Shown here: piece by piece, positions 1 to 49,773 of the stretch
Layout of the letters: the number at the start of each line of letters is the position of its first letter
Position numbering within the stretch: position 1 is the stretch's first letter
Origin: a phage
Strand: one strand, 5' to 3'
Sequence record: PZ715804.1
Length of the DNA stretch: 49,773 bases
The notes under the pieces: generated by a model
What the model was told of the DNA's origin: nothing
Database searches by the model: none
The model's input: the letters and a program-made list of their open reading frames with translations, nothing else
Program-made: the position numbers and the translations under genes

Positions 1-275
1 ATGGCGTTTATAATAACTATGGAATTAAGCCTATCACGGTTGTTGGTTGGAACTTTTTGTCAGCAGGACAGAATTCAGCATCGTTCAGCTATCAAGTTCC
101 TCCTGGTATGCATGTGAATTACGTTATAAGCCTTGACGATGGCGCCATTAGTGGGCCTGGCAGGAAAATTATTGCTAGTGGTAATACGATAACAGTAACG
201 CCAACAAACTCACCCGAGCCAAACGTGTATCCATCATCAAACTGTTACTTAATAGCATATCTGGAGAATGATTAA
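1..275 (+). CDS. hypothetical protein, 3' portion truncated by window start (codon phase starts at nt 3); likely the continuation of the ORF that starts at 49743 if the genome is circular
   Basis: Open frame from window edge to TAA at 273-275; junction with the window end is in frame. Confidence 0.4.
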   Translation, partial: GVYNNYGIKPITVVGWNFLSAGQNSASFSYQVPPGMHVNYVISLDDGAISGPGRKIIASGNTITVTPTNSPEPNVYPSSNCYLIAYLEND

Positions 276-964
276 TGTCATACGGTGCTTTTATAGATGT
301 AAACGGAAACCCATTCATAACCCCGTTATCCACGCCATTCGCCTTATATGCGAAAGGGGAAATTCAATCAGTAAATGTTAGTGGTTCACAGGTTGCGGAG
401 AGATATGTTCGGATACCTACAGGTGTTCCGGTTATAGCTTTTTGCAAAACAACAAACACGCAGCAGGGGACCGCGCTTTCAGCCTTTACTTTCAGAAGCG
501 GACCCAATGTTGGAACTGTTTATATAAGGGGGACAAATCCAGCAAACCAATCATACACGCTAACATATTACATATTTGCCATATTTGAGCAGTCACTACC
601 GAGCTGGGGTATGGCAATATGGGATGCGTCAGGAAAGCTAGTGCTGACAAATGAGACAAAAGTCCTTAGTGATTTGGTTACAATCGGCACTCCTGGGTAC
701 GCTGGCGGTGGGCTAAACATAGACGCAACACTCAGCGGAAGCTACGCAGTTGTCCCAACTATACTTGGCAACTATCAAATTGTTATCGGCAGATTGCCAA
801 CTGGGCAACCCATAATAGGAAACTCAACAGCAGGCAGTTCATGCAGATACAACGGGAGCACAACGAGAATAAATGCAGCAGCAACCACTGCGGCAGGTCG
901 GATATTGAACACCACGAATAATGGAAATATTATAACAGCAATAAAAACGGCAGCATACGACTAA
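275..964 (+). CDS. hypothetical protein (229 aa), possibly tail/fibre-associated given position downstream of J-like gene
   Basis: ORF track; GGAGA RBS before ATG 275; intrinsic terminator follows. Confidence 0.45.
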   Translation: MSYGAFIDVNGNPFITPLSTPFALYAKGEIQSVNVSGSQVAERYVRIPTGVPVIAFCKTTNTQQGTALSAFTFRSGPNVGTVYIRGTNPANQSYTLTYYIFAIFEQSLPSWGMAIWDASGKLVLTNETKVLSDLVTIGTPGYAGGGLNIDATLSGSYAVVPTILGNYQIVIGRLPTGQPIIGNSTAGSSCRYNGSTTRINAAATTAAGRILNTTNNGNIITAIKTAAYD

Positions 965-987
965 GCCCCTTTCGGGGCTTTTCTTTT
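965..987 (+). terminator. intrinsic terminator after the 275..964 gene
   Basis: GCCCC-TTTC-GGGGC hairpin then TTTTCTTTT. Confidence 0.7.
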
Positions 988-1213
988 ACATCGAGCAATC
1001 GTGAGACTTGAAGTTATTCTCTGATACGTAATGGAATGAGAATGGATACCCAGCACGCAACAGCATCTCATCACCGCGCATCTTTGATCCAAAAACGGAA
1101 ACCGAGTACTCTGCGTCACCTGATTCATAAATCGCAGTACAAGTGCGCTCAGGCATCGATGAGCAACCAGTCAGGATGAATGCCGCAGCAATAATGGTGA
1201 TTAATTTTTTCAT
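986..1213 (-). CDS. cor: Cor-like small lipoprotein (superinfection exclusion candidate)
   Basis: 75 aa from internal Met with GAGGA RBS; signal peptide MKKLITIIAAAFILTGC with lipobox LTGC; location after tail-tip genes as in T1/phi80-type phages. Confidence 0.5.
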   Translation of the reverse strand: MKKLITIIAAAFILTGCSSMPERTCTAIYESGDAEYSVSVFGSKMRGDEMLLRAGYPFSFHYVSENNFKSHDCSM

Positions 1214-1294
1214 TTGCATGTCCTCGTCGTTAGTGTGATTGCATTGTATGTCGCATTTACTTTTATTGCAATAGCGCAATTACAATTTTTTTTC

Positions 1295-1465
1295 GTGTAA
1301 CGGGTGTCTATTTTTGTAACTGGAGATGGTGTTACAAAATCTACCCAATCCGAACGCAGGTAGATATGATAAAAACTCTATATAATATATATAGATAGAT
1401 AATATTTAATTTTAGCTTTATATATATAATTATTGTTGTGTAACAGTTGTCTATCGTGTAACTGG
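1295..1465. repeat. two imperfect direct repeats (about 29 bp, at 1295-1323 and 1438-1465) flanking an extremely AT-rich core (1374-1436)
   Basis: GTGTAAC-nGn-TGTCTAT-n-TGTAACTGG in both units. Confidence 0.6.
1312..1339. promoter_or_regulatory. perfect 9 bp inverted repeat TTTTGTAAC-N10-GTTACAAAA (candidate operator)
   Basis: Arms at 1312-1320 and 1331-1339; related GTTACAAAA half-sites at 19918-19926 and 20168-20178. Confidence 0.45.
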
Positions 1466-1682
1466 TGATTTGATTGATTCGTCAAATTTCTATCATATAT
1501 GTTCAAAATTTAATCAATATGGATTCTACTTGTAGCTATCCCTGTATTTCTAAGAAAAAGCGGTTACAAGTATTACACAGTAGACATCACATAAAAATAG
1601 ACTTAAGCCATTGATTCCGTTAATGCTGGTTGTAACTTGAGCGATATAGACACGCTATTACACACCAATTACATGTATCCGA

Positions 1683-1710
1683 TTGACTAAACGCTGTTAA
1701 TGGCTATAAT
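1683..1710 (+). promoter_or_regulatory. near-consensus sigma70-type promoter upstream of exonuclease-erf-ssb genes
   Basis: TTGACT, 16 nt spacer, TATAAT about 30 nt before the exonuclease ATG. Confidence 0.5.
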
Positions 1711-1741
1711 GGATTCATCGTAAACGAGGGAGATAAACGCA

Positions 1742-2806
1742 ATGTTCCAGGTGTTCACATCAAGTCAGCTTTCTAATGACGAGTATCATAGCAACGAAGG
1801 TTGGGCGGCAGAGTATGTAAGCGGTTCTAGCCTTGCAGAAATTTATCAGACTTGCCCGGCTAACTGGAGATTCAAGAAGAATGAGACAACGAAGGCGCTG
1901 GAGTTTGGTACTCAGTCGCATACCAACTTTGAGAGCCGAGATCTGTTTACTGCAACGTATGCACGTTGTCCGGCTCCGTCAGAGTTCAAGGATCTGATTA
2001 CGTCACAAGCCGCACTGGCTGCAAAATTAAAATCTTTCGGCCTGAAAGGTACATCCGGTAAGCAGTACCCGGACCTCATCAAGATGATGGTTGATTGCGG
2101 TGAAGAGCTAAACGTCCAATATCTGATCGAGTTGATTGCGGAAGCAGAGGCGCGCTCTGAAGGAAAGAAATTGGTTGACGCTGACAAATACGACGCTTGC
2201 ATGAAGATGAGAGCAATCCTTGAACAAAATCCTGATCACGAAGCGTGCATCAACAGTGAAACGGCGCAGCGTGAGATTTCAATCTTCGGTGAGATATCCG
2301 GCGTCAAGGTTAAGGTTCGACTTGACCATCTGGACTACAAAGAGAATGTTCCAGGTCGTGTCCTGACTGGTTATGATGAGAATGGAGATCCGGTATTCGA
2401 AGATGTTATTTTCCCTGAAGCACTGATTATCACTGACTTCAAAACAACAATGAGCGCCAACCCGTTAGAGTTCCCGAGACTGGCATACAATCACGGGTAT
2501 TATCTGAAAATGGCCTTGCAGCATGATCTGCTACGACGCGCAATCCAGGCTGGCGCTTTTGAAGGCAACTTCCCGGAAGATATCCCGATCGTAGTTCGAT
2601 TGCTGGCTCAGGAGAAAAAAGAGCCTTACATCGCACTTGCTTACCGTATGACTATGGAGCAAATCAGGATCGGTCGTAGCCAGTATGTTAGCGTAGTCCA
2701 CACTTACAAGGCTTGCTCTGAAATGGATGTTTGGCCTGGGTACGCTGGCGACGCAAGCGAGATTGAACTTGAAACGCCATCATGGGTGCGTTACCAAAAT
2801 AAGTAA
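1742..2806 (+). CDS. PD-(D/E)XK family exonuclease (recombination exonuclease)
   Basis: 354 aa; motifs RLDHLD and IITDFKTT (D-x-K) plus YNHGYYLK; sits immediately upstream of ERF and SSB. Confidence 0.55.
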   Translation: MFQVFTSSQLSNDEYHSNEGWAAEYVSGSSLAEIYQTCPANWRFKKNETTKALEFGTQSHTNFESRDLFTATYARCPAPSEFKDLITSQAALAAKLKSFGLKGTSGKQYPDLIKMMVDCGEELNVQYLIELIAEAEARSEGKKLVDADKYDACMKMRAILEQNPDHEACINSETAQREISIFGEISGVKVKVRLDHLDYKENVPGRVLTGYDENGDPVFEDVIFPEALIITDFKTTMSANPLEFPRLAYNHGYYLKMALQHDLLRRAIQAGAFEGNFPEDIPIVVRLLAQEKKEPYIALAYRMTMEQIRIGRSQYVSVVHTYKACSEMDVWPGYAGDASEIELETPSWVRYQNK

Positions 2807-2813
2807 ACGGCAC

Positions 2814-2857
2814 AAATAGCTAAACAAATAATTAATGAGGTGTTATAATGCACCTCA
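2814..2857 (+). promoter_or_regulatory. variant motif-hairpin element upstream of erf (truncated motif AAATAGCTAAAC; TATAAT in hairpin loop)
   Basis: Hairpin TGAGGTG-TTATAATG-CACCTCA at 2836-2857 followed by CCAATCAGGAG RBS. Confidence 0.4.
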
Positions 2858-2880
2858 TACACCAATCAGGAGAAGTTAAG

Positions 2881-3528
2881 ATGCAATTATCACCAGAAAC
2901 AAACGAAATTCTTCCCGCACTGTTCAATGCTCGCAACAAATTTGCTAAAGCAAAGAAGGACGCAAAAAACAATCACCTGAAAAATTCATACGCAACCCTT
3001 GATGCAATGATGGCGGCCGTTAGCCCGGCGCTCACCGATAACGATATTATGATCCTGCAATCAATGCTGGACACCAGCACGGAAACAACCTTCCATCTTG
3101 AAACGATGCTGATTCACAAATCCGGGCAATGGGCCAAGTTCTTCATGATGATGCCTATTGCAAAGCGCGATCCTCAAGGTGTAGGCTCAGCGATGACGTA
3201 TGCGCGGCGTTACTCATTAGCCGCAGCGCTGGGGATTAGCCAGAGTGATGACGATGCTCAGCTTGCAGTGAAATCTGTCAAGGACTGGAAAAAAGAACTT
3301 GATGCGTGTGAAGATATCGAATCACTGAAAGAGGCATGGGCTAACGCTTACCGCCAGACGGACACGGCAAGCAAGTCAATCATTCAGGATCACTACAACG
3401 CACTTAAGGCTAAGTTTGAGATCGGTAAAGCTCGTGGTATTCGCCCGGCGCAACCGGAGCAGAAAAAACAGGTTGAAGCAACGAGCGCGAAGCCTGTACA
3501 ATCTCAATCAATCACCAACTTCGAATAA
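2881..3528 (+). CDS. erf: ERF-family single-strand annealing protein
   Basis: Start moved to ATG 2881 behind CCAATCAGGAG RBS; hallmark GSAMTYARRYSLAAALGI and YATLDAMMAAVSPAL segments. Confidence 0.7.
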   Translation: MQLSPETNEILPALFNARNKFAKAKKDAKNNHLKNSYATLDAMMAAVSPALTDNDIMILQSMLDTSTETTFHLETMLIHKSGQWAKFFMMMPIAKRDPQGVGSAMTYARRYSLAAALGISQSDDDAQLAVKSVKDWKKELDACEDIESLKEAWANAYRQTDTASKSIIQDHYNALKAKFEIGKARGIRPAQPEQKKQVEATSAKPVQSQSITNFE

Positions 3529-3573
3529 TCATCAGGGCGGCTTCGGTCGCCCATAAATTTTAGGAGAGAAATA

Positions 3574-3987
3574 ATGCATATTATCACTGGCGAGATCCGC
3601 AAAGAACCTAAGATTCTTGAACGTAACGGCGGCAATACTTATATCATCGAACTGGCAGAAAGCTATAAGCCTCGTGATGGCGATCGTGAATACACCAACT
3701 ACACATTCTTTTTTAGCGACGGTGGAAAGCCTGGCCTTGCTGATTGGTATCGTGAAGCGTTTCAGGTGGGTCGGGTAATTTCAGTATCTTGCGAATCTCT
3801 GAAGATTTATTCACGCGAGCATAACGGAACGGTTTATAACTCTCTGCAAGCGGCAGACTTCCCGAAGTTGGTATTTAGTCAACGAGGGCAAAGCAATCAA
3901 CAACGAGCACCGCAGCAACAACAGCGAACGCAATCACAGCCACAGCCAAATCCTCAATCAACTTTCGATGATGATATCCCGTTCTAA
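3574..3987 (+). CDS. ssb: single-stranded DNA-binding protein
   Basis: 137 aa; Gln/Pro-rich linker and C-terminal acidic tail ...TFDDDIPF identical in form to the E. coli SSB C-terminus. Confidence 0.85.
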   Translation: MHIITGEIRKEPKILERNGGNTYIIELAESYKPRDGDREYTNYTFFFSDGGKPGLADWYREAFQVGRVISVSCESLKIYSREHNGTVYNSLQAADFPKLVFSQRGQSNQQRAPQQQQRTQSQPQPNPQSTFDDDIPF

Positions 3988-3992
3988 CAAAA

Positions 3993-4014
3993 ATCCCCGC
4001 AATGCGGGGATTTT
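3993..4014. terminator. bidirectional intrinsic terminator between ssb and the tail fibre gene
   Basis: ATCCCCGC-AAT-GCGGGGAT hairpin flanked by A-run and T-run. Confidence 0.75.
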
Positions 4015-4015
4015 A

Positions 4016-5572
4016 TCATTTGGACTTCAACATTTTTATCTCTTCTTGTAACTCTTCAACTTTCTTTATTGTATCCTGTAAAGCTCTCATAGTGTCAAGC
4101 AATAAAGGAGTTGTATCAAGCTCAAGCCTTTCAACTTTTGGCCCGTTTAGCTCGTGGCTCTCATACACCCTTCTCTTAACATATAGATTGTCGATCTCTT
4201 CTATCTCCTGAGCTATAACACCTCTCCTTACCCTTTCTTGCTCATCATCGTTAAATATAAAGTTCCTAAATCTCATTGATTTTATGTTGTTGTATGCAAT
4301 GCTTGATTCATCATCCTTTATGCCGTGCTTTATATTTCTGTCAGATGCCGGAACCTGTTGGAAACTTCCAGCCCCTTGCGGTCCAGCGTAAGATATTTGC
4401 CCTGAAGCCATAAACCTGAAATGCATTTGCAGACCAATATTGCCTGCTCCATCCCTATTTTGAGTGCCTACTGATATTTGTGCCCTGGGCCATTCAGGAT
4501 TACCCGTAGTCATCATGCCAAATGCTACGCCGCCAACGTATCCCTGACCTCTGGTGTCACACGATCCAGCAATAAGTGATTGATAGTTTTCAGCACCACT
4601 ATCAGCGGTGTAAGCATTACCCTGGAAGCATGAAGCAGACCACATCTGGTTGTAACCCATAGATGTTTTCTGGCATAAAAACTGATTAGCTCTGAATCTA
4701 TTGTTAGTCTCGAAGTAGTTTGCCCCCTCATAAAATAATAAAGCCCCAGCATAACCATTATCGCTACGTTCTTTTCTGACGTAAATACCTGGCGTAGATA
4801 TTCCATCAGGTGACATAATCATCAATGATGACAATATGGACTGACTACCCCAGCTAGAACCGTCCCATGAATTCCTTCCTGCACCTATAGCGCCAGTGGT
4901 GTTAATAGTAAGAAAGTTAACAGCATCATTTTCACCTAACCCAATATTTTTTCTTGACTCTTTTTTATCCTCAAGACCAGCTAGATTGCCATCCTTAGTT
5001 AAAAGATTTTCAGCGTCAACGCTATTTGCTGCGTCCTTTGCTTCCTGCGCACTGACTGCTGCTGCATCTTTTGCGCTAACCGCTGCATCGCGTGCAGCGT
5101 TGGCTGCGTCACGCGCTAATTCAGCCTGATTTTGCGCAGCTTGAGAATCAGATTTCGCCTGATTCACATCAGCAACTATTTGCTCAAGTTTATTCATATC
5201 AGCAACTATTTGCTCAAGTTTATTCATATCAAGCTGATTTATCAGGTCTATAGCTGCCGCAATCTCAGTCTCTTTGCTTTGATAGTATCGAAGAGTCTCG
5301 GCGACGTTTTGAGCTAATCCGTTAACGGTTAGAGAGTCATTAAGTAGGATCACATACTTACCGTCATCGGCAGTCTGACCATCAGTAGAGATAGCCTTTA
5401 ATTCTGTATCACTAACGATATCGCTAATCACAGCTAGCTTAATTGGTTGCTCAAGGAACACGATAGTTGCACCTACGCGAATAAGAGCAAGCTGGTCTTT
5501 CCATTTTGTATCGGTTCCGTGAACCGTTCCGTCTGCATCCATTGATGCAGTGCCGCGTCGATATAAAGCCAT
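4016..5572 (-). CDS. tail fibre protein with C-terminal intramolecular chaperone (peptidase S74-like) domain
   Basis: 518 aa; coiled-coil region with duplicated MNKLEQIVAD; C-terminal segment RRGVIAQEIEEIDNLYV typical of S74 autoproteolytic chaperone domains; AAGGAG RBS. Confidence 0.75.
   Translation of the reverse strand: MALYRRGTASMDADGTVHGTDTKWKDQLALIRVGATIVFLEQPIKLAVISDIVSDTELKAISTDGQTADDGKYVILLNDSLTVNGLAQNVAETLRYYQSKETEIAAAIDLINQLDMNKLEQIVADMNKLEQIVADVNQAKSDSQAAQNQAELARDAANAARDAAVSAKDAAAVSAQEAKDAANSVDAENLLTKDGNLAGLEDKKESRKNIGLGENDAVNFLTINTTGAIGAGRNSWDGSSWGSQSILSSLMIMSPDGISTPGIYVRKERSDNGYAGALLFYEGANYFETNNRFRANQFLCQKTSMGYNQMWSASCFQGNAYTADSGAENYQSLIAGSCDTRGQGYVGGVAFGMMTTGNPEWPRAQISVGTQNRDGAGNIGLQMHFRFMASGQISYAGPQGAGSFQQVPASDRNIKHGIKDDESSIAYNNIKSMRFRNFIFNDDEQERVRRGVIAQEIEEIDNLYVKRRVYESHELNGPKVERLELDTTPLLLDTMRALQDTIKKVEELQEEIKMLKSK
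5162..5221. repeat. in-frame tandem repeat, two copies of 30 bp (one mismatch), inside the tail fibre coiled-coil
   Basis: ATTCA(C/T)ATCAGCAACTATTTGCTCAAGTTT twice, partial third copy follows; encodes MNKLEQIVAD twice on the minus strand. Confidence 0.85.
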
Positions 5573-5593
5573 AATATAAACTCCTTAAGTAAA

Positions 5594-5611
5594 TAGCACG
5601 AATTGCTAAAC
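5594..5611. promoter_or_regulatory. motif copy (TAGCACGAATTGCTAAAC) immediately upstream, on the opposite strand, of the tail fibre RBS
   Basis: Motif lies 8-25 nt from the AAGGAG RBS of the minus-strand tail fibre gene. Confidence 0.4.
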
Positions 5612-5652
5612 ACAGATTTTATCATCGCGCCATGAGTCTTGCAACGGGCAAC

Positions 5653-5672
5653 AAAAAACCGCCAGAAGGCGG
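5653..5672 (-). terminator. intrinsic terminator after the primase-like gene (minus strand)
   Basis: Plus-strand AAAAAACCGCCAGAAGGCGG; hairpin then T-run on minus strand. Confidence 0.65.
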
Positions 5673-6608
5673 TTAAAGTAGGTCGCTTGCTGAGAATAAT
5701 TTGGCTTGCATTCCTGAGCGGTATCCTCCCGGATTTGGGATGATTATCTTTAATTGTCGATCGTCAGCCATATATAGTGTTTCTTTGTCTGAAGGCTCGC
5801 ACGCCACCCGCATCTCCCGATCCCCATTGTATCTGTAAGCAACCATTTCGAGATTTTCAGGAGTGAAGCAGGCCCATACTTCTTGCTTTGTGTGAAATGC
5901 AATATGCTGAGCATCAATCCAGTTCAGGCATAAGTAGATCGCCTTTTCTGTTTTACCAGTCACGGCAACCGAGCAACTCGTGTATTTCTTCGCGTAAAAT
6001 GATTCTCTTCCTTCCTCATCAATAATCAAAATATTGCAAAACTCGTCATCAAGCCCGTCCTCGTGTACAAGTTGACACGGGATAGTGTGAAATAACGATT
6101 CCCCGCCATCCTCTCGGCGTTTTACGCCAACGTCGAATGATTCAGTAGGAAGAGACTCAAACACGCTTAGAGGAGTGTTTACGCGCTTCTCTGTGCGCTC
6201 CATGACTTTCATCACCGCTTCATGATCTGCCATCATGACATTGACACCCGATACCGGAGTCCGGCGCGCTTTCTTGTTTGCCTTGACGATGTATTCCTGC
6301 GGAACTTTTCCGAGAAATCTTCCCAGGATATTTATGCATTCGCTATACGGCATACCAGTTAATTTCATCAACCAACCTATCCCGGAGTCGTTACCGCATG
6401 AGTTGCAGATTGCACCGCCGTCTCCTGGGGTATTCAGATTGTCTGTCCAGCGAAAACGGTCTTTACCTCCACAGTTAGGGCAAGGTTGATGCTTCTTGTT
6501 GAATACCTCGTTAGGTAATCCGCATAATGACTGGAATGCATCTCGCCATAACCCCTTCATATACGGCAAGACGTCCTCTTTCTGAAACATCATAAACTCT
6601 TCGTTCAC
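5673..6608 (-). CDS. putative DNA primase (zinc-ribbon primase-like)
   Basis: 311 aa; GTG start with GGAG RBS; CPNCGGKDRFRW...CNSCG zinc-ribbon typical of phage/plasmid primases. Confidence 0.5.
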   Translation of the reverse strand: MNEEFMMFQKEDVLPYMKGLWRDAFQSLCGLPNEVFNKKHQPCPNCGGKDRFRWTDNLNTPGDGGAICNSCGNDSGIGWLMKLTGMPYSECINILGRFLGKVPQEYIVKANKKARRTPVSGVNVMMADHEAVMKVMERTEKRVNTPLSVFESLPTESFDVGVKRREDGGESLFHTIPCQLVHEDGLDDEFCNILIIDEEGRESFYAKKYTSCSVAVTGKTEKAIYLCLNWIDAQHIAFHTKQEVWACFTPENLEMVAYRYNGDREMRVACEPSDKETLYMADDRQLKIIIPNPGGYRSGMQAKLFSASDLL

Positions 6609-6621
6609 TTCCAGATCTCCA

Positions 6622-6660
6622 AATAAAAAACGCGTAGAAGGATGTTAACCCGCTACGCGT
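6622..6660 (-). terminator. hairpin plus T-run (minus strand) after the HTH gene, fused to the primase RBS
   Basis: 8 bp stem ACGCGTAG/CTACGCGT; on minus strand followed by T-run, GGAG and GTG start. Confidence 0.55.
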
Positions 6661-6664
6661 CGTT

Positions 6665-6686
6665 TGTTTTAACTAAAAATGCTATT
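6665..6686 (-). promoter_or_regulatory. motif copy (minus orientation) encoding the last codons and stop of the HTH gene
   Basis: Minus-strand reading AATAGCATTTTTAGTTAAAAC; followed by terminator then primase RBS. Confidence 0.4.
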
Positions 6687-7121
6687 TGTCGTTCCAATAT
6701 CTTCCTTCTTCACGACCCGCATAAACTTCTTGTTTTTGCAGCGCTTCTCAAGGCACTTTCCGTTCCCATCAAACTTCAGATCGAATCGCAGCCATGCGGC
6801 CCGAAATCCTTTGCAACCCTGTCGGCGATAAGCACGATGCGCCGCTTCAGCGCCTTGCCAGGAAATCATATTTCGATCCTTCCAACCTTGAACCGTCTGA
6901 TTGCTAACTTTCAGAGCCTTTGCACAAGCCGCCGGACCACCATAATATTCAATAAGAGCATCCAATCGCGCTCTCAGTCCTGCGCGCGTTTCTTCTTTAT
7001 GGATATAAAATCCGCAGCGCTGGCGAGGCTTTTTATCTTTACCGCGTCGCGTTCCGTTGTTACCATTGATGTGACGTTTATCGATTTCACCAGTAGACTC
7101 TGCGATACGTTTCATATTCAT
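6669..7121 (-). CDS. putative DNA-binding protein (Cro/YdaS-like HTH)
   Basis: Start at internal Met (MNMKRIAE) with GGAGAA RBS; HTH-like AACAKALKVSNQTVQGWKDRNMIS; basic; C-terminus ...TNSIFS* is encoded by the repeated motif. Confidence 0.4.
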   Translation of the reverse strand: MNMKRIAESTGEIDKRHINGNNGTRRGKDKKPRQRCGFYIHKEETRAGLRARLDALIEYYGGPAACAKALKVSNQTVQGWKDRNMISWQGAEAAHRAYRRQGCKGFRAAWLRFDLKFDGNGKCLEKRCKNKKFMRVVKKEDIGTTNSIFS

Positions 7122-7134
7122 ATTAATTCTCCTG

Positions 7135-7177
7135 TAGCACTTTTTGCTAAAAACGTTTACTGTATGCCGTGTATTAT
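7135..7177 (+). promoter_or_regulatory. motif-spacer-(-10) cassette upstream of helicase
   Basis: TAGCACTTTTTGCTAAAAAC, 22 nt spacer, TATTAT. Confidence 0.5.
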
Positions 7178-7215
7178 ATCGTAAACGATACAACGATTCA
7201 AAGGATTAAATAGCC

Positions 7216-9234
7216 GTGACAATGAACATTAAAAAGCAGATTGCATTACTTGGCGAGGACTATATAAAGCGAACTCAGGAGCGATTCACTGTCGGTGAGG
7301 TTGTTCCTTATCCGTACCAGGTTGTTGCTTATGCTGAGATCGCGAAACGCCTATCAAATTACGAGCATCCATTCTTTGTTAAAGCGTCAGTATCTGCGGG
7401 TAAGACCATCATTTTGGCTATGGTTGCAAAGCAGTGTCAGAAAATGGGCTTAAAAATGCTCGTTCTGGCTCGCCAGGGTGAGATTGTCGATCAGGATAGC
7501 GAGGAGATTGACAACTTTGGGGTAACTAACTCCATATTCTCAGCCTCATTAGGTATTAAGTCCTGCTATTTTCCTATCGTGGTAGGCTCAGAGGGTACTG
7601 TTGCAAATGGCCTCGACAATGAGCTTGCTGATTTCGTCCCGCAGGTAATTGGGATCGACGAGTGTCACCAGGTGGATTGGGAAGACCTTGCGCAAGCCAT
7701 TGAGGGCAAGGAAACAATGGAACAAATGAGGGGCGAGAAGGGAAAAATCATCATGGATGGAGATATTCCCCTGATTGGTAATGATGGAAAACCTTTGCTT
7801 GGGACTAAGCGCAGTCAGTACACGATCGTAATCATGGAAATGATGCGGCGCTGTAAAAAGGTTCACGGTCACGATCTCAGAATATTTGGTATGACTGGAT
7901 CTGAATTTCGTGGCGTAGTTCCTATTCTGGTAGAGAATCCGAAAGCATTGGGATTCTGGCGTGAGCGAGTAACTGATATCGACACAAACTATCTGATTGA
8001 GTTCGGTTCTGTTGTGCCGACAATATTCGGTTCAACAGACGGAGTTCATTACGATCTGGATAAGTTCAAGGCGTCGAGCGAGGACGGAGTGCAGGACTTT
8101 ACAGAGAAAGACATGAAGGCTATGGAAGATGAGATCCTTCATGATAAATCACTGACTCAGCGAATCATGCAAATGGTCGCCAAAAAGGCCGAAGAGCGTA
8201 ACGCTGTTCTCATTACATGTGCTGGGGTGCGTCACTGCAAAGAGGCGGCGGCGGCGCTTCCGCCAGGAAGCACCTATGCAATCATCACTGGCGATACTGA
8301 CACCAAAACGCGCAAGAAGATTCTTGATGATGTAAGGGCAGGAAAGATTAAATATACCTTTCAGGTCATGGCGCTCACGACTGGCGTTAACGTTCCAAAT
8401 TGGGATTTCAGCGTAATACTTCGCAAGATAGGGTCGCTCACGCTGTTGATTCAACTTTTGGGTAGGGGTATGCGTCTGCTTAAACCCTGGCAGGTTGCTG
8501 ATGGAATGGTTAAGCAGGACCATCTGGTATGGGATTTCGCAGGTACGATGGATGAGTTGGGTCAGCTTTATTTCGATCCGATACTTGAGCAAGCACAATT
8601 CCAAAAGCGCCTTGAAAACGGCAAAGATCCGAAAACATGTCCGAAATGCGGTTGCGTAAATAGCTTCTATGCTCGACGATGCGTTAATGTCATTGATGGT
8701 GAACGTTGCGATCATTTCTGGACTTCTCAGATTTGTGAGGACCAGGTTGACGAGCGCACCGGAAAAATCCTTGTTAAAGGATGCGGTGCAGAGAATGACG
8801 TTGTGGCCCGAGTCTGTCGTTGTTGTGATGTTTCGCTTGTCGATCCTAACCTGAAGTTATCCGGTAAGGCGTACACTAAGAATGACTGGTATGAAGTAAA
8901 GAATTTTGAGGTTACGCTAACCAAAAACCAGAAAGGCATAATATACAAATACACTCTTATTAACGATGATGGTGATGAGTTCAAGGCGTATGAAAAATTC
9001 TTCCCCGAGTCTGACTCTAAGATTTGCGGTACGATATGGAAAACTAAAGGTGTATTGCCACACGTATCGGATCCTAAAATGCGCCGATACTTTATCGGAA
9101 TGAAGAACGCCATCAAGATTTTGCAATACTCACATCATATTGCTCACCCGGTGCGCGTAACTCATCGTCGCAACCAGAAGAAAGAAGATATTATCTCACG
9201 AAAAGACTTTGGTATGGAGGATATCCCGGAATGA
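7216..9234 (+). CDS. DExH-box (SF2) DNA helicase with C-terminal Cys-rich zinc-binding region
   Basis: 672 aa; Walker A-like SAGKT; DECH box (IGIDECHQV); CPKCG...CRCC cluster; GTG start. Confidence 0.7.
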   Translation: MTMNIKKQIALLGEDYIKRTQERFTVGEVVPYPYQVVAYAEIAKRLSNYEHPFFVKASVSAGKTIILAMVAKQCQKMGLKMLVLARQGEIVDQDSEEIDNFGVTNSIFSASLGIKSCYFPIVVGSEGTVANGLDNELADFVPQVIGIDECHQVDWEDLAQAIEGKETMEQMRGEKGKIIMDGDIPLIGNDGKPLLGTKRSQYTIVIMEMMRRCKKVHGHDLRIFGMTGSEFRGVVPILVENPKALGFWRERVTDIDTNYLIEFGSVVPTIFGSTDGVHYDLDKFKASSEDGVQDFTEKDMKAMEDEILHDKSLTQRIMQMVAKKAEERNAVLITCAGVRHCKEAAAALPPGSTYAIITGDTDTKTRKKILDDVRAGKIKYTFQVMALTTGVNVPNWDFSVILRKIGSLTLLIQLLGRGMRLLKPWQVADGMVKQDHLVWDFAGTMDELGQLYFDPILEQAQFQKRLENGKDPKTCPKCGCVNSFYARRCVNVIDGERCDHFWTSQICEDQVDERTGKILVKGCGAENDVVARVCRCCDVSLVDPNLKLSGKAYTKNDWYEVKNFEVTLTKNQKGIIYKYTLINDDGDEFKAYEKFFPESDSKICGTIWKTKGVLPHVSDPKMRRYFIGMKNAIKILQYSHHIAHPVRVTHRRNQKKEDIISRKDFGMEDIPE

Positions 9235-9647
9235 TTACAGACAAAGGTGGTTATTTAGAATTTTACGAGAGAGATCCAAGCGACACTCGAAAGGAGGACG
9301 CTCATCAGGTGGATTGTGTATCCTGGCTGAAATACAATTTTCCTCACCTTCTATTTTGGCACACTGTCAATGAAGGTGAAAAAACAATCACATCGGCGCT
9401 CAGGGATGAGCAGGCCGGATTACTTAAAGGCGTGTCAGACTTCGTTATCCTGATTGGTGTTAACTCACGATACCCGTTTGCAGCAATCGAACTTAAGCGG
9501 GTTAATAAGTCAGGCAAAGGAAAGGCGTCACCAGTCAGCGACAAGCAAAGGGAATTTCTCCAAAAGGTCCGGGAGCGTGGCGGCTTCTCTGCCGTCGCAT
9601 ACGGATTCGGGCAATTCAAGATCGCAATTTACGAAATGATGAAATAG
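9231..9647 (+). CDS. VRR-NUC domain nuclease
   Basis: 138 aa; PD-(D/E)XK-type motifs VSDFVILIG ... AIELKRVN ... KQREFL; start overlaps helicase stop (ATGA). Confidence 0.6.
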   Translation: MITDKGGYLEFYERDPSDTRKEDAHQVDCVSWLKYNFPHLLFWHTVNEGEKTITSALRDEQAGLLKGVSDFVILIGVNSRYPFAAIELKRVNKSGKGKASPVSDKQREFLQKVRERGGFSAVAYGFGQFKIAIYEMMK

Positions 9648-9687
9648 CACTTTTTGTTAAAACTGCCGGGATGGAATCTGGCATTAT
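9645..9687 (+). promoter_or_regulatory. motif-spacer-(-10) cassette upstream of dam
   Basis: TAGCACTTTTTGTTAAAAC (TAG is the stop of the VRR-NUC gene), 22 nt spacer, CATTAT. Confidence 0.5.
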
Positions 9688-9714
9688 TATCTCACCAAAA
9701 CGAGAGGAATAAAA

Positions 9715-10428
9715 ATGAAAGACTTTAATGATATCGAAACTATCGACTTTGCAGAAACTGGTTGCTCATTCACTCGCGAAGCAATAGCATCAGGCGGTTA
9801 TTATCAGGCATTGAAAACGCCAACCTGCAAAGAGATTTCAGGGCTTCGATACAAGGGGACAAATACCCCTGACGCTGTTCGTGATTTATGGTCAACCCCG
9901 CGCGAGGTTATCGCATACCTTGAGGGTCGTTACGGAAAATATGATCTAGACGCTGCGGCAAGCGAAGAAAATAAAGTTTGCGAGAAGTTTTATTCCCAGG
10001 AAACAAACTGCTTAAAAAGTTGGTGGGGTAAGAATAAGCACGTTTGGTTAAACCCTCCTTATAGCCGACCTGATATATTCGTCAAGAAGGCTATTGAGCA
10101 AATGGAGCACAACAACCAGATCGATATACTGTTACCAGCCGATAACTCTACGGCGTGGTTTACTGAGGTGCGACAGCACGCGGCTGAAATCATCTGGATT
10201 GAGGCTGACTTGACAGAAGATATTGACGGCAACGAGTATGCTCGATCCGGTCGTCTAGCTTTCATATCAGGTGAAACTGGAAAGGCCGTAGACGGCAATA
10301 ACAAAGGTTCGGTAATTTTTATTATGCGCGAACTTAAAGAAGGTGAGGTGCAACAGACTCACTACATCCCAATCACAAGCATTTGCCCTTCGGTGAAAAA
10401 CAAACGAGCAAAGGTGAGGAAAGTATGA
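9715..10428 (+). CDS. dam: DNA N6-adenine methyltransferase (phage Dam-like)
   Basis: 237 aa; catalytic NPPY motif (WLNPPYSRP); GAGGAA RBS. Confidence 0.7.
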   Translation: MKDFNDIETIDFAETGCSFTREAIASGGYYQALKTPTCKEISGLRYKGTNTPDAVRDLWSTPREVIAYLEGRYGKYDLDAAASEENKVCEKFYSQETNCLKSWWGKNKHVWLNPPYSRPDIFVKKAIEQMEHNNQIDILLPADNSTAWFTEVRQHAAEIIWIEADLTEDIDGNEYARSGRLAFISGETGKAVDGNNKGSVIFIMRELKEGEVQQTHYIPITSICPSVKNKRAKVRKV

Positions 10429-10676
10429 TGAGCGAAAAAATGGTTACTATTAAATTAACTGAGCAAGGTTTATGGCTTCTTTATCGCGCTACGTGCTGCG
10501 AGATTATGGAGCGAAACGGATTGACTAATGATGTTATTGGTTGCGATCTGTGGGAGTTCACTAGTTCTCTTGATATGTCTTTCGATGAGATAAAAAATGA
10601 ATACATAGAGAATTGGCCTTCAATCATACAGAGAGACGTAGAGGAACTTAAAGCTGATATGATCGTTCAGCACTAA
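10425..10676 (+). CDS. hypothetical protein
   Basis: 83 aa from ATG overlapping Dam stop (ATGATG) behind GAGGAAAG RBS; stop TAA lies inside a motif copy. Confidence 0.45.
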   Translation: MMSEKMVTIKLTEQGLWLLYRATCCEIMERNGLTNDVIGCDLWEFTSSLDMSFDEIKNEYIENWPSIIQRDVEELKADMIVQH

Positions 10677-10710
10677 TTGCTAAAACTACCCGGCGAAAGT
10701 CGGGTATAGT
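10669..10710 (+). promoter_or_regulatory. motif-spacer-(-10)-hairpin cassette
   Basis: AGCACTAATTGCTAAAAC, 22 nt spacer, TATAGT; imperfect hairpin CCCGGC...GTCGGG. Confidence 0.5.
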
Positions 10711-10742
10711 TATTTCATCGAGACGAAATGAGGAATCAAAAG

Positions 10743-10952
10743 ATGGCACGCATTAACGCAAACTTTTTCAATATCGCTCAACAGTCCGCAAAAATGGCTG
10801 TTCATATCACTGACAAGAAAGGTGGCAACTTTGATTGGGATATTGCTATGAACTTCCTTAAAATGGCTTATTACCTCTGCTCAGTCAAAGATGTTGAGTG
10901 TTTTATTGAAAGCGTGGAGAAACTAACCAATGCTGATAAAAAAACAAGGTAA
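10743..10952 (+). CDS. hypothetical protein
   Basis: 69 aa (MARINANFF...) from ATG behind GAGGAA RBS, downstream of promoter-like cassette 10669-10710. Confidence 0.45.
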   Translation: MARINANFFNIAQQSAKMAVHITDKKGGNFDWDIAMNFLKMAYYLCSVKDVECFIESVEKLTNADKKTR

Positions 10953-11202
10953 AAGAGAGGTTTGGGATCACGCGAAGGAGTGCGGAATCTCAGACGATAT
11001 AGCACTAATAGCAAAATATTTCGATATAAAGGATGTTAGCATCATCTCAAACGGAAAGATTTCATTTATGGAAGATATGCCGAGAAAAATGCATAGAGTG
11101 CCAGCCACCCCATCACTTGAATTTTATCGTGAAGAAGGAAAGAGAATTGAGCGAGAACGAAAAACAGCAAAGAACAACAAGTCTTCCAGGCTTAAACATT
11201 AA
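10930..11202 (+). CDS. hypothetical protein (frame A of a possibly frameshifted gene)
   Basis: 90 aa ORF; overlaps the next ORF in another frame. Confidence 0.35.
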   Translation: MLIKKQGKREVWDHAKECGISDDIALIAKYFDIKDVSIISNGKISFMEDMPRKMHRVPATPSLEFYREEGKRIERERKTAKNNKSSRLKH

Positions 11203-11434
11203 CGCAGAAGATTATCAGACTATCTGGATCGGAAAAAAGCAGGTTAAGAAAATCCCTTTCTCTGATTGGTTGCCTCCTGACTTCGTTAATGTGCTTTGCA
11301 CCATCGGTATGGAACAGGAGTTGCATATAGGTTATTACTCACCAGGTAGAAACAGCATAATGCTTGAGGTTGATGGGAAACTTGTTGAGTTTAAATCTTC
11401 AGATCTCGGATTCTGGTTAAAGGCTGTGGCATGA
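11033..11434 (+). CDS. hypothetical protein (frame B; no start codon near where frame A stops, so a frame discontinuity is suspected)
   Basis: 133 aa ORF in +1 frame relative to 10930..11202; protein-like C-terminal half. Confidence 0.3.
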   Translation: MLASSQTERFHLWKICREKCIECQPPHHLNFIVKKERELSENEKQQRTTSLPGLNINAEDYQTIWIGKKQVKKIPFSDWLPPDFVNVLCTIGMEQELHIGYYSPGRNSIMLEVDGKLVEFKSSDLGFWLKAVA

Positions 11435-11512
11435 ATCTTTATTTTGCTGTAGTATTAACACCGCTAATTTCATTTTTAGTAATGTATTTCATTATCATGT
11501 AAGGATTAAAAT

Positions 11513-12664
11513 ATGTCACAAGCTAAAATCACTACCGAACAACTTGTCGAAGAGCGCATGAACGGCCTAACACTTCGCGAGATCGCGGAAAAGTACGGTA
11601 TGCACATTCGAACTGTTGAAGCTCGCCACGCAAAGTTGGCAAAAGAAGGTCACTTCCACGGTAACGAGCATGTTGCTAAGAACGTACCGGAAGGATTCAT
11701 GGTAAAAGGCACATCAACGATGATTCGCGGCGATGGGACCGAGGTGGTGCGCTGGGTTAAGACCGATCAGGACCGTGAGAAGATTGCAGCAATGATGGAA
11801 GCGGCGCGTATTGCATTCTGTGAAGATCTGCCGCGAGCAAAGCCAACTGAGCTACTAACCTCACAAGGGCTTACGACAGCGATGGGTAAGCTGGCACTCT
11901 ATCCGGTATTCGATCTTCATATTGGCGCGCTTGCTCATAAGCATGAATGCGGAGAGAACTATTCTACCGATGTGGCGGAAAAAGTGCTGAGTGACTTCTT
12001 TAATTACGCGATCGATATTGCTCCGAACGCAGAGAAGGCTGTTCTGTTAATCGGCGGTGACTTCCTGCACTCTGACGGACTTGATGCAGTTACTCCGGCA
12101 AGCGGTCACGTTCTTGATCAGGATTCACGATATGCAAAATTGGTGCATGTAGCTATTCGATCTGTTCGTCGCGCTATCGACAAAATGCTGACTAAACACA
12201 AAGAGGTCGAAGTTCAGGTTGTCGAAGGAAACCACGACCAGGCCGGGATGATTTGGTTGCGCGCCGCAATGGCTGCATACTATGAAGACGAGCCGAGAGT
12301 ATTCGTTGACGTAAGCCCTATGGTTCTACATAAGACTCGCTGGGGAAATACTTTGCTTGGATATACTCACGGTCACACGATGAAAAAGGCAGAGACTCGA
12401 CTCGCAGCTATGGCAGCAGATTTCCGCGCAGATTTTGGTGAAAGCAAATACGTGTACACGCATAGCGGACACTGGCATCATCAGACAATCACTGAACACT
12501 CGTTAGGTATTGATGAGGTTCACGGGCAGTTAGGCGCGAAAGATGCATACGCCGCGCGAGGTGGGTGGCGCTCATATCGCCAGGCGGCGGTAATCGTTTA
12601 CGATAAACAGTTTGGTGAAATCGGTCGATTCATATATCGTCCAGAAATGACAGGATCGCACTAA
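11513..12664 (+). CDS. calcineurin-like metallophosphoesterase with N-terminal HTH-like region
   Basis: 383 aa; phosphoesterase motifs VFDLHIG, GGDFLHSDG, VEGNHDQ; N-terminal LTLREIAEKYGMHIRTV. Confidence 0.5.
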   Translation: MSQAKITTEQLVEERMNGLTLREIAEKYGMHIRTVEARHAKLAKEGHFHGNEHVAKNVPEGFMVKGTSTMIRGDGTEVVRWVKTDQDREKIAAMMEAARIAFCEDLPRAKPTELLTSQGLTTAMGKLALYPVFDLHIGALAHKHECGENYSTDVAEKVLSDFFNYAIDIAPNAEKAVLLIGGDFLHSDGLDAVTPASGHVLDQDSRYAKLVHVAIRSVRRAIDKMLTKHKEVEVQVVEGNHDQAGMIWLRAAMAAYYEDEPRVFVDVSPMVLHKTRWGNTLLGYTHGHTMKKAETRLAAMAADFRADFGESKYVYTHSGHWHHQTITEHSLGIDEVHGQLGAKDAYAARGGWRSYRQAAVIVYDKQFGEIGRFIYRPEMTGSH

Positions 12665-12698
12665 TCGCTAAAAACTCCCGAAGGGATTCGGGTATAGT
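12658..12698 (+). promoter_or_regulatory. motif-spacer-(-10)-hairpin cassette
   Basis: GCACTAATCGCTAAAAAC, 22 nt spacer, TATAGT; hairpin CCCGAA...TTCGGG. Confidence 0.5.
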
Positions 12699-12727
12699 GA
12701 CCACATAGAAAACAAAGAGGGTATTTC

Positions 12728-12904
12728 ATGAAACGAGTTAAATGCATCCGAAATGATTCCAAAACGCTTCCATTCCGCGTAAATCAGATCTATAGTGTTG
12801 GTTATGATTTCGGTGGTGGATTGTTTGAGGTTTACGATGGTAGAGGTTCAACAATCCAAGCTCCCCTGAACGGTCATTACCTGGAATTTATTGAGCTAGA
12901 TTAA
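12728..12904 (+). CDS. small hypothetical protein (MKxxKC small-domain family)
   Basis: 58 aa, not in track; ATG behind AGAGGG RBS and cassette 12658-12698; followed by terminator. Confidence 0.4.
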   Translation: MKRVKCIRNDSKTLPFRVNQIYSVGYDFGGGLFEVYDGRGSTIQAPLNGHYLEFIELD

Positions 12905-12926
12905 CAATATCATTCATAACCTTACG

Positions 12927-12956
12927 GGCTGGCATGGTTTACATGCTGGCCTTTTT
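12927..12956 (+). terminator. intrinsic terminator upstream of the lysis cassette
   Basis: Stem with G-U wobbles around CATG palindrome then TTTTT. Confidence 0.5.
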
Positions 12957-13021
12957 GCGTTGTATCAAGTAAATTTGAAGGTTAAAATCAACTCACTTGT
13001 TCAAAAATATATGGTGAGATT

Positions 13022-13237
13022 ATGAAAGAATTTTTAACAGCGGCTACGTCAAGCACGGGTGGTGCTTCGTTGGTGGGGGCGGCGACAGGGCAGCTTTATA
13101 TTGCTGGCGCTACATTCATTTGCTTTCTGCTTTTTGGTGCATGGGGCGCATACTGGAAGTATCGTGATAGTAAGGCAATTCAGGAAGCGTTAAACGATGG
13201 CGATCTAAATAAGGCGCTTAAGATTAGGGGGATATAA
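13022..13237 (+). CDS. putative holin
   Basis: 71 aa; hydrophobic segment [21 protein letters not shown] then charged tail; directly precedes endolysin. Confidence 0.55.
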
Positions 13238-13725
13238 TGAGTTTAAAAAATAACGTTATAGGCGCATCGATCGGGGCCGCTTTGACGTTGACGCCTACCC
13301 TACTGGAACGAATCGAAGGTATAGAGTACGAGGTGTATTACGATATCGCCGGAGTACCTACCGTATGCAGCGGAATAACCGGGCCTGACGTAATACCTGG
13401 TAAGAAATACACTAAGCGAGAATGCGATGCATTGCTGATAAAACATATCGGAGTCGCTCAGCGATACGTTGACAAAAAGGTAAATGTTGATATTCCTGTA
13501 ACGATGCGCGCGTCACTGTACAGCTTCACTTTCAACGTCGGTACTGGCGCGTTCGGATCTTCTACAATGCTTAAGCTAATAAATCAGAGTAAGCACAAGG
13601 AAGCGTGCAATCAGTTATGGCGATGGGTATACTACTACAACCCAAAAACCAAAAAGCGCGAAGTGTCTAGAGGACTAAAGAACCGACGCGCTGAAGAATA
13701 CGCGTATTGCGTTAAGGAATTATGA
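13237..13725 (+). CDS. SAR endolysin (GH24 lysozyme, R21-like)
   Basis: 162 aa; N-terminal signal-anchor-release segment [17 protein letters not shown]; catalytic E-x8-D-x5-T ([16 protein letters not shown]); [13 protein letters not shown]. Confidence 0.9.
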
Positions 13726-14126
13726 TGAAACTGAAGAAAACGTGCATTGCGATTGCAGTGGCTGTTGGCGTTATTTCCCTATCCGGTTGTTCGACGGCAT
13801 CTGCCCTGAGCGGTTTAATCGGATCTAAACCGGAAGTTACAGCACAAATCGGAGAGGAGAACACAAAGCAATTAGCAGGAGTAACCGCAAAATCCGAAGA
13901 TAAGCGAGATGTTAAAGTTGAGAAGTCCAATGTAGGAAAGATTGACTCTTCCTTGAAGAAGTCAATTGAAGTGTCAACCATTAAGGCTAACACGGTTAAC
14001 GCTGAAAGCATCACAGTAACAAAACCGGAAAACTGGTACGATGCTATCGTTGGCTGGATTCTCGTTTTTATCGGTCTATTGCTGGTTTATTTTTCACTCC
14101 GTAAGGACGAAAAAAAGGAGGCTTAG
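13722..14126 (+). CDS. unimolecular spanin (T1 gp11-type)
   Basis: 134 aa; N-terminal lipoprotein signal with lipobox LSGC and C-terminal transmembrane helix [15 protein letters not shown]. Confidence 0.75.
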
Positions 14127-14141
14127 CCTCCTTTGTTATTT
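14111..14141. terminator. bidirectional terminator between spanin gene and leftward genes
   Basis: Perfect palindrome AGGAGGC-TTA-GCCTCCT flanked by A-run and T-rich run. Confidence 0.7.
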
Positions 14142-14336
14142 GTACCTTTTTACGTTAAGTAGTAACTCCCCATCCTGGTCGCAAAGATTATGCTCGCTTT
14201 CGTTACTGGCCCTCATTGAAGTGAGCAACAGACTCAACAACCCTTGCTCAAATTCTTCTTTCGTAAGCTGGAGCCTTGCGCACAATTCGACGTTCCGATC
14301 TATCAATGTTTCTACGTTCTCCAAACAAATCCTCAT
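14136..14336 (-). CDS. hypothetical small protein
   Basis: ORF track; GGAGAG RBS before ATG; overlaps 3' end of next ORF in another frame. Confidence 0.3.
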   Translation of the reverse strand: MRICLENVETLIDRNVELCARLQLTKEEFEQGLLSLLLTSMRASNESEHNLCDQDGELLLNVKRYK

Positions 14337-14655
14337 CACTCATCTCTCCAATGTGCATCATTTCCCACGTATACCGATTGTTGTAGCCATCAATACACAT
14401 CAGCTTCATCATTACCGGGCGCTTAATCTTTCCCTTGCACCAGTAAAACCCATCCCTGCAATCAAGATAACCCTCAGTTACACAGCGTGAGCAAAACTCC
14501 TTAGATAGCGCGCTTGTAAATTCACGGCGAGTCATTCCTGCGGCCTTAGCAAATCGCTCACTTTCCTTGTGGGCGTATATAAATTTCGCTATGTGCTGTC
14601 GAGTGTATTTGTCGTAACCTTCGCAGAACCTGAACAGATCTAAAAGAAGAAGCAT
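14248..14655 (-). CDS. hypothetical Cys-rich protein
   Basis: 135 aa; FCSRCVTEGYLDCRDGFYWC cluster suggests metal binding. Confidence 0.45.
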   Translation of the reverse strand: MLLLLDLFRFCEGYDKYTRQHIAKFIYAHKESERFAKAAGMTRREFTSALSKEFCSRCVTEGYLDCRDGFYWCKGKIKRPVMMKLMCIDGYNNRYTWEMMHIGEMSDEDLFGERRNIDRSERRIVRKAPAYERRI

Positions 14656-14659
14656 ATTA

Positions 14660-16228
14660 TTAACCCATCAGTCGAGGGTTGATGAAAACAATATCATCAA
14701 TCCGGCAAGTGTAGTTCATCTCTTCGAGCGTGATCAGCAGGCTGTCGATTCGCTCAGATACTTTCTGTTGACCGTTGAACGGCGTAACGTTCCGGCACTT
14801 TGCAACGATGCTATGAATAGGTGCGCGGCCTTTGTTCTTCTTCGCGATCTCAGTGATAACATCAATCAGCTTACGAGATTCAGCCTCATCACCTGCATAC
14901 CCGGCAGCGCTGGCAGATGACAGATAAGTCCTGGAAAGCTCATTAAAAATCATGATTGCTTCCTGCATTGTTTCAAGATCTATCTCACGATTGGAACGGT
15001 TCGGTGATTCACCCTCCCAATTCTTGATCGTGTGGAGAACTGAAGCAATACGCAAGGCGTGCTTATCGAACTTGCCGAGATGACCGCGTAGCATTGAGTG
15101 AGAGTATTTCCCACCTGCGGAGAAATCCGGTTCCATCGCCTGACGCGCAAGGTTTAATTCACGCATAGCATTACGACTAACAGATAGAACAACGTTTTCC
15201 TCCTTCATAATGTTGTGCACGAGTCGATAATATTTACTCACCAATCCTCGATCGACTTCCTTATACAGCGCATCACCATTTTCATCGCAAAGGATACGAG
15301 TACCTAAAAGCGGCTCCTCACGAACTAAAAGGAAGCGCTCAGACACACCGATACCTCGCTGGCCTGCGTCCATGATACCCTTGATTGTTTCATCCTGCGC
15401 AATAACGCAGATTGAACCGACCGGGCAAAGGGACAAGTTGTTATCCTGGTTGGAACGCGCGACCTCCATATGGTTTTTATCCCACGCCTTAAGGATAAGC
15501 TCGCTGTTTGATTTCTTATCTGAACCGCCATACGTAAGCCCGAGCAATGTATTGATTGCCGTTGCCTCGTCAGATATTACGGAGAAGTGACCTTGCACTG
15601 CCGCCACCTTCGCTAGACCTTCAGGTGTAGGATCTGATACCGCGAAAACAATATCAGCCATCTTCTTGATCTTTTCTTCCAGTTTTTCCTTGTCTTCGTA
15701 CAGCGCCGCCGTCGTGTTACCCTTCGGATCGTTTTTGATTTCTTTCTCGACCTGACGTAGCTGACTGGTTAAACGGATGCGTTCCTTTTTGCGCTCTTCA
15801 TTCAGTCGCTGAATCTCTGCGCGCATAGGAGTTATCGCCGCTGAGTTAATAGCGGACTTACCTGTTGATGGTGGCTGGCTGATTACCATGTAAAGCGCGG
15901 TCGGCTGTTCTTCGCCGTGATATTGCACCCAAAACTTCCCGAGCATCGCGGCTGAGATGCACCCAATGAAATGAGCGTACGCAGACGAAACCGGAAACTG
16001 TACAGACTCAGCCTTTGCCTTTGCATATTCGAATACCAGGTTATCGCCACCTAACGAAATCAGCGGGAACTTATCGTTTCCACTGTTGATATCGATCGGA
16101 TCTTGCCAAAACGAAACTGAATCCCCATAGCTGTTTTCACGAATTGCGATCGCCACCGGATTAACTCCAGTGCTATTTGCGATCTCAATAATCTGTTGGT
16201 AATTCAATTTTGGCTTAATATTAAACAT
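14660..16228 (-). CDS. P-loop NTPase, DUF3987-like (primase/helicase-associated)
   Basis: About 522 aa from ATG (or GTG 16231) behind AAGGAG RBS; Walker A-like PPSTGKS; driven by minus-strand cassette 16258-16302. Confidence 0.45.
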   Translation of the reverse strand: MFNIKPKLNYQQIIEIANSTGVNPVAIAIRENSYGDSVSFWQDPIDINSGNDKFPLISLGGDNLVFEYAKAKAESVQFPVSSAYAHFIGCISAAMLGKFWVQYHGEEQPTALYMVISQPPSTGKSAINSAAITPMRAEIQRLNEERKKERIRLTSQLRQVEKEIKNDPKGNTTAALYEDKEKLEEKIKKMADIVFAVSDPTPEGLAKVAAVQGHFSVISDEATAINTLLGLTYGGSDKKSNSELILKAWDKNHMEVARSNQDNNLSLCPVGSICVIAQDETIKGIMDAGQRGIGVSERFLLVREEPLLGTRILCDENGDALYKEVDRGLVSKYYRLVHNIMKEENVVLSVSRNAMRELNLARQAMEPDFSAGGKYSHSMLRGHLGKFDKHALRIASVLHTIKNWEGESPNRSNREIDLETMQEAIMIFNELSRTYLSSASAAGYAGDEAESRKLIDVITEIAKKNKGRAPIHSIVAKCRNVTPFNGQQKVSERIDSLLITLEEMNYTCRIDDIVFINPRLMG

Positions 16229-16257
16229 CACAATAAACTCCTTAGTTGACGGCGTGA

Positions 16258-16302
16258 ATGATACACCGTCAATGGTACACGCGTTTTGCAAAAAGTGCTA
16301 TT
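16258..16302 (-). promoter_or_regulatory. motif-spacer-(-10)-hairpin cassette (minus strand) upstream of the DUF3987-like ATPase gene
   Basis: Minus-strand reading TAGCACTTTTTGCAAAAC, 22 nt spacer, TATCAT. Confidence 0.5.
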
Positions 16303-16304
16303 GG

Positions 16305-16721
16305 TTATAAGTATTTGGCCTCAAAGGTTGTGCCGTCTGCGATACTAAAACCCACCTCTTCGCGGAATAAGGTCCAGCGGCAACCGTCCTCATCAAAGAT
16401 GTAACCAGCTACGCCACCGAGAGCGCGACCGCTTTCAACCTGGTAACGCTTTCCAACCTTGAATGATTTTTTCATCGTGTTGCGATGGTCAAGCCCGGTG
16501 CATTTAAGCGTTTTTGTTTTTAACTCGGTGAACTTCGCGAAGAAGATTTCATCAGATCCGTGAATCTGTAATTCATCATGCTCTTCAAGTTTTAAATACT
16601 TCCCGCATTTTAACTTTACTTCGCGAGTGCCATCATAGCGCTCACGACCTTTATACAGATTGTTTACTTCGAATCCTGTGATTTTGTCTGCTGAAGTGCA
16701 TTTAAGTTTAATGGTTTTCAT
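16305..16721 (-). CDS. hypothetical protein with internal repeats of the MKxxKC small-domain type
   Basis: 138 aa; AGGAG RBS within CCAATCAGGAG context; repeats IKLKCTSADKITGFEVNNLYKG and LKCTGLDHR...VGKRYQV. Confidence 0.5.
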   Translation of the reverse strand: MKTIKLKCTSADKITGFEVNNLYKGRERYDGTREVKLKCGKYLKLEEHDELQIHGSDEIFFAKFTELKTKTLKCTGLDHRNTMKKSFKVGKRYQVESGRALGGVAGYIFDEDGCRWTLFREEVGFSIADGTTFEAKYL

Positions 16722-16801
16722 TGCGTTCGCTCCTGATTGGTTATCTTGAATAAGGTCACTTTATCAAATGACCTTACGGCAATATTAACAAATCGTGCTA
16801 T

Positions 16802-17011
16802 TTACCAGGGAATATAATCATCAATGTCCTCATTGATATCATCACCAGGTAACTTAAAGTTAGGATCATATTCGCTTTCAGCATCCATATCCATATCACC
16901 AATAGCCTCATCAAGTGTTATTTCTTTATATGCGACCTTGATGCACCACTCGGCACTAAGCCCGACATCAAGTGCTGCAAAATAACGAGTCCAGAAATTA
17001 TCTTGTTCCAT
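16802..17011 (-). CDS. small highly acidic protein with SSB-C-tail-like terminus
   Basis: 69 aa; about 28 percent Asp/Glu; ends DDINEDIDDYIPW; GGAG RBS. Confidence 0.5.
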   Translation of the reverse strand: MEQDNFWTRYFAALDVGLSAEWCIKVAYKEITLDEAIGDMDMDAESEYDPNFKLPGDDINEDIDDYIPW

Positions 17012-17014
17012 TAA

Positions 17015-17239
17015 TTAGCTCCACGAATTAATGTAAATCGAGTTAGCCTCAAGCGTTGCACGAACGTCCGCATCTGTTGCATTTATCAGTCGAGGGCCTG
17101 GCACGCTTCCGATAACACTATTTCCGTTACGTGTCTTAGTTACCGTCATTGAAATAAAGCCTGAAGACTTATCCATTTTCACAACTACACGGCCTTTTGC
17201 GTTCAAGTGCTTGATGATATTCTCAACTTTAATGCTCAT
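17015..17239 (-). CDS. hypothetical protein
   Basis: 74 aa; AAAGGA RBS. Confidence 0.5.
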   Translation of the reverse strand: MSIKVENIIKHLNAKGRVVVKMDKSSGFISMTVTKTRNGNSVIGSVPGPRLINATDADVRATLEANSIYINSWS

Positions 17240-17455
17240 TTTAATTCCTTTGTTTCGTTTGGTGTGGGAGTAATATACCTCACTCCCTGGTGTGTGTCTT
17301 TAGCAATTTGTGCTATCAGTACTCAGAAATTACTTTGCACTCTTTGATTGTTCCTCCTAGCACTGATTTCTGCATCATTGCTTTTTGGCGACTATCGTAA
17401 ACGCGAACATTTTTTACGCTATTAAACTTGCCTGTATAAAAGGTGTGAACATAAA

Positions 17456-17776
17456 TCATTTTTTACCGTCCCATGTTTGATATGCCGTAACCAGGTTAAT
17501 GCTATGGTCGAACTCGTCAACGCTAAGCGATCCAATTCGAACAAGCTCCTTGTTGTGCTTAATGTCAATCATCAGGCTGTATGGATGACCTGGCACGTAT
17601 TTAAATAGACGCTTGCTGTCGGCAATGTCTGCGTTGATTCCGTAGAATCGGCCTACTGCCGCCTTAACGCGCTCCATGATGTTTTTTTCGTGGATTGCCG
17701 CCGCGTTATTCAGTGCCGCAACCGTGCTTCCGTTAATCTTCGGTGACTTCGTTGTGATTTTGTAAGTGTGGTTCAT
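17456..17776 (-). CDS. hypothetical protein
   Basis: Start at internal Met (MNHTYK) behind AGGGGGA RBS. Confidence 0.5.
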   Translation of the reverse strand: MNHTYKITTKSPKINGSTVAALNNAAAIHEKNIMERVKAAVGRFYGINADIADSKRLFKYVPGHPYSLMIDIKHNKELVRIGSLSVDEFDHSINLVTAYQTWDGKK

Positions 17777-17792
17777 TATTCCCCCTAACCAG

Positions 17793-17993
17793 TCAGGATA
17801 GCTTTCGAGCTTCATCAATGATAACAGGCTCAAGGCGTTCAAGTCGAACGCGGAACGTGTTCATAAATCCATCGTTATTCTTCAATAACTCGAAAGCGTC
17901 CGTAGCTTCAATGGCGCTACTACCCATGTAAGAGATCACGCGCTTCTGTGTCTTTCGTGAGATCGCCACCACTCGGTAAATGTTATCGCTCAT
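17793..17993 (-). CDS. hypothetical protein
   Basis: Start at internal Met (MSDNIY) behind AAGGAGG RBS. Confidence 0.45.
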   Translation of the reverse strand: MSDNIYRVVAISRKTQKRVISYMGSSAIEATDAFELLKNNDGFMNTFRVRLERLEPVIIDEARKLS

Positions 17994-18357
17994 ACAATGC
18001 CTCCTTAACACGGTCCGCAATGCAGGAGTTGACGGTGATTGAATAGTTAGCCACGCCCCACAATGCGACGTTTCCAAGCTCTGTACGCATAGATGGGTTA
18101 TTTAGCTGGATGATTGTCTCGCCAGTATCGTTATCGACGAAACGAGATGCGCCAGAACGGTCCACCACGCGCGTTACGCGGTTAACACACTCCATTGCAT
18201 CACTTACACCGTAATAAGAGCTTAGAGCGGCTCTCACGGCTTTCTCTTGCTTGTTGTAAATCTTGCGCGCAATGTTCTCGATCGCTACGTTCTCTTTCTC
18301 GTCAGTCTGGATTGCTGTGCTTGCTGAGAAGTCCAGGTCTACGAATTGTTTAAACAT
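17983..18357 (-). CDS. hypothetical protein
   Basis: 124 aa; GAGGAAAG RBS; downstream of minus-strand cassette 18389-18433. Confidence 0.5.
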   Translation of the reverse strand: MFKQFVDLDFSASTAIQTDEKENVAIENIARKIYNKQEKAVRAALSSYYGVSDAMECVNRVTRVVDRSGASRFVDNDTGETIIQLNNPSMRTELGNVALWGVANYSITVNSCIADRVKEALYER

Positions 18358-18388
18358 GATTCTTTCCTCATTTGCTGTTGATGGGATG

Positions 18389-18433
18389 ACTATACCAGCC
18401 CTCCCGCATTTTCGTTTAGCAAAAAGTGCTATT
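18389..18433 (-). promoter_or_regulatory. motif-spacer-(-10) cassette (minus strand)
   Basis: Minus-strand reading TAGCACTTTTTGCTAAAC, 22 nt spacer, TATAGT; then GAGGAAAG RBS. Confidence 0.5.
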
Positions 18434-18618
18434 TAGAATTTTACATCTTCAACAAGCTCAACCATTTTGTAACCAAGTCGATAGGAGTCACCGAACAACA
18501 ACAGACCCATAAATTCATCGTTGGTTATTGACTCCTTGCCAACAGTTTTAAGCTCTCCGTTGTGAATCACAGTATCGCCGATCTTGATTTCTGATTTATG
18601 AACTAATTTTGTTTTCAT
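18433..18618 (-). CDS. hypothetical protein
   Basis: 61 aa; weak RBS; stop lies inside a motif copy. Confidence 0.4.
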   Translation of the reverse strand: MKTKLVHKSEIKIGDTVIHNGELKTVGKESITNDEFMGLLLFGDSYRLGYKMVELVEDVKF

Positions 18619-18633
18619 TTACTGGCCTGTTAA

Positions 18634-18819
18634 TTAGAAGAAAGATACGTAGTTTGCAATACCTTTAGCGTCGTCGTTAGGCATTGCTTTGACAGCAAGA
18701 TCATAACCAGCCTCGACCTTCTGCTTTGCTGACTCTTCGTTGTATCCCCAAATAACCAGGATCTTAACTACGTTTTCTTTGTTCAGAACTTTAAGGTCTT
18801 TAGTGATGCGACGTGCCAT
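18634..18819 (-). CDS. hypothetical protein
   Basis: Start at internal Met (MARRITK) behind GAGGAA RBS; downstream of cassette 18853-18898. Confidence 0.45.
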   Translation of the reverse strand: MARRITKDLKVLNKENVVKILVIWGYNEESAKQKVEAGYDLAVKAMPNDDAKGIANYVSFF

Positions 18820-18852
18820 TTTGTTTTTCCTCAATCTCGTTTCGATGAGGTA

Positions 18853-18898
18853 ATTATGCCAAATCACACCGATCGAGTTTTAACAAAAAGTGCTATTT
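18853..18898 (-). promoter_or_regulatory. motif-spacer-(-10) cassette (minus strand)
   Basis: Minus-strand reading TAGCACTTTTTGTTAAAAC, 22 nt spacer, CATAAT; motif also encodes the Dcm-like C-terminus. Confidence 0.5.
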
Positions 18899-19584
18899 GC
18901 GATTGCTTTAAAAAATCCCCTGGGCGACAGGGATCGTATCAGCTTAGTTTTGGCAGACTTGCCGCCTAGCTTACTGTGCTGTGCAGAGTACCCGTCAGGT
19001 AGGCTTACAGGTTTTCTCTCGGGCATGACAAAATCGTCAGAGGTCCAAAGGCAAGTTTTCTTCGGGTAAGCATCGCGCGGCGCAATATACATCGGGAACC
19101 AGGGGTGTGAGTCATTCTCAGGAAGATAGCCGCCATACTCCCAGGGATTGAAGGAGTGATTTGGTTTTCTCCAGGCAGATGACAGGACGCTAACCGGATT
19201 CTCAATGATGTAAGTCACGCCCAGGGCGTCGCCAATATTTGCAGCAATCCGGGCGGTGGCAACAGCCTTCTCCTGGAATAACGGATCGCGTTCACGCTTT
19301 CTTGCGAAGTGAGCGGCACCACTAACAGCCAGGTCAGTGCACGGAGGGAAAGCCATAATGAAATCCGGCTTGCCATACACGCCAGCGATAGCATCACGCT
19401 CAAACGCTGCGTCAATGAACACGTTCACATACTCAATGTTCTGATGCTCCACTCTGGCATTGCACTTTGCATAATCCCCGTGATCGGCTCCGTCAAAGTT
19501 GAAGCACATCACCTTGTGACCTTGCTTAGCCAGTTCATGACCTGCAAGGCCGGAACCGTCGAATAGCGACCAGATTAATTTCAT
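18880..19584 (-). CDS. dcm: DNA cytosine-5 methyltransferase-like protein (short, Dcm-like)
   Basis: 234 aa; motif I LFDGSGLAG, motif IV FPPCTDLAVSG, ENV-like IIENPV; C-terminus ...ANSTFC* is encoded by the repeated motif. Confidence 0.6.
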   Translation of the reverse strand: MKLIWSLFDGSGLAGHELAKQGHKVMCFNFDGADHGDYAKCNARVEHQNIEYVNVFIDAAFERDAIAGVYGKPDFIMAFPPCTDLAVSGAAHFARKRERDPLFQEKAVATARIAANIGDALGVTYIIENPVSVLSSAWRKPNHSFNPWEYGGYLPENDSHPWFPMYIAPRDAYPKKTCLWTSDDFVMPERKPVSLPDGYSAQHSKLGGKSAKTKLIRSLSPRGFFKAIANSTFC

Positions 19585-19616
19585 TGCAAATATCCTCTGA
19601 TTGGTTGATGTGATGA

Positions 19617-19662
19617 ATCATACCCTGCCAGCCTGACCAAATCGTTAGCAAAAAATGCTATT
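19617..19662 (-). promoter_or_regulatory. motif-spacer-(-10) cassette (minus strand) upstream of the Dcm-like gene
   Basis: Minus-strand reading TAGCATTTTTTGCTAAC, 22-23 nt spacer, TATGAT; then CCAATCAGAGGA RBS. Confidence 0.45.
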
Positions 19663-20276
19663 CCAATAGTTGCTCATTATTCCATCATCAATGGAATATC
19701 TGGAATAATTACGATCCCGATTGATCTCGAATGATGAAATGTGATTGTTGCATGGCGTGCAACTGTTGATGTGATTATTGCTTAGAATGCAATGATTGTG
19801 AGAGGGAGAATTTAGTGTTACCCGGTTCGCCTGGTGGTCATCTCCATTTTTAGCAAAACGTGCTATTCGTCTATGCGGTAGTTGTAATTGTCGTAATAGT
19901 TGTATACCATCAGGGGTGTTACAAAATGGCCCGAGAATCGATAGGCCTATAGATAATAAAATATCTATATATAATAATAAGATAGATAATATATATTTAT
20001 TTATTTATTATATTATATATTGGTATGTAATCGGCGTAATAGGTGCAACCGCATTTTTTGAGGGTGGCATATATTTCGTGATGCATAGTATAAAAAACAT
20101 ACTATTCCGCGCGCATAAATAGATGTGCTTGCTTTTATAGAAAAAGTCGGTTGCATCGGTTGCACTGGTTACAAAAATAAAAAATGCAGCTATAGACATT
20201 GACGCGCCTGACGTTGTAGCTGTAACATGTTTTTCGAAGTTGAAAGTTACACCCATAGACAACGAGGTATAGACAA
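19663..20276. promoter_or_regulatory. repeat-rich intergenic control region between divergent early blocks, with AT-rich core (about 19938-20018) and three ATAGACA words (20192, 20255, 20269)
   Basis: No convincing ORF; short palindromes (TTCCAT-N5-ATGGAA, GTTGCATGGCGTGCAAC), repeated TGATGTGATT words, about 80 bp of almost pure A/T. Confidence 0.5.
19847..19869 (-). promoter_or_regulatory. motif copy (minus orientation) with no downstream gene, at the edge of the AT-rich control region
   Basis: Plus-strand TTTTTAGCAAAACGTGCTATTCG. Confidence 0.35.
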
Positions 20277-20852
20277 GTGAAAACTCAGCTTAAAGAAGTG
20301 ACAGGATTTGAACTCAACCTGCCGGACTATATTCGAAAGGCGATTGAAATCCACCAATCAGGGAATGAGTTCTCAATCACTGGAAAGCAAATGGTTGAAG
20401 TGTACGTCAATGAGCAGGCCGAGATTGTAAAGGCTACTCAGGGCGTGGAGCTTAACGATGACCAGATCGATGAGGCTGTCGTTAACGAGTACACATCTCG
20501 ATCAGCCTGGTTGATCGAACGACTCACCGCGTCGTATGTGTCCAATATCATCAAGCGCCATATGCTCAAGGTTCACAGTAAGGCCGTATCCGTGCGAATC
20601 AATCGCGATCAGGTGGATGGCGTTACGATATTCATCGCCAAACTCGAAGGCGAGGAGGCAGAGAAGGCCATAGGCGAAGCGAAGCAGGGTAAGAGAGGCC
20701 GGAAGCGAAAGAGCATATCCGACGTGTTCAATGCGAAGGTTGAAGCGTTCAGGATCGACCTGAGAGATTTTGAAGGTAGCAATATCTCAGTGTCGGATCT
20801 CAATAAGCTGGTTGAGCAGCTCCGATCACATTTACTTGATGAGGAGAAGTAA
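20277..20852 (+). CDS. hypothetical protein (191 aa), first gene of rightward early block
   Basis: ORF track; GTG start after GAGG; basic stretch KQGKRGRKRK. Confidence 0.5.
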   Translation: MKTQLKEVTGFELNLPDYIRKAIEIHQSGNEFSITGKQMVEVYVNEQAEIVKATQGVELNDDQIDEAVVNEYTSRSAWLIERLTASYVSNIIKRHMLKVHSKAVSVRINRDQVDGVTIFIAKLEGEEAEKAIGEAKQGKRGRKRKSISDVFNAKVEAFRIDLRDFEGSNISVSDLNKLVEQLRSHLLDEEK

Positions 20853-20854
20853 TC

Positions 20855-21013
20855 ATGAGCAAGATTAAAAGTGAAAGCAAAAATAGCATTAGCAGTCACA
20901 TGGACGCGTTCAAGCTGGATGCTAAAAAACTGAGCACGAACCGCATTCGACTTAGTGACGTAAACGAGATCGTTCGCCAGATGAAAGAGCATATTGAAAA
21001 GTGTGGACTGTGA
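20855..21013 (+). CDS. small hypothetical protein
   Basis: 52 aa (MSKIKSESKN...), not in track; ATG 3 nt after previous stop. Confidence 0.35.
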   Translation: MSKIKSESKNSISSHMDAFKLDAKKLSTNRIRLSDVNEIVRQMKEHIEKCGL

Positions 21014-21028
21014 TCGCTGAGCGGTAAA

Positions 21029-21071
21029 TAGCACTTTTTGTTAAAGCCCGGTCGAGAGGATCGGGTATTAT
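21029..21071 (+). promoter_or_regulatory. motif-spacer-(-10)-hairpin cassette
   Basis: TAGCACTTTTTGTTAAAG, 22 nt spacer, TATTAT. Confidence 0.5.
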
Positions 21072-21103
21072 CTTTTCATCGACACGATACAGAGGAAACG
21101 AAG

Positions 21104-21298
21104 ATGGAAACGCAAATTGACGTAGTGGTTGTTCAGCGCGATTCAACTCACGAAAATGGTCTGTTCAAGAAAGGAACCGAAATCACGATCGACATTGAGG
21201 ATATGGTGGCGTATCACTCAGGTCTTACCTGGAACGTGGTGCGCGTTGGCAGCGACTACAAACTCAAAGGCTTTAACACTTACTTTGCGGAGGCTTAA
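21104..21298 (+). CDS. hypothetical protein
   Basis: 64 aa from ATG behind GAGGAAACG RBS, downstream of cassette 21029-21071. Confidence 0.5.
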   Translation: METQIDVVVVQRDSTHENGLFKKGTEITIDIEDMVAYHSGLTWNVVRVGSDYKLKGFNTYFAEA

Positions 21299-21300
21299 TT

Positions 21301-21771
21301 ATGGCGACCATTACCGTATTCCTGGCTAAAGATGAGCTTGATGGCGAAATGTCATTCTTCGCGTTTGAGCACAAGACAGGATCGCACTGGCATACGTACA
21401 CTCACTACACGGTCATATCAATTGAGGCGTACGATGACGAACTGCTCACTGACAAACTGAGTAATTTCATTGAAGCCGTTAAAGCTAGCGGCGGCTGCGA
21501 GTGGAAGGAAGATCACGAAGTTATGCGAATGTTTGAGATGGTCAATCCGGTTCGCCTTGAGTCGTTCGAACTTGATGCTGATGTGACTATCAAGGTGAGA
21601 AAGTCGGGTGAGCTATTGCCAGGGATGCGTGTGCTGACTGGTTACTCGGGCCGTAAGGTGTGGCGCACTGTATCTAAGATTCGCCAGCGTTCGGCAACAT
21701 GCTATAGCGTATTCTTTGATGATGGTTGGAATATGATGTCAGGCAGTGAGGTAAAGTATCTCACCAAATAG
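21301..21771 (+). CDS. hypothetical protein
   Basis: 156 aa; stop TAG is the first triplet of a motif copy. Confidence 0.55.
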   Translation: MATITVFLAKDELDGEMSFFAFEHKTGSHWHTYTHYTVISIEAYDDELLTDKLSNFIEAVKASGGCEWKEDHEVMRMFEMVNPVRLESFELDADVTIKVRKSGELLPGMRVLTGYSGRKVWRTVSKIRQRSATCYSVFFDDGWNMMSGSEVKYLTK

Positions 21772-21817
21772 CACTAATTGTTAAAACAGGATCGGGGTAT
21801 CTTGCTATAGTTACCCC
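21769..21817 (+). promoter_or_regulatory. motif-spacer-(-10)-hairpin cassette
   Basis: TAGCACTAATTGTTAAAAC, 22 nt spacer, TATAGT in hairpin GGGGTA...TACCCC. Confidence 0.55.
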
Positions 21818-21849
21818 ATCAAAACGAGATACCAATCAGAGGATTCACC

Positions 21850-22080
21850 ATGTCAATCATCAAGAACCAACAAGCCATCGACTCAACCAGCCACAACCGC
21901 TTTGCTATTTTCATCACTCGCGACAACAAGCGATTTGCTGTCAGGGCCGTACCGGGTGGGTACAAAACATACATGGAAAATAACGGAAAGTGGGTGCGCT
22001 GCGAAAACCTTGCAAACTTCTTGGTATGGAATGGCGAGTTTCAAGGTCGTGATGATATCAGCACTTTAATTGAGGAATAA
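21850..22080 (+). CDS. hypothetical protein
   Basis: 76 aa; ACCAATCAGAGGA RBS context. Confidence 0.5.
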   Translation: MSIIKNQQAIDSTSHNRFAIFITRDNKRFAVRAVPGGYKTYMENNGKWVRCENLANFLVWNGEFQGRDDISTLIEE

Positions 22081-22086
22081 ATAATC

Positions 22087-22314
22087 ATGCCGAGTTACAG
22101 TAACCTAACCAAACTAATCCGCGTAAACGGGCACATGATCCCGGCCAAATCTACTCACTGCGCGAAAGGCGCAAAACACGGATTATATTTCAAGTGGCGC
22201 GGTCAGTGGAACTTCACAGCGGTGAGTAATTTTTACATGCGAGTGCCTGGAGACGATCCGCAATCGGTAGTAGAAAACTCAATCGGTGAAAACAAGATCG
22301 AGGTACTAAAATGA
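22087..22314 (+). CDS. hypothetical protein
   Basis: 75 aa; ORF track. Confidence 0.5.
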   Translation: MPSYSNLTKLIRVNGHMIPAKSTHCAKGAKHGLYFKWRGQWNFTAVSNFYMRVPGDDPQSVVENSIGENKIEVLK

Positions 22315-22421
22315 ACTTCAATACAATAGCGCTATGGTCTGCCGTCTGGTTCTTCTGCATGGGTCACGTCATGGTCGGCATCGCGGTAATGCTTCTCCTG
22401 TGTGCGGGGGCGTTCGAATGA
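22311..22421 (+). CDS. small hydrophobic membrane peptide
   Basis: 36 aa (MNFNTIALWSAVWFFCMGHVMVGIAVMLLLCAGAFE), not in track; GAGG RBS; start overlaps previous stop. Confidence 0.35.
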   Translation: MNFNTIALWSAVWFFCMGHVMVGIAVMLLLCAGAFE

Positions 22422-22591
22422 TGCGGATTCTGATTTGCATGATGGCAGCGGTAGCTCTTGCTATCCTGTTAGTGTCAGGCTGCGTAGAGGTAAAAGATAG
22501 ATGCCACAAGACCGGAGGCCAGGTTACTACGTTTGTGATGGTTGGCAACGTTTTGCTACCAATCACATCAAATGAGATCACTTGCGAATAG
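22418..22591 (+). CDS. small lipoprotein
   Basis: 57 aa from internal Met; signal MMRILICMMAAVALAILLVSGC with lipobox LVSGC. Confidence 0.45.
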   Translation: MMRILICMMAAVALAILLVSGCVEVKDRCHKTGGQVTTFVMVGNVLLPITSNEITCE

Positions 22592-22600
22592 GATGTTAAA

Positions 22601-22792
22601 ATGGCTGATTTTATGCACCAAATGATTGCAGTATTCAAAGGTAGTGATGACCAGGAAGTGAAAGAGTGCTTTACCGTTGACAAGCCTTATAACGCGTCAC
22701 TAACCAGCTTCGGGAATATCTCATTGCTTGATGATAATGGCGATCCCTGGATATTCGATGAAGATACGGATTGCTTCGAAATTAAAGAATAG
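22601..22792 (+). CDS. small acidic hypothetical protein
   Basis: 63 aa; stop TAG is the first triplet of a motif copy. Confidence 0.45.
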   Translation: MADFMHQMIAVFKGSDDQEVKECFTVDKPYNASLTSFGNISLLDDNGDPWIFDEDTDCFEIKE

Positions 22793-22838
22793 CACTTTTT
22801 GTTAAAACGCGTTCATGGGGTTGCGATATAGTAACCCC
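22790..22838 (+). promoter_or_regulatory. motif-spacer-(-10)-hairpin cassette
   Basis: TAGCACTTTTTGTTAAAAC, 22 nt spacer, TATAGT in hairpin GGGGTT...AACCCC. Confidence 0.55.
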
Positions 22839-22863
22839 ATCAACAACGAAACGAGGATTTACC

Positions 22864-23070
22864 ATGAAGCTGCGATGCATTGAATCAAATCAGATTAACT
22901 ATCATGAAGGATTTGAATACATGGCTCAAATCGATAGCTTTGTCAACAAAAACGGAGAGGTTATTGATGTGGTTCATGGAGTGTATACGTGGTTCTACTT
23001 TGACAAGAAAGCGCTAACGGCCACTAAGCGTAATGGTGATGTAGTTGCTAAATTTAAACGTGAACAGTGA
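22864..23070 (+). CDS. small hypothetical protein (MKxxKC small-domain family)
   Basis: 68 aa (MKLRCIESNQINYHEGFEY...). Confidence 0.5.
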   Translation: MKLRCIESNQINYHEGFEYMAQIDSFVNKNGEVIDVVHGVYTWFYFDKKALTATKRNGDVVAKFKREQ

Positions 23071-23081
23071 GGATTGAAATC

Positions 23082-23570
23082 ATGAAAATTAAATTACTTT
23101 GCACTGGCGGTTACAAAGGATTTACTCGCGACCTGGAAGCCGACCCAATTATCGTTGACGCGGTGAAGTGCGATGATAGCCTGGGAGGCTACCGCGTCAA
23201 GGTCGATGACCTGGTTAAAGCTGGCGTGTACGATCTGGATTACGGCTTGCGAGTTATCCCTGAAGTTGGCCCGGCAGACTTTAACGAGAAAGACGGAACG
23301 ATGTTCTTTTTTGATTGGGAAGTTCAAGAGAACGTCAAGCCTCGTAAGGTTCGACTTCTCAACAATGGCGGCTACCCGATGAGACCAGGTTATGAGAATC
23401 GCACGTTCCCAGTTATTGTGGACTTCACCGAAATCACTAACAACCTTGTCTACGTTAGCCATGAGCAACTTAAGGCTGTTGGATTTGTTGGTGGCATGCA
23501 TAAAGAAGCGCTTTGCTTCGTTCGAGAAGAAATGCACGGTTACTATTCTGAGTGTGAGCTAGTCTACTAA
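23082..23570 (+). CDS. hypothetical protein (N-terminal MKxxKC-type domain)
   Basis: Start at internal Met (MKIKLLCTGGYKGF) behind GAGGA RBS. Confidence 0.5.
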   Translation: MKIKLLCTGGYKGFTRDLEADPIIVDAVKCDDSLGGYRVKVDDLVKAGVYDLDYGLRVIPEVGPADFNEKDGTMFFFDWEVQENVKPRKVRLLNNGGYPMRPGYENRTFPVIVDFTEITNNLVYVSHEQLKAVGFVGGMHKEALCFVREEMHGYYSECELVY

Positions 23571-23615
23571 GCACGAATTGTTAAAAGGGGATTTGGCCTG
23601 ACTGGTATAATCCCC
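23570..23615 (+). promoter_or_regulatory. motif-spacer-(-10)-hairpin cassette
   Basis: AGCACGAATTGTTAAAAG, 22 nt spacer, TATAAT in hairpin GGGGATT...AATCCCC. Confidence 0.55.
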
Positions 23616-23641
23616 ACATAAACCACTAAGAGGAAGTCATT

Positions 23642-24127
23642 ATGTTGAAATTAAACGAGATTAAATTCCCTGTAGTTTTTAACACTATTAGCTGTGGAAA
23701 AATAACCTGCCATAGCAAAGACCGTGCAACAGATTCGTCATTCAATGAGTGCCATCCGTCTATCGTTGGTAATCTCATTGAGCTTCATAACAATCACAAC
23801 CCTGATAACATCCCATCCCTTCCATATTATGTTGAGTATGTTGGTCCTGGCTGGAAAGCTGGCCGAGCAATCTTTCATAGCGCAAAGCCAGAAATCAAGC
23901 CAATACTACAATGTACTCAGATCGAGAACATGCCAGTTAGCGCGACGCTAAAGGGAGTCCAGCTTGATGATAAATCCTGGCTTGAAATCACCGCCACACC
24001 GAAGACGATCGAGGTGCATGACGATATTATTACGTTGTTATTGCATTACGGTGGATTTAAGCACAAGACTGTATCAGGTGAAATCAGCATCAAGCGCGGA
24101 ACGCTTGTACGCTATGAGGTGAAATAA
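23642..24127 (+). CDS. hypothetical protein
   Basis: 161 aa; AAGAGGAAG RBS. Confidence 0.5.
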   Translation: MLKLNEIKFPVVFNTISCGKITCHSKDRATDSSFNECHPSIVGNLIELHNNHNPDNIPSLPYYVEYVGPGWKAGRAIFHSAKPEIKPILQCTQIENMPVSATLKGVQLDDKSWLEITATPKTIEVHDDIITLLLHYGGFKHKTVSGEISIKRGTLVRYEVK

Positions 24128-24276
24128 TGGCTGCATGGGTTTTGATTATCTTGATGAGTACCGGGCCGGATCACGTATACATGGAAAGCCAACAATCATG
24201 CAATAAGGCACGGGAAGTTATCGCAGAGAATAAGCCGTTCGGGTACGAAGTAAAAACAATGTGCGTTAAACGATAG
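24127..24276 (+). CDS. small hypothetical protein
   Basis: 49 aa, not in track; start overlaps previous stop; stop TAG begins a motif copy. Confidence 0.3.
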   Translation: MAAWVLIILMSTGPDHVYMESQQSCNKAREVIAENKPFGYEVKTMCVKR

Positions 24277-24320
24277 CACGAATTGCTAAACCTTCCGAAA
24301 GGCCATTTGTTATAATGGCC
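24274..24320 (+). promoter_or_regulatory. motif-spacer-(-10)-hairpin cassette
   Basis: TAGCACGAATTGCTAAAC, 22 nt spacer, TATAAT in hairpin GGCCAT...ATGGCC. Confidence 0.55.
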
Positions 24321-24356
24321 TTATTGAAGCAAGGCAACCAATCAGAGGAATAGGAT

Positions 24357-24560
24357 ATGGCTACACGACTCACTCAATGGCAGATTTACGACAAGGCATC
24401 GCGCCTACGTTAATCACTTCGTGGACTGACGCCGAATGACCGAATGGAGATTATCGGGCACGCATTGCACGAACTCACGCCGCCGGACGTAACCTATCAC
24501 TCATGCGGAAACAAGTTTTGGAACGTGACATTCGAGGTAAAGAAAGATGAGCAAAACTCA
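24357..24560 (+). pseudogene. ORF interrupted by a single in-frame TAA (18 codons, stop at 24411-24413, then 49 further sense codons in the same frame)
   Basis: ATG behind cassette 24274-24320 and ACCAATCAGAGGA RBS; reading frame continues open after the TAA to 24560. Confidence 0.3.
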
Positions 24561-24834
24561 TAAGTTAAAAATCGCCCCGGTACATTTCATCGGAGTAATG
24601 AACGGAACCAAAACGGCAGAGTTCCGCATCAATGACCGCAACTTCCAGCCTGGCGATATCCTGGAGCTATGCGAGTTCGATCGTGACGAGTTTACCGGGT
24701 GGGAAGTACACGCCAGGGTATCAGATGTTACCGATGTGACTCCGTACATCAATCGCTGGTATGACGACAAAGAATGTGACTTCACGCAATACGTGATGTT
24801 ATCAATCAAGCCTTACAGGAAGATTAGACCATGA
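24547..24834 (+). CDS. ASCH-like / DUF3850-like small protein
   Basis: 95 aa; pattern HKLKIAPVHFIGVMNGTKTAEFRINDRNFQPGDIL recalled as DUF3850-type. Confidence 0.5.
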   Translation: MSKTHKLKIAPVHFIGVMNGTKTAEFRINDRNFQPGDILELCEFDRDEFTGWEVHARVSDVTDVTPYINRWYDDKECDFTQYVMLSIKPYRKIRP

Positions 24835-25469
24835 AATTTGAATGCGTATCGAGTAGTGGATCGGGCTTTAAGTGGGGCAGGGTGTACGAAGGCGCTAGAG
24901 TGAATGATGACAGCTTCGTTATTGTTGATGAGCACGGTTGCAACGTGAATGTTGTCCGGCTCCACGAATATCAGGAAATTTTTCTGCCGTATTGCAATAG
25001 TTCAAAATACATCGTCCATCGAATCGTGTATGGTGTTAAATTTAACGACGTAATCGAAGCAATCAACCAACTGCATAATAAAGAGGTAAAATTTATGAAA
25101 TTCGAATGTATCAGCGATAACACCAAAAAATTCACTGTTGGCAAAATCTACGATGTGCCTACTGAGCACGCAAAGCACACTGTAGCGCTTACTGACGACA
25201 CGGGCCGTCACCGCATTGCAACCGTAACTCACAATGGTGAAGGTCTTCGCTGGAATAGCGGCGGCACTAAGTTTGCAACGTTCGGCAAGAAGCGTAAGCG
25301 CACTTTTTGCGTAAATGGCAAGGTTGCAGCAAACAAGATCCACAACGTCAAGCCGTCGGAAGTTGACCGTAAGCCAGCAATGAAGTTTGAAGAGAAAGCA
25401 GATTTGTCTGGTCTGGCTATCGCTCTTGTTCTCCTGGTCGCTTCTATTTCGCTGATGTTCATCATGTAA
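24831..25469 (+). CDS. membrane-anchored protein with two tandem MKFEC-type small domains and C-terminal transmembrane helix
   Basis: 212 aa; internal repeat MKFECVSSSGSGFKWGRVYEG / MKFECISDNTKKFTVGKIYDV; C-terminal LAIALVLLVASISLMFIM. Confidence 0.5.
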   Translation: MKFECVSSSGSGFKWGRVYEGARVNDDSFVIVDEHGCNVNVVRLHEYQEIFLPYCNSSKYIVHRIVYGVKFNDVIEAINQLHNKEVKFMKFECISDNTKKFTVGKIYDVPTEHAKHTVALTDDTGRHRIATVTHNGEGLRWNSGGTKFATFGKKRKRTFCVNGKVAANKIHNVKPSEVDRKPAMKFEEKADLSGLAIALVLLVASISLMFIM

Positions 25470-25476
25470 TGTTAAC

Positions 25477-25510
25477 GGGGAATCGGCTCTGAACGGTTCC
25501 CCTTTCTTTT
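25477..25510 (+). terminator. terminator-like hairpin plus T-run fused to the following RBS
   Basis: GGGGAA...TTCCCC then TTTCTTTT then GGAG. Confidence 0.45.
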
Positions 25511-25522
25511 GGAGAAAATTCT

Positions 25523-25633
25523 ATGCCAGACTTTTCTAACTGGAATAACGAGCCGCCATCATTTCAGGAGTTGCTATTCTGCCTCCTGGTTCTGACAATA
25601 TCTCTTAAGGGTGTTTTATGGCTACTATCATGA
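25523..25633 (+). CDS. small hydrophobic peptide
   Basis: 36 aa, not in track; ATG behind terminator-like hairpin plus GGAG RBS. Confidence 0.3.
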   Translation: MPDFSNWNNEPPSFQELLFCLLVLTISLKGVLWLLS

Positions 25634-25836
25634 CAACGGAAGATGCAGCGCGTGACGCAGTGGAAGGGATGCGCCCAAATACCTCCAGAATCGCACACTA
25701 CTACAATTTTGACGTGTCGGCAGTGCAACTGGTCCATGAAATTTTAAGGCTTCCACAAGTCGATTCAGCGCGCGTGGTGACGTGCTTAAAAAATTATTTT
25801 TGCATCACTATTAAAACGAATAGCACGAATTGCTAA
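25618..25836 (+). CDS. hypothetical protein
   Basis: 72 aa; C-terminus ...TNSTNC* read through the repeated motif. Confidence 0.4.
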   Translation: MATIMTTEDAARDAVEGMRPNTSRIAHYYNFDVSAVQLVHEILRLPQVDSARVVTCLKNYFCITIKTNSTNC

Positions 25837-25868
25837 AACCTATCAAGGGGAATGCGCTATGATTCCCC
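25821..25868 (+). promoter_or_regulatory. motif-spacer-(-10)-hairpin cassette
   Basis: TAGCACGAATTGCTAAAAC, 22 nt spacer, TATGAT in hairpin GGGGAAT...ATTCCCC. Confidence 0.55.
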
Positions 25869-25893
25869 TACACCAAAAAACGAGGGAACACTC

Positions 25894-26340
25894 ATGAAAC
25901 ATTTGATTTGCATTGAAACGCCTAACGATGAATACACCCTGCACGGCATCGGAATGTTCAAAGGTCACTACATGACAGCAAGCATTTATGATGCGCGTCG
26001 CGGCGATGGCGATCTGATGATTAACTCAAAAGAGGTTAATCCGTACATCATGCAGAATCTTGGAAATAACGAATATATGGCCTACGGCTGCAATGCGGTG
26101 TACAAGAATATCAAGATCCGCAAGCGCGTCGTGCGAGCATTCAAGAAGATTGCAATGAAATACTGGAAAATGAGCAAGAAAGATGCCGGACGTTGGGCGC
26201 GCAACGTTGCAGATTCATACTTCTATCGTAACGGCGAATCCTGCTACTTTCTGATCGATGAGCTTATGGAAAACTACGGTGGCGACTTCAGTCAGGGTAG
26301 CTTTGACGCCTGGGCTGACTACGAGGTCGATTACTGGTAA
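25894..26340 (+). CDS. hypothetical protein
   Basis: Start at internal Met (MKHLICIET) behind GAGGGAA RBS, downstream of cassette 25821-25868. Confidence 0.5.
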   Translation: MKHLICIETPNDEYTLHGIGMFKGHYMTASIYDARRGDGDLMINSKEVNPYIMQNLGNNEYMAYGCNAVYKNIKIRKRVVRAFKKIAMKYWKMSKKDAGRWARNVADSYFYRNGESCYFLIDELMENYGGDFSQGSFDAWADYEVDYW

Positions 26341-26387
26341 TAGCACGAATTGCTAAAACTTGCTCAAGGGCATTTGATAGAATGCCC
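26341..26387 (+). promoter_or_regulatory. motif-spacer-(-10)-hairpin cassette
   Basis: TAGCACGAATTGCTAAAAC, 22 nt spacer, TAGAAT in hairpin GGGCAT...ATGCCC. Confidence 0.55.
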
Positions 26388-26423
26388 TTCGTTGAGTTAA
26401 GCAACCAATCAGAGGAATAAATC

Positions 26424-27035
26424 ATGGATAAAATTACCATTTGGGGCCAGACAATCAACCTGTTTCTCGGCACGCGCCGCGTAGCAATCTTTGACTTTGA
26501 TGGAACACTTAGCGATGGATCTGGTCGACTTCACCTGCTACCTACAAAGGATTTGCACTTAACTGAAAGCTGGTCCGAGTTTAACCGCGCGGCAATATTT
26601 GACAACCCTATCCAAAGCACGATCGATGTGATGAACTCTATGTATGCCGCTGGTCATCATGTGATCATTTTAACCGGGCGAAGTGATGAGGTGCGTTACG
26701 CATCTGAGTTGTGGCTTAAGCATCACGGCGCTCGATATGATTACCTGATTATGCGACCATACACCGATAACCGGAAAGACACAGTAATGAAAGAAGAGGC
26801 GGTGCGCGCGATCGGCATTGATAACATTCTGGCGGCCTGGGATGACTCACCGCAAATTATTCCATTATTCCGCTCACTTGGAATAACCACTTACGCTGTA
26901 GTTGACTATGGCGATAAAGTTCACGATCATTTAAAATCTCACGGGGTAGATGAGGTTTGCAATCATGAACCATCTGAGCCGCTACCGCCATTTGGTGAGA
27001 AAATTTGCATTAAGTGCAAGGAGTTATTGAAGTGA
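26424..27035 (+). CDS. HAD-superfamily phosphatase
   Basis: 203 aa; motif I DFDGTLSDG; ACCAATCAGAGGA RBS context. Confidence 0.65.
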   Translation: MDKITIWGQTINLFLGTRRVAIFDFDGTLSDGSGRLHLLPTKDLHLTESWSEFNRAAIFDNPIQSTIDVMNSMYAAGHHVIILTGRSDEVRYASELWLKHHGARYDYLIMRPYTDNRKDTVMKEEAVRAIGIDNILAAWDDSPQIIPLFRSLGITTYAVVDYGDKVHDHLKSHGVDEVCNHEPSEPLPPFGEKICIKCKELLK

Positions 27036-27143
27036 ACCTATACGAATTTATTGCAGCACATCCGGTACTAACAGTTATCATTCTGTTAATCATAAACTCC
27101 ACCATCATCAATGTGGCGAAATTATTTTTAGGGAGATACTGAC

Positions 27144-27716
27144 ATGAAAACAGCTATCATTTTAAACGGTGCGCCTGGCGCGGGAAAAGACACTATAGGG
27201 TGCATCCTGGCTGACACTTACGATCATGTAGCGCTACGCAGCTTTAAAGCTCCAATGTTTGAGATTGCCCGAGCAATCCTGGGTGAGACTAATTTTGAGT
27301 ATTTCATGTTCTTGTATGAGGACCGTCGCTATAAAGAAGAGCCAGCATCAATCCTGAACGGTAAAAGCCCGCGCCAGTTTATGATCTGGATTAGCGAGGA
27401 GGTTATCAAGCCGCAGTTCGGAAATCGCTTCTTCGGTATGCGAGCGGAAAGCAAGGTGAAAGAGTCTCACTCCCTTTCGGTATTTACTGACGGTGGATTC
27501 AAAGACGAAATCTTGCAGATGATTGAAGGTGAAATCCAGGTCAAGCTATGTCGAATCCATCGCAACGGTTGCAACTTTGACAACGACAGTCGCGACTACA
27601 TCTATCTTGACGATATGATCGGGGTCAACGGTTATCAGGAATGTGACTTCTTCTCTGTCGAAGGTCATCCAGAAATTACCGCTCAGCACATAGCCGCCAC
27701 GTTCATCAACAAATAG
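27144..27716 (+). CDS. P-loop kinase (nucleotide or polynucleotide kinase-like)
   Basis: 190 aa; Walker A GAPGAGKDT at N-terminus; stop TAG begins a motif copy. Confidence 0.6.
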   Translation: MKTAIILNGAPGAGKDTIGCILADTYDHVALRSFKAPMFEIARAILGETNFEYFMFLYEDRRYKEEPASILNGKSPRQFMIWISEEVIKPQFGNRFFGMRAESKVKESHSLSVFTDGGFKDEILQMIEGEIQVKLCRIHRNGCNFDNDSRDYIYLDDMIGVNGYQECDFFSVEGHPEITAQHIAATFINK

Positions 27717-27762
27717 CACGAATTGCTAAAACGTCGGTGGGGTGACTTGATATAGTTACCTC
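27714..27762 (+). promoter_or_regulatory. motif-spacer-(-10)-hairpin cassette
   Basis: TAGCACGAATTGCTAAAAC, 22 nt spacer, TATAGT in imperfect hairpin. Confidence 0.55.
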
Positions 27763-27788
27763 ATCGACAACGAAGAGAGAAAATCGAA

Positions 27789-27998
27789 ATGATGGTATCA
27801 ACTGACAAGTTTTTCACTTGCACTAAAACTTCTGAAGTATTCGAACTGGTTCATACTGATAATGGTGACTTCATGCATGACGGTTGCGACGTTTTCATTG
27901 AAGTGAAAGAAAGCGACTATGACTATGGGGTTTATTATAACCCGGCAGTGAACACTCAGTTTTTTACACCGATCGAAGAGGAAGGAGAAGAAGCATGA
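27789..27998 (+). CDS. hypothetical protein
   Basis: 69 aa; downstream of cassette 27714-27762. Confidence 0.45.
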   Translation: MMVSTDKFFTCTKTSEVFELVHTDNGDFMHDGCDVFIEVKESDYDYGVYYNPAVNTQFFTPIEEEGEEA

Positions 27999-28339
27999 TC
28001 ACGATTAACCTGTCAGATAAACAAGCGCGTGAAATCCTCGATACTATCGGCGAACAGCTTCACGTAAAAGGCGCTACCGCTGAGATTCTTAACCAGATCG
28101 AAAGACAGCTAACCCCGGTGTCGACGAATCAGGCTGAGTTCTCAATCTGGAAAAGCGAGCGAATCCTGCCAAATATCATCAAGGCATGGAAGCGCAAGAA
28201 TAAAAAAGAAATCAATGTTGATGACTTATTTTCTGATGAATTAAGTCCTTCAAAGGTTGCTCAATATCAGTTGCGATACATGGAATCAGTTTGCAATCAG
28301 GTTTTAAATGTCAACTTTTCATTCGGGAGTGGTAAATAA
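27995..28339 (+). CDS. hypothetical protein
   Basis: 114 aa; start overlaps previous stop. Confidence 0.5.
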   Translation: MITINLSDKQAREILDTIGEQLHVKGATAEILNQIERQLTPVSTNQAEFSIWKSERILPNIIKAWKRKNKKEINVDDLFSDELSPSKVAQYQLRYMESVCNQVLNVNFSFGSGK

Positions 28340-28569
28340 TGTTTGGTTTAAGTGAAGCGGAATGGAACGTGGTAAAGCGCGCGGCGAAGGAATTGAATAA
28401 ATTCGTTAGCGGAATGAAGAAAGAAGATCGCAAAAACGAAAAGATTATGATTGATGTGATCTCAACTCATCACAAAAAGGTTGAGCTACTCATCGACCGC
28501 TACAAGTTTGTATGGGCCGCCGGATATATTGCAGGGCGCGTAGGTAACAAAGAGGGTGATTACGAATAA
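28339..28569 (+). CDS. hypothetical protein
   Basis: 76 aa; start overlaps previous stop. Confidence 0.45.
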   Translation: MFGLSEAEWNVVKRAAKELNKFVSGMKKEDRKNEKIMIDVISTHHKKVELLIDRYKFVWAAGYIAGRVGNKEGDYE

Positions 28570-28772
28570 TGGCTAACTTACCGAAGAAAGGCGATCAGGT
28601 TCGATGTGTTACATCACGCAATGGTGATGCTTTCTCAGCGGGATGCTTGTATGACGTTGAAAAAGTAAGTAAAGCAAAGAGACTCGTATTTGTATACGGA
28701 GACGATGGAAATATTCATGAGATTGACTACCCGCAGGATATTACTAAGGGCCAATTTGAAATTAATGATTGA
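28569..28772 (+). CDS. small hypothetical protein (MKxxKC-like small domain)
   Basis: 67 aa; segment QVRCVTSRNGDAFSAGCLYDV. Confidence 0.45.
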   Translation: MANLPKKGDQVRCVTSRNGDAFSAGCLYDVEKVSKAKRLVFVYGDDGNIHEIDYPQDITKGQFEIND

Positions 28773-28936
28773 CCTGAATCTCTGAGCGGTGATAGTATTA
28801 ATCCCGTAGACAGACGAGGCGCAAATAAGCGCAACGCGTGAGACGATTCTCACACTTCCAGCTAACAAGCTCGGTTGCATAGTGGTTAAGCAACGCCGCA
28901 GACCCGTAAGCGGCAACAATTCAAGAGGATTGCATA

Positions 28937-29098
28937 ATGCAAAAAACTAAAGACGAATCAGTCAAAATTGAAATTAAAGTAACTCGCAACGGTGAAACCA
29001 CTAGTTATAAAAAACGATTAAATCCTGGCGAGGCTGTTATTGGTCGCATTGCTGGCGTTATGATTAAGGCGCAGGAAGATGAAGCGATTCAAAGTTAA
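28937..29098 (+). CDS. small hypothetical protein
   Basis: 53 aa, not in track; ATG after AAGAGGA RBS. Confidence 0.35.
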   Translation: MQKTKDESVKIEIKVTRNGETTSYKKRLNPGEAVIGRIAGVMIKAQEDEAIQS

Positions 29099-29264
29099 AT
29101 TAATTATTCGAAAGATGGGAATGTTTTGCCAGTCGTGCAAGCAATCTTTCGAAACTGAATTATCAGCAACCAGTCAGGATGAAGCCATCACGAAAGCAAA
29201 AAAACTTTCCGGCGCTAACCTTGACACTCACAAAATAAATATTGAATTAATCAAGGAGATTTAA
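29079..29264 (+). CDS. small hypothetical protein (start uncertain)
   Basis: ORF track; contains CQSC pair; overlaps previous ORF. Confidence 0.3.
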   Translation: MKRFKVKLIIRKMGMFCQSCKQSFETELSATSQDEAITKAKKLSGANLDTHKINIELIKEI

Positions 29265-29265
29265 C

Positions 29266-29493
29266 ATGACAATTTTTTTATTGATTATCGCTGGTGTCAT
29301 TATTTTTGGTGCTGGTTTGTTTGCTGGCTTCGCACTTGTGGCGGCAGCAATTGCGATGGACGCGAAGGATAAAACTGGTGTATGGCTGACCTACTCGCCT
29401 AAGAAGGATCAATGGGAAATGACTGGCGACCTTGCTCACTGCTACTCTAAAGCTCAGACCCACCCTAAAGGCATTAAACGACGATTATCGTGA
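29266..29493 (+). CDS. small membrane protein
   Basis: 75 aa; N-terminal hydrophobic stretch then charged tail; AAGGAG RBS; strong terminator follows. Confidence 0.45.
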   Translation: MTIFLLIIAGVIIFGAGLFAGFALVAAAIAMDAKDKTGVWLTYSPKKDQWEMTGDLAHCYSKAQTHPKGIKRRLS

Positions 29494-29502
29494 TAAATAC
29501 TA

Positions 29503-29524
29503 ACCCGCTTCGGCGGGTTTTTTT
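29503..29524 (+). terminator. intrinsic terminator ending the early rightward block
   Basis: ACCCGC-TTCG-GCGGGT then TTTTTTT. Confidence 0.8.
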
Positions 29525-29544
29525 ATGCCTGCAATATGGTAAAA

Positions 29545-29563
29545 TAGCACTAAATGTTAAACA
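29545..29563 (+). promoter_or_regulatory. motif copy directly upstream of the small terminase RBS (start of late operon)
   Basis: TAGCACTAAATGTTAAACA then AAAGAGGA RBS; follows strong terminator. Confidence 0.4.
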
Positions 29564-29577
29564 AAGAGGATGGATTT

Positions 29578-30102
29578 ATGAGTGAACCTAAGAACGCCCC
29601 CGTAGTCCAGGGAGGTAATTTCAAAGAGCTATACAAGAAAAAGTTCGGCACTGTTCTTGCTAAAAACCGGGCAATGACGCCTGAGCAACTATTCGATCTG
29701 TCAGTTAAGTATTTCGAATGGGCTGAGGACAACGCAATCAAGGCGTCAGAATCAGCCAGCTTTCAGGGTGGCGTTTATGAATCGCTAGTTCATAAGCCGC
29801 GAGTCTTCACCTGGACCGGATACCGACTATTCATCGGTGCAAGCGAGGCAGCAATCATTAAGTGGAAGCGAGAGGAAGAATACAGTGAGGTTATGGAGTT
29901 TGTGGAATCGGTAATCAACGAGCAAAAATTCCAGCTTGCCGCCAACGGTGTTATTAATGCCTCCTTTATCGGTAAGGATCTCGGAATCGATAAGCCAGCC
30001 TCAATCAATATCGAAAACTCGTCAGCTTCCGCATCGACAGTAGTCGCCACCACTGAGGATGCAATGAAAGAGGCAGTAAATAGCATTCTTGACATGCTTT
30101 AA
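29578..30102 (+). CDS. terminase small subunit (putative)
   Basis: Start at internal Met (MSEPKN) behind AAAGAGGA RBS; position immediately upstream of large terminase. Confidence 0.6.
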   Translation: MSEPKNAPVVQGGNFKELYKKKFGTVLAKNRAMTPEQLFDLSVKYFEWAEDNAIKASESASFQGGVYESLVHKPRVFTWTGYRLFIGASEAAIIKWKREEEYSEVMEFVESVINEQKFQLAANGVINASFIGKDLGIDKPASINIENSSASASTVVATTEDAMKEAVNSILDML

Positions 30103-30108
30103 CGTTAC

Positions 30109-30124
30109 GGGCGCGCGAGCGCCC
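30109..30124. repeat. GC-only perfect palindrome GGGCGC-GCGA-GCGCCC between the two terminase genes
   Basis: 6 bp arms; no T-run follows. Confidence 0.5.
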
Positions 30125-30141
30125 ACATGGGAGACTTAATC

Positions 30142-31710
30142 ATGATTCAATGGGAAGACCTTAACGCAACGCAGAAGTTAGCGATCAAGAAAATGAGCGA
30201 GGCCAATTTCGAAAAAATGATTCGGATCTGGTTCCAGCTTATGCAGGCGCAGCAGTTCCAGCCTAACTGGCATCACCTTTACCTATGTCACGAAGTGGAG
30301 GAAATAATTGCAGGCCGACGCGGCAACACTATCTTTAACGTCACGCCTGGTTCCGGTAAAACTGAAGTGTTCTCAATTCACCTTCCGGTATACGCAATGC
30401 TCAAGTGTAAAAAGGTGCGAAACCTTAACGTGTCGTTTGCCGACAGCTTGGTTAAGCGTAACAGTAAGCGTGTCCGTGAGATTATCAGCAGCAACGAATT
30501 TCAAGAGCTATGGCCTTGCAAGTTCGGCACATCGAAAGACGAGGAGATGCAGGTTCTTAACGAAGATGGAAAGGTTTGGTTTGAGTTGATATCCGCAGCG
30601 GCTGGAGGTCGTATTACAGGTTCGCGTGGTGGCTACATGACGCCGGGATTCTCCGGTATGGTAATGCTCGACGATATCGACAAGCCTGATGATATGTTCT
30701 CAAAGGTTAAGCGTGAGCGTACGCATATGCTACTGAAGAACACCATTCGCTCGCGCCGTATGCACAACGAAACGCCAATCATCGCAATTCAGCAGCGACT
30801 ACACGCACAGGATTCAACATGGTTCATGATGAATGGCGGGATGGGGATCGAGTTTGATCAAATCTCAATTCCGGCACTGGTGACTGAAGAATACGGAAAG
30901 ACGCTTCCTGACTGGTTACAACCATACTTCGAGCGCGACGTTTTGTCGTCTGAGTATGTAGAATTGGATGGAGTTAAGCATTACTCATTCTGGCCCAGCA
31001 AGGAAAGCGTTCACGACCTGTTAGCTCTTCGAGAAGCGGACCAGTATACCTTTGACTCTCAGTATCAGCAGAAGCCGATCGCGCTTGGTGGCTCCGTGTT
31101 CAATTCGGAGTGGTGGACTTATTACGGCAGCAGCCTTGACGCTGATGAGCCGGATCCTGGTAAATATGATTACCGTTTTATCACCGCTGATACCGCTCAG
31201 AAGACAGGTGAGCTAAACGACTACACAGTCTTTTGTTTATGGGGTAAGAAAAACGATAAGGTTTACTTTATCGACGGCATTCGCGGAAAGTGGGAAGCGC
31301 CGGATATGGAGAAGCAATTTACCGCTTTCGTCAACCAAGCATGGAGGCACAATAAATCAATGGGGGTGCTTCGTAAAATCTATGTGGAAGATAAGGCGAG
31401 TGGTACGGGCTTAATCCAGAATCTAAGGAAAAAGACTCCGATATCCATCACTCCATTGCAGCGTAACAAAGACAAAGTTACCCGAGCTATGGATGCCCAG
31501 CCAGTTATTAAAGCCGGGCGCGTGGTTCTGCCAGAAGAGCACCCCATGCTTGCGGAAATTATCGCGGAACATAGCGCGTTCACTTACGATGACACGCATC
31601 CGCACGACGATATTGTCGATAACTTCATGGACGCTGCAAACATTGAACTACTGACAATTGACGATCCTATCGAGAGAATGAAGCGACTCGCCGGGATGGT
31701 TAAGCGGTAA
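30142..31710 (+). CDS. terminase large subunit
   Basis: About 522 aa; Walker A-like VTPGSGKTEV, Walker B-like MVMLDDIDKPDD; start at second ATG behind GGGAGA RBS. Confidence 0.85.
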   Translation: MIQWEDLNATQKLAIKKMSEANFEKMIRIWFQLMQAQQFQPNWHHLYLCHEVEEIIAGRRGNTIFNVTPGSGKTEVFSIHLPVYAMLKCKKVRNLNVSFADSLVKRNSKRVREIISSNEFQELWPCKFGTSKDEEMQVLNEDGKVWFELISAAAGGRITGSRGGYMTPGFSGMVMLDDIDKPDDMFSKVKRERTHMLLKNTIRSRRMHNETPIIAIQQRLHAQDSTWFMMNGGMGIEFDQISIPALVTEEYGKTLPDWLQPYFERDVLSSEYVELDGVKHYSFWPSKESVHDLLALREADQYTFDSQYQQKPIALGGSVFNSEWWTYYGSSLDADEPDPGKYDYRFITADTAQKTGELNDYTVFCLWGKKNDKVYFIDGIRGKWEAPDMEKQFTAFVNQAWRHNKSMGVLRKIYVEDKASGTGLIQNLRKKTPISITPLQRNKDKVTRAMDAQPVIKAGRVVLPEEHPMLAEIIAEHSAFTYDDTHPHDDIVDNFMDAANIELLTIDDPIERMKRLAGMVKR

Positions 31711-31727
31711 TAAATGAGATATAATCA

Positions 31728-31752
31728 GGGCTGTCAATTGACGGCCCTTTTT
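31728..31752 (+). terminator. terminator-RBS junction between terminase and portal genes
   Basis: GGGCTGTC-AATT-GACGGCCC then TTTTT then ATTGGAGGA. Confidence 0.6.
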
Positions 31753-31764
31753 ATTGGAGGAAAC

Positions 31765-33048
31765 ATGAAAATTGTTAAGCATGATGGATATAACGATATT
31801 TTTAACGGCGGTGCAGACGGATCGCCTAAGCCATTCTTTATGTCTGATGCATCATATCACGTCGGTTCTTTCTACAACGACAACGCAACCGCGAAGCGAA
31901 TTGTGGATGTTATCCCGGAAGAGATGGTGACGGCTGGTTTTAAAATGTCAGGCGTTAAGGATGAAAAAGAGTTCAAGTCTTTATGGGATAGCTACAAACT
32001 TGATTCAAGTCTGGTGGATCTTCTTTGTTGGGCGCGACTTTACGGTGGCGCGGCGATGGTGGCAATCATCAACGACAACCGGATGTTAACCAGTCAGGCA
32101 AAGCCTGGAGCCAAACTTGAAGGCGTCCGAGTTTACGATCGATTTGCTATCACTGTTGAAAAGCGAGTCACCAATGCAAGATCCCCTCGCTATGGTGAGC
32201 CTGAAATCTACAAGGTATCCCCTGGCGACAATATGCAGCCGTATCTGATTCATCACTCAAGAGTCTTTATTGCTGATGGTGAGCGAGTAACGCAACAGGC
32301 AAGAAAACAGAATCAAGGATGGGGAGCATCGGTATTGAACAAGTCACTGATTGATGCAATCTGTGACTATGATTACTGTGAATCTCTGGCTACTCAGATC
32401 TTGAGACGTAAGCAACAGGCTGTATGGAAGGTCAAAGGTCTTGCCGAAATGTGTGATGATGATGATGCTCAGTACGCCGCGCGCCTGCGACTTGCTCAGG
32501 TTGATGATAACTCCGGCGTGGGCCGTGCGATCGGTATCGATGCTGAGACTGAGGAATATGACGTTCTCAACTCTGATATCAGCGGAGTTCCTGAGTTCTT
32601 ATCAAGCAAGATGGACCGCATCGTCTCCCTATCCGGGATCCATGAGATTATCATCAAGAATAAGAACGTAGGCGGCGTATCAGCGAGCCAAAACACAGCG
32701 CTTGAGACTTTCTATAAGCTAGTCGATCGCAAGCGCGAGGAAGATTACAGGCCGCTTCTTGAGTTCTTGTTGCCGTTCATTGTTGATGAGGAAGAGTGGT
32801 CGATCGAGTTTGAGCCTTTGTCTGTTCCGAGTAAGAAAGAGGAATCAGAGATCACGAAGAATAACGTTGAGTCAGTCACGAAGGCTATCACTGAGCAAAT
32901 CATCGATCTGGAAGAAGCTCGCGACACGTTGCGATCCATTGCCCCTGAGTTCAAACTCAAGGATGGTAATAACATCAACATTCGCGAACCGGAAGAAACA
33001 ACCGAACCGGAGCCGGGATTAGGGGAGAAGTTAGAAGATGAAAATTAA
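31765..33048 (+). CDS. portal protein (putative)
   Basis: About 427 aa; start behind terminator plus GGAGGA RBS; acidic C-terminus; position after terminase. Confidence 0.6.
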   Translation: MKIVKHDGYNDIFNGGADGSPKPFFMSDASYHVGSFYNDNATAKRIVDVIPEEMVTAGFKMSGVKDEKEFKSLWDSYKLDSSLVDLLCWARLYGGAAMVAIINDNRMLTSQAKPGAKLEGVRVYDRFAITVEKRVTNARSPRYGEPEIYKVSPGDNMQPYLIHHSRVFIADGERVTQQARKQNQGWGASVLNKSLIDAICDYDYCESLATQILRRKQQAVWKVKGLAEMCDDDDAQYAARLRLAQVDDNSGVGRAIGIDAETEEYDVLNSDISGVPEFLSSKMDRIVSLSGIHEIIIKNKNVGGVSASQNTALETFYKLVDRKREEDYRPLLEFLLPFIVDEEEWSIEFEPLSVPSKKEESEITKNNVESVTKAITEQIIDLEEARDTLRSIAPEFKLKDGNNINIREPEETTEPEPGLGEKLEDEN

Positions 33049-33799
33049 TGGCGTTGCAACACAGTGGCGCTATCCTGAAATGAGCGAGCGCGCAATGTCG
33101 CGCTCCCTACAGGATGTTGCAGCCAAACTAACTGAAAAAATGCGTGACGAATTAAAGCCGATGAAATTTGACGCTACTGACGAAGAGATAGATCAGACAG
33201 AAAGGTCATTGCTTGATTACGTCGAATCACTCATCGCTCCGATTATTGGTTCTCTATCATCCGTTGCGCTCGCGATCTATAAATTCAACTCTAAGCAGTG
33301 GCTGCGCATCGCTCGCAATGCTGGAGGTAAGAAGAATCAAGCCGTGATGCTACTAGCCCTGATTGGTCCTACCGCTGCCGAAAGCTGGTACTCAGGACAA
33401 TATAATCTGTGGCGATCGCAGGTGACTACTTCTATCAGGAAATTTGCCGCCAACATGGTTACTGATTTCACTGATAAACTTCGTGCGGCATCCGGTCAGG
33501 GTAAAAGCAAGGATTTTGTTGTTGAACTTGCTAAGGAGCGATTTGGTATTTACCGTAGCTGGGCCAAAAATAGAGCGTCGGGAATTGTCGGAACCTGGAA
33601 CAGTAGACTGATGCGGCAGCGCATAAAAGACGCTGGTGTATCTTACTATTTCTGGCGCGGGGTGATGGATTTACGCGAACGTGAAAAACATGTAAGATGG
33701 GAAGGTAAGCGCATAGCGGTAGATTCCGATCACGTATTCCCGGGTGAAGAATACAACTGCCGCTGTTGGGCTGTTCCAGACTTTTCTACAGGAGATTAA
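33038..33799 (+). CDS. head morphogenesis / minor capsid protein (putative)
   Basis: 253 aa; position after portal; overlaps portal stop. Confidence 0.5.
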   Translation: MKINGVATQWRYPEMSERAMSRSLQDVAAKLTEKMRDELKPMKFDATDEEIDQTERSLLDYVESLIAPIIGSLSSVALAIYKFNSKQWLRIARNAGGKKNQAVMLLALIGPTAAESWYSGQYNLWRSQVTTSIRKFAANMVTDFTDKLRAASGQGKSKDFVVELAKERFGIYRSWAKNRASGIVGTWNSRLMRQRIKDAGVSYYFWRGVMDLREREKHVRWEGKRIAVDSDHVFPGEEYNCRCWAVPDFSTGD

Positions 33800-33801
33800 A
33801 A

Positions 33802-34914
33802 ATGAAGGCAAAGCAAAGATTCGATTCAGTAAAAATCAAGGCTCACTTTGATGATAACGGTTTTTTAGTTGACCGCCCAATCGTGGCGCGAATCGGCGCT
33901 CAGGTTTACAAAACGCCGCACGGCGATCGAGTTGAGTTCCGTCCGGCGTCCGAAGTTTTCAAGCAAGATTCCTTGCAAAGTTTTGCAGGCAAGCCGATAA
34001 CAGTCGGTCACGTAACGGTGACACCCCAAAATGCTAAGGACGTTGTTGTCGGATCGTGTGCTGGCGCTGGTATTGCTTCAGGGGTTGGCGTTGAAGTTCC
34101 TTTGAGTATTTACAGCGACTACGCGATCAGCAAAGCTAAAGCGAAGGAGGCCGGGGAATTATCTGTAGGGTATACGTCGGTAGATATTGATAAGCCCGGC
34201 TGGGGTTCAAATGAGACTGGAGAATATATCTTCGAAGAGGATATGAAACAGGACGAAGCGCCGCCTGAAGGTTGGGTGAAATTCGACGCGGTACAAACTA
34301 ATATCAAGGTCAACCATATTGCCCTAGTTTTTAAAGGTCGTGCGGGAATTGCTAAATTAAATCTTGATGCCGAACAGGAGTTCCCGTATGATAATAACGT
34401 TCAATTAACTAACGAGGACAAGCAAATGAAAAAAATTAAGATCGACTCAGTTGATGTGGAAGTAACCGAAGACGTTGCGAACCATATCGAAAAATTAACC
34501 GCGCAGATTGCCACCATTCAGGGGAAAGCTGATGGCTTCGAAGCTGAGCGCGATGCGCTGAAGGTTAAGGTTGACTCTCTGCCGGAACTTGTGAAGGCCG
34601 AGGTAGAGAAGCAAAAAGCCGATGCCGCCGCACGCGCAGAAGTTACCGCAGTAGCAGAAACCGCAGGCGTCAAACATGATGGTCTTGATATCAAAGACGT
34701 CAAGATTGCCGTAGTTAAAGCCATGCTTGATAAAGATGTTAGTGAAAAATCAGACGCATATATCGACGCTATGTTTGATGTTGCTAAAGATTCTGATATC
34801 ATGGCTATTCAGCGTAAAGCAGTAAAAGGCGACTCTATCGAAGGCGGTAAGCCGGAAGAGAAAAACGACGCCGCGCCTGTTACGCCAAATTCACGTTTAA
34901 GCAAAGTAATGTAA
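33802..34914 (+). CDS. capsid scaffolding-like protein (putative)
   Basis: Start at internal Met (MKAKQRF) behind GGAG RBS; C-terminal half coiled-coil-like and Ala/Lys/Glu rich. Confidence 0.4.
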   Translation: MKAKQRFDSVKIKAHFDDNGFLVDRPIVARIGAQVYKTPHGDRVEFRPASEVFKQDSLQSFAGKPITVGHVTVTPQNAKDVVVGSCAGAGIASGVGVEVPLSIYSDYAISKAKAKEAGELSVGYTSVDIDKPGWGSNETGEYIFEEDMKQDEAPPEGWVKFDAVQTNIKVNHIALVFKGRAGIAKLNLDAEQEFPYDNNVQLTNEDKQMKKIKIDSVDVEVTEDVANHIEKLTAQIATIQGKADGFEAERDALKVKVDSLPELVKAEVEKQKADAAARAEVTAVAETAGVKHDGLDIKDVKIAVVKAMLDKDVSEKSDAYIDAMFDVAKDSDIMAIQRKAVKGDSIEGGKPEEKNDAAPVTPNSRLSKVM

Positions 34915-34925
34915 GGGGAAATATC

Positions 34926-35402
34926 ATGGCACAAATTAATGCATCTTATCAGCGAGATATGGCGATTGCGCTTCCGGGTATGGTTGCGGATACTTCAAAG
35001 TACAATATTGACGGCGCTTGTGTCGTTAATGAAGGTGATGTTCTTGTTGGCGCTGCCGTACAAGTTGTTCAAGCTCAGGCGGTTGATGGTCATAAGTTGG
35101 TTAAGGCTCTTACTACCGGAACCACTCCTTACGGCGTGGCAATCCGATCTCACTGGCAGACTGTTAACGCTCAAAATCAGATGATTTACGAAGATGGCGG
35201 CGCTATCAACGTGATGACTTCAGGCCGAGTATGGATGCTTTCCAAATCCACCGAAGCACCAACTTTCGGCTCTGCCGTTAAACTTGATGTTGATGGTCAG
35301 GAAAAATCTGATGGCACGATCGAAACAACCTGGACCTACGCTGGCGGTTGGACTAAATACAAAGATATTCAGCTTGTTGAGGTTCAGTTGCATCAACTGT
35401 AA
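34926..35402 (+). CDS. capsid accessory/decoration-like protein (paralog 1)
   Basis: 158 aa; shares DTSKYNIDGACV...GAAVQVV...TPYGVAIRS core with the next gene. Confidence 0.4.
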   Translation: MAQINASYQRDMAIALPGMVADTSKYNIDGACVVNEGDVLVGAAVQVVQAQAVDGHKLVKALTTGTTPYGVAIRSHWQTVNAQNQMIYEDGGAINVMTSGRVWMLSKSTEAPTFGSAVKLDVDGQEKSDGTIETTWTYAGGWTKYKDIQLVEVQLHQL

Positions 35403-35418
35403 TTAGCGTTTAATATGG

Positions 35419-35450
35419 GGACTATCTTTTTTTTGGATAGTCCTTTTTTT
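35419..35450 (+). terminator. terminator-RBS junction before decoration paralog 2
   Basis: GGACTATC / GATAGTCC stem then TTTTTTT then ATGGAGAAA. Confidence 0.6.
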
Positions 35451-35560
35451 ATGGAGAAATCATTATGGCTTACGAAAATTTGTTCTTGCGCCCCGCGTGT
35501 CCGGGATGGAGAAATCATTATGGCTTACGAAAATTTGTTCTTGCGCCCCGCGTGTCCGGG
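35451..35560. repeat. exact 55 bp tandem duplication spanning RBS and start codon of decoration paralog 2
   Basis: ATGGAGAAATCATTATGGCTTACGAAAATTTGTTCTTGCGCCCCGCGTGTCCGGG twice, 55/55 identical. Confidence 0.85.
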
Positions 35561-36287
35561 AAATATTTCTGATACTTCAACCTACAATATTGATGGAGCT
35601 TGTGTGGCTCAAGGTGACATTGGGTTCGGCTCAGCGGTTCAGGTTGTAGGCATCGTTGACGGTGTAAAAGTTGTGGCGGCGCTTCCTGATGGTGGAACTC
35701 CTTACGGTATCGCTTTCCGTTCCCAATATGAACACCTGAGCGGTAAAATCCTTGACGGTGAAGTGTGCAACGTCGTTTCTCACGGTCGCGTATGGACTCT
35801 TACTTCTCTTGGTGAGGCTCCCAGCTTGTTCTCAAAGTTACAGTTTGGGTCTGGTGGAGTTGTTACTGGTGGATCTGGTTCCGCAGGTTGGACATTTGCG
35901 GGTGGCTTTGTTAAGCATGAAGATGGCTACATCATTGAGGTTCAGGTGAAACAAAATGCTTTCATCGCTCCACCGCCACCGCCCCCTGTCGTTCTTGTTG
36001 AATCTGCTACAATCGCCACTGACAAGGAAAGCCCTCAACCAAACAATGTTACGATCCAGTGTGTAGCTAATGCTCTTCCGGATAATGCAACCGATAAGAC
36101 TGGTAAATGGTCAATCGACGCTACCAATATCGCCACTGTCGATCCGGACTCAGGTCTTGTAACTCCTGTTGGTGGAGAGGTAGTCGGTGATTTCAATATT
36201 ACCTGGACGGCTAACGATGCCAGCAAGACGACGGCAACTATTGCTTATCGCGTAGAAGCAGTGCCAACGCCAGAGGTTGATGCATAA
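35520..36287 (+). CDS. capsid accessory/decoration-like protein (paralog 2) with C-terminal Ig-like domain
   Basis: Start at ATG in second copy of a 55 bp tandem duplication; paralogous N-terminal core; PPPPPP linker then Ig-like segment. Confidence 0.45.
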   Translation: MAYENLFLRPACPGNISDTSTYNIDGACVAQGDIGFGSAVQVVGIVDGVKVVAALPDGGTPYGIAFRSQYEHLSGKILDGEVCNVVSHGRVWTLTSLGEAPSLFSKLQFGSGGVVTGGSGSAGWTFAGGFVKHEDGYIIEVQVKQNAFIAPPPPPPVVLVESATIATDKESPQPNNVTIQCVANALPDNATDKTGKWSIDATNIATVDPDSGLVTPVGGEVVGDFNITWTANDASKTTATIAYRVEAVPTPEVDA

Positions 36288-36307
36288 CATAAAAACACTT
36301 TGACGCT

Positions 36308-36327
36308 TTAACAAAAAGTGCTATTAT
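36308..36327 (-). promoter_or_regulatory. motif copy in inverted orientation upstream of the major capsid gene
   Basis: Plus-strand TTTAACAAAAAGTGCTATTA, the reverse complement of the motif; a hairpin with CATAAT loop follows. Confidence 0.4.
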
Positions 36328-36330
36328 TGA

Positions 36331-36358
36331 AGCCGTGAACATAATCACGGCTTTTTTA
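36331..36358 (+). terminator. terminator before the major capsid gene
   Basis: AGCCGTGA-ACATAA-TCACGGCT then TTTTTT. Confidence 0.65.
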
Positions 36359-36378
36359 TTAACTACGGAGAAGTAATC

Positions 36379-37338
36379 ATGACTACTAAAAAATTTGATG
36401 AAGCAGATAAAAGCAATGTTGAAATGTATCTGATCCAGGCTGGCGTAAAACAGGATGCAGCCGCAACGATGGGTATCTGGACCGCTCAGGAACTACACCG
36501 CATCAAGAGTCAGTCCTATGAAGAAGACTACCCGGTCGGCTCCGCTCTACGAGTATTCCCGGTTACAACCGAACTCTCTCCGACCGACAAGACGTTTGAG
36601 TACATGACCTTTGATAAGGTTGGTACTGCTCAGATTATCGCTGACTATACCGATGACCTGCCTCTGGTTGATGCACTTGGTACTTCTGAATTTGGTAAGG
36701 TGTTCCGTTTGGGTAACGCGTATCTGATCTCAATCGACGAAATCAAAGCAGGTCAGGCAACTGGTCGCCCACTGTCAACCCGTAAGGCGAGCGCGTGCCA
36801 GTTGGCGCATGATCAGCTTGTTAACCGCCTGGTGTTCAAAGGTTCCGCACCGCACAAGATTGTGTCCGTGTTTAACCATCCGAACATCACTAAAATTACC
36901 TCCGGTAAGTGGATTGATGCATCTACTATGAAGCCGGAAACTGCGGAAGCTGAGCTAACTCAAGCGATCGAAACCATCGAGACGATTACTCGGGGTCAGC
37001 ACCGCGCAACCAACATCCTGATCCCGCCTTCCGTTCGTAAGGTTTTGGCGATTCGTATGCCTGAGACAACCATGTCTTATCTGGACTATTTTAAGTCTCA
37101 GAACTCCGGTATCGAAATCGACTCTATCGCAGAGCTTGAGGATATTGACGGCGCAGGCACCAAAGGCGTACTGGTGTACGAAAAGAATCCGATGAACATG
37201 TCCATCGAGATCCCGGAAGCATTTAATATGCTGCCAGCACAACCGAAAGACTTGCACTTTAAAGTGCCTTGCACTTCTAAGTGTACTGGTCTTACAATTT
37301 ATCGCCCGATGACTATTGTCTTAATCACTGGCGTGTAA
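36379..37338 (+). CDS. major capsid protein (putative)
   Basis: 319 aa; position and size; strong RBS; flanked by terminators. Confidence 0.6.
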   Translation: MTTKKFDEADKSNVEMYLIQAGVKQDAAATMGIWTAQELHRIKSQSYEEDYPVGSALRVFPVTTELSPTDKTFEYMTFDKVGTAQIIADYTDDLPLVDALGTSEFGKVFRLGNAYLISIDEIKAGQATGRPLSTRKASACQLAHDQLVNRLVFKGSAPHKIVSVFNHPNITKITSGKWIDASTMKPETAEAELTQAIETIETITRGQHRATNILIPPSVRKVLAIRMPETTMSYLDYFKSQNSGIEIDSIAELEDIDGAGTKGVLVYEKNPMNMSIEIPEAFNMLPAQPKDLHFKVPCTSKCTGLTIYRPMTIVLITGV

Positions 37339-37345
37339 TATTATA

Positions 37346-37372
37346 GGGGCTAACTTAGTTAGTCCCTTTTTT
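37346..37372 (+). terminator. terminator-RBS junction after the major capsid gene
   Basis: 9 bp stem with one G-U then TTTTTT then ATTGGAGAAA. Confidence 0.65.
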
Positions 37373-37387
37373 ATTGGAGAAATCAAA

Positions 37388-37675
37388 ATGGCTAAAGAAA
37401 AAACTGTTGTTATCGTAAACGTTGGTGTAGCTCTTCAGATGTTCCGTCTTGAAGATGGTTCCTTTGCTAAAGTTCTTCCAGATGAAGAGGTCACGCTTCC
37501 GGCGTCCGTTCTTGATTTGCCTGGCCTGCGTTGCTTAATTGCTCGCGAAGAAATCGAAGTTAAAGACGACAGTGCAACCAACCGCAAAATCCGCGCTGAA
37601 ATGGCAAAGATCACTAAGCCAGATCCGTGGGATAGCAAAAGCGTTAAAGAGCTTGAGGACGGCGGCGAATATTAA
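37388..37675 (+). CDS. hypothetical head-associated protein
   Basis: 95 aa between two terminator-RBS junctions. Confidence 0.5.
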   Translation: MAKEKTVVIVNVGVALQMFRLEDGSFAKVLPDEEVTLPASVLDLPGLRCLIAREEIEVKDDSATNRKIRAEMAKITKPDPWDSKSVKELEDGGEY

Positions 37676-37681
37676 TCATCA

Positions 37682-37706
37682 AGGCGCTCATGTAGCGCCT
37701 TTTTTT
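37682..37706 (+). terminator. terminator-RBS junction
   Basis: AGGCGCT-CATGT-AGCGCCT then TTTTTT. Confidence 0.7.
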
Positions 37707-37719
37707 ATGGGGGGTAATT

Positions 37720-38130
37720 ATGAATCAAGAAACTTTAATTGCAGCTGTTGAGCAAATGCGAAAGCTGGTTCCGGCACTTCGTAAGGTTCCAGACGAAACG
37801 CTTTATGCGTGGGTAGAAATGGCTGAGCTTTTTGTATGCCAGAAGACCTTTAAAGACGCATACGTCAAAGCGATCGCTCTTTATGCATTACACCTTGCTT
37901 TCCTTGATGGGGCGCTAAAAGGTGAAGATGAGGATCTGGAATCGTACTCACGCCGCGTTACGTCATTCTCACTGAGCGGTGAATTTAGCCAGACTTTCGG
38001 AGAGGTTACGAAGAACCAGTCAGGGAACATGATGCTTTCTACGCCGTGGGGTAAGATGTTCGAACAGCTTAAAGCGAGACGCCGTGGTAGATTCGCATTA
38101 ATGACAGGACTCCGTGGAGGATGCCACTAA
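37720..38130 (+). CDS. head-tail connector protein (gp6-like, putative)
   Basis: 136 aa; position; N-terminal pattern LIAAVEQMRKLVPALRKVPDE. Confidence 0.45.
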   Translation: MNQETLIAAVEQMRKLVPALRKVPDETLYAWVEMAELFVCQKTFKDAYVKAIALYALHLAFLDGALKGEDEDLESYSRRVTSFSLSGEFSQTFGEVTKNQSGNMMLSTPWGKMFEQLKARRRGRFALMTGLRGGCH

Positions 38131-38501
38131 TGAACTACTCACAGATTGAAAGAATGGCTCGCAAAGGCGTGGCTTTCTTCACCGATCCGTCAAGACCTAT
38201 GAACCTGATAAAACAAGGTGAATACGGATATGATGAAAACGGATTCGAGATCCCACCGATGGAACAGGTTATTCCAATATCCGGCGCGACGAGAAGACCG
38301 AACGCGCGTGAGATTGACGGGGAAACTATCCGCACCTCAGATATTTTGGGGATCTTCAATAATGATCATGAAATAAACGAAGGTGACTATATAGAGATTG
38401 ATGGCATTCGTCATGTTGTCGTTGATGCTCGCCCGGTTCAGGCGTCACTGGAACCAGTTGCCTATCGTCCAGTGTTGCGGAGGGTATCAGTCGGTGGCTA
38501 A
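38121..38501 (+). CDS. head-tail adaptor / head closure protein (putative)
   Basis: 126 aa; position. Confidence 0.4.
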   Translation: MPLMNYSQIERMARKGVAFFTDPSRPMNLIKQGEYGYDENGFEIPPMEQVIPISGATRRPNAREIDGETIRTSDILGIFNNDHEINEGDYIEIDGIRHVVVDARPVQASLEPVAYRPVLRRVSVGG

Positions 38502-38937
38502 TTATCAGATTCGTAGATTTCAAGGCGAGATTGATGCGTGGATTAAGGCAGCTGAAAGCACGTTAGAACATGCCATTGAGATATTCGTAAGGGATGTTCA
38601 CGACGCTCTTGTTAGCCGCTCCCCTGTTGATACAGGTCGATTCAAGGGTAACTGGCAGATAACTTTTAACGAAATCCCTAACCACGCATTAAACCGATAC
38701 GATAAAACTGGCAGTGTCGTAAGAGGTGAGGAGCAGGCCAAAACTTATGGCATGTTCAGCCGTGGCGGCGCGATAACATCAGTTCACTTTTCAAACATGT
38801 TGATTTATGCAAACGCTCTTGAGTACGGTCATTCACAGCAAGCACCGAGCGGAGTTGTCGGTCTTGTGGCATTAAGGCTGAGATCATATATGGCTGACGC
38901 AATCAAGCAGGCAAGGAGACAGCAAAATGCACTATGA
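38494..38937 (+). CDS. HK97 gp10-like tail completion protein (putative)
   Basis: GTG start overlapping previous stop (GTGGCTAA); motif SRSPVDTGRFKGNW. Confidence 0.55.
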   Translation: MANYQIRRFQGEIDAWIKAAESTLEHAIEIFVRDVHDALVSRSPVDTGRFKGNWQITFNEIPNHALNRYDKTGSVVRGEEQAKTYGMFSRGGAITSVHFSNMLIYANALEYGHSQQAPSGVVGLVALRLRSYMADAIKQARRQQNAL

Positions 38938-39325
38938 GTTATCAGCGGCGGCGCGAGCCGCTTTTCTATCAAAGTACAGAAACTTTCCTCACTACATGGA
39001 AAACAGAAATTTCACACCTCCTAAGGATGGCGGCATGTGGCTGAGGTTCAACTACATTGAGGGGGATACGCTTTATCTATCCATTGACAGAAAGTGTAAA
39101 TCTTACATCGCAATCGTTCAGATCGGCGTAGTGTTCCCTCCAGGCTCCGGCGTTGACGAAGCAAGATTGAAGGCAAAAGAGATTGCTGATTTTTTCAAAG
39201 ATGGTAAAATGCTTAACGTTGGTTATATTTTCGAGGGTGCAATCGTGCATCAAATTGTTAAACATGAAAGCGGGTGGATGATTCCGGTTCGCTTTACAGT
39301 ACGAGTAGACACAAAGGAGACTTAA
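38927..39325 (+). CDS. tail terminator-like protein (putative)
   Basis: 132 aa; position before major tail protein. Confidence 0.35.
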   Translation: MHYELSAAARAAFLSKYRNFPHYMENRNFTPPKDGGMWLRFNYIEGDTLYLSIDRKCKSYIAIVQIGVVFPPGSGVDEARLKAKEIADFFKDGKMLNVGYIFEGAIVHQIVKHESGWMIPVRFTVRVDTKET

Positions 39326-39326
39326 T

Positions 39327-39995
39327 ATGCACTTACCAAATGGCGCGCAAATTTTCGTGGAAACCTCTCGCGGAGAAGAGATAGAGGCGACCGCTGTCAC
39401 TAACGAAAAAAATCCTGTTGCTACAGTTGCATCTAAAGGTGACTTAGTAAAAGGTGATTACGTTATTGTAACTCAGTCAACTTGGGCTAAGATGGTTAGT
39501 CGAGTACTAATTGTTACTGACGCTCAGGAAACAAGTATTACTCTTGCTGGAATTGACACTACTGATACTCTTGTTTTCCCGGCTGGCGGTACAATGAGCT
39601 TTGCAAAAGTTACTGGTTGGACTGAGATCCCTTGCGTACAGGAGATTGGTCAGGACGGCGGCGAGCAGCAGTATTACACTTATCAGTGTTTGTCCGACGA
39701 TAAAGAACAGCAGATCCCTACGTTTAAATCTGCAATCTCGCTAACGTACACCTTCGCGCACGAATTTGATAACCCTATCTATCCTATTCTGCGTAAGCTG
39801 GATTCTTCTGGTCAGGTAACTGCGGTTCGGATGTATGTTCCAAAAGCGAACGAGATGCGCATGTGGGCTGGTATCTTGTCTTTTAACGACATTCCGTCTA
39901 CGCAAGTAAACGAAATGGAAACGGTACAACTAGCTGTATCCCTGAAAGGTGACTTTACTTTCATCTCATCCACTCTGGCATCGCCTGGTGCTTAA
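39327..39995 (+). CDS. major tail protein (putative)
   Basis: 222 aa; AAGGAG RBS; position immediately before chaperone pair and tape measure. Confidence 0.55.
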   Translation: MHLPNGAQIFVETSRGEEIEATAVTNEKNPVATVASKGDLVKGDYVIVTQSTWAKMVSRVLIVTDAQETSITLAGIDTTDTLVFPAGGTMSFAKVTGWTEIPCVQEIGQDGGEQQYYTYQCLSDDKEQQIPTFKSAISLTYTFAHEFDNPIYPILRKLDSSGQVTAVRMYVPKANEMRMWAGILSFNDIPSTQVNEMETVQLAVSLKGDFTFISSTLASPGA

Positions 39996-40007
39996 ATACC
40001 ATCCATA

Positions 40008-40034
40008 GGGGGCTTGCGTCCCCTTATTCATTTC
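40008..40034 (+). terminator. terminator after the major tail protein gene
   Basis: GGGGGC-TTGC-GTCCCC (one G-U) then U-rich tract. Confidence 0.5.
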
Positions 40035-40069
40035 TGTAAAATCATCCTATCAACTCTATTCACTTAACT

Positions 40070-40089
40070 TTTAACAAAAAGTGCTATCA
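40070..40089 (-). promoter_or_regulatory. motif copy in inverted orientation abutting the tail chaperone RBS
   Basis: Plus-strand TTTTAACAAAAAGTGCTATC then CCAATCAGGAG RBS. Confidence 0.4.
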
Positions 40090-40108
40090 ACCAATCAGGA
40101 GAAACATC

Positions 40109-40426
40109 ATGGCTAAATTCAATTTCGTGTTGGGCCAGCTTCCAGACTTCAAACTTCCGGTGACGTTCACCATGCCAAACGGCGAGGATGCAACTATTAT
40201 TTTTACAGTGCGCCACCTTTCCAGTAAAGAAGTGCAAGATATGTATGCGAAGCAGGGCGAAATGAATGATAGCGATTTCATCACTAAGATCGCGTCAGGC
40301 TGGAATCTGGAAGAAGAATTTAACGAAGAGAATACGCGTAAACTGGTACAGTATTATCCTTCCGCAGCGTACAACCTGACGGCAACTTACATCAAGGCGC
40401 TCGCCGGACACCGCGCAAAAAACTAA
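40109..40426 (+). CDS. tail assembly chaperone (lambda G-like, zero-frame product)
   Basis: 105 aa; ends at TAA 40424-40426 directly after slippery A_AAA_AAC. Confidence 0.7.
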   Translation: MAKFNFVLGQLPDFKLPVTFTMPNGEDATIIFTVRHLSSKEVQDMYAKQGEMNDSDFITKIASGWNLEEEFNEENTRKLVQYYPSAAYNLTATYIKALAGHRAKN

Positions 40427-40743
40427 AAAGGGCGGTTTATCTGTTATATCAGAAACCGCCGACAGAAGAGCAATTACGATCGGTTGGCCTCAGTCTTTCT
40501 GACTATGAAGACGAGGAACCGGAAACGATAATCGGCGATACTGAAATGGTGAAGGCGTGGAATGTTTTTACGTCAATGCTCACTCAGTGGAGAAGTTCAG
40601 GCGCTGGAGCTTATGGTCTTGACTATAATGTTTTGCCTATGTTGTTCAAAATCTATAAAATAGAAGATGAAGAACTGGCATTGCAGGACGTTAGAATCAT
40701 GGAAGCGAAAGCGCTTGAAATGGTTGCTAAGCAAAACAACTAA
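40109..40743 (+). CDS. tail assembly chaperone frameshift fusion (lambda GT-like), made by -1 shift at 40417-40423
   Basis: -1 frame is open from the slippery site to TAA 40741-40743 with no start codon of its own until 40546; stem-loop 7 nt downstream of the heptamer. Confidence 0.6.
40417..40460 (+). other. programmed -1 ribosomal frameshift site: slippery heptamer A_AAA_AAC (40417-40423) plus downstream stem-loop (40431-40460)
   Basis: Heptamer is in zero-frame phase at the last two codons of the chaperone ORF; stem GGCGGTTT/AAACCGCC starts 7 nt downstream. Confidence 0.6.
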
Positions 40744-40765
40744 GCCGCCGTTTGGCGGTTTTTTC
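40744..40765 (+). terminator. terminator-RBS junction between chaperone and tape measure genes
   Basis: CCGCC-GTTT-GGCGG then TTTTTT. Confidence 0.65.
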
Positions 40766-40781
40766 GTATATAGGGGGTTAT

Positions 40782-43655
40782 ATGGTTGATAAGGTAGCAG
40801 GTCTGTCGCTTGACGTTGATGTGTCAACAGTGCAGCGCGCCGTCAAGTCACTGAAAGAGTTTTCAAAGGCCAACGACCAGGCCGCTGATTCTATGGGTTC
40901 TTTAATCAATGAGTCAGAGGTTGCAAAACAGAAGGCCAAAGAACACGCTGAACAACTAAGGCGCCAGAGAAAAGAGTATGAGGCCGTGGAGAAGGCAATC
41001 GATCCTACAGTATCAAAAATGGAAAGGTTGAAGATTGCATCTCAGCAGCTTGATAAACTCTGGCAGCAGGGAGTCGTTCCAGATGAGACGTTTTTCCGTT
41101 TGGGTGAAATGCTGGATCTGCAAAACGCAAAACTTGCTCGCAGCCGGGCTATGCTTACGGAAGAAGGTCAGGCGGCATTGCAGGAAGCGAAAGCAAAAGA
41201 GCAGGCGGCAGCACGAAGCAAGGCGTTCATGGATGCCCTGAATGGTCAAGTTAACGCGATCGGCAAGACTCATGCTGAATTGATGGAACTGAAAGCGGCT
41301 GAGCTTGGTTTATCGAAAGAAGCAGCACCACTAATCGCAAAACTTAAAGATCAAGGCCGAGCTATGAATGCAGCAGGTATTAGCGCCGGGGAATACAGGC
41401 AAGCAATGCGAATGCTTCCTGCACAGATTACCGACGTCGTTACATCTCTTGCGTCCGGCATGCCAGTTTGGATGGTTGCCATCCAGCAAGGCGGTCAAAT
41501 CAAGGACTCGTTCGGCGGGATTGGTAATACGTTTAAAGTGTTGCTGAGTTATATTAATCCAGTCACAGCAGGTATTGGCGTTCTTGTTGGTTCGTTAGGT
41601 CTTCTGGCGAAAGCTGGTTATGACTCTTACAAGTCAATAACTGATATTCAGAATGCGCTTATTGAGACTGGCGGTTATGCAGGTGTTACGGCTGAAGATC
41701 TTGATTCAGTGTCTAAAAAGATCGCGCAGACAAGTAACTCAACCATTGGGAGTATTCGCGAGATTGTAACGGAGTTGGCAAGTTCTGGTAAGTACACCCG
41801 CGAGCAGATCCAGAACATCACTAAGGCTACCGCAGAGTGGTCAGCGTCAACAGGAAAATCAGCAAGTCAAATTATTTCTGAGTTCGACAAAATCGCAAGC
41901 GATCCGGTAAAAGGTCTGAAGAAGTTAAATGAGCAATATAATTTCCTTGAAAAAGGGCAGCTTACCTATATCGATACATTAAGCCGGACGAAAGGAGAAA
42001 CTGAGGCAGTATCTGAAGCAACGAAATTATTCGCCGACGTAATGGAAAAGCGAATGAAGTCAATAGCGGATAATGCTACCCCTCTGGAAAAAATGTGGAA
42101 CGATATTAAACAATGGGCTTCGGACGCGTGGGGATGGGTGGGTGATCATACACTTGGGGCGCTAAACCTGATTATTGATGTGGTTCAGGGTACAGTGATT
42201 CAGGTAAAAATGATTCTTGCGAAAGGTGACGAATACATCTCAAACTTTATTGCCTCTGCGATTAAGGCTACACAGTCTCTTCCTGGTATGAGTGATTTCG
42301 GCGCTGATGTACTGAAGGAGCAGGAGAATATTGTAAAAAGTTCTCGCGACAACTACGATCAGTTATCTTCAGAGCTTGACGCTATTAACGCTCGTGTAGA
42401 AAAAGGAGAGATGGGATACATTGAAGCAATGAGGCAGCGTCGCACTCTTGAAAAGCAGTACAGCGAGGAAACTAAGGAGGCAATAAGGAAAGAAGCAGAA
42501 GAGATCGAGAAGCGAAACCGAGAACGAAATAAGCAGTCGAAAATTGTACGCTCACCGACAGAGCAATTCGACAAGGAGTTAATTTCACTCAAGGCTCAAC
42601 TTAAGGTATTGCAGGAGCACAAGGAGATCGGGCAAAAACTTTCCGCACAGAGAAAGGCGTTGTTTACAACTGAGGCTACGATCGCTGTTCTTCGCGAAGC
42701 CAGCTCTAAGCGTCAGTTGTCTGCGGAAGAAAAAGCGTTGCTGGCAAGTCAGGAGAGAGTTATTGAGCTTGCAAAACAGAAGGCCGAGATTGGCGATCAG
42801 ATTGTTAAGCAACAACAGTTGAATGATCTTACCGATAAATCTCTGAAGTTTGTCAATGAGATGACGGCGGCGACAGAACAGCTTAACGCGTCACGCGGTC
42901 TTAGCACGCGCGAAATGGAACGACAAGCGGAACTGGCTAAAATAACCACTGATTACATCAACTCTGGAGGTAGTGAGGGAGACGAAAAACTCCAGAACAT
43001 GATTAAGGCGCAAAATGATTACTACGCTGCGGAAGATGCCAAGCGTGCTGACTGGTTAGCTGGTGCTGAAAGTGCTTTTGCTGATTACGGTGATGCAGCA
43101 ATGGATATGTACGGCAATGTTAACGATATCGCGTCAAGTGCACTTAACGGAATGTCAGATATGATGGTTCAATTTCTGACCACAGGAAAAGCGAACTTTG
43201 GGGACTTTGCGAAAAATATCATCGGCATGATTATAAAGATGATTGCTCAGATGGTAATCTTCAATACGATCTCAGGCATGATGGGCGGTAAGACGTGGAG
43301 CTTTGCTGGAGGGGCGTCGTCTGGTGCTTCTGCGGCATCACAGGCAACCCCTACACCTGCCGCTTCTGTTTTTAGATCTGCATCATCCGGCGGGGCCGCT
43401 GTATCACTTGCTGCCGCAGCGGGTAGCGTGGCAACCTCTGGATTCAACGCATCAAACTCGGCGCCAAAGGCGATAAACCATTCAGGAGGTGGGACGGTCG
43501 TTGATGTTAGGGGTATGGAGGTTAAAGTTGACAACGGTTCAGATCCGAGAGGAATTTCTCAGGGCGTAGAAATGATGTTCAAAAAAATGATTCGAGAGTC
43601 TTGTTCACAGGGCGGTGAGGTTTACAATTACATTCAGGAAAAAACAGGAGGCTAA
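40782..43655 (+). CDS. tail tape measure protein
   Basis: About 957 aa; coiled-coil-rich; Gly/Ala/Ser-rich C-terminal region; start behind terminator plus AGGGGG RBS. Confidence 0.85.
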
Positions 43656-43657
43656 TA

Positions 43658-44011
43658 ATGGCGACACTTGACACTTTCAGTTGGTGTACGCAGGTTCAAG
43701 GGGGCGGCGGCTCCCTTACCACTACCAACAATGACAGATCCATACAGTTTGGAAACGGCCACATGCAGCTTGCATCTTCTGGATTTAACACCACGCGACG
43801 CGAGTATTCAGTTGTCTATGCTGGGGAAGATTTCATGGCTGTTTACGACTTCTGTGATTCTCACCGCATTAAACCTTTCGCATGGACGCCGCCGGACGGG
43901 AAGATCGGAATATGGGTTGTTAAGCCTAACAGCCTGGGCGCGAAGCCAGTATCACGCGACGTGATGGAAATTAATGTCACGTTTATGGAGCAGTTTACAT
44001 CTATGGAATAG
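43658..44011 (+). CDS. distal tail protein (lambda gpM homolog)
   Basis: 117 aa; FGNGHMQ ... YSVVY ... KPFAWTPP pattern matches lambda M. Confidence 0.8.
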   Translation: MATLDTFSWCTQVQGGGGSLTTTNNDRSIQFGNGHMQLASSGFNTTRREYSVVYAGEDFMAVYDFCDSHRIKPFAWTPPDGKIGIWVVKPNSLGAKPVSRDVMEINVTFMEQFTSME

Positions 44012-44027
44012 CACTTCATGACAAAAG

Positions 44028-44049
44028 CCCGCCTTGCGCGGGTTTTTTT
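44028..44049 (+). terminator. terminator after the gpM-like gene
   Basis: CCCGC-CTTGC-GCGGG then TTTTTTT; same hairpin as at 46207. Confidence 0.7.
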
Positions 44050-44090
44050 GTAGCTGTAGAATGGTTGCAACTAAACAAGAGGAAAAGATA

Positions 44091-44873
44091 ATGAGCGAAA
44101 ACAAAAAACTTTATGATGAAGAAAGCGGGAAGAGCCTGTTTCACAACTGCCTTCAATCACTATACCCTGGAGAGATAATCACTCTGATTGAAGTTGATGG
44201 CAGCAAGTTCGGCGCTCAGGTGTACCGTTTCCACGGGGAAAATATCCAGTACACTCCAGAAGAAATCATGCAGGCACAGCAAACCGGAACGCTACCGCCG
44301 AAAGAAATCACCTTCCGTGGCGAGCAATACGGCGCGCGACCTTTCGGTATATCCGGGATCTCGTTCGACAGTTCCGGCAAGGCCACAAAGCCACAATTAA
44401 CGGTGGCAAACATCGATAGTCGCGTATCTGCGATGATTCGTGCATATAACGGACTAATGCAAGCTAAGGTGACTATCTGGATCACTCAAAAGGACTTAAT
44501 TCAACCTAACGGCTCAATCGCTGACGGAGCTTACCGAAAACTGGTATACTATATCGAACGCCCGAGCTATGTCGATAAGAGTGTCGCCAGGTTCGATCTA
44601 ACGTCTCCTTATGATATGGATGGAATCATGATACCGTCACGACTAACTCAAAGCGTTTGCTATTGGGCGCAGAGGGGATGGTATAAAACCGGGAAGGGGT
44701 GCGGATACAACGGGCAAAATGGTTACTTCGATAAAGACAATAATCCGGTAGACGATCCTTCGCTGGATTTTTGCCCAGGAACGGTAACGGCCTGCCGCCT
44801 GAGATTCGGCGCAAACAATGAATTGGATTTTGGCGGTTGCGCAGTCGCTTCACTACAGAGGAAAAATCAATGA
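44091..44873 (+). CDS. minor tail protein (lambda gpL homolog)
   Basis: Start at ATG behind AAGAGGAAAAG RBS (track start is an upstream TTG inside the terminator); GKATKPQLTVANIDSRV and Cys-rich C-terminus as in lambda L. Confidence 0.8.
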   Translation: MSENKKLYDEESGKSLFHNCLQSLYPGEIITLIEVDGSKFGAQVYRFHGENIQYTPEEIMQAQQTGTLPPKEITFRGEQYGARPFGISGISFDSSGKATKPQLTVANIDSRVSAMIRAYNGLMQAKVTIWITQKDLIQPNGSIADGAYRKLVYYIERPSYVDKSVARFDLTSPYDMDGIMIPSRLTQSVCYWAQRGWYKTGKGCGYNGQNGYFDKDNNPVDDPSLDFCPGTVTACRLRFGANNELDFGGCAVASLQRKNQ

Positions 44874-45604
44874 TTAGTGCAAAAATTAAACTTGAAATTA
44901 TGACTCACGCTCAAGAAGAATATCCTCGCGAATGCTGTGGGGTAGTCACCCAAAAGGGCCGCGTACAAAAATACCATCGCGTTGATAATGTACACCGCGA
45001 TCCCGAGAATCATTTCATGATGGATGCTGTACAATACGCTTGCATTGAGGACGATGCGGAATCAACAACAATAGCAATTGTTCACAGCCACACAGGAGAC
45101 GGGGCTACAACTCTACCAAGCGCTCACGATACGTGCATGTGCAACGAGATGGAAGTTACCTGGATTATTGTTAGCGTGCCGGAAGGGGATATGCGATTTG
45201 TGAAGCCGGAGAAATTGCCTCTGATTGGTCGTCCGTGGTCATTAGGATCATTCGACTGTTACGGTCTTGTTATGGCGTGGCACAAAGAGCACGGCGTAGA
45301 ATTGCGCGATCGCCGATTGAATTTTGAATGGTGGAAACCTGAGTACGGAATTAATCTCTATCAGGATTATTACAAGCAGGATGGCTTCGTTGAGATTCCA
45401 GATCAGAATAATCCGTCATTCGGTGATATGGTAATCATGCAGATAGGGCAAAACGTTCCGGTATGGAACCATGCAGGGATTTACCTGGGAGATAATCAGA
45501 TCTTGCATCATGCCTTCGGCAAGCTATCTCGTCGTGATATTTATTCCGGATGGTATCAGGATCATACTGTTTTAATCGTTCGCCATAAGGATCTTAAATT
45601 ATGA
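44870..45604 (+). CDS. tail assembly protein (lambda gpK homolog; MPN/JAMM plus NlpC/P60 domains)
   Basis: JAMM motif HSHTGDGATTLPSAHD with upstream ECCGVV; NlpC/P60 Cys in SFDCYGLV and His pair in NHAGIYLGDNQILHH; ATG overlaps L stop. Confidence 0.85.
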   Translation: MISAKIKLEIMTHAQEEYPRECCGVVTQKGRVQKYHRVDNVHRDPENHFMMDAVQYACIEDDAESTTIAIVHSHTGDGATTLPSAHDTCMCNEMEVTWIIVSVPEGDMRFVKPEKLPLIGRPWSLGSFDCYGLVMAWHKEHGVELRDRRLNFEWWKPEYGINLYQDYYKQDGFVEIPDQNNPSFGDMVIMQIGQNVPVWNHAGIYLGDNQILHHAFGKLSRRDIYSGWYQDHTVLIVRHKDLKL

Positions 45605-46200
45605 ATGATGTAAAAGTAATTAAATTGTCAGGTTCACTTGGGAGACGCTTCGGCGTCTTTCACCGTTACGCTGTTGACTCTTACCCGGAAGCCATACGGG
45701 CGCTATCCAGTCAGGTGGACGGATTTAAAGAATACATGCAAAGCGAGGTAGGATCTCGTAGCAAGTTTGCAATATTTGTGGATGGCGTTAACGTGGGACA
45801 CCATGAAGAGGAAAAATTCAAGTGCGCGAAAGAGATAAGAATCGTACCGATCCCTACTGGCTCTAAGACAGGAGGTCTATTTCAGGTTGTATTGGGCGCG
45901 GCAATAATGGTTGCAGCATTCTATACTGGCGGCGCGTCTCTGGCTTTAATGGGCACAATGTCCTCTTCTCTGTTTATGATGGGCGGCGCTATGGTGCTGG
46001 GCGGCGTGATGCAGATGATTTCACCGCAGCCGGGTGGCGCAAACTTTGAAGTTCAATCAAGCAAGAATAAACCTTCGTACGCGTTCGGCGGTGCTGTCAA
46101 TACGACGGCGGCGGGATACCCTCTCCCGGTCCCGTATGGATATCGCGCCGGAGGTGGCGCAACTTTCTCAGCAGGTTCTTATGCCGAGGATATGAGTTAA
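45601..46200 (+). CDS. tail assembly protein (lambda gpI homolog)
   Basis: 199 aa; GGLFQVVLGAAIMVAAFYTGG ... MVLGGVMQM hydrophobic Gly-rich core as in lambda I. Confidence 0.8.
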   Translation: MNDVKVIKLSGSLGRRFGVFHRYAVDSYPEAIRALSSQVDGFKEYMQSEVGSRSKFAIFVDGVNVGHHEEEKFKCAKEIRIVPIPTGSKTGGLFQVVLGAAIMVAAFYTGGASLALMGTMSSSLFMMGGAMVLGGVMQMISPQPGGANFEVQSSKNKPSYAFGGAVNTTAAGYPLPVPYGYRAGGGATFSAGSYAEDMS

Positions 46201-46206
46201 AATTAA

Positions 46207-46229
46207 CCCGCCTTGCGCGGGTTTTTTTT
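46207..46229 (+). terminator. terminator before the J-like gene
   Basis: CCCGC-CTTGC-GCGGG then TTTTTTTT. Confidence 0.7.
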
Positions 46230-46277
46230 CGCCTGTATAATGAGTCCACTGATAAATAGCACAAAAAGGTAAACATC

Positions 46278-49200
46278 ATGATTCAAAAAGTGATAAGCGG
46301 ATCTAAAGGTGGGTCACAGAAGCCTCATAACCCAGTTGAGATGGAGGACAATCTAATCTCAATCAACAAAATCAAGATCCTGTTAGCTGTATCTGATGGT
46401 GAAATTGACGAAACATTCAGCCTAAAGCAGTTGATGTTTAACTCAGTTCCGGTGCAAAACGAGGATGGATCATTCAACTTCGAAGGGGTAAGGGCTGAGT
46501 TCAGGCCGGGAACTCAGACGCAGGAATACATCAAGGGCATGGAAGATAGCTCAAGTGAGGTAACTGTAAATCGTGAGGTTACTACCGATAACCCATACAC
46601 GATCTCAGTAACCAATAAAACACTATCGGCAATACGCATCAAAATGTTTATGCCTCGAGGTGTACGAATTGAAAGCAATGGTGATAAAAACGGCGTTCGA
46701 GTTGAGTACGAGGTGCAACAAGCGGTTGATGGCGGTTCGTTTGAGACTGTTCTTACTGACGTAATCGAAGGTAAAACAATGTCAGGTTATGATCGAAGCC
46801 GTCGCGTAAACCTGCCTAACTTCAACAATCAGGTAATATTCAGAGTTGTTCGAAAGACGCCTGATTCCAATGACTCGAATGTCGTTGATGCAATCCAGGT
46901 AAGAAGCTATGCCGAGGTCATTGATGCCAAATTCCGATATCCTCTGACTGGTCTTCTTTTCGTAGAGTTCGATTCGAAGATGTTCCCAAACCAGTTACCT
47001 ACGATCTCAATTCGTAAGCGCTGGAAGATTGTAAGCGTTCCGTCGAACTACGACCCAGAATCGCGAACATACAACGGCAATTGGGATGGCACTTTCAAAA
47101 AAGCATGGACGAACAATCCGGCGTGGGTTCTTTATGACCTGATGATTAATCAGCGTTACGGCTTGGATCAGAAAGAGCTTGGTATCGCTGTCGATAAATG
47201 GGCGCTCTACGAGGCTGCGCAATATTGCGATCAGATGGTTCCTGATGGGAAGGGCGGGACGGAACCTCGATACCTTTGCGACGTGATAATCCAGTCTCAG
47301 ACTGACGCTTACAAGGTTATTCGAGATATTTGCTCAATCTTTCGAGGTATGAGCTTTTGGAATGGCGAAAGCATTTCGGTAATCATCGATAGGCCGCGTG
47401 AGCCTGCGTACATCTTCACTAACGACAACGTGGTTAATGGTGACTTCTCCTACACGTTTGCAAGCGAAAAGAGCATGTACACGACGTGTAATGTGATGTT
47501 TGACGACGAGCAAAACATGTATCAGCAGGACGTTGAGCCAGTATTCGATCGTGAGGCTACTCTACGGTTCGGGAACAACGTAACGAGCATTACAGCGATC
47601 GGCTGCACACGTCGAAGCGAGGCCAACCGACGCGGGAGATGGATTCTGAAAACTAACCTCCGCAGCACTACGGTAAACTTCGCTACCGGACTTGAGGGTA
47701 TGATTCCGACAATCGGAGATGTTGTGGCAATAGCTGATAACTTCTGGTCAAGTAACTTGACGATGAACCTATCAGGGCGCTTGCTCGAAGTATCCGGTAG
47801 TCAGATTTTCTTGCCGCTCCGGGTGGATGCACGCGCGGGTGACTTTATTATCGTAAATAAGCCAGATGGCAAGCCCGTGAAGCGCACAATATCAAGTGTT
47901 AGTGCGGATGGTAAGACTATAGAGGTTAACATTGGCTTTGGCTTTCCTGTGAAGCCTAACACGGTATTCGCTATCGACCGCACCGACATTGCGTTACAGC
48001 AGTACGTCGTGACAAAAATCGATAAGGGCGATGATGATGAGGAATTTACCTACAAAATAACGGCGGTGGAGTACGATCCTAACAAGTACGATGAGATTGA
48101 TTACGGAGTTAATATCGACGACCGACCGACGAGCATCGTTGAACCAGATCAGATCCCTAGACCGGAAAACGTGCAAGTGTCCTCAGAGTCACGAATCGTC
48201 CAGGGGATGAGCGTAGAAACGATGATTGTTAGCTGGGATAAAGTGCCGTACGCAGTTTTCTATGACGTCCAGTGGCGAAAGGATAACGGCAACTGGCAAA
48301 ATGTACCGCAGACAGCAAACAAAGAGGTATACGTTGAAGGTATTTACGCTGGCAACTATCAGGTTCGCGTTCGCTCCGTCGCTGGTTCTGGTACAACTTC
48401 CGGCTGGTCAAATATCGTCGCAGCGACGTTGACAGGCAAGCAAGGAGAGCCAGGGAGGCCGATTAACCTTACAGCTACAGATGATGTTGTTTTTGGTATC
48501 CGTACAAAATGGGGGTTCTCTGATGGTTCTGGAGATACGGCCTATACAGAGTTGCAACAGTCACCAGATGGAACAGTGGATAACGCAAGTTTGCTTTCTT
48601 TGATTCCGTACCCGCAGCATGAGTATTATCACTCACCGATGCCTGGAGGGAATATTGTGTGGTATCGGGTAAGGACGGTTGATAGGATCGGTAACGTGTC
48701 TCAGTGGACTGATTTTGTCAGAGGTATGGCATCAACAAACGTTGACGATATCATTGGGGGGATTTCTGTCGATATCGAAAACTCGCCGGGTTACGAGTGG
48801 CTTGTTGATAACGCAACCGACAACGCGGCGCAGAACGCAGCGAACGCAGAGGCAGCAATTGAGAACGCTCTAGCTAATGACAAAGACGCGATCTACATGA
48901 AGAAGGAGAACGGAAAACGAAAAGCAGAGTACACCAAATCACTGCAACTTATTGCTGATGAGACTCAGGCGCGAGTAACAGCAGTTGAGCAGTTAAGGGC
49001 AAGTTTTGGTGATCAGATTAGTGCAAGCAATAGCGAATTGCGTGAAGTTATCGCAACTGAGACTGGAGCGCTATCGCGTGAAATTGACCAACTCAGGGCA
49101 GAGATTGGTGATGATATTCAGGCAAGTTTGACTGATATCAGAGAGGCTATAGCAAACGAGACTGAGGCGAGAACGCAAGCTGACTTAACACTTAGCGCGC

Positions 49201-49697
49201 GGCTTGGGGATAACGAGGCGGCACTTGCTCAAAAATTAGACTCTTGGAGCAATGCCAGTTCTACCGGGGCAATGTACGGCGTCAAGCTGGGTCTGAAATA
49301 CAACGGACAGGAATATAGCGCAGGCATGGCTATGTCTCTGATTGGTTCCGGCGCAGCTGTTAAGGCGCAAATTCTATTCGAGGCGTCGCGATTTGCAATC
49401 ATGACAGGGATGAACGGTCAGACTCAGTATCCTTTCGTTGTTGAAGGTAATCAGGTGATTCTTAATAGCGCCATTATTAAGAACGGATTTATCACGAATG
49501 CGATGATTGGTAATGTTATTCAATCGAATAACTATGTCGTTAACAAGGCTGGCTGGAGACTTGACAAGGGTGGAACATTAGAAAACTACGGAAGTGACGT
49601 TGAGGGTGCAATGAAGCAAACTAATACCACAATATCTGTTAGGGATGCGAGTGGTCGCCTGAGGGTTCAGATTGGCAGGTTGACTGGTTCATGGTAA
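46278..49697 (+). CDS. central tail fibre / host specificity protein (lambda gpJ homolog)
   Basis: 1139 aa; size and position after M-L-K-I homologs; fibronectin-III-like middle and coiled-coil C-terminal region. Confidence 0.85.
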   Translation: MIQKVISGSKGGSQKPHNPVEMEDNLISINKIKILLAVSDGEIDETFSLKQLMFNSVPVQNEDGSFNFEGVRAEFRPGTQTQEYIKGMEDSSSEVTVNREVTTDNPYTISVTNKTLSAIRIKMFMPRGVRIESNGDKNGVRVEYEVQQAVDGGSFETVLTDVIEGKTMSGYDRSRRVNLPNFNNQVIFRVVRKTPDSNDSNVVDAIQVRSYAEVIDAKFRYPLTGLLFVEFDSKMFPNQLPTISIRKRWKIVSVPSNYDPESRTYNGNWDGTFKKAWTNNPAWVLYDLMINQRYGLDQKELGIAVDKWALYEAAQYCDQMVPDGKGGTEPRYLCDVIIQSQTDAYKVIRDICSIFRGMSFWNGESISVIIDRPREPAYIFTNDNVVNGDFSYTFASEKSMYTTCNVMFDDEQNMYQQDVEPVFDREATLRFGNNVTSITAIGCTRRSEANRRGRWILKTNLRSTTVNFATGLEGMIPTIGDVVAIADNFWSSNLTMNLSGRLLEVSGSQIFLPLRVDARAGDFIIVNKPDGKPVKRTISSVSADGKTIEVNIGFGFPVKPNTVFAIDRTDIALQQYVVTKIDKGDDDEEFTYKITAVEYDPNKYDEIDYGVNIDDRPTSIVEPDQIPRPENVQVSSESRIVQGMSVETMIVSWDKVPYAVFYDVQWRKDNGNWQNVPQTANKEVYVEGIYAGNYQVRVRSVAGSGTTSGWSNIVAATLTGKQGEPGRPINLTATDDVVFGIRTKWGFSDGSGDTAYTELQQSPDGTVDNASLLSLIPYPQHEYYHSPMPGGNIVWYRVRTVDRIGNVSQWTDFVRGMASTNVDDIIGGISVDIENSPGYEWLVDNATDNAAQNAANAEAAIENALANDKDAIYMKKENGKRKAEYTKSLQLIADETQARVTAVEQLRASFGDQISASNSELREVIATETGALSREIDQLRAEIGDDIQASLTDIREAIANETEARTQADLTLSARLGDNEAALAQKLDSWSNASSTGAMYGVKLGLKYNGQEYSAGMAMSLIGSGAAVKAQILFEASRFAIMTGMNGQTQYPFVVEGNQVILNSAIIKNGFITNAMIGNVIQSNNYVVNKAGWRLDKGGTLENYGSDVEGAMKQTNTTISVRDASGRLRVQIGRLTGSW

Positions 49698-49703
49698 TAT
49701 CAA

Positions 49704-49730
49704 GGGCATCGAGAGATGCCCTTTTCTTTT
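49704..49730 (+). terminator. terminator-RBS junction after the J-like gene
   Basis: GGGCATC-GAGA-GATGCCC then TTTTCTTTT then GGAGG. Confidence 0.7.
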
Positions 49731-49742
49731 GGAGGATTTATT

Positions 49743-49773
49743 ATGGCGTACGGTATATCAACTTGGGACGCAA
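49743..49773 (+). CDS. 5' end of a gene truncated by window end (MAYGISTWDA...); in frame with window start if circular
   Basis: ATG behind terminator plus GGAGG RBS; 31 nt to window end. Confidence 0.35.
   Translation, partial: MAYGISTWDA

Follow-up and report, generated by a model that had tools for sequence, protein, structure and literature searches.

A T1-like coliphage cor-recE intergenic region with two outward-facing promoters and a central candidate replication-origin module

In the Bacillus phage SPP1 and the satellite phage P4, two distant loci (oriL/oriR and ori/crr, respectively) carry the same repeats beside an AT-rich tract and are bound by one phage initiator. The initiator of SPP1 is G38P, whose gene contains oriL, and that of P4 is the alpha primase-helicase; SPP1 packages its DNA by the pac-type headful mechanism and encodes an exonuclease/annealase/SSB module. 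The T4 oriF and oriG and the T7 primary origin combine a promoter with a downstream unwinding element, and in iteron plasmids the autoregulation of Rep works via the same word inverted over its promoter. In SaPI origins, 6-12 iterons of five or six nucleotides surround a central AT-rich region, with two or more on either side and pointing in opposite directions, and a self-loading helicase recognizes them through its winged helix (PMC9371898). The replication origin of T1, which belongs to the seven classical T phages, has never been mapped. In recent genome papers on phages of the T1 type, no origin was found, and the intergenic repeats are treated as an unsolved question (PMC11447400, PMC7718038); the authors of the TLS study sought lambda-type repeats and reported none (PMC11447400). 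Our literature searches found neither a mapped T1 origin nor Drexlerviridae transcript maps.

The window, that is, the whole stretch of DNA analyzed here (PZ715804.1, 49,773 nucleotides), comes from a T1-like coliphage, a Tunavirus with 99.9% identity to JMPW2/SH2 and 91.8% to T1. A 530-bp gap, with an intergenic identity of 92.4% to T1, separates the divergent genes cor and recE. We established the anatomy of this gap together with its conservation, its paralogy with a second locus (region B; the gap itself is region A) and a layout that recurs across the family, and it is best read as a composite cis-acting region in which two outer promoters enclose a central origin-like module. Its features are given below, with variation among 12 related genomes.

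ATG at 1213, minus strand: cor, left neighbor of the gap
1243..1271, minus strand: Pcor, TTGCAA-17-TACAAT, predicted sigma-70-type promoter driving cor leftwards (9/12 consensus positions in a promoter scan)
1295..1327, plus strand: word cluster 1 (R1), GTGTAAC-GGG-TGTCTAT-TTT-TGTAAC-TGGAGAT; words invariant or nearly so
1312-1320/1331-1339: inverted repeat TTTTGTAAC-N10-GTTACAAAA, perfect over 9 bp; GTTACA of its right arm brackets the core module on the left
1328..1443, plus strand: module A, ~115 bp, composed of GGTGTTACAAAAT, a variable ~20 bp, the AT core and TATTGTTGTGTAA
1362..1437: AT-rich core, ~75 bp, candidate DNA unwinding element
1438..1469, plus strand: word cluster 2 (R2), GTGTAAC-AGT-TGTCTAT-CG-TGTAAC-TGGTGAT; variable-site density 0.14
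1466..1517: near-invariant block with the imperfect palindrome ATTGATT...AATCAAT; variable-site density 0.115
1474..1614, plus strand: ORF of 46 codons with a TTG start, CPTT1_049 in the T1 record; probably no gene
1563..1586, minus strand: word cluster 3, TGTCTAC-TG-TGTAAT-ACT-TGTAAC, inverted, partly conserved, inside the PrecE reporter fragment
1631..1663: word cluster 4, TGTAAC...ATAGACAC-GCTA-TTACAC, 20-52 bp upstream of the PrecE -35
1683-1710, plus strand: PrecE, TTGACT-16-TATAAT, near-consensus sigma-70 promoter (11/12 positions)
1717..1727, plus strand: ATCGTAAACGA in the recE 5' leader, candidate Pir operator; the identical 11-mer is found at 7178, in the Ppir spacer
1742..2806, plus strand: recE (exonuclease VIII), right neighbor of the gap

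Every item that the earlier note had read from the letters of this gap was present where the note had placed it. The tract of about 60 bp that it described as nearly pure A/T corresponds to 1372-1431, which is 90% AT and ranks second in AT content among all 60-bp windows of the 49.8 kb. The 80-bp duplex at the core has a stability of -76.8 kcal/mol, where the genome averages -109.4 (sd 6.0), and ranks second among the least stable. In 12 Tunavirus genomes, the ~155-bp block 1362-1517 is almost invariant and exceeds the flanking genes in conservation: 4 of the 76 core columns vary (density 0.05), whereas the coding sequence of cor and recE has a variable-site density of 0.23-0.27, and the interspersed variable blocks have 0.43-0.71. 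The block around Pcor (1214-1275) has a low density of 0.145, and the well-conserved block 1627-1712 has 0.174.

The two direct repeats claimed to flank this tract were confirmed, with 80% identity between 1287-1311 and 1430-1454 and 92% between 1315-1327 and 1457-1469; their consensus is GTGTAAC-N3-TGTCTAT-N2/3-TGTAACTGG.GAT at 1295-1327 and 1438-1469. Of dinucleotide shuffles, 0.5% contained a 25-nt direct match at least as good as the best one here (20/25). The TAGACA and TTACAC words pointed out earlier are present in the gap. TGTAAC/GTTACA occurs there in seven copies, three to the left of the core 1362-1437 (+,+,-) and four to the right (+,+,-,+), and 11 of its 30 genome copies fall within the 1.7% of the genome that loci A and B represent (p~1e-12). 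The same two loci hold 6 of the 7 genome copies of TGTCTAT/ATAGACA (p~1e-10), and 5 of the 17 copies of GTGTAA/TTACAC lie in the gap. The word starts 1295/1305/1315 and 1438/1448/1457 are phased at 9-10 bp, approximately one helical turn, and the core is bracketed by GTTACA (1331) and TGTAAC (1439), a bracket also found in AHS24 and in region B. The direct repeat, the clustering of the words and the conservation pattern are significant, whereas the 9-bp inverted repeat alone is not. The latter is perfect at 1312-1339, as had been stated, but its length alone lies within chance because 9% of shuffles give a perfect repeat of at least 9 bp. The 12 related genomes all have the same arms but differ at 7 of the 10 positions between them, and as a single-strand hairpin the repeat reaches -5.8 kcal/mol (z -3.4).

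Module A has a paralogue at the other divergent early junction of the same genome, and the two align locally in the same orientation with a score of 79. The features of region B are as follows.

18880..19584, minus strand: methyltransferase gene, left flank of region B
19915..20030, plus strand: module B, paralogue of module A, in the divergent gap between the methyltransferase gene and ORF 20277..20852
20160..20276: word cluster with three ATAGACA copies and, spanning the -10/+1 of the rightward promoter, TGTAAC-N22-GTTACA
20199-20228: rightward promoter TTGACG-18-TAACAT
20277..20852, plus strand: ORF, right flank of region B

At module B, the genome has both its highest AT content (95%) and its lowest duplex stability, so that modules A and B are its two least stable 80-bp duplexes, 5-6 sd off the mean, and the core of module B is invariant in 4 genomes. 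One ATAGACA abuts the -35 of the rightward promoter and two more copies lie in the leader; in phage phiL, the arms of TGTAAC-N22-GTTACA are conserved and the spacer is variable. Region B further contains a conserved hairpin-plus-T-run at 20111-20128, downstream of the core, and a TATTCC/GGAATA array, a separate element conserved across genera.

The two windows with the highest AT content are loci A and B in seven genomes from five genera, a set comprising the window, T1, SRT8, PeterMerian, K64PH164C4 and AHS24, plus partial loci of others. The gap of ~500 bp upstream of recE has the same layout across the genera compared, and in most genera examined the core has short words on its flanks, different ones from genus to genus. 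Strong word arrays are formed by TGTAAC, TGTAAT/GTAATC and GTAAGAT; the Warwick/Hanriver words are weaker, and the T1-type GTAAC word is common to Rogunavirus and SU57. The paralogy of A and B is also seen in Webervirus, Warwickvirus and Rogunavirus, and the two Webervirus cores have a near-identical stretch of about 85 bp in common. In Webervirus, the order regulator-primase-[A]-recE-erf-ssb runs on one strand with no divergent promoter pair at A, which indicates that the module is kept beside the replication genes even without a divergent promoter. A search of 5,426 E. coli genomes and 72,556 plasmids for satellites or plasmids borrowing the module found no module-like DNA.

The closest likeness of region A is to the origins of SaPI and SCCmec. 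Its seven TGTAAC copies, with TGTCTAT and GTGTAA words, stand three to the left and four to the right of a 75-bp core; short repeats of 5-7 nt are thus found on both sides, at least two per side and in opposite directions. Furthermore, a separate primase is encoded nearby, and the MCM-like helicase with a C-terminal winged helix that belongs to a SaPI-type origin is present. However, SaPI and SCCmec have no sequence similarity to the T1-like modules, and the T1-like phage has two modules per genome and two or three word types in place of a single iteron. The SaPI origin lies directly downstream of rep, whereas in the T1-like phage 13 kb separate the helicase gene from module A and about 3.6 kb separate it from module B; that the modules (~1400 and ~19970) do not adjoin the putative initiator gene (14660-16228) counts against an origin of the SaPI type. 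In the case of SPP1 and P4, the likeness lies in two distant modules with common repeats and an AT-rich tract, but the initiators are unrelated. Lambda-type origins and iteron plasmids likewise place short repeats beside an AT-rich unwinding tract, and the TGTAAC...GTTACA pair over the region B promoter recalls the inverted word of the iteron plasmids; the T1-like region differs in having no 18-22-bp tandem iterons and no recognized O- or Rep-type initiator. With T4 and T7, also lytic T-phages, it has in common an AT-rich unwinding tract near promoters, where transcription could aid opening or priming, although here the strong promoters face away from the core and only TAGACA-16-AATTAT, a weak promoter-like site, reads leftward into it. 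Features of an oriC-type, DnaA-dependent origin are missing from 1214-1741, which has no DnaA box at up to 1 mismatch, no 13-mer and no GATC (2.5 expected).

The cor-recE module is the best candidate yet for the T1 replication origin, a putative origin module that occurs twice per genome across the family. We put the probability at about 0.5 that the two promoters flank an origin of the SaPI type, with iterons and an unwinding element. This reading, one of the two offered in the earlier note, is strengthened by the invariant core, the paralogous module, the family-wide layout with genus-specific words and the MCM-like helicase. We infer that a protein binds the words, that the core melts and that replication initiates there. 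Modules A and B would most likely both be origins of the iteron-plus-unwinding-element type, at which a phage-encoded protein would bind the words on both sides of the core; negative supercoiling from two divergent promoters would aid the opening of the core, after which the helicase would load, the phage zinc-ribbon primase would prime and host polymerase III would extend. The two phage proteins discussed here are encoded as follows.

14660..16228, minus strand: DUF3987 protein, MCM-like AAA+ helicase with a C-terminal winged helix (residues ~445-522), candidate initiator/helicase acting in trans
6669..7121, minus strand: Pir (T1 Orf23 orthologue), Cro/C2-like HTH regulator encoded upstream of the primase

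The best candidate for the word-binding protein is the DUF3987 helicase, which would act via its winged helix like the self-loading helicases of SaPI and SCCmec. Among 32 sequences, no clear co-variation was seen between the winged helix and the word type, and a comparison with the SRT8 proteome for a diverged DNA-binding protein tracking the change from TGTAAC to TGTAAT gave no prominent hit. The small ORF beside the helicase gene at 16305..16721, RipR-like HTH in the T1 annotation, was rejected as a possible origin binder: its model is all-beta (pLDDT 90), with no significant match in the PDB, and sequence searches of PDB, Pfam and NCBIfam with this ORF and with 14248..14655 gave no matches. 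The more far-reaching proposal, that T1-like phages (Drexlerviridae) have two paralogous origins fired by a word-reading, MCM-like self-loading helicase with words that double as operators, is tentative. If it is true, the same words would couple early transcription to origin firing, and an archaeal/eukaryotic-style initiator-helicase logic, hitherto documented in staphylococcal islands, would be central to a classical T-phage.

The origin question is narrowed in this way to two ~115-bp modules, defined words and a candidate binding protein, the DUF3987 helicase. The origin reading, if true, would provide a replication model for the family and origin parts for engineering T1-like phages, and it would explain the 500-bp non-coding tract upstream of recE in hundreds of phages; if it is refuted, the modules would still be the main early control regions of the family. 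The phages with this tract have Escherichia, Shigella and Klebsiella hosts and are in use or considered for therapy; a search for recE turned up about 1,260 phage genomes that carry it.

PrecE and Pcor are conserved, face outward from the edges of the gap and have hexamers spaced within the 16-18 bp of sigma-70 promoters. The TTGACT-N16-TATAAT promoter that had been picked out at 1683-1710 matches 11 of the 12 consensus positions and is conserved out to Sertoctavirus and Warwickvirus. The activity and regulation of PrecE are established from the literature: a T1 PrecE reporter fragment has promoter activity, which both the phage regulator Pir and cAMP-CRP repress (PMC6737242). By primer mapping, this fragment is equivalent to ~1541-1757 of the window (217 bp). 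Laganenka et al. 2019 covered this right-hand part alone and the binding sites were not mapped (PMC6737242); the AT core, word clusters 1 and 2 and the inverted repeat are all outside the construct. CRP and Fis signals were not found in region A, and its single IHF core match is inside a variable stretch. The idea of the earlier note that this is a tightly regulated divergent promoter region is supported for its outer parts, Pcor and PrecE, the latter with documented regulation (PMC6737242). The inverted repeat that it proposed as the operator lies outside the repressed fragment, and CGTAAACG is a better candidate for the Pir operator. This motif is found at 1719, and two of its four copies in the T1 genome are at the two Pir-repressed promoters. 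Pir, which has 95% identity to the T1 protein and matches Pfam P22_Cro (weakly) and phrog_2856, probably acts via the CGTAAACG site in the recE leader, which fits the Pir data better than TGTAAC. Pir as the reader of the TGTAAC words is unsupported, the Ppir spacer of the window having TTGTATC where T1 has TTGTAAC. In other genera, their own genus words are absent from Ppir; hence, Pir autoregulation does not use them.

The main rival reading, possible though rather doubtful, is that both divergent regions are purely transcriptional control hubs, with the words as operator or enhancer sites for one or more phage regulators in an early-to-middle switch and the AT core as an architectural element, either bent DNA or a nucleoid-protein or UP-like platform. 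The PrecE fragment on which Pir and cAMP-CRP act contains word clusters 3 and 4 (PMC6737242), so that at least some words could be transcription-factor sites, and the region B words over the -35, over the -10/+1, with conserved arms and a variable spacer, and in the leader have a geometry typical of an operator. Both modules head transcription units, and the core keeps its polarity with respect to the operon that follows it in both loci A and B and in Webervirus, which suggests a link to transcription. In addition, ATAGACAC-N3-TTAC resembles the promoter-associated repeat of the family, ATAGCAC-N3-TTG, and the invariance of the core sequence exceeds what an unwinding element should need. However, the distance from the core, 170-240 bp to the rightward promoters and about 95 bp to Pcor, is too great for an UP element. 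PrecE is conserved by itself across genera, whereas the 400 bp upstream of it change their words, which Pir autoregulation does without; Webervirus A is kept without a divergent promoter pair; and a family-wide 500-bp non-coding tract with the two deepest stability minima exceeds the needs of known phage promoter switches. A different point against an origin here is that T1 may also initiate by recombination, since it carries recE, erf and terminal redundancy.

A role in packaging or recombination, in which the AT islands would be pac-like terminase entry points or RecE/Erf entry points for concatemers, is improbable. The T1 record and several others open in region B, and the literature places pac in its untranslated region (PMC7718038); module A is immediately upstream of the recombination operon. 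Yet the TATTCC/GGAATA array of region B is a better pac candidate than the module, which does not resemble the P22-type pac motif used for the TLS pac assignment. Two equivalent sites 18 kb apart would yield two packaging series, whereas a single pac site and a single series are described in classical work on T1. It is just as improbable that the conserved block encodes a product, be it the 46-residue protein of 1474..1614 or a small RNA from a promoter in or beside the AT core. The ORF is open with equal length in all 12 genomes and is annotated in the T1 record, but its start is TTG and its variable sites fall 10/19/12 on the three codon positions, with many radical replacements; this is not a coding pattern, since variation is not concentrated in third positions, and we rejected the ORF as a gene. 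An equivalent ORF is absent from other genera, and the AT core, the most conserved part, is outside it. A small RNA would be consistent with the TAGACA-16-AATTAT site reading into the core and with the hairpin-plus-T-run of region B; against it, Rfam covariance models gave zero matches at E<=1 in 900-1900, and region A is without a terminator.

The 21-nt intergenic repeat of the T1 family, aaATAGCACnnnTTGnTAAAA, has no match in 1214-1741. Members of this repeat are defined by a match to the consensus, the same orientation as the downstream gene and a subsequent -10-like box, and the ATAGACAC-N3/4-TTAC words of the gap are similar to it without belonging to it. Elsewhere in the window, mostly in intergenic positions, the repeat accounts for 27 matches at up to 3 mismatches.

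The window is the complete genome of a T1-like coliphage (genus Tunavirus, family Drexlerviridae), and its positions 1000-1800 show 99.9% identity to JMPW2, SH2 and others and 91.8% to T1. We read the non-coding gap between cor and recE, which is followed by erf and ssb, as two outward promoters around one of the two origin-like modules that each genome carries, and we put the probability that the module has an origin function at roughly 0.5. The elements of the gap described in the earlier note, which proposed either an origin or a tightly regulated divergent promoter region with an operator, were all found where it had placed them. The principal features are as follows.

Gap (region A), 528 bp, between cor (ATG 1213, leftward) and the exonuclease VIII gene recE (1742, rightward)
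1271-1243, second promoter TTGCAA-17-TACAAT, facing cor
1295-1327 and 1438-1469, direct repeats (word clusters 1 and 2), GTGTAAC-N3-TGTCTAT-N2/3-TGTAACTGG.GAT, enclosing a tract of 90% A+T
1312-1339, perfect inverted repeat TTTTGTAAC-N10-GTTACAAAA
1683-1710, rightward promoter PrecE, TTGACT-16-TATAAT, 11 of 12 consensus positions
14660-16228 (-), DUF3987 protein, a DNA helicase in PHROGs and a "putative ATPase" in the T1 record
Region B, the genome's other large divergent gap, with a methyltransferase gene (18880..19584, -) on its left and an ORF beginning at 20277 (+) on its right

The match between the direct repeats is equalled in 0.5% of dinucleotide shuffles. The inverted repeat is unremarkable by length alone, because 9% of shuffles reach the same length, and as single-stranded DNA it is predicted to form a modest hairpin (-5.8 kcal/mol). 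The short words are non-randomly distributed: two loci, which amount to only 1.7% of the genome, hold 11 of its 30 TGTAAC/GTTACA copies and six of its seven TGTCTAT/ATAGACA copies. Words within the region A clusters are phased at 9-10 bp, and neither DnaA boxes nor GATC sites were found in region A.

We found that window 1328-1443 (module A) aligns locally, in the same orientation, with 19915-20030 (module B) in region B. Both share GGTGTTACAAAAT, followed by ~20 bases that vary, then an AT-rich core with the common strings TAGATA, AGATAGATAATAT and TTTAT, and finally TATTG.T.TGTAA. Only in these two modules does a 60-bp window of the genome reach 85% A+T, and they contain its two least stable 80-bp duplexes (-76.8 and -71.3 kcal/mol; genome mean -109.4, sd 6.0; third lowest -88.6). 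Among four genomes, the core of region B is invariant and the stretch directly after GTTACAAAAT is variable, and a TGTAAC-N22-GTTACA repeat has conserved arms around a variable spacer.

The gap was aligned from 12 Tunavirus genomes and variable columns were counted, with the following variable-site densities.

cor coding sequence, 0.27
recE coding sequence, 0.23
1341-1361, 0.71
AT core 1362-1437, 0.05
Word cluster 2, 0.14
Block 1466-1517, 0.12
1518-1545, 0.43
1580-1626, 0.53

The AT core and its right flank are thus under tighter constraint than the neighboring proteins, and the blocks 1341-1361, 1518-1545 and 1580-1626 change almost without constraint. In the inverted repeat, the arms are invariant and seven of the ten spacer positions vary. 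A 46-codon ORF (1474..1614), annotated in the T1 record, is open in all 12 genomes; we do not consider it a gene because of its 10/19/12 variation by codon position and its TTG start.

DNA similarity to the gap ends at the genus border, with the exception of the PrecE promoter, but the architecture is kept beyond it. The tract 5' of recE and the words flanking its core are listed below.

Non-coding tract of ~500 bp: Sertoctavirus SRT8; Warwickvirus PeterMerian and mar001J1; Hanrivervirus G29-2; phage LF82-12; Webervirus Alina and K64PH164C4
Longer tract of 745 bp: Braunvirinae phage SU57
AT island ahead of the recE operon: Rogunavirus AHS24
Words of T1-like phages: TGTAAC/TGTCTAT
Words of SRT8: GTAATC/TGTAAT, 8 copies
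Words of Webervirus: GTAAGAT, 11 copies
Words of Warwickvirus and Hanrivervirus: GATAACA/GAACAAG type, arrays less clear
Words of Rogunavirus and SU57: a T1-type GTAAC word, common to both

The cores have 82-90% A+T and start ~145-175 nt into each tract. Across the complete genomes examined (the window, T1, SRT8, PeterMerian, K64PH164C4 and AHS24), A+T content always peaks in the same two places, module A and the early divergent junction that holds module B. The words vary by genus, and within each genome the vocabulary is identical at loci A and B; the Webervirus A and B cores have ~85 nearly identical bases in common. Since the Webervirus gene order regulator-primase-[A]-recE-erf-ssb lies on one strand, the module is not a mere by-product of divergent promoters. 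The words differ between phages of the same host, which speaks for a reader encoded by the phage and against a host factor.

The replication proteins of the phage include a zinc-ribbon primase, an SF2 helicase and the 522-residue DUF3987 protein. Its structure, confidently predicted from 32 homologues (pLDDT 88, pTM 0.86), suggests an MCM-like AAA+ helicase with a C-terminal winged helix, structurally related to SCCmec Cch and sharing the domain logic of the self-loading SaPI/SCCmec helicases. In the latter, the C-terminal winged helix reads 5-6-nt iterons that flank a central AT-rich region, at least two per side and in opposite directions (PMC9371898). Region A matches this origin description, with TGTAAC three times to the left (+,+,-) and four times to the right (+,+,-,+) of the core; modules A and B differ in not adjoining the helicase gene. 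No clear co-variation between winged-helix sequence and word type was found among 32 sequences. The T1 orthologue of 16305-16721 (-) is annotated as a RipR-like HTH protein; the product is predicted to be all-beta (pLDDT 90), and no significant match to it was found among solved structures.

Laganenka et al. fused T1 promoter fragments to gfp (PMC6737242). Their PrecE primers map to window ~1541-1757, a stretch with the promoter, its leader and word clusters 3 and 4; the T1 fragment was active and was repressed by Pir and by cAMP-CRP in a cell-free system (PMC6737242). The regulated promoter of the earlier note therefore holds for the right-hand part of the gap, and its proposed inverted-repeat operator lies outside the fragment. 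Pir (Orf23) is a Cro/C2-like protein encoded upstream of the primase (6669-7121) and also represses its own promoter (PMC6737242). A better candidate operator than the inverted repeat is CGTAAACG: two of its four T1 copies, at 30355 and 36490, lie in the PrecE leader and between the -35 and -10 elements of the pir promoter, and the window phage has ATCGTAAACGA at both equivalent places (1717-1727 and 7178-7188). In the other genera the Pir promoter lacks the genus-specific words, and Pir is therefore no obvious reader of them.

In the origin reading, divergent transcription would supply negative supercoils to the core, which melts easily; the words would be bound by the MCM-like helicase or by some other early protein, which would open the core and load, and initiation would be finished by the phage primase together with host polymerase III. 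We hold this reading at about even odds because some words are operator-like, at the region B promoter and inside the Pir-regulated fragment, because the core is more constrained than an unwinding element needs and keeps its polarity relative to the downstream operon, and because the modules are apart from the helicase gene and the winged helix does not visibly co-vary with the words. The main rival, that both modules are transcription-control hubs of the early operons, is possible but rather doubtful. Iteron-binding initiators often act as promoter repressors too, so the origin and hub readings are compatible. We give minor weight to a packaging or recombination role and to a small encoded product.

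Papers on T1-like genomes found no origin (PMC11447400, PMC7718038), and with the origin-like modules the old question of where T1 replication starts becomes directly testable. PrecE and its regulation are already published (PMC6737242), and iterons around an unwinding tract are a well-known kind of element; in the searchable literature we found no description of the core's invariance, the paralogy of A and B, the layout kept across the family with genus-varying words or the predicted MCM-like nature of the DUF3987 helicase.

In T1, positions 29940-30090 correspond to window 1295-1460, and GCGTATAT/TGTATAT replaces TGTCTAT in word clusters 1 and 2; T1 region B is TGTATA-rich (7 copies), with TGTCTAT likewise replaced, which looks like a coordinated change between loci of one genome. 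To the left of module B, an array TATTCC..TATTCC..GGAATA..GGAATA (19659-19708) also occurs in SRT8 and Webervirus K64PH164C4; unlike the other words, it is constant across genera, and a conserved protein may act there, perhaps as pac/terminase. The stretch 20030-20135, which links the module B core to the rightward promoter, is near-invariant in four genomes and holds both a perfect stem of 7 bp (ATAGTAT/ATACTAT) and a terminator-like hairpin with a T-run (20111-20128); a short RNA with its start in the AT core may be encoded here. Within the genus, the flank to the right of module B is mosaic. The first gene there, 20277-20852 (+), encodes a basic patch, KQGKRGRKRK, and its product gave no tblastn match in T1 or SRT8.

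The T1-family repeat ATAGCACnnnTTGnTAAAA has 27 matches in the window with at most three mismatches, for example at 5593-5611(+), 7134-7152(+), 18896-18878(-), 19866-19848(-) and 27713-27731(+). In most cases a -10-like box (TATAAT/TATAGT) follows after ~19-22 nt and the repeat points to the downstream gene; the sites look like a phage-specific promoter class with the repeat in place of the -35 element. The function of these repeats is an open question in the TLS paper (PMC11447400); Pir activates two such promoters (dam and hol) and not a third, orf65 (PMC6737242). Between cor and the convergent ORF 275..964, a GC-rich hairpin with a T-run (963-980) is a rho-independent terminator in the T1 annotation.

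Follow-up and report, generated by a model that had tools for sequence, protein, structure and literature searches.

An exact nine-letter word dispersed through T1-like phage genomes, at times abutting ribosome-binding sites, is probably a signal read on DNA

Chi (GCTGGTGG), the sequence recognized by RecBCD, is an exact word of 8-9 nucleotides that is over-represented, under selection and present in any frame of coding DNA, about once per few kilobases. The DNA uptake sequences of Haemophilus (USS) and Neisseria (DUS) are exact words of 9-12 nucleotides, occurring about once per 1-2 kb, mainly within genes and in nearly equal orientations, and are interpreted as a tag of 'self'. The octamers KOPS and SRS, which guide the DNA translocases FtsK and SpoIIIE, are also short, exact and dispersed genome-wide. 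In messenger RNA, the epsilon enhancer of T7 gene 10 is a conserved 9-nucleotide block directly 5' of the Shine-Dalgarno (SD) sequence in several phage genes. The PeSL promoter-stem-loop cassettes of T4-type phages, reportedly described by Arbiol et al. in 2010, are repeated intergenic units of an early-type promoter, a stem-loop and a ribosome-binding site, possibly located at module boundaries.

A word resembling each of these in part recurs in record PZ715804.1, a T1-like phage (Tunavirus, Drexlerviridae) of which we analysed a stretch of 49,773 nucleotides (the window). The word is the exact 9-mer ACCA[A/G]TCAG (ACCARTCAG), present in about 25 copies per genome in T1-like phages; it can be followed by any base except T, and its leading A is best bracketed, as (A)CCA[A/G]TCAG. 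Its two forms, ACCAATCAG (A-type, 15 copies) and ACCAGTCAG (G-type, 13 copies), are the two commonest 9-mers of the window, with about 0.5-0.6 expected for each. The 28 copies comprise 20 within genes, seven adjoining an SD sequence and one overlapping a promoter -10 element. Our searches found no prior description of the dispersed word.

The sequence-only reading had proposed a conserved translation-initiation context shared by at least seven genes. All seven copies are where it placed them, in sense orientation just 5' of the SD, with the ATG of the named ORF 10-12 nucleotides further on:

2861..2869, plus strand: ACCAATCAG-GAGA before erf, whose true start is likely the ATG at 2881; SD GGAG at 2869-2872; conserved at T1 31497 and ahead of erf in Webervirus
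16733..16741, minus strand: ACCAATCAG before gene 16305..16721 (T1 ST7-like), ATG 16721; word also in T1 and Webervirus
19597..19605, minus strand: ACCAATCAG before the DNA methyltransferase gene 18880..19584 (matching phrog_757), ATG 19584
21831..21839, plus strand: ACCAATCAG before gene 21850..22080, ATG 21850; kept in T1 and Tlsvirus
24337..24345, plus strand: ACCAATCAG before an interrupted ORF that opens at ATG 24357 and stops after only 17 codons; the word contains a homology boundary with T1
26404..26412, plus strand: ACCAATCAG before the polynucleotide kinase/phosphatase gene 26424..27035, ATG 26424; kept in T1 (4928)
40090..40098, plus strand: ACCAATCAG before the tape-measure chaperone gene 40109..40426, ATG 40109; adjoins a reverse-oriented marbox-like block (40069-40087); T1 and Webervirus retain it, Tlsvirus carries the mutated form ACCACTCAG

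The other 21 copies lie away from start codons, the majority antisense to the gene, which is largely the pattern that the sequence-only reading had named as refuting its proposal. The 20 intragenic copies occupy every reading frame and both orientations:

1166..1174, plus strand: ACCAGTCAG, antisense in a cor-like ORF on the minus strand
2363..2371, minus strand: ACCAGTCAG, antisense in the recE-like gene 1742..2806
3740..3748, minus strand: ACCAATCAG, antisense in the SSB gene 3574..3987; orthologous T1 site G-type
7771..7779, minus strand: ACCAATCAG, antisense in the helicase gene 7216..9234
9450..9458, minus strand: ACCAATCAG, antisense in the VRR-NUC gene 9231..9647
9530..9538, plus strand: ACCAGTCAG, sense in the VRR-NUC gene, 80 nucleotides from the 9450 copy
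11262..11270, minus strand: ACCAATCAG, antisense in 11033..11434; orthologous T1 site G-type
15761..15769, minus strand: ACCAGTCAG, sense in the DUF3987 helicase gene 14660..16291
17788..17796, plus strand: ACCAGTCAG, antisense in 17456..17842
20353..20361, plus strand: ACCAATCAG, sense in 20277..20852 (T1 ST77-like)
21634..21642, minus strand: ACCAGTCAG, antisense in 21301..21771
23598..23606, minus strand: ACCAGTCAG, not intragenic; its complement CTGACTGGT overlaps the -10 TGGTATAAT in the promoter-like cassette of gene 23642; kept in T1, A-type in Tlsvirus
29169..29177, plus strand: ACCAGTCAG, sense in 29079..29264
30908..30916, minus strand: ACCAGTCAG, antisense in the large terminase gene; A-type in both T1 and Tlsvirus, present also in Webervirus
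32089..32097, plus strand: ACCAGTCAG, sense in the portal gene
33359..33367, minus strand: ACCAATCAG, antisense in the head-morphogenesis gene
38015..38023, plus strand: ACCAGTCAG, sense in 37720..38130
43048..43056, minus strand: ACCAGTCAG, antisense in the tape-measure gene; orthologous Tlsvirus site A-type
45221..45229, minus strand: ACCAATCAG, antisense in a minor tail gene; present in T1 and Webervirus
46944..46952, minus strand: ACCAGTCAG, antisense in the tail-tip (J-like) gene
49338..49346, minus strand: ACCAATCAG, antisense in the tail-tip (J-like) gene; the sole aligned site lost in T1

Eight exact copies of CCAATCAG thus lie beyond the leaders, all in ORFs and seven of them antisense, and none of the 13 copies of its sister word ACCAGTCAG is near a start. 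The (A/G)GGA that had been counted as part of the conserved unit is nothing other than the SD where copies lie in leaders, and the remaining copies do not preserve it.

The count against shuffled controls that had been suggested bears out the enrichment: CCAATCAG occurs 15 times versus 1.69 +/- 1.28 in dinucleotide shuffles, none of 100 shuffles reaching 15, and the whole word has 28 exact copies against 0.9 expected. Variants with one mismatch are at background level (22 versus 17 expected), and those with two number 233 versus 199; the word is all-or-none. When synonymous codons were shuffled with proteins and codon usage kept, the 28 copies fell to 7.9 +/- 1.2 (maximum 11), showing that the word is held in ORFs through synonymous-codon choice. 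No further conserved element was found within +/-40 nucleotides. In the host E. coli K-12, of which 100 kb was compared, there are 13 and 7 eight-mers per 50 kb, and the word ranks about 2000th and does not peak above its one-mismatch neighbours; on this 100-kb sample the phage exceeds the host in density only modestly, by about 3-fold for the 8-mer and 7-fold for the 9-mer. The outgroup myovirus PSKM is likewise unexceptional, with one nine-mer and eight eight-mers.

The earlier view that conservation exceeds what ribosome binding needs is supported, and the word is also conserved among relatives. Of the 25 sites that align with T1, 24 still have the word there (background 62%, p = 9e-5), three with a central A/G swap, and in Webervirus, at about 68% identity, three of seven sites have it against 6% (p = 0.006); in these alignments only the central purine is seen to vary freely between relatives. 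T1 has 25-26 copies of the word or its core CCARTCAG, Tlsvirus 24-28, Webervirus 24, Braunvirinae 27 and Pseudomonas PsgS01F 20, with about 1-2.6 expected in each, so that the core numbers 20-28 per genome from Tunavirus to the Pseudomonas relative. The density in all sampled Drexlerviridae is about one copy per 2 kb, with copies spread over both strands and mainly within genes, and the word persists across subfamilies spanning 43% to 50% GC.

Copies are also spaced more evenly than random (gap CV 0.64-0.69 versus 0.95; P = 0.009, 0.043, 0.036), and their orientations alternate more than at random (Stouffer z = 2.76), although these tests are not fully independent because the window, T1 and the other genomes have some orthologous sites in common. 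Each strand carries about 12-16 copies, roughly 3-4 kb apart. Strand polarity is weak, with about 62% of CTGAYTGG lying on the strand of the structural genes, and confounded, CTG-AYT-GGT being an easy in-frame tripeptide.

Taken together, the over-representation, exactness, upkeep through codon choice, conservation and even spacing, with the host unexceptional, lead us to infer a cis-acting signal read on DNA, probably not an extension of the ribosome-binding site. On balance we take the ACCAATCAG beside ribosome-binding sites to be one of the settings of a selected, genome-wide, exact DNA recognition word. Its reader would act in trans along the whole chromosome and is probably a phage-encoded protein; Pfam and PHROGs searches of 30 proteins gave no candidate. 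The mechanism we favour, as a tentative proposal only, is a Chi-like mark of 'self' that modulates a DNA-end-processing or DNA-tracking enzyme, such as the phage SNF2-type helicase with the VRR-NUC nuclease, RecE, or host RecBCD, by which replicating and concatemeric phage DNA would be treated unlike host DNA, which T1 degrades. Identity with known Chi or with a proposed proteobacterial Chi variant was rejected, the sequence being different. The leader copies would be secondary: leaders of 25-45 nucleotides are almost the sole DNA without coding constraint, and the 3' end of the word (CAG, then G or A) could double as the start of GGAG or GAGG, which would fix the register at 10-12 nucleotides from the ATG.

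An alternative, which we judge unlikely, is that ACCAAUCAG in mRNA beside the SD is an enhancer or the operator of a RegA-like RNA-binding regulator, the intragenic copies being unrelated. The leader zone is about 1.6% of the position-by-strand space and holds 25% of the copies, an enrichment of about 15-fold (binomial p = 9e-5, with a crude ORF map that credits only five of the seven). Every leader copy is A-type, against eight of the 21 others (Fisher p = 0.007), which hints at an added constraint in this setting, and in leaders the word is predicted to stay unpaired. The same leader does occur in relatives, always sense and abutting GAG or AGGA: five T1 copies lie 10-12 nucleotides before an ATG, as do six of the 24 Webervirus copies, and some of the genes concerned, erf and the tape-measure chaperone, are shared across subfamilies. 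However, 75% of window copies are away from starts, most antisense, and the same exact word is upheld in ORFs; Tlsvirus has 24 copies, only 1-2 of them in leaders, and lacks those of the chaperone and the cassettes; the genes served mix early and late functions. Complementarity to 16S or 23S rRNA does not exceed chance, no leader RNA structure is predicted and Rfam gives no family match. A translational role, as first proposed, thus keeps its leader bias but not its place as primary explanation, and the precise abutment on the SD, seen in two subfamilies for about 25% of copies, together with the A-type bias, may reflect an additional RNA-level role.

Six of the seven leader copies are housed in a longer repeated promoter-like cassette:

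2807..2856, plus strand: upstream of the erf word; marbox-like block 2807-2825, inverted repeat GAGGTG/CACCTC (2837-2856) around TGTTATAAT
16742..16801, minus strand: upstream of the 16733 word; ATAGCACGATTTGTTAA, AAGGTCA/TGACCTT around TGATAAAGT
19606..19661, minus strand: upstream of the 19597 word; ATAGCATTTTTTGCTAA ... GGTATGAT
21768..21830, plus strand: upstream of the 21831 word; ATAGCACTAATTGTTAAAA, GGGGTA/TACCCC around TGCTATAGT
24273..24336, plus strand: upstream of the 24337 word; ATAGCACGAATTGCTAAAC, AAGGCCAT/ATGGCCTT around TGTTATAAT
26340..26403, plus strand: upstream of the 26404 word; ATAGCACGAATTGCTAAAA, AAGGGCAT/ATGCCCTT around TGATAGAAT

The 24273 and 26340 cassettes are 78% identical over 91 nucleotides. 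The ORF-caller's ATG for erf, at 2848, falls within the -10 hairpin. The word is in only seven of about 26 cassettes, some 19 others functioning without it, and the points where homology with T1 breaks off do not follow it (P = 0.66), against its being part of a mobile cassette; these breakpoints tend weakly to coincide with cassettes (P = 0.06).

That the word, or its 5'-CTG complement, is a primer start for the phage zinc-ribbon primase and DUF3987 helicase, or for host DnaG, would explain the even coverage of both strands by alternating copies. The primase has a zinc ribbon of the T7 gp4/P4-alpha type; ACCA, the start of the word, is a T7 primer sequence, and CTG, the start of its complement, is the DnaG site. 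We nevertheless regard this as decidedly unlikely: known primases read only about 3 nucleotides, an exact 9-bp site being unprecedented, the first position varies among the Webervirus copies (A 14, C 5, T 4, G 1), and PSKM has the same primase without the word.

Also very unlikely is a double-stranded target for a methyltransferase or other modification enzyme, a nickase, or a monomeric protein that organizes or condenses the genome. Specificities for restriction, modification or nicking typically show such all-or-none recognition with one purine-degenerate position, orientation is near neutral with the combined set evenly spaced, and the phage has two methyltransferases, the first Dam-type and family-wide. 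Modification targets are normally neither over-represented nor evenly spaced, however; T1 has the word and lacks the second enzyme, T1 Dam is reported to be GATC-specific, and we know of no nicks in T1 DNA. An origin without function, as a side effect of how codons or peptides are used, of biased mutation or repair, or of the spread of promoter cassettes, is scarcely credible: although the 8-mer is already about 3-fold over uniform expectation in enterobacterial coding DNA, CTG-AYT-GGT is the in-frame reading of nine of the 14 antisense copies and two leader copies belong to paralogous cassettes, this is largely refuted by site conservation above background and by the loss of the excess in the codon-preserving shuffle, along with the use of all frames and both orientations, the unelevated one-mismatch neighbours and persistence across differing GC.

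Set against the described systems, the favoured DNA-read word departs from each. The cassettes of its leader copies are similar to PeSL, but the word itself lies mostly outside them, the link of breakpoints to cassettes being no more than suggestive. Epsilon is confined to leaders and acts through complementarity to 16S rRNA, whereas the word is mainly intragenic and has none. USS and DUS are words of naturally competent bacteria, whose uptake machinery reads them; the word is carried by a phage genome, for which no analogous selective uptake step is known, headful packaging needing only pac. KOPS is strongly polar towards dif, and the phage word shows neither consistent polarity nor a switch point. 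Relative to Chi, it is another sequence and not a one-step variant, its strand polarity is weak or absent, a quarter of its copies are locked to an SD, and this virulent phage carries zero Chi; its complement CTGAYTGG is nonetheless G/T-rich and has CTG...TGG in common with Chi. By analogy, the word would belong to the same logical class as Chi, KOPS and the DNA uptake sequences.

As the sequence-only reading had described, seven copies of a short word stand just 5' of Shine-Dalgarno (SD) sequences (the leader copies, at 2861, 16733, 19597, 21831, 24337, 26404 and 40090), each 10-12 nt before an ATG and adjoining GAG or AGGA. The shuffle comparison it proposed bore out the enrichment, with 15 copies of CCAATCAG in the 49,773-bp window versus 1.69 +/- 1.28 in dinucleotide-preserving shuffles. 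The eight of these 15 outside leaders are exact copies inside long ORFs, seven of them antisense. A k-mer census found ACCAATCAG (15 copies) and ACCAGTCAG (13) to be the two commonest 9-mers of the window, each expected about 0.5-0.6 times under an order-3 model. We refer to both as the word, ACCA[A/G]TCAG (8-mer core CCARTCAG, complement CTGAYTGG), and to its copies as A-type or G-type according to the central purine. Across ACCANTCAG, the central base is A in 15 cases, G in 13, T in three and C in none; the other positions are essentially invariant, with single-mismatch variants at background level (exact copies, 28 versus 0.9 expected; one mismatch, 22 versus 17; two mismatches, 233 versus 199). 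The T-centered variants, ACCATTCAG, occur at 34513(+), 41238(-) and 43477(+), and all three are kept at the orthologous sites of phage T1, which has four in total; this is somewhat above chance, so the center may weakly tolerate T. Pooling three lineages gave a logo of (a)A-CCARTCAG-V (about 16.5 bits) and no second conserved element within +/-40 nt of the word, ruling out a bipartite (type I-like) site. Copies with up to two mismatches form no clusters in the window, which rules out an iteron or pac-box cluster. Several sites of other systems were set aside, namely those of IHF (WATCAR-N4-TTR), DnaA, CsrA (GGA), sigma-54 (for which the -24/-12 spacing is off by 2 nt) and Y-box/CspA (for which CTGATTGG fits the A-type only); the word's exactness, its G-type and the absent flanking elements misfit.

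Selection acts on the word at the DNA level. When codons were swapped among identical amino acids, keeping proteins and codon usage, the count fell from 28 to 7.9 +/- 1.2 (maximum 11), and the copies left were essentially the untouched non-coding ones; a codon or peptide artefact is rejected, as the shuffle abolishes the excess. Between T1 and the window, the word is intact at 24 of 25 aligned sites, compared with a background of 62% for the eight fixed positions (p = 9e-5), and three sites exchange A and G at the center. At about 68% nucleotide identity, sites are kept in 3 of 13 cases in Tlsvirus (p = 0.057) and 3 of 7 in Webervirus (p = 0.006), against backgrounds of 6-7%, and those persisting in distant relatives include sites in terminase, tape-measure and tail genes. 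The turnover of the remaining sites fits selection on density.

The phage itself, a Tunavirus of the family Drexlerviridae, is a T1-like siphovirus. It shares about 90% identity with vB_EcoS_Chapo, SH6, Shfl1 and JMPW1 and, across a 44 kb alignment, 92.7% with T1. Its genome appears complete and circularly permuted; judging from HSP offsets, T1 coordinate 1 (the pac end) would correspond to about 19,740 in the window. Chi (GCTGGTGG), EcoKI (AACN6GTGC) and EcoBI (TGAN8TGCT) sites number zero across the whole window, and GATC is slightly enriched (237 sites, where a uniform model predicts about 194). A perfect 55-bp tandem duplication at 35451-35560, which could be genuine or an assembly artefact, repeats the SD, ATG and first 13 codons of a T1 ST48-like gene, a segment that T1 has once; since 55 is not a multiple of three, the full protein can be made only from the second ATG (35520). 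Counts of the word in other phages are listed below.

Copies of the word (9-mer) or its core (8-mer) in other phage genomes
T1: 25 copies (9-mer; top two 9-mers), about 0.8 expected
Tlsvirus, two genomes: 24 and 23 (9-mer), 28 each (8-mer), about 0.8 expected (9-mer)
Webervirus KP1801: 24 (core CCARTCAG), first A relaxed
Braunvirinae: 27 (8-mer), 2.4 expected
Pseudomonas phage PsgS01F (Drexler-like): 20 (8-mer), 2.6 expected
Pantoea myovirus PSKM (outgroup): 1 (9-mer), 8 (8-mer), about 0.8 expected (9-mer)

PSKM lacks enrichment of the word despite common terminase, head genes, helicase/VRR-NUC, primase, RecE/Erf and Dam. Nor does the word stand out in host sequence: a 100 kb sample of E. coli K-12 holds 20 copies of the 8-mer, and in a 50-kb segment the core ranks about 2000th among 8-mers, is not above its own one-mismatch neighbors and has no fixed preceding base. 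The 9-mer density is 4 per 50 kb in E. coli K-12 versus 28 in the phage.

The 28 window copies comprise the seven leader copies, all sense, one copy (23598) over a promoter -10 and on the strand opposite to it, and 20 intragenic copies, 14 antisense and six sense, which use all stop-free reading frames; the gene map is ORF-based, and mis-assigned copies 2861 and 26404 to overlapping ORFs. Nine of the 14 antisense copies read CTG-AYT-GGT in frame (Leu-Ile/Thr-Gly), and the ease with which this string can be coded plausibly explains why antisense copies predominate. Across genomes, sense and antisense copies are near parity (13:15, 11:14 and 9:15). CTGAYTGG lies on the structural-gene strand in 16/28, 18/24, 17/24, 14/27 and 12/20 cases in five genomes, but how readily the string serves as codons in frame confounds this measure. 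The sites are spaced more regularly than random, with coefficients of variation of the gaps of 0.64 in the window (P = 0.009), 0.69 in T1 (P = 0.043) and 0.68 in Tlsvirus (P = 0.036) versus about 0.95. Orientation alternates above random in four of four genomes, weakly in each (P = 0.08-0.19) and with a Stouffer z of 2.76 for three lineages combined; as some sites are orthologous between genomes, these spacing and alternation tests are not fully independent. Neither a consistent polarity nor a fixed point at which orientation changes emerged, and the opposite trends in the window and Tlsvirus speak against an origin- or pac-centered skew.

The association with start codons that first drew attention to the word is real as an excess, with 25% of copies in about 1.6% of the position-by-strand space, but 21 of the 28 lie elsewhere, 14 of them antisense in ORFs. 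In related phages, where the sequence-only reading had suggested looking for the same leader, leaders hold 6 of 24 copies in Webervirus and five in T1, but 1-2 of 24 in Tlsvirus. These numbers from the window and Tlsvirus argue against the proposed translational enhancer or operator confined to sense 5' leaders. Tests of the suggested RNA-level role came out negative. A search of the leaders against Rfam matched no family and their folds do not exceed shuffled sequences in stability (z about 0), so that neither a known RNA family nor a conserved structure of the leader RNA is accepted; complementarity of the word to 16S and 23S rRNA does not exceed chance (the best 16S match, 8/9 including a G-U pair, is equaled by 104 of 300 shuffled words), which rejects an epsilon-type rRNA-pairing enhancer. 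All leader copies are A-type (Fisher p = 0.007), and those of Webervirus keep the same register and partly the same genes: erf, the tape-measure chaperone and one gene that aligns with the ST7-like gene of the window in its leader and first codons. In Tlsvirus, the word is gone from the chaperone gene and from the orthologs of the 24337 and 26404 cassettes. In our reading, the short leaders hold copies because they are the main unconstrained DNA, and overlap of the word's 3' CAG plus G/A with GGAG/GAGG fixes the register. A translation-linked constraint may act on these copies in addition. The ORF caller (2848) and T1 annotation (T1 31484) start erf at an ATG inside the TATAATG of a -10 hairpin; from the sequence, the GGAG-preceded ATG at 2881, 11 nt after the word, is a more plausible start.

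Six of the seven leader copies lie within a repeated promoter-like intergenic cassette, present in about 26 copies in the window. Its 5' block, ATAGCAC-N7-TAAA(A/C), overlaps the -35-like hexamer TTGCTA. Next comes a GC-rich inverted repeat, placed in the spacer or around a TGnTATAGT-type extended -10, and the 3' part is an A/C-rich leader and then the SD. The stems of the inverted repeats vary by copy, keeping structure but not sequence.

GC-rich inverted repeats of the cassettes (examples)
2837-2856
9662-9690
10685-10705
21046-21066
21790-21815
24298-24322
26366-26390

Marbox-like 5' blocks (examples of about 26)
5593-5611
18414-18432, minus strand
24273-24291
29544-29562

With one mismatch or none, the 5' block fits the marbox consensus of Mar/Sox/Rob, AYNGCACNNWNNRYYAAAY (string as in PMC3709825), at 21 sites versus 0.9 expected; the repeat also occurs in T1 and ranks among the top k-mers of other Drexlerviridae and PSKM. 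Given this match and the TTGCTA overlap, the early and middle promoters of T1-like phages may need Rob/MarA/SoxS, or a phage factor of similar specificity, and the block suggests a possible tie between T1 early transcription and these host regulators. In the T1 record, at least one cassette hairpin is marked as a rho-independent terminator (T1 38973-39001; compare the window cassette at 9644), which suggests that cassettes are combined terminator-promoter units. Two marbox-like blocks lie antisense in the late plus-strand structural operon, at 36306-36324(-) and 40069-40087(-); the latter has a TGATAGGAT -10-like element, leads directly into the hairpin that terminates the major tail gene and could thus give an antisense RNA of very small size; T1 keeps this arrangement.

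The word is not, as had been proposed, an integral part of a mobile cassette: it is carried by seven of the approximately 26, and orthologous Tlsvirus cassettes lack it. The distance from T1-homology breakpoints to the nearest cassette has a median of 311 nt versus 693 at random (P = 0.06), a suggestive tendency toward cassettes, and that to the word gives P = 0.66, with one T1 indel boundary falling inside the word at 24337. This locus has a 741-bp insertion relative to T1 (24342-25082), including a DUF3850/ASCH-type gene labeled 'RNA-binding protein' in RefSeq. The ORF after the 24337 leader (24357-24411; adjacent 24412-24546) ends after 17 codons, and its counterpart in Chapo and Shfl1 is a 68-aa gene.

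These results show a selected, exact and dispersed DNA word, which a trans-acting factor that works over the entire chromosome probably reads on the DNA. As a concrete version we tentatively favor a Chi-like self-marking or nuclease-modulating role, ranked above priming sites, a double-stranded DNA enzyme or architectural site, translation only and, last, no function. T1-like phages might conceivably have their own Chi/USS-like 'self' code: synonymous-codon choice would write (A)CCARTCAG on both strands at intervals of about 2 kb, and a phage-encoded DNA-tracking or end-processing machine would read it, so that the phage's own DNA is protected, primed or otherwise processed while host DNA is destroyed. 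No specific candidate reader emerged among 30 proteins annotated by Pfam and PHROGs, whose matches are a primase with a T7/P4-type zinc ribbon, a DUF3987 helicase, a helicase and VRR-NUC pair, a Cro-like regulator and an SbcD-like exonuclease, the rest being proteins of unknown function. No description of the word turned up in searchable papers, and the T1 genome paper (Virology 2004) may mention it; searches for motifs and promoters of Drexlerviridae or T1-like phages returned nothing relevant, sequence-string matches being primer noise.

T1 is one of the classical phages, and its family, the Drexlerviridae, supplies some of the commonest coliphages and Klebsiella phages in therapeutic and engineering use. 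A selected, family-wide exact word implies a previously unrecognised sequence-specific DNA transaction in this family, possibly self-recognition, priming, nuclease control or genome organisation, and offers a direct handle for identifying its reader protein. About 20 selected sites would be lost if T1-like phages were recoded or codon-optimised. The cassette anatomy also lets several start-codon (for example, erf) and promoter annotations be corrected.

Among known systems, PeSL-like cassettes (repeated intergenic promoter, stem-loop and RBS) are matched by the approximately 26 window cassettes and not by the word. T7 gp4-type primase sites have a trinucleotide core and a cryptic 3' base, with primers that begin with a purine at a fixed position; as such a site, the word has a zinc-ribbon primase available, but it needs nine exact positions and its first A is unconserved in Webervirus. 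Like USS/DUS, which are 9-12-mers at about 1 per kb, it is exact, occurs in both orientations, lies mostly in genes and is rarer elsewhere, but its contrast with the host is only 3- to 7-fold in a 100 kb host sample. We know of no DNA uptake or selection step for T1-like phages. Like Chi, it is a short exact sequence over-represented genome-wide, ORFs included. It differs from GCTGGTGG at three or more positions and in length, and as the Chi motifs proposed for proteobacteria are all one-step variants of GCTGGTGG, a host Chi or Chi variant is rejected on sequence, in a window with no Chi. PSKM has an exact over-represented word of its own, CTGGCTGG(G), with 17 copies, a 13:4 strand bias and mostly in-frame use as Leu-Ala-Gly (for example, PSKM 4612, 13986, 15584, 17817 and 21780). 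The two are not the same site in TerL, where the PSKM word is in frame 0 and the window's in frame 1, and an orthologous-site tie is rejected on this basis. CTGGCTGG(G) resembles both the complement of the word of T1-like phages and Chi extended by one base, and could be a lead to reader and word co-evolving in specificity.

Follow-up and report, generated by a model that had tools for sequence, protein, structure and literature searches.

A probable lateral tail fibre gene with a C-terminal intramolecular chaperone domain and a 30-bp stalk duplication in a T1-like phage

A tail fibre gene that lies on the minus strand beside genes of DNA metabolism, and that carries an in-frame tandem repeat in its stalk, raises the question of whether it is a recently acquired host-range cassette with an adjustable length or the ordinary side fibre of its phage family. 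We analysed it within the window, i.e., the whole stretch of 49,773 nucleotides (PZ715804.1), which is the complete, circularly permuted genome of a Tunavirus (Drexlerviridae). In the ORF listing of the window, the fibre gene starts with ATG and encodes 518 residues (Table 1). The protein shares 99.8% identity with the "tail fiber protein" of phage JMPW2 and matches the tail fiber family phrog_1980 (E=1.5e-101). The gene is of a known kind and is already annotated in public genomes. Our overall explanation, which we hold with considerable confidence, is that this is the gene for the lateral (side) tail fibre in a T1-like siphovirus, inherited vertically at the standard locus of the family. Beyond its correct annotation, the gene then matters little.

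Table 1. Features of the fibre locus, with positions in the window.
Feature	Position	Strand	Remarks
Bidirectional intrinsic terminator	3989..4014	both	common to the convergent SSB-like gene (+) and fibre gene (-)
Lateral tail fibre CDS (probable)	4016..5572	(-)	518 aa + stop TGA 4016-4018
Intramolecular chaperone (Peptidase_S74) domain	4019..4345	(-)	aa 410-518; Ser410 codon 4343-4345, Lys415 codon 4328-4330
Distal, presumed receptor-binding region	4346..5020	(-)	aa 185-409
Alanine-rich alpha-helical stalk	5021..5332	(-)	aa 81-184; trimeric coiled coil by inference
GCTGCACGCGAT (AARD-coding)	5087..5098	(-)	junction of an in-frame deletion of 258 bp (86 aa) in the stalk, compared with the 594-aa Sfin/Shfl1-type fibre
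In-frame 30-bp tandem duplication	5162..5231	(-)	two perfect units + 10-nt near-repeat
N-terminal beta-rich anchor domain	5333..5572	(-)	aa 1-80; family-wide conservation to ~aa 125
Motif copy GTTTAGCAATTCGTGCTA	5594..5611	(-)	core palindrome TAGCA-N5-TGCTA
Sigma-70-type promoter of the fibre gene (putative)	5616..5644	(-)	TTGCAA, 17 nt, (TG)ATAAAAT; consensus scan
Intrinsic terminator of the upstream primase gene	5657..5674	(-)	terminator scan; conserved in 10 genomes

The original prediction described the gene as lying inside a DNA-metabolism block and far from the late operon. The minus-strand orientation and the SSB-like and primase neighbours were confirmed, but "far" does not describe a distance of ~4 kb. 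Because the map is permuted and the gpJ-like tail gene ends at 49697, i.e., at the end of the window, the fibre gene lies ~4 kb beyond the end of the tail operon, just as it does in T1. It has T1 ST26 as its syntenic counterpart and occupies the Drexlerviridae fibre locus, that of a minus-strand gene between the SSB-like and primase genes, ~3-4 kb after the gpJ/cor end. T1 and the ten Tunavirus loci that were fetched all show the gene order Erf, SSB-like, terminator, fibre (-), primase (-). Across positions 3900-5700 the window is 99.6% identical to JMPW2, SH2 and Henu5_2. Against JMPW2, the identity is 99.8-100% per 500-nt bin over the fibre locus, and the divergence is confined to mosaic patches outside the fibre gene, for example at 5500-7000. 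A 50-aa ORF at 5473-5625 (-), the counterpart of T1 ST25, was judged not to be a gene because its start lies within the -10 region of the promoter ahead of the fibre gene and it runs into the beginning of that gene.

A mobile host-range cassette, acquired recently and put into the replication/recombination block, would fit with a gene that runs opposite to its left neighbours under its own promoter and terminator. The distal two-thirds of the fibre, moreover, are common to Dhillonvirus fibres at 57-60% identity, indicating that module exchange took place at some depth. However, T1 shares the locus, the orientation and the regulatory signals, including promoter and terminator, with all fetched Tunavirus genomes, the N-terminal 125 residues occur family-wide, and the identity to JMPW2 is uniform across the fibre gene and both left-hand neighbours. 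A repeat search found no direct or inverted repeats bracketing the gene, and no empty fibre locus was seen, the site being occupied in every relative fetched; the flanking repeats and the presence/absence polymorphism of a mobile or invertible cassette are thus both missing. Since the fibre gene has the same position in T1 and in every relative fetched, cassette acquisition by the window phage, which had been proposed from the isolation of the gene, is not upheld. The "detached" position is a family trait with no sign of recent acquisition; the acquisition of the whole gene is already contradicted by these data, and we regard a recent cassette as very improbable.

The regulatory signals of the fibre gene suggest a transcription unit of its own, which would consist of a sigma-70 promoter, a palindromic motif over the transcript start and a bidirectional terminator. 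The terminator, first placed at 3993-4014, was found again: its hairpin folds at ~-17 kcal/mol on each strand (z ~-4.7) and lies between an A-run and a T-run. Relatives retain this terminator, and the homologous site of T1 carries a terminator annotation for each strand. At the other end, neither the promoter hexamers nor the TG vary among 10 Tunavirus genomes, whereas the spacer sequence does. The motif copy named in the original prediction, which lies between the -10 element and the Shine-Dalgarno sequence AAGGAG (5581-5586), proved to be one of 12 copies in the window (0.06 expected); T1 has 13 copies. The copy upstream of the fibre gene is invariant in 10 genomes and is inverted relative to the others, which hints that this phage-wide promoter-associated motif bears on expression timing. 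As an operator, the motif would mediate repression at the fibre promoter, where transcription would start near 5609, and would act from ~-42 at the other promoters; a candidate ligand is the phage regulator encoded at 6669-7193 (-) (phrog_2856). The upstream primase gene ends in an intrinsic terminator, so that the fibre gene is separately transcribed. Promoter-like matches inside the repeat (5232-5205) and at 4785-4757 were discounted because the region contains 3 such matches, compared with 5.0 in shuffled sequence.

The N-terminal part of the fibre corresponds to the conserved anchor of Drexlerviridae lateral tail fibres. More than 1000 phage records match the fibre, and most of them, hundreds of Drexlerviridae fibres, do so only over aa 1-122/145. 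Over residues 1-100 there is a single difference from T1, and residues 1-176 match the N-termini of the depolymerases with PDB IDs 7vyv and 7lzj (E ~5e-41). The AF2 model places strands at aa 2-77, followed by a single helix of ~104 residues at 81-184 (pLDDT 77-84 over aa 120-180), which contains the product of the 30-bp repeat. The duplicated unit had been assigned to a coiled coil, and its position inside this predicted helix is consistent with that assignment. A conserved fibre N-terminal anchor in Drexlerviridae is also described in the BASEL papers, whose AlphaFold-Multimer models of the related Drexlerviridae fibre Gp36 show an elongated N-terminal coiled coil. In a crude heptad-register scan the register changed around the repeat; the scan is too coarse for structural claims.

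Self-cleaving chaperone domains of the S74 type are well known. The C-terminal region of the fibre was predicted to be such a domain, and the Pfam search bore this out: aa 410-460 align to positions 1-52 of Peptidase_S74 (PF13884) with E=3.3e-8 and 34.1 bits, above the gathering cut-off of 22 bits. The loss of the S74 catalytic residues would have argued against the assignment, but S410 and K415 are intact. They form a putative catalytic pair with S-x4-K spacing in S410-D-R-N-I-K415 and are the only invariant columns among 54 diverse homologues. The Ser/Lys pair is present in 113 of 121 sequences, and in each of the two columns six of the remaining eight are alignment gaps. In T5 pb1 the pair S1264/K1269 has the same spacing, and the substitution S1264A blocks cleavage (PMC4690869); the mechanism proposed for T5 also includes the auxiliary residues Asp1239 and, from the neighbouring chain, Arg1250. 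Residues 389-518 of the window fibre match the T5-like L-shaped tail fibre 8hqz_d (E=4e-10), the part upstream of S410 being aligned from aa 389 only, where the model is of low confidence. When the C-terminal 129 residues alone were compared with PDB sequences, 8hqz_d was the sole match, the other matches being noise, and no direct alignment to endosialidase was obtained. Because only 8hqz_d matched, the argument for the catalytic residues rests on the register of the Pfam profile, the invariance of the two columns and the T5 paper.

The predicted structure agrees with this assignment. The AF2 model has a pLDDT of 73-88 over aa 410-518 and ends in a helix at 487-517; in the predicted monomer, an IMC fold with a terminal helix thus lies at the extreme C-terminus. 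The best Foldseek matches of aa 410-518 were MyRF ICA (PDB ID 7dc3, E=1e-4), endosialidase IMC (3gw6) and GA-1 IMC (3gud). A second tandem-repeat row, at 4025-4081 (79% matches, with indels), falls in codons of the C-terminal coiled coil and was treated as compositional.

Between the stalk and the chaperone domain lies the distal region. Its identity is 92-95% within the Sfin/BIFF/JMPW2 fibre type and 57-60% against Dhillonvirus fibres, and it is unrelated to the distal half of the T1 fibre. These comparisons support the view that the fibre varies, and exchanges modules, in its distal part. Neither the PDB sequence search nor Foldseek gave a solved-structure match for the distal tip region, and the AF2 monomer model is unreliable distally, with a pLDDT of 30-50 over aa 216-345. 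A role in reversible glycan binding is suggested by the BASEL papers, whose authors note that direct proof for Drexlerviridae is lacking.

Taken together, three chains would form one fibre. The N-terminal beta domain would dock it on the tail, the ~104-residue helix would form a trimeric stalk, and the distal region would bind a surface glycan as a reversible first contact. The S74 chaperone would drive trimer folding and then cleave itself off before Ser410 through the Ser410/Lys415 dyad, leaving a mature fibre of ~409 residues and a released fragment (aa 410-518) with a predicted mass of ~12-13 kDa. The cleavage at Ser410, the trimerisation and the receptor are inferred by homology. In particle preparations of Sfin-1, the 594-aa orthologue CDS61 was detected by LC-MS/MS (PMC6714547), which is weak evidence for virion association since non-structural proteins are listed in that proteome too.

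The in-frame 30-bp tandem repeat that duplicates MNKLEQIVAD is present. Tandem Repeats Finder reported it with a period of 30, 2.3 copies, 97% matches and no indels, and a repeat search gave the units 5162-5191 and 5192-5221 with 97% identity. On the coding strand, GATATGAATAAACTTGAGCAAATAGTTGCT occurs twice, perfectly, followed by GATGTGAAT, so that MNKLEQIVAD is encoded at aa 116-125 and again at aa 126-135. Chance does not account for a perfect tandem copy of 30 bp. One-copy relatives read TGATATGAAT...(30 nt)...TGATGTGAAT at the same place. The "partial third copy" of the original prediction does exist as 10 nucleotides, but these are an ancestral near-repeat and not a copy of an array, which explains an origin by slippage: a single recent event between two pre-existing 10-nt near-repeats 30 nt apart would have produced the duplication. 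An assembly or sequencing artefact, to which short tandem repeats are prone, seems extremely improbable here, since the same junction occurs in three genomes deposited independently by different laboratories as well as in the window, 60 bp is well inside read length, and the reading frame is kept.

The distribution of the duplication bears on whether it is an active length switch. The junction is found only in the window and in JMPW2, SH2 and Henu5_2; about 20 other phages and ~100 protein cluster representatives have one copy, and none of these other representatives has a duplication at the same site. Scans for the junction in IMG/VR, GTDB genomes, JGI metagenomes and E. coli genomes matched JMPW2 alone, and three copies were found neither there nor in 50,697 phage records. 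A contingency repeat, whose frequent expansion and contraction would alter stalk length, adsorption or host range, could draw on the perfect duplication as a slippage substrate, on the difference in copy number between clades (one or two) and on the plasticity of stalk length in the family. However, only these two states occur, the two-copy state is identical in all four carriers, and two copies are the minimum for an array and carry no signature of hypervariability. We therefore consider a contingency repeat improbable, and the proposed change of length by repeat expansion or contraction was not substantiated. Relatives do carry the identical gene in the same position, as would also speak against that proposal, but a repeat number that is invariant at two is a feature of the JMPW2 clade only. 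The duplication would add 10 helical residues (~1.5 nm), and the two-copy state would have become fixed in a few laboratory-contaminant phages that are almost identical and form one small clade. Most probably the duplication is tolerated as an allele close to neutral and does not serve as a length switch, near-neutrality being assumed; an insertion of 10 residues, which is no whole number of heptads, could affect stalk geometry.

Fibre length does differ among relatives (501, 518 and 594 aa); the larger differences are deletions between short ARD-coding repeats and do not reflect the number of 30-bp units. In a DNA alignment, the deletion junctions fall at short direct repeats, and the segment missing from the window fibre is flanked in long alleles by GCTGCACGCGAT and GCAGCACGTGAC; a blastn break at 5086 agrees with this junction. 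In a separate event, the window lineage would have had its stalk shortened by 86 residues through deletion between two AARD-coding repeats. At least two independent stalk deletions at ARD-coding repeats were recognised, besides more deletion alleles among metagenomic clusters and the single 30-bp duplication. Stalk-length variation in the family stems mainly from independent in-frame deletions between short ARD-coding repeats, the stalk evolving through small recombination events at such sites.

Selection on these length changes can be considered in two forms. The alanine-rich stalk of Tunavirus lateral fibres is a hotspot of short-repeat-mediated in-frame indels. It is rather unlikely, though conceivable, that selection acts there to fit fibre length to how thick the glycan layer of the host is, short for rough laboratory E. 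coli and long for smooth Shigella. We are similarly doubtful that stalk shortening is an adaptive tuning of fibre reach to O-antigen-free hosts, with the 86- and 93-aa deletions and the 10-aa duplication all selected. All six short-stalk phages (JMPW2, SH2, Henu5_2, phiD2-2, Eco_BIFF and FCWL1; hosts JM110, MC1061, BW25113, delta-rfaD, MG1655 and BL21) are from rough laboratory E. coli, and the short state was reached independently by two different deletions. Among the long-stalk phages with a stated host, 12 of 13 are from Shigella (Fisher p=2.6e-4), a test that overstates the support because the six short alleles represent two deletion events and the genomes are not independent. However, LHE71 has a long allele and was isolated on K-12, and the same pattern would follow if rough hosts make the fibre dispensable and selection on it is relaxed; the fibre gene of vB_SsoS_008, which appears disrupted, is compatible with such dispensability. 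The natural length variants of 501, 518 and 594 aa, which have the same tip, could be used to test the effect of length on adsorption to rough and smooth hosts.

The fibre can be placed among several known systems. Three PDB depolymerases (7vyv, 7vz3 and 7lzj), which we take to be capsule depolymerases of T1-like Klebsiella phages, share the anchor and the start of the stalk with it over aa 1-176, whereas their distal part is a ~900-aa enzyme; a Pfam search detected no enzymatic domain in the window fibre. T1 ST26 (YP_003919.1, 728 aa) lies at the same locus, between ST27 and primase, with the same promoter, motif and bidirectional terminator. Its residues 1-100 are nearly identical and its stalk repeats are homologous to those of the window fibre, but it has one copy of the 10-aa unit and a full-length stalk, and its distal half from ~aa 210 is unrelated, without alignment to the S74 domain; its record likens this half to the HK97/HK022 side tail fibre. 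The 594-aa fibres of the Shigella phages Sfin-1 to -6, Shfl1, pSf-2 and ISF001/002 are of the same type as the window fibre, with 92-95% identity over the common residues and the same S74 domain, but their stalk is 86 residues longer and carries the 10-aa unit once. The JMPW2 fibre (ALT58175.1), found also in vB_EcoS_SH2 and vB_Henu5_2, has the same 518 aa with one N/D difference, the same two-copy repeat, the same locus and the same flanks.

At the C-terminus, endosialidase (K1F, 3gw6), the GA-1 appendage (3gud) and MyRF (7dc3) have a fold in common with aa 410-518 (Foldseek probability ~1.0) and carry unrelated passenger domains, namely a sialidase beta-propeller or beta-helix, or a transcription factor. 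T5 pb1 (1396 aa) resembles the window fibre in its C-terminal chaperone, which has an equally spaced Ser...Lys dyad and then a coiled-coil helix, but differs in its N-terminal attachment. Gp36 of JakobBernoulli (Bas07) is described in the BASEL work as having an N-terminal anchor, a long coiled coil, a T5-like tip and a C-terminal intramolecular chaperone, and the overall design of the window fibre matches this in its anchor, predicted coiled coil and chaperone. The two proteins are 51% identical over aa 1-144 and differ in their distal module, and Bas07 Gp36 is reported there to let the phage infect K-12 even when the O16 antigen has been restored.

The open reading frame at 4016-5572(-) encodes a protein of 518 aa, and every sequence feature listed in the original prediction was found again in the window. 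The region 3900-5700 showed 99.6% identity with Escherichia phages JMPW2, vB_EcoS_SH2 and vB_Henu5_2 and 92-96% identity with about 20 more Tunavirus genomes (Drexlerviridae, T1-like), whose annotation calls the ORF a tail fibre protein. The gene is the already annotated tail fibre gene of JMPW2, SH2 and Henu5_2, an ordinary and known gene; what is added here is small, namely its two-copy allele, the junctions of the stalk deletions and the inverted motif.

A gpJ-like tail gene of 1139 aa ends at 49697 and the window restarts right after it; the window is the whole genome, permuted. Because of this permutation, the fibre gene lies about 4 kb beyond the tail operon, and not far from the late operon as had been proposed. 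The locus comprises, in this order, Erf-type recombinase, SSB-like protein (phrog_44), bidirectional terminator, fibre(-) and primase(-). The same order was found in T1, whose fibre gene is ST26 and whose annotation has both terminators, and in all other Tunavirus loci examined. The "detached" site, which had been taken to suggest cassette acquisition, is therefore a family character and no argument for an acquisition by this phage. No direct or inverted repeats bracketing the fibre gene were found. The mobile-cassette reading was tried and dropped, as it fails a defining test. The SSB-like protein of this locus (3574-3987(+), 137 aa) matches the single-strand DNA binding protein family phrog_44 with E=1e-22, and a Pfam search with it gave no match. 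It has a Gln/Pro-rich acidic tail ending in DDDIPF, which is typical of an SSB C-terminus.

A comparison with JMPW2 by 500-nt bins gave 99.8-100% identity from 47.5 kb across the end and start of the window to 5.5 kb, with the 2000-2499 bin (90.9%) as the lone exception, and a mosaic patch starts at 5.5 kb in the primase region. Patches at 5500-7000, 2000-2500 and 9500-11700 are 88-94% identical to JMPW2 against the 99.8-100% background. Judged from these identities, the patch beginning just upstream of the fibre gene (primase/regulator region) implies that another Tunavirus was recently a partner in recombination.

On the coding strand, the tandem repeat in the fibre gene consists of GATATGAATAAACTTGAGCAAATAGTTGCT twice, perfectly repeated, and then GATGTGAAT, so that the peptide MNKLEQIVAD is duplicated (aa 116-125 and 126-135). 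An alignment of eleven fibres revealed two copies of the 10-aa unit in the window and JMPW2 and one copy in T1, Sfin-5, Shfl1, ISF002, UP30, Eco_BIFF, FCWL1, phiD2-2 and EF3-1. We searched for the duplication junction with a 47-nt probe and found it in only five phage records, which represent three phages (JMPW2, SH2 and Henu5_2); the exact unit occurred as a single copy in 28 further phage records. The junction was not found in IMG/VR (JMPW2's own entry aside), GTDB genomes, JGI metagenomes or complete E. coli genomes, the repeat site was duplicated in none of about 100 cluster representatives sharing the N-terminus, and no collection searched contained a three-copy sequence. With the junction limited to three phages and the window and no third copy in these collections, the allele is of recent origin, confined to one clade and fixed at two copies. 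In genomes with a single copy, TGATATGAAT and, 30 nt further on, TGATGTGAAT already border the unit. The partial third copy that had been noted does exist as sequence, but it is an ancestral near-repeat, which accounts for the duplication by one slippage or unequal-exchange event. The contingency-repeat reading was also considered, and it fails a defining test in the collections searched. JMPW2, SH2 and Henu5_2 were all isolated on laboratory K-12 strains, and the source described for JMPW2 is contaminated experiment samples (PMC4919409).

Two independent deletions were identified by comparison with the 594-aa Sfin/Shfl1-type fibre. A segment of 258 bp (86 aa), which in the long alleles lies between GCTGCACGCGAT and GCAGCACGTGAC, each coding for AARD, is missing from the window and JMPW2. 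In Eco_BIFF, FCWL1 and phiD2-2, 279 bp (93 aa) are missing between two AGCGCGTGAC repeats, and more junctions in the same segment were found in the cluster representatives P0057, P0074, P0109 and P0112. The original prediction of a variable stalk length thus agrees with the evolutionary plasticity of the stalk, but this plasticity comes from deletions at short ARD-coding repeats and not from expansion or contraction of the 30-bp array. At the textbook rise of 0.15 nm per helical residue, the stalk gains about 1.5 nm from the duplication and loses up to about 13 nm by deletion. All six short-stalk phages (501 and 518 aa) were isolated on rough laboratory E. coli, and 12 of the 13 long-stalk phages (594 aa) with a stated host came from Shigella (Fisher p=2.6e-4, but the six short alleles represent two deletion events). 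LHE71 has the long allele and a K-12 host. This host pattern is a lead, not a result. The record of Shigella phage vB_SsoS_008 splits the orthologous fibre gene (628-2386) into two annotated CDS, and tblastn revealed a frame change and a divergent patch at Sfin-type aa 269-306; either the gene is disrupted, and perhaps dispensable, or the record contains a sequencing error.

The hairpin 3' of the fibre stop codon has a folding energy of about -17 kcal/mol on both strands (z about -4.7) and lies between an A-run and a T-run. The hexamers and TG of the fibre promoter are invariant across ten Tunavirus genomes, with a spacer differing at many positions. The stretch TTAGCAATTC[G/A]TGCTATTTAC[T/C]TAAGGAGTTTA, which reaches the start codon, is conserved in the same genomes, the two bracketed positions being the only differences, each in a single genome. 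This promoter-to-start conservation is a good phylogenetic footprint. A 50-aa ORF at 5473-5625(-), equivalent to ST25 annotated in T1, has its start within the -10 element's region of the promoter for the fibre gene and overlaps the beginning of that gene; it is therefore probably not a real gene.

Coordinates of the repeat, transcription signals and motif copies
Feature	Position	Description	Method
Tandem repeat	5162-5231	period 30 bp, 2.3 copies, 97% matches, no indels	Tandem Repeats Finder
Primase gene terminator	5674-5657	the gene's own	
Fibre promoter (predicted)	5644-5616	TTGCAA, 17 nt, TGATAAAAT	
Other motif copies (1/2)	10668, 17298, 18414, 19848, 21769, 23569	18-nt sites	
Other motif copies (2/2)	24274, 25821, 26341, 27714, 29545	18-nt sites	

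The motif at 5594-5611, whose core is the palindrome TAGCA-N5-TGCTA, is one of 12 in the window (chance expectation 0.06), and T1 has 13 copies at equivalent intergenic sites. Read as TAGCACGAATTGCTAAAA, nine of the 11 other copies have a -10-like hexamer (TATAGT, TATAAT, TATGAT, TAGAAT or TATATT) at a distance of exactly 19 nt downstream (20 nt once); a Shine-Dalgarno sequence and an ATG lie further downstream, beginning 34-53 nt from the motif end. The motif thus marks a promoter-like class. TTGCTA inside the motif would be 22 nt from the -10, too far for a normal -35, which suggests a factor-dependent promoter class with a palindromic site centred near -42. GC-rich hairpins often occur between motif and -10. 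Only the fibre copy is inverted with respect to its gene, and it lacks that -10 element when read in the inverted direction. From the position of the predicted promoter, it would span roughly +2 to +19 of the fibre transcript. Our hypothesis is a dimeric DNA-binding protein that works from about -42 at the other promoters and blocks the fibre promoter; one candidate for it is the regulator that the phage encodes at 6669-7193(-) (phrog_2856). Alternatively, the fibre copy may act as a weak 5' RNA hairpin (-5.9 kcal/mol, z -2.3).

The first 100 residues of the fibre differ from T1 at one position. A tblastn search matched more than 1000 phage records, most aligning only to aa 1-122/145, and the same N-terminus heads phage depolymerases of known structure (PDB 7vyv, 7vz3 and 7lzj; E about 5e-41). 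An AlphaFold2 monomer run with a 54-sequence alignment predicted a beta-rich domain at aa 2-77, a single continuous helix at aa 81-184 containing the duplicated unit and, with confidence, a C-terminal domain (aa 410-518) with a long helix at its end; the distal region model is unreliable (pLDDT 30-50 over aa 216-345). A Foldseek search with aa 410-518 revealed similarity with the MyRF ICA domain (7dc3), the endosialidase intramolecular chaperone (3gw6) and the GA-1 chaperone (3gud), and aa 389-518 match the T5-like L-shaped tail fibre 8hqz_d in sequence (E=4e-10).

Pfam assigned aa 410-460 to Peptidase_S74 ("chaperone of endosialidase") with 34.1 bits against a curated cut-off of 22. The domain starts with A409-S410-D-R-N-I-K415, and no column other than S410 and K415 is invariant among 54 homologues with diverse stalks and tips. 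In a wider set, each is present in 113 of 121 sequences, and six of the other eight are alignment gaps in each column. Both catalytic residues on which the S74 reading depends are thus present, at a spacing equal to that of Ser1264/Lys1269 in T5 pb1. In pb1, auto-cleavage is blocked by S1264A, and the chaperone is freed once the Thr1263-Ser1264 bond is cut (PMC4690869). The T5 mechanism also has an auxiliary Asp and Arg. By homology, cleavage should occur before Ser410. Profile score, catalytic dyad and fold place the domain in the S74 family, with cleavage as a prediction. A second, weak 30-nt periodicity at 4025-4081 (1.9 copies, 79% matches, 10% indels) sits in the codons of the domain's C-terminal coiled-coil helix and is probably compositional.

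N-terminal homology and synteny place the protein in the Drexlerviridae lateral-fibre family. From N- to C-terminus it is built of an anchor, a coiled coil, a tip and an intramolecular chaperone, as described for Drexlerviridae fibres in the BASEL work; the BASEL authors regard O-antigen glycans as likely for the lateral fibres of this family, which by their account was never directly shown. Within the fibre type of the window, the tip and chaperone region is 92-95% identical. The fibre of Escherichia phage P-GXEC-L2P5 has its distal module in common with that of the window (59.6% identity); this record (PQ843332.1) is filed under Dhillonvirus at 88.6 kb, about twice the genus's usual genome size, and may be a concatemeric or chimeric assembly. 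Dhillonvirus fibres (such as those of phage jat and P-GXEC-L2P5) are 57-60% identical to the window in the tip and chaperone region, whereas the distal half of the T1 fibre is unrelated to it. Such mosaicism is usual for receptor-binding modules. The distal module has been exchanged at some depth, while the locus itself is ancestral.

What the first reader, a model, noticed from the sequence alone, without database searches (positions are those of the whole stretch)
7135..27762. Genome-wide family of motif-spacer-hairpin cassettes bracketing small early ORFs
A conserved motif (consensus aaTAGCACnaaTTGyTAAAAC, with a -35-like TTGCTA/TTGTTA inside it) is followed, after a strictly conserved 22 nt spacer, by a -10-like hexamer (TATAGT/TATAAT/TATGAT/TAGAAT) that usually sits in the loop or 3' arm of a short G/C-clamped hairpin, then an RBS and start codon. 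I count 12 plus-strand cassettes (7135, 9645, 10669, 12658, 21029, 21769, 22790, 23570, 24274, 25821, 26341, 27714), 4 minus-strand ones (16258-16302, 18389-18433, 18853-18898, 19617-19662) and a variant at 2814-2857. The 22 nt spacing is too long for a canonical sigma70 promoter (16-19 nt), so this may be a non-canonical or regulated promoter or a factor-binding site. The motif also supplies the stop codon of the upstream gene (TAG in aaTAGcac, or the TAA in ttgcTAAaac/ttgtTAAaac), and three unrelated proteins end with motif-encoded tails (Dcm-like ...ANSTFC*, HTH ...TNSIFS*, ORF 25618 ...TNSTNC*). Each small ORF is therefore a self-contained unit bounded by identical sequences, which resembles the promoter-stem-loop (PeSL) cassettes proposed to shuffle genes in T4-type phages; I do not know of this being described for T1-like phages.
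Basis: partly seen in the sequence, partly recalled or inferred. Interest (0 to 1): 0.8.

Follow-up and report, generated by a model that had tools for sequence, protein, structure and literature searches.

The report
Marbox promoter cassettes of T1-like phage
The repeated motif in this T1-like phage is a near-perfect copy of the E. coli "marbox", placed exactly where the host stress activators MarA/SoxS/Rob switch promoters on, so about twenty early and DNA-metabolism promoters look wired to a host antibiotic-stress regulator, and these promoter-hairpin units also mark where related phages gain, lose or swap genes.

Summary
I found 5 more cassettes and 5 "orphan" motif copies.

The window is a Tunavirus (T1-like, Drexlerviridae). 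The repeat was already published for phage TLS in 2024 and noted for T1, Rtp and Rogue1, with its function left open.

My main result is that the motif is the mar/sox/rob box.
- The published 20-mer consensus AYNGCACNNWNNRYYAAAYN gives 21 hits against 1.08 expected.
- The MarA ChIP-seq consensus GCACTAATTGCTAAA is present exactly once and with one mismatch at 8 sites.
- The box sits 18 nt upstream of a -10 hexamer, facing forward, with no -35. The E. coli micF class II promoter has the same layout.

This explains the puzzling 22-nt spacer. TTGCTA is part of the activator site, not a -35.

The architecture recurs in T1, TLS, Rtp and Klebsiella phage Sin4, none of which encodes a MarA homologue. 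It also recurs in Pantoea myophage AAM37, which does encode one.

The hairpins are frequent but not universal, and look like terminators or attenuators at the RNA level. Gene gain, loss and replacement boundaries between Tunavirus genomes cluster at the cassettes, as with T4-type PeSL cassettes.

The parts
2807..2857 (+). Cassette upstream of the Erf-like recombinase gene (start 2848). The marbox ACGGCACAAATAGCTAAACA matches the 20-mer consensus with 0 mismatches. It is followed by 17 nt, TGtTATAAT, and a hairpin flanking the -10.
6625..6685 (-). Cassette between the Cro-like HTH regulator gene and the primase gene. The marbox variant ATAGCATTTTTAGTTAAAAC supplies the regulator's stop codon (tail TNSIFS*). 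It is followed by 18 nt and TAACAT, which sits in the loop of a strong hairpin followed by TTTTT. This looks like an intrinsic terminator and a promoter in one unit.
   Evidence: orthologous hairpin plus T-run with unrelated stem sequences at TLS 35240(-) and Rtp 34831(-)
7134..7184 (+). Cassette driving the helicase gene (GTG at 7216), divergent from the HTH regulator gene. Marbox GTAGCACTTTTTGCTAAAAA, 18 nt, TATTAT.
9644..9694 (+). Cassette upstream of the Dam methylase gene (9715). Marbox, 18 nt, TGgCATTAT. The spacer hairpin TGCCGG...CTGGCA is flagged as terminator-like.
10667..10717 (+). Cassette whose 15-mer core is an exact match to the MarA ChIP-seq consensus GCACTAATTGCTAAA. It is followed by 18 nt and TATAGT. 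The spacer hairpin TACCCGGCGAAAGTCGGGTA is flagged as terminator-like.
10999..11049 (+). Weak, intragenic marbox copy with TAGCAT 18 nt downstream. Whether it acts as a promoter is uncertain.
12655..12705 (+). Cassette upstream of a 58-aa ORF ahead of the lysis genes. At this exact point T1 carries an extra HNH gene flanked by two marbox copies.
16251..16301 (-). Cassette upstream of the DUF3987-type ATPase gene. T1 has an HNH gene inserted 1-3 bp from this marbox.
16751..16801 (-). Cassette (ATAGCACGATTTGTTAATAT, 18 nt, TGaTAAAGT) with a 12-bp hairpin flanking the -10. It lies upstream of the 138-aa ORF at 16305-16721.
17265..17316 (-). Cassette with a 19-nt gap before TATATT, upstream of the 74-aa ORF at 17015-17239.
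18382..18432 (-). Cassette whose marbox has 0 mismatches to the consensus. It forms the left boundary of a segment (18436-18834) that is replaced by unrelated sequence in phage UP30.
18846..18896 (-). Cassette whose marbox encodes the C-terminus of the methylase-like ORF 18880-19584 (tail ANSTFC*). It forms the right boundary of the replaced segment.
19610..19661 (-). Degenerate cassette (ATAGCATTTTTTGCTAACGA, 19 nt, TATGAT) upstream of the ORF starting at 19584.
21028..21078 (+). First cassette of the rightward early arm. The spacer hairpin followed by TATTATCTTTT is flagged as terminator-like, and the authors of the related phage Chapo annotated a terminator in the equivalent gene gap.
21768..21818 (+). 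Cassette with hairpin GGGGTA/TACCCC around TGcTATAGT. Homology with T1 begins 1 bp from this marbox.
22789..22839 (+). Cassette with a 10-bp hairpin around TATAGT. A 68-aa ORF present here but absent from JMPW1 and UP30 starts directly after it.
23568..23618 (+). Cassette with a diverged box (TAAGCACGAATTGTTAAAAG), 18 nt, then TGgTATAAT.
24273..24323 (+). Cassette whose marbox has 0 mismatches to the consensus, followed by TGtTATAAT in a hairpin loop. A 741-bp insertion relative to T1 begins 49 bp after the box.
25820..25870 (+). Cassette whose marbox encodes the tail TNSTNC* of ORF 25618-25836.
26340..26390 (+). Cassette upstream of the polynucleotide kinase/phosphatase gene (26424).
27713..27763 (+). 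Last cassette of the rightward arm. It has a 15-bp hairpin (-24.9 kcal/mol, z -6.5) around TGaTATAGT.
40037..40087 (-). Marbox, 18 nt, then TGaTAGGAT, pointing antisense into the major tail protein gene. Conserved in T1 at 18850(-). Role unknown.
5593..5612 (+). Orphan marbox (0 mismatches) with no -10 at the class II distance.
19847..19866 (-). Orphan marbox ATAGCACGTTTTGCTAAAAA in the non-coding region between the divergent early arms. It is 16/20 identical to the mar operon's own marbox.
29544..29563 (+). Orphan marbox (0 mismatches) directly against the ribosome-binding site of the small terminase gene (ATG 29578).
36305..36324 (-). Orphan marbox on the minus strand, just upstream of the major capsid gene.
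46256..46275 (+). Orphan marbox ending 2 nt before the start codon of the tail fibre gene (46278).

Best explanation
Each cassette is a sigma-70 promoter of the class II mar/sox/rob type.

**Proposed layout.**
- A 20-bp marbox (ATAGCAC-nnn-TTGYTAAAAC) occupies about -50 to -31 in the forward orientation and takes the place of a -35 element.
- Exactly 18 bp downstream lies a -10 hexamer, usually preceded by G at -14.
- A conserved A follows at the predicted +1.
- A ribosome-binding site and start codon then follow, with the start codon 62-85 nt from the first base of the box.

**Proposed mechanism (inferred).** A monomeric MarA-family activator binds the box and recruits RNA polymerase, as it does at E. 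coli micF. T1-like phages encode no detectable homologue, so the activator would be the host's Rob, MarA or SoxS (RamA in Klebsiella). About 20 early and DNA-metabolism transcription units would then be driven or boosted by a host stress regulator.

**Hairpins (inferred, lower confidence).** The GC-rich inverted repeat in or around the spacer and -10 forms in read-through RNA from the upstream unit. There it acts as a terminator, attenuator or 3'-end stabiliser, as was shown experimentally for PeSL stem-loops in T4-type phages.

**Gene exchange (inferred).** Every unit starts with the same roughly 60 bp, and the upstream gene's stop codon sits inside it. The cassettes therefore act as portable homology at which genes are gained, lost or replaced.

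**Shown here:** the sequence identity to the marbox, the geometry, the conservation across genera, the absence of a phage homologue, and the clustering of breakpoints at the cassettes.

**Inferred:** binding, activation, which protein is involved, and what the hairpin does.
For: **1. Match to consensus sequences taken from the literature, not derived from the phage.**
- AYNGCACNNWNNRYYAAAYN (PMC2064960) gives 21 hits at up to 1 mismatch against 1.08 expected. Five hits are perfect, and nearly all are the cassette motif.
- The MarA ChIP-seq consensus gcactaattgctaaa (PMC5684230) gives 25 hits at up to 3 mismatches against 1.97 expected. One is exact, at 10670, and 8 have one mismatch.

**2. Geometry.**
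- The E. coli micF promoter reads ACAGCACTGAATGTCAAAAC, 18 nt, TAGAAT, 7 nt, then +1. The phage has the same 18-nt gap and the same orientation.
- Published class II sites are forward-oriented, centred near -41, and lack a -35 (PMC10268841; PMC8811837). The phage box is centred at about -40.5.
- The base frequencies of 91 aligned cassettes show G at -14 in 85% and A at the 7th nt after the -10 in 79%.

**3. Few ordinary promoters.** Canonical -35/-10 promoter matches are not enriched across 9-29 kb: 32 found against 38.8 expected. [quoted passage not shown]

**4. Conservation.** T1, TLS, Rtp and Sin4 each have 13-17 sites at offset 18, against about 0.4 in shuffles of the window, T1, TLS and Rtp. 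They represent three subfamilies plus the genus Webervirus.

**5. A related phage with its own MarA-like protein.**
- Pantoea myophage AAM37 shares the capsid protein at 47% identity and has annotated replication/recombination genes of the same kinds. It has the same marbox, 18 nt, -10 promoters, with 10 sites.
- It encodes a 136-aa stand-alone AraC-family protein with Pfam HTH_18 at 1.8e-14. The best solved-structure match is MarA 1BL0, and RamA is among the top five.

**6. No MarA homologue in Drexlerviridae.**
- tblastn with MarA found nothing (best E 11).
- tblastn with the AAM37 protein against 50,697 phage records found only Dibbivirus and unrelated phages.
- A MarA-family HMM scored E 0.7 or worse on 8 Drexlerviridae genomes, while the positive control scored 1.6e-8.
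- Pfam searches of 20 early ORFs found no AraC-type domain.

**7. The conservation is asymmetric.** C7 (95%) and T11 (96%) are not complementary to each other. G4 is 100% conserved while its would-be partner C14 is only 62%, which matches the Y at that position in the marbox consensus. This fits a monomer rather than a symmetric dimer.

**8. Hairpins.**
- Most z-scores are -2 to -6.5.
- The sense strand folds more stably than the antisense strand in 49 cassettes against 22, Wilcoxon p = 1.3e-4.
- Cassettes at the same gene junction (regulator-primase) in this window, TLS and Rtp keep a hairpin plus T-run while the stem sequences are unrelated.
- PeSL stem-loops in the same positions were shown to terminate transcription (PMC2839356).

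**9. Breakpoints.** 33 of 195 homology breakpoints lie within 10 bp of a marbox, against 3.3 expected. Several indels and replacements are bounded by cassettes at both ends.
Against: - Nothing here shows binding, activation or transcript 5' ends.
- Rob is described as mostly sequestered and inactive in unstressed cells (PMC5684230; PMC10268841). From general knowledge, MarA and SoxS are scarce and unstable, yet T1 grows fast on laboratory strains without inducers.
- G at -14 together with a good -10 could make these promoters largely independent of an activator.
- The box contains a 5-bp pseudo-dyad (TAGCA-N5-TGCTA). The phage encodes a Cro-like HTH protein, and its gene is divergent from a cassette.
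- In the pairwise alignments, several residues of the AAM37 protein that align to MarA's first HTH differ from MarA's. From memory, this is the recognition helix. It is therefore not shown that the protein reads the same DNA.
- Two AAM37 cassettes lie upstream of its AraC-family gene, so there is no clean regulatory cascade.
- Five marbox copies in the window have no -10 at the right distance, and two cassette-like copies point antisense in the late region. The model does not explain these.
- 17 of 91 cassettes lack a convincing hairpin, and only three of the terminator-like sites in 9-29 kb fall in cassettes.
Confidence: 0.65

Rival explanations
1. A phage-encoded protein, not a host factor, binds the motif. 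Candidates are the conserved Cro-like HTH regulator (6669-7121, minus strand) or an unrecognised early protein. The protein would activate or repress the cassette promoters, and the resemblance to the marbox would be convergent.
For: - The box contains a 5-bp pseudo-dyad (TAGCA-N5-TGCTA) with half-sites 10 bp apart.
- The regulator has a weak P22_Cro-type HTH match. Genes annotated as this regulator lie next to the primase gene in T1, TLS, Rtp and Sin4.
- The regulator gene is divergent from the helicase cassette at 7134.
- Relying on its own factor would spare the phage dependence on a dispensable host protein.
Against: - The conservation is asymmetric. C7 and T11 are not complementary, A17 and A18 have no mirror partner, and G4 is 100% conserved against C14 at 62%.
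- The motif equals the independently derived MarA optimum at 15 of 15 positions, and it sits at exactly the micF class II distance and orientation.
- The related phage with the same promoters carries a MarA homologue.
- No marbox was found in the AAM37 scan between its helicase gene and its regulator gene (coordinates).
Confidence: 0.15
2. The cassettes are constitutive extended -10 promoters that need no activator. The conserved upstream block is kept mainly as a UP-like or enhancer element, or as homology for recombination.
For: - G at -14 in 85% of cassettes, TG in 43%, and near-consensus -10 hexamers.
- Breakpoints cluster at the motif.
- The TLS authors proposed UP-like or enhancer roles.
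Against: - As I recall, UP elements are A/T-rich and lie upstream of the -35 position. This box has an invariant GCAC and overlaps the -35 position.
- A purely recombinational repeat would not need a fixed 18-bp distance to the -10, nor would it need to match a host transcription-factor consensus.
- The spacing and the base-by-base pattern are kept across genera whose flanking sequence has diverged.
Confidence: 0.1
3. The motif is an orientation-dependent repressor or roadblock site of the "stoperator" type, as suggested in the TLS paper. Alternatively it is an RNA element (motif plus hairpin) that acts in processing or antitermination.
For: - The copies are asymmetric, lie between genes, and point in the direction of transcription.
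- Orphan copies sit directly on the ribosome-binding sites of the small terminase and tail fibre genes.
- The Y at position 14 would keep a G-C or G-U pair in a small UAGCA/UGYUA stem (sequence inspection).
- The downstream hairpins fold better on the sense strand.
Against: - As I recall, these phages are virulent, and no annotated integrase or CI-type repressor is seen beyond the Cro-like HTH and one doubtful "integrase" note in CLB_P3.
- The fixed 18-bp distance to a -10, the G at -14 and the A at +1 mark a promoter.
- Rfam gives no match.
- The would-be 5-bp stem is weak, and the conserved C7, T11 and A17-18 lie outside it.
Confidence: 0.07

Closest known systems
Class II mar/sox/rob regulon promoters of Enterobacteriaceae (archetype: E. 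coli micF)
   Same: - A 20-bp asymmetric marbox with GCAC and AAA elements.
- Forward orientation, centred near -41, overlapping and replacing the -35.
- 18 bp to the -10, checked directly on micF.
- A near-perfect match to both published consensus sequences.
   Different: - Here the box is carried by a virulent phage at about 20 promoters in 50 kb.
- The phage boxes are much closer to the consensus than host sites are to each other. Phage box types share 14-15 of 20 bases with micF or mar, while micF and mar share only 10 of 20.
- The box is fused to a hairpin and to the upstream gene's stop codon.
- Binding by MarA, SoxS or Rob is untested.
PeSL (promoter-early stem-loop) cassettes of T4-type phages RB49 and phi1 (Arbiol et al. 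2010, PMC2839356)
   Same: - Repeated intergenic units made of the upstream stop codon, a promoter, a stem-loop between or over the promoter elements, a ribosome-binding site and a start codon.
- They flank small genes of unknown function in variable regions.
- Indels and replacements between close relatives end at the cassettes.
   Different: - PeSLs carry a consensus sigma-70 -35 with an A/T-rich upstream region. These cassettes have a marbox instead and no -35.
- PeSL terminator activity and mini-circles were shown experimentally. Neither has been tested here.
The 21-nt direct repeat aaATAGCACnnnTTGnTAAAA of phage TLS (PMC11447400, 2024)
   Same: It is the same element: same consensus, same orientation, about 76 nt upstream of start codons, with the same A, T and G subtypes.
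   Different: That paper left the function open, suggesting a stoperator, an enhancer site or a UP-like element. It did not report the fixed 18-nt link to a -10, the hairpins, or the identity with the marbox.
T4 middle promoters (MotA box plus extended -10, sigma appropriation)
   Same: An activator box replaces the -35 in front of a good, often extended, -10 (from general knowledge).
   Different: - T4 encodes its own activator and co-activator (MotA and AsiA).
- The MotA box is centred near -30 and has a different sequence.
- No MotA or AsiA-like gene was noticed here.

Membership tests
Class II mar/sox/rob (marbox) promoter | A 20-bp asymmetric site matching AYNGCACNNWNNRYYAAAYN, with the GCAC and AAA recognition elements | tested here: met
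   21 hits at up to 1 mismatch against 1.08 expected, 5 of them perfect. GCA is invariant, C7 is 95% conserved and A16-18 are 95-98% conserved across 91 cassettes. The ChIP-seq consensus GCACTAATTGCTAAA is present exactly or with 1 mismatch at 9 sites.
Class II mar/sox/rob (marbox) promoter | Forward orientation, with the site overlapping the -35 position and centred near -41 | tested here: met
   The box ends 18 bp before the -10 in 19 window sites, which places its centre at about -40.5. micF has the same orientation and the same 18-bp gap. Literature positions are given. The transcription start is predicted, not mapped.
Class II mar/sox/rob (marbox) promoter | No recognisable -35 hexamer, and an ordinary sigma-70 -10 | tested here: met
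   At 17-bp spacing the hexamer reads AAAACn, which matches TTGACA at 2-3 of 6 positions (sequence). The -10 hexamers are TATAGT, TATAAT, TATTAT and similar.
Class II mar/sox/rob (marbox) promoter | Bound and activated by MarA, SoxS or Rob | not testable with these tools
   Needs gel-shift or footprinting assays, in vitro transcription, and infection of a marA soxS rob mutant.
PeSL-type mobile regulatory cassette | A repeated intergenic unit made of a promoter and a stem-loop, lying between the upstream stop codon and the downstream ribosome-binding site and start codon | tested here: met
   The stem-loop lies in the spacer or over the -10, as described for PeSLs. About one cassette in five lacks a clear stem.
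PeSL-type mobile regulatory cassette | A strong consensus sigma-70 promoter (-35 and -10) with an A/T-rich upstream region | tested here: not met
   There is no -35. A marbox occupies that position.
PeSL-type mobile regulatory cassette | Recombination between cassettes causes insertions, deletions and replacements between close relatives | tested here: inconclusive
   33 of 195 breakpoints lie within 10 bp of a marbox against 3.3 expected. Events bounded by cassettes at both ends include three with a 63-65 bp overlapping alignment. Two confounders remain: the bias of breakpoints towards intergenic DNA, and BLAST alignments extending into a conserved island. For T1 alone, by my manual tally, 6 of 16 cassette junctions carry a breakpoint against 5 of 33 other junctions.
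PeSL-type mobile regulatory cassette | The stem-loop terminates or attenuates upstream transcription, and mini-circles form | not testable with these tools
   The support is indirect. The sense strand folds more stably, and a few stems carry T-runs.
Stoperator-type repressor sites (mycobacteriophage L5) | Asymmetric sites bound by a phage repressor in a temperate phage, with no fixed relation to promoter elements | tested here: not met
   The distance to a -10 is fixed at 18 bp. No repressor or integrase module appears in the annotations of relatives.

The most novel reading that the evidence does not exclude
T1-like phages (Drexlerviridae) have handed promoter recognition for their early and DNA-metabolism genes to the host's MarA/SoxS/Rob/RamA stress activators. 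They do this by carrying about 20 near-optimal class II marboxes. Phage gene expression would then follow the host's antibiotic, bile-salt or oxidative-stress state. Multidrug-resistant strains that overexpress marA or ramA would be better hosts, not worse ones. The related Dibbivirus lineage would have become self-sufficient by capturing a MarA homologue. The same promoter units would double as recombination modules that shuffle accessory genes.
Probability: 0.45. Interest if true: 0.9.

Novelty: new variant of a known kind. Interest (0 to 1): 0.75.

Why it matters
T1 is a classic phage whose promoters have never been explained. [quoted passage not shown]

Reading the repeat as a class II marbox gives a concrete mechanism that can be tested at once. 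It would be a clear case of a virulent phage using a host stress regulon activator across its genome.

It also links phage susceptibility to the mar/ram/sox/rob antibiotic-resistance response. That matters for therapy with E. coli and Klebsiella Drexlerviridae, through possible phage-antibiotic synergy and effects of bile salts or salicylate.

It provides compact, portable, inducible promoter-terminator units for synthetic biology.

It also extends the PeSL idea, in which regulatory cassettes serve as gene-shuffling modules, to a second and unrelated phage family.

Tried and rejected
- **TTGCTA/TTGTTA as a -35 with a 22-nt spacer.** Rejected. These bases are positions 11-16 of the marbox.
- **A symmetric operator for a dimeric HTH protein.** Considered because of the TAGCA-N5-TGCTA dyad. 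Judged unlikely because the conservation is asymmetric.
- **A phage-encoded MarA homologue in T1-like phages.** Searched by tblastn, a family HMM with a working positive control, and Pfam on 20 early ORFs. None was found.
- **A known RNA family.** Rfam at gathering thresholds gave 0 hits in the window.
- **Cassette hairpins as canonical intrinsic terminators.** Only three cassettes in 9-29 kb pass a terminator-like scan, and most stems are followed by A/C-rich sequence rather than T-rich sequence. This cannot be the general explanation, although the regulator-primase cassette clearly has a T-run.
- **Orphan or backward boxes as class I sites for nearby plus-strand genes** (36324, 40087, 5593). 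The geometry would put the transcription start inside or beyond the start codon, so this was rejected by sequence arithmetic.
- **A cascade in AAM37, with the AraC gene upstream of all marbox promoters.** Not supported. Two cassettes precede the gene.
- **Literature searches linking the phage repeat or Drexlerviridae to marbox, MarA, SoxS or Rob.** Nothing was found beyond the TLS description. The T1 (2004) and Rtp (2006) genome papers are not in the held library (for Rtp).
- **Supplementary tables of the MarA screen.** These gave no usable class II spacing data.

Full report
**What the window is.** The 49.8-kb window is a complete or nearly complete Tunavirus genome (T1-like, Drexlerviridae). 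It is about 91% identical to phage Chapo over the 10 kb tested, up to 98% identical to JMPW1 over 20 kb, and 85-95% identical to T1. The gene order is a circular permutation of the T1 record:
- recombination and replication genes at 0-14 kb;
- a leftward arm of small ORFs at 14-19.6 kb;
- a non-coding gap;
- a rightward arm of small ORFs at 20.3-29.5 kb;
- the structural genes from 29.6 kb to the end.

**Checking the observation.**
- The motif is real. TAGCACNAATTGYTAAAAC with up to 3 mismatches gives 20 matches against 0.06 expected.
- The distance to the -10-like hexamer is almost invariant. Measured from the end of the 20-mer defined below, the offsets peak sharply at 18 nt. That gives 19 sites in the window, 16 in T1, 16 in TLS and 17 in Rtp, against about 0.4 in shuffles.
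- In most cassettes the upstream ORF's stop codon lies inside the motif or within 5-6 nt upstream of it. It is TAG at box positions 2-4, TAA at 8-10, or TAA at 15-17.
- Start codons lie 62-85 nt after the first base of the box.

**Prior description.** The repeat is not new. The 2024 re-annotation of phage TLS reports a 21-nt direct repeat, aaATAGCACnnnTTGnTAAAA, at 21 places. [quoted passage not shown] The authors say similar repeats occur in T1, Rtp and Rogue1. [quoted passage not shown]

**What the motif is.** It is the mar/sox/rob box.
- I took the 20-mer consensus AYNGCACNNWNNRYYAAAYN from the literature (PMC2064960), not from the phage. It gives 21 hits at up to 1 mismatch against 1.08 expected. 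Five are perfect and nearly all are cassette motifs.
- The consensus derived from MarA ChIP-seq, gcactaattgctaaa (PMC5684230), is present exactly at 10670 and with one mismatch at eight further sites. In all there are 25 hits at up to 3 mismatches against 1.97 expected.
- The phage box types share 14-15 of 20 bases with the micF and mar marboxes. Those two host sites share only 10 of 20 with each other. The phage therefore carries the consensus itself.

**Why the spacer is 22 nt.** I retrieved the E. coli micF promoter. It reads ACAGCACTGAATGTCAAAAC, then 18 nt, then TAGAAT, then 7 nt, then the first base of MicF RNA. The phage has the same gap and the same orientation.

micF is the structural archetype of class II activation by RamA, Rob and SoxS. 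In that class the marbox faces forward, is centred near -41, overlaps the -35 position, and no usable -35 hexamer is present (PMC8811837; PMC10268841; PMC12052159).

In 91 aligned cassettes from six genomes:
- box positions 1-7 and 11-18 are nearly invariant;
- G at -14, the extended -10 position, is present in 85%, and TG in 43%;
- the -10 is well formed;
- the 7th base after it is A in 79%, as expected for a start site.

TTGCTA is therefore part of the activator site, not a -35. Canonical -35/-10 matches are not enriched in the early region (32 against 38.8 expected).

**Who binds it.** This is inferred, not shown. The conservation is asymmetric. C7 and T11 are both about 95% conserved yet are not complementary. 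G4 is invariant while its would-be partner at position 14 is C in only 62%, which matches the Y of the marbox consensus. This fits a monomeric MarA-type protein better than a symmetric dimer.

T1-like phages encode no detectable MarA homologue:
- tblastn with MarA found nothing. The MarA sequence I used was confirmed as 100% identical to annotated MarA.
- A MarA-family HMM scored E 0.7 or worse on all ORFs of eight Drexlerviridae genomes. It found the positive control at 1.6e-8.
- Pfam searches of 20 early ORFs found no AraC-type domain.

The Pantoea myophage AAM37 (genus Dibbivirus) provides the key comparison. Its capsid protein is 47% identical to the window's, and its annotated replication and recombination genes are of the same kinds. 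It has the same marbox, 18 nt, -10 promoters, about ten of them. It also encodes a 136-aa stand-alone AraC-family protein. That protein matches Pfam HTH_18 at 1.8e-14, its best solved-structure match is MarA (1BL0), and RamA is also in the top five. Among 50,697 phage records, close homologues of this protein occur only in Dibbivirus.

The simplest reading is that a MarA-family protein reads this promoter class. Dibbiviruses would bring their own, and T1-like phages would use the host's Rob, MarA or SoxS (RamA in Klebsiella, whose Webervirus Sin4 has 13 such promoters).

Caveats:
- Rob is reported to be largely sequestered in unstressed cells.
- MarA and SoxS are scarce.
- The extended -10 may give substantial basal activity.
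- The first HTH of the AAM37 protein differs from MarA's in the pairwise alignment.
- Two AAM37 cassettes lie upstream of its AraC-family gene.

**The hairpins.** About four cassettes in five have an inverted repeat with more structure than shuffled sequence, but its position varies.
- In 57 of 91 cassettes the stem's 3' arm follows the -10, which typically leaves the -10 in the loop.
- In 14 the stem lies wholly in the spacer.
- In 3 the stem ends inside the -10.
- In 17 there is no convincing stem.
- Stem sequences differ completely between cassettes while pairing is kept.
- At the regulator-primase junction, this window, TLS and Rtp have unrelated stems that each enclose the -10 and are followed by a T-run.
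- The sense strand folds more stably than the antisense strand in 49 cassettes against 22 (p = 1.3e-4). This points to an RNA formed in read-through transcripts rather than a DNA cruciform.
- Only three of the terminator-like sites in 9-29 kb fall in cassettes.

In T4-type phages, PeSL stem-loops in exactly these positions were shown by reporter assays to terminate transcription (PMC2839356). I therefore read the hairpins as terminators, attenuators or 3'-end stabilisers that insulate each unit. My confidence in this is moderate.

**Are the cassettes gene-shuffling modules?** I compared five Tunavirus genomes all-against-all.
- 33 of 195 clustered homology breakpoints lie within 10 bp of a marbox, against 3.3 expected. 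The maximum over 2,000 randomisations was 12. Within 60 bp the count is 57 against 11.5 expected.
- Events bounded by cassettes at both ends include a roughly 960-990 bp block present in JMPW1 and UP30 but absent from CLB_P3, and a 400-bp block in CLB_P3. In each case the alignments overlap by 63-65 bp, the signature of recombination between two cassette copies.
- Other examples are an HNH gene in T1 flanked by two marboxes where the window has one cassette (12655), and the replacement of 18436-18834 by unrelated sequence in UP30.
The cassettes are most of the intergenic DNA in these regions, and each is a conserved island into which alignments extend. For T1 alone, by my manual tally, breakpoints fall at 6 of 16 cassette junctions against 5 of 33 other junctions. 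That is suggestive but not decisive.

**Comparison with known systems and novelty.** The element works like a class II mar/sox/rob promoter. It meets every sequence-level criterion of that class; binding and activation remain untested. It also resembles a PeSL cassette but fails the PeSL criterion of a consensus -35.

The repeat itself is already published. I did not find any of the following in the searchable literature:
- its identity with the marbox;
- the fixed class II geometry;
- the Dibbivirus MarA homologue that accompanies the same promoters;
- the breakpoint analysis.

The T1 (2004) and Rtp (2006) genome papers could not be read. I rate this a new variant of a known kind.

**Verdict.** The best explanation has a confidence of about 0.65. 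It is that these are class II marbox promoters, probably served by host Rob, MarA or SoxS, fused to insulating hairpins, and that they double as recombination modules.

Noticed in passing
window 40037-40087 (-); T1 L003 18850 (-): A well-formed cassette (marbox, 18 nt, TGaTAGGAT) lies between the major tail protein gene and the next late gene. It points antisense into the tail gene and is conserved in T1. At the equivalent junction Rtp has a sense-oriented cassette (16303+) driving an extra gene. It may be an early antisense promoter or a relic of an inversion.
   Followed up: partly
window 29544-29563 (+) and 46256-46275 (+): Two near-perfect marboxes sit directly on the translation start regions of the small terminase gene (14 nt before the ATG) and the tail fibre gene (2 nt before the ATG). 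Neither has a -10 at the class II distance. Their role is unexplained. Possibilities are a roadblock, translational coupling, or a relic.
   Followed up: partly
window 36305-36324 (-), 5593-5612 (+), 19847-19866 (-): Three further orphan marboxes. One lies just upstream of the major capsid gene on the opposite strand. One lies between the tail fibre and primase genes. One lies in the non-coding gap between the divergent early arms, and that copy is the closest to the mar operon's own box. Class I geometry does not fit any of them.
   Followed up: partly
L010 (Pantoea phage AAM37) 36758-37168: A stand-alone MarA-like AraC-family gene (136 aa) in a myophage that shares the capsid protein (47% identity) with T1-like phages, has annotated replication/recombination genes of the same kinds, and uses the same marbox promoters. 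Close homologues occur only in Dibbivirus (AAM37, PSKM, DIBBI). DIBBI is recorded as a Xanthomonas phage.
   Followed up: partly
window 24357-24566 (+): The ORF served by cassette 24273 has an in-frame stop at codon 19 (MATRLTQWQIYDKASRLR*...). Chapo and JMPW1 annotate an intact 68-aa protein here. This could be a pseudogene, a sequencing error, or a recoding site.
   Followed up: partly
window 19930-20060: A very A/T-rich stretch with repeated TAGATA/TATCTATA and (ATAA)n units lies in the roughly 650-bp non-coding gap between the leftward and rightward early arms. It carries two weak sigma-70-like matches (19950, 19983), and a further match, TTGACG-18-TAACAT, lies at 20199. It may hold immediate-early promoters, or pac or origin functions.
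   Followed up: no
window, about +1 to +30 of many cassettes (e.g. 21812-21850, 27757-27790): Two recurring leader types follow the -10. One is TACCCCATCGAAACGA-like, also seen in TLS, Rtp and Sin4. The other is ...AACCAATCAGAGGA... around the ribosome-binding site. Cassette families seem to have spread as whole units including the 5' leader.
   Followed up: no
T1 L003 42014-42496 and 46071-46598; window 12649-12691 and 16302-16307: HNH homing-endonuclease genes present in T1 but absent from the window are inserted within a few bp of marbox cassettes. One carries its own second cassette copy.
   Followed up: partly
window 14114-14134: A perfect bidirectional terminator-like hairpin (AAAGGAGGCTTAGCCTCCTTT) with T-rich sequence on both strands. 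It lies where the rightward lysis genes meet the leftward early arm.
   Followed up: no
window 12926-12952: A strong terminator-like hairpin (11 bp, then TTTTGCG) lies between the 58-aa ORF served by cassette 12655 and the holin gene. The lysis genes are therefore probably not simply co-transcribed from that cassette.
   Followed up: no
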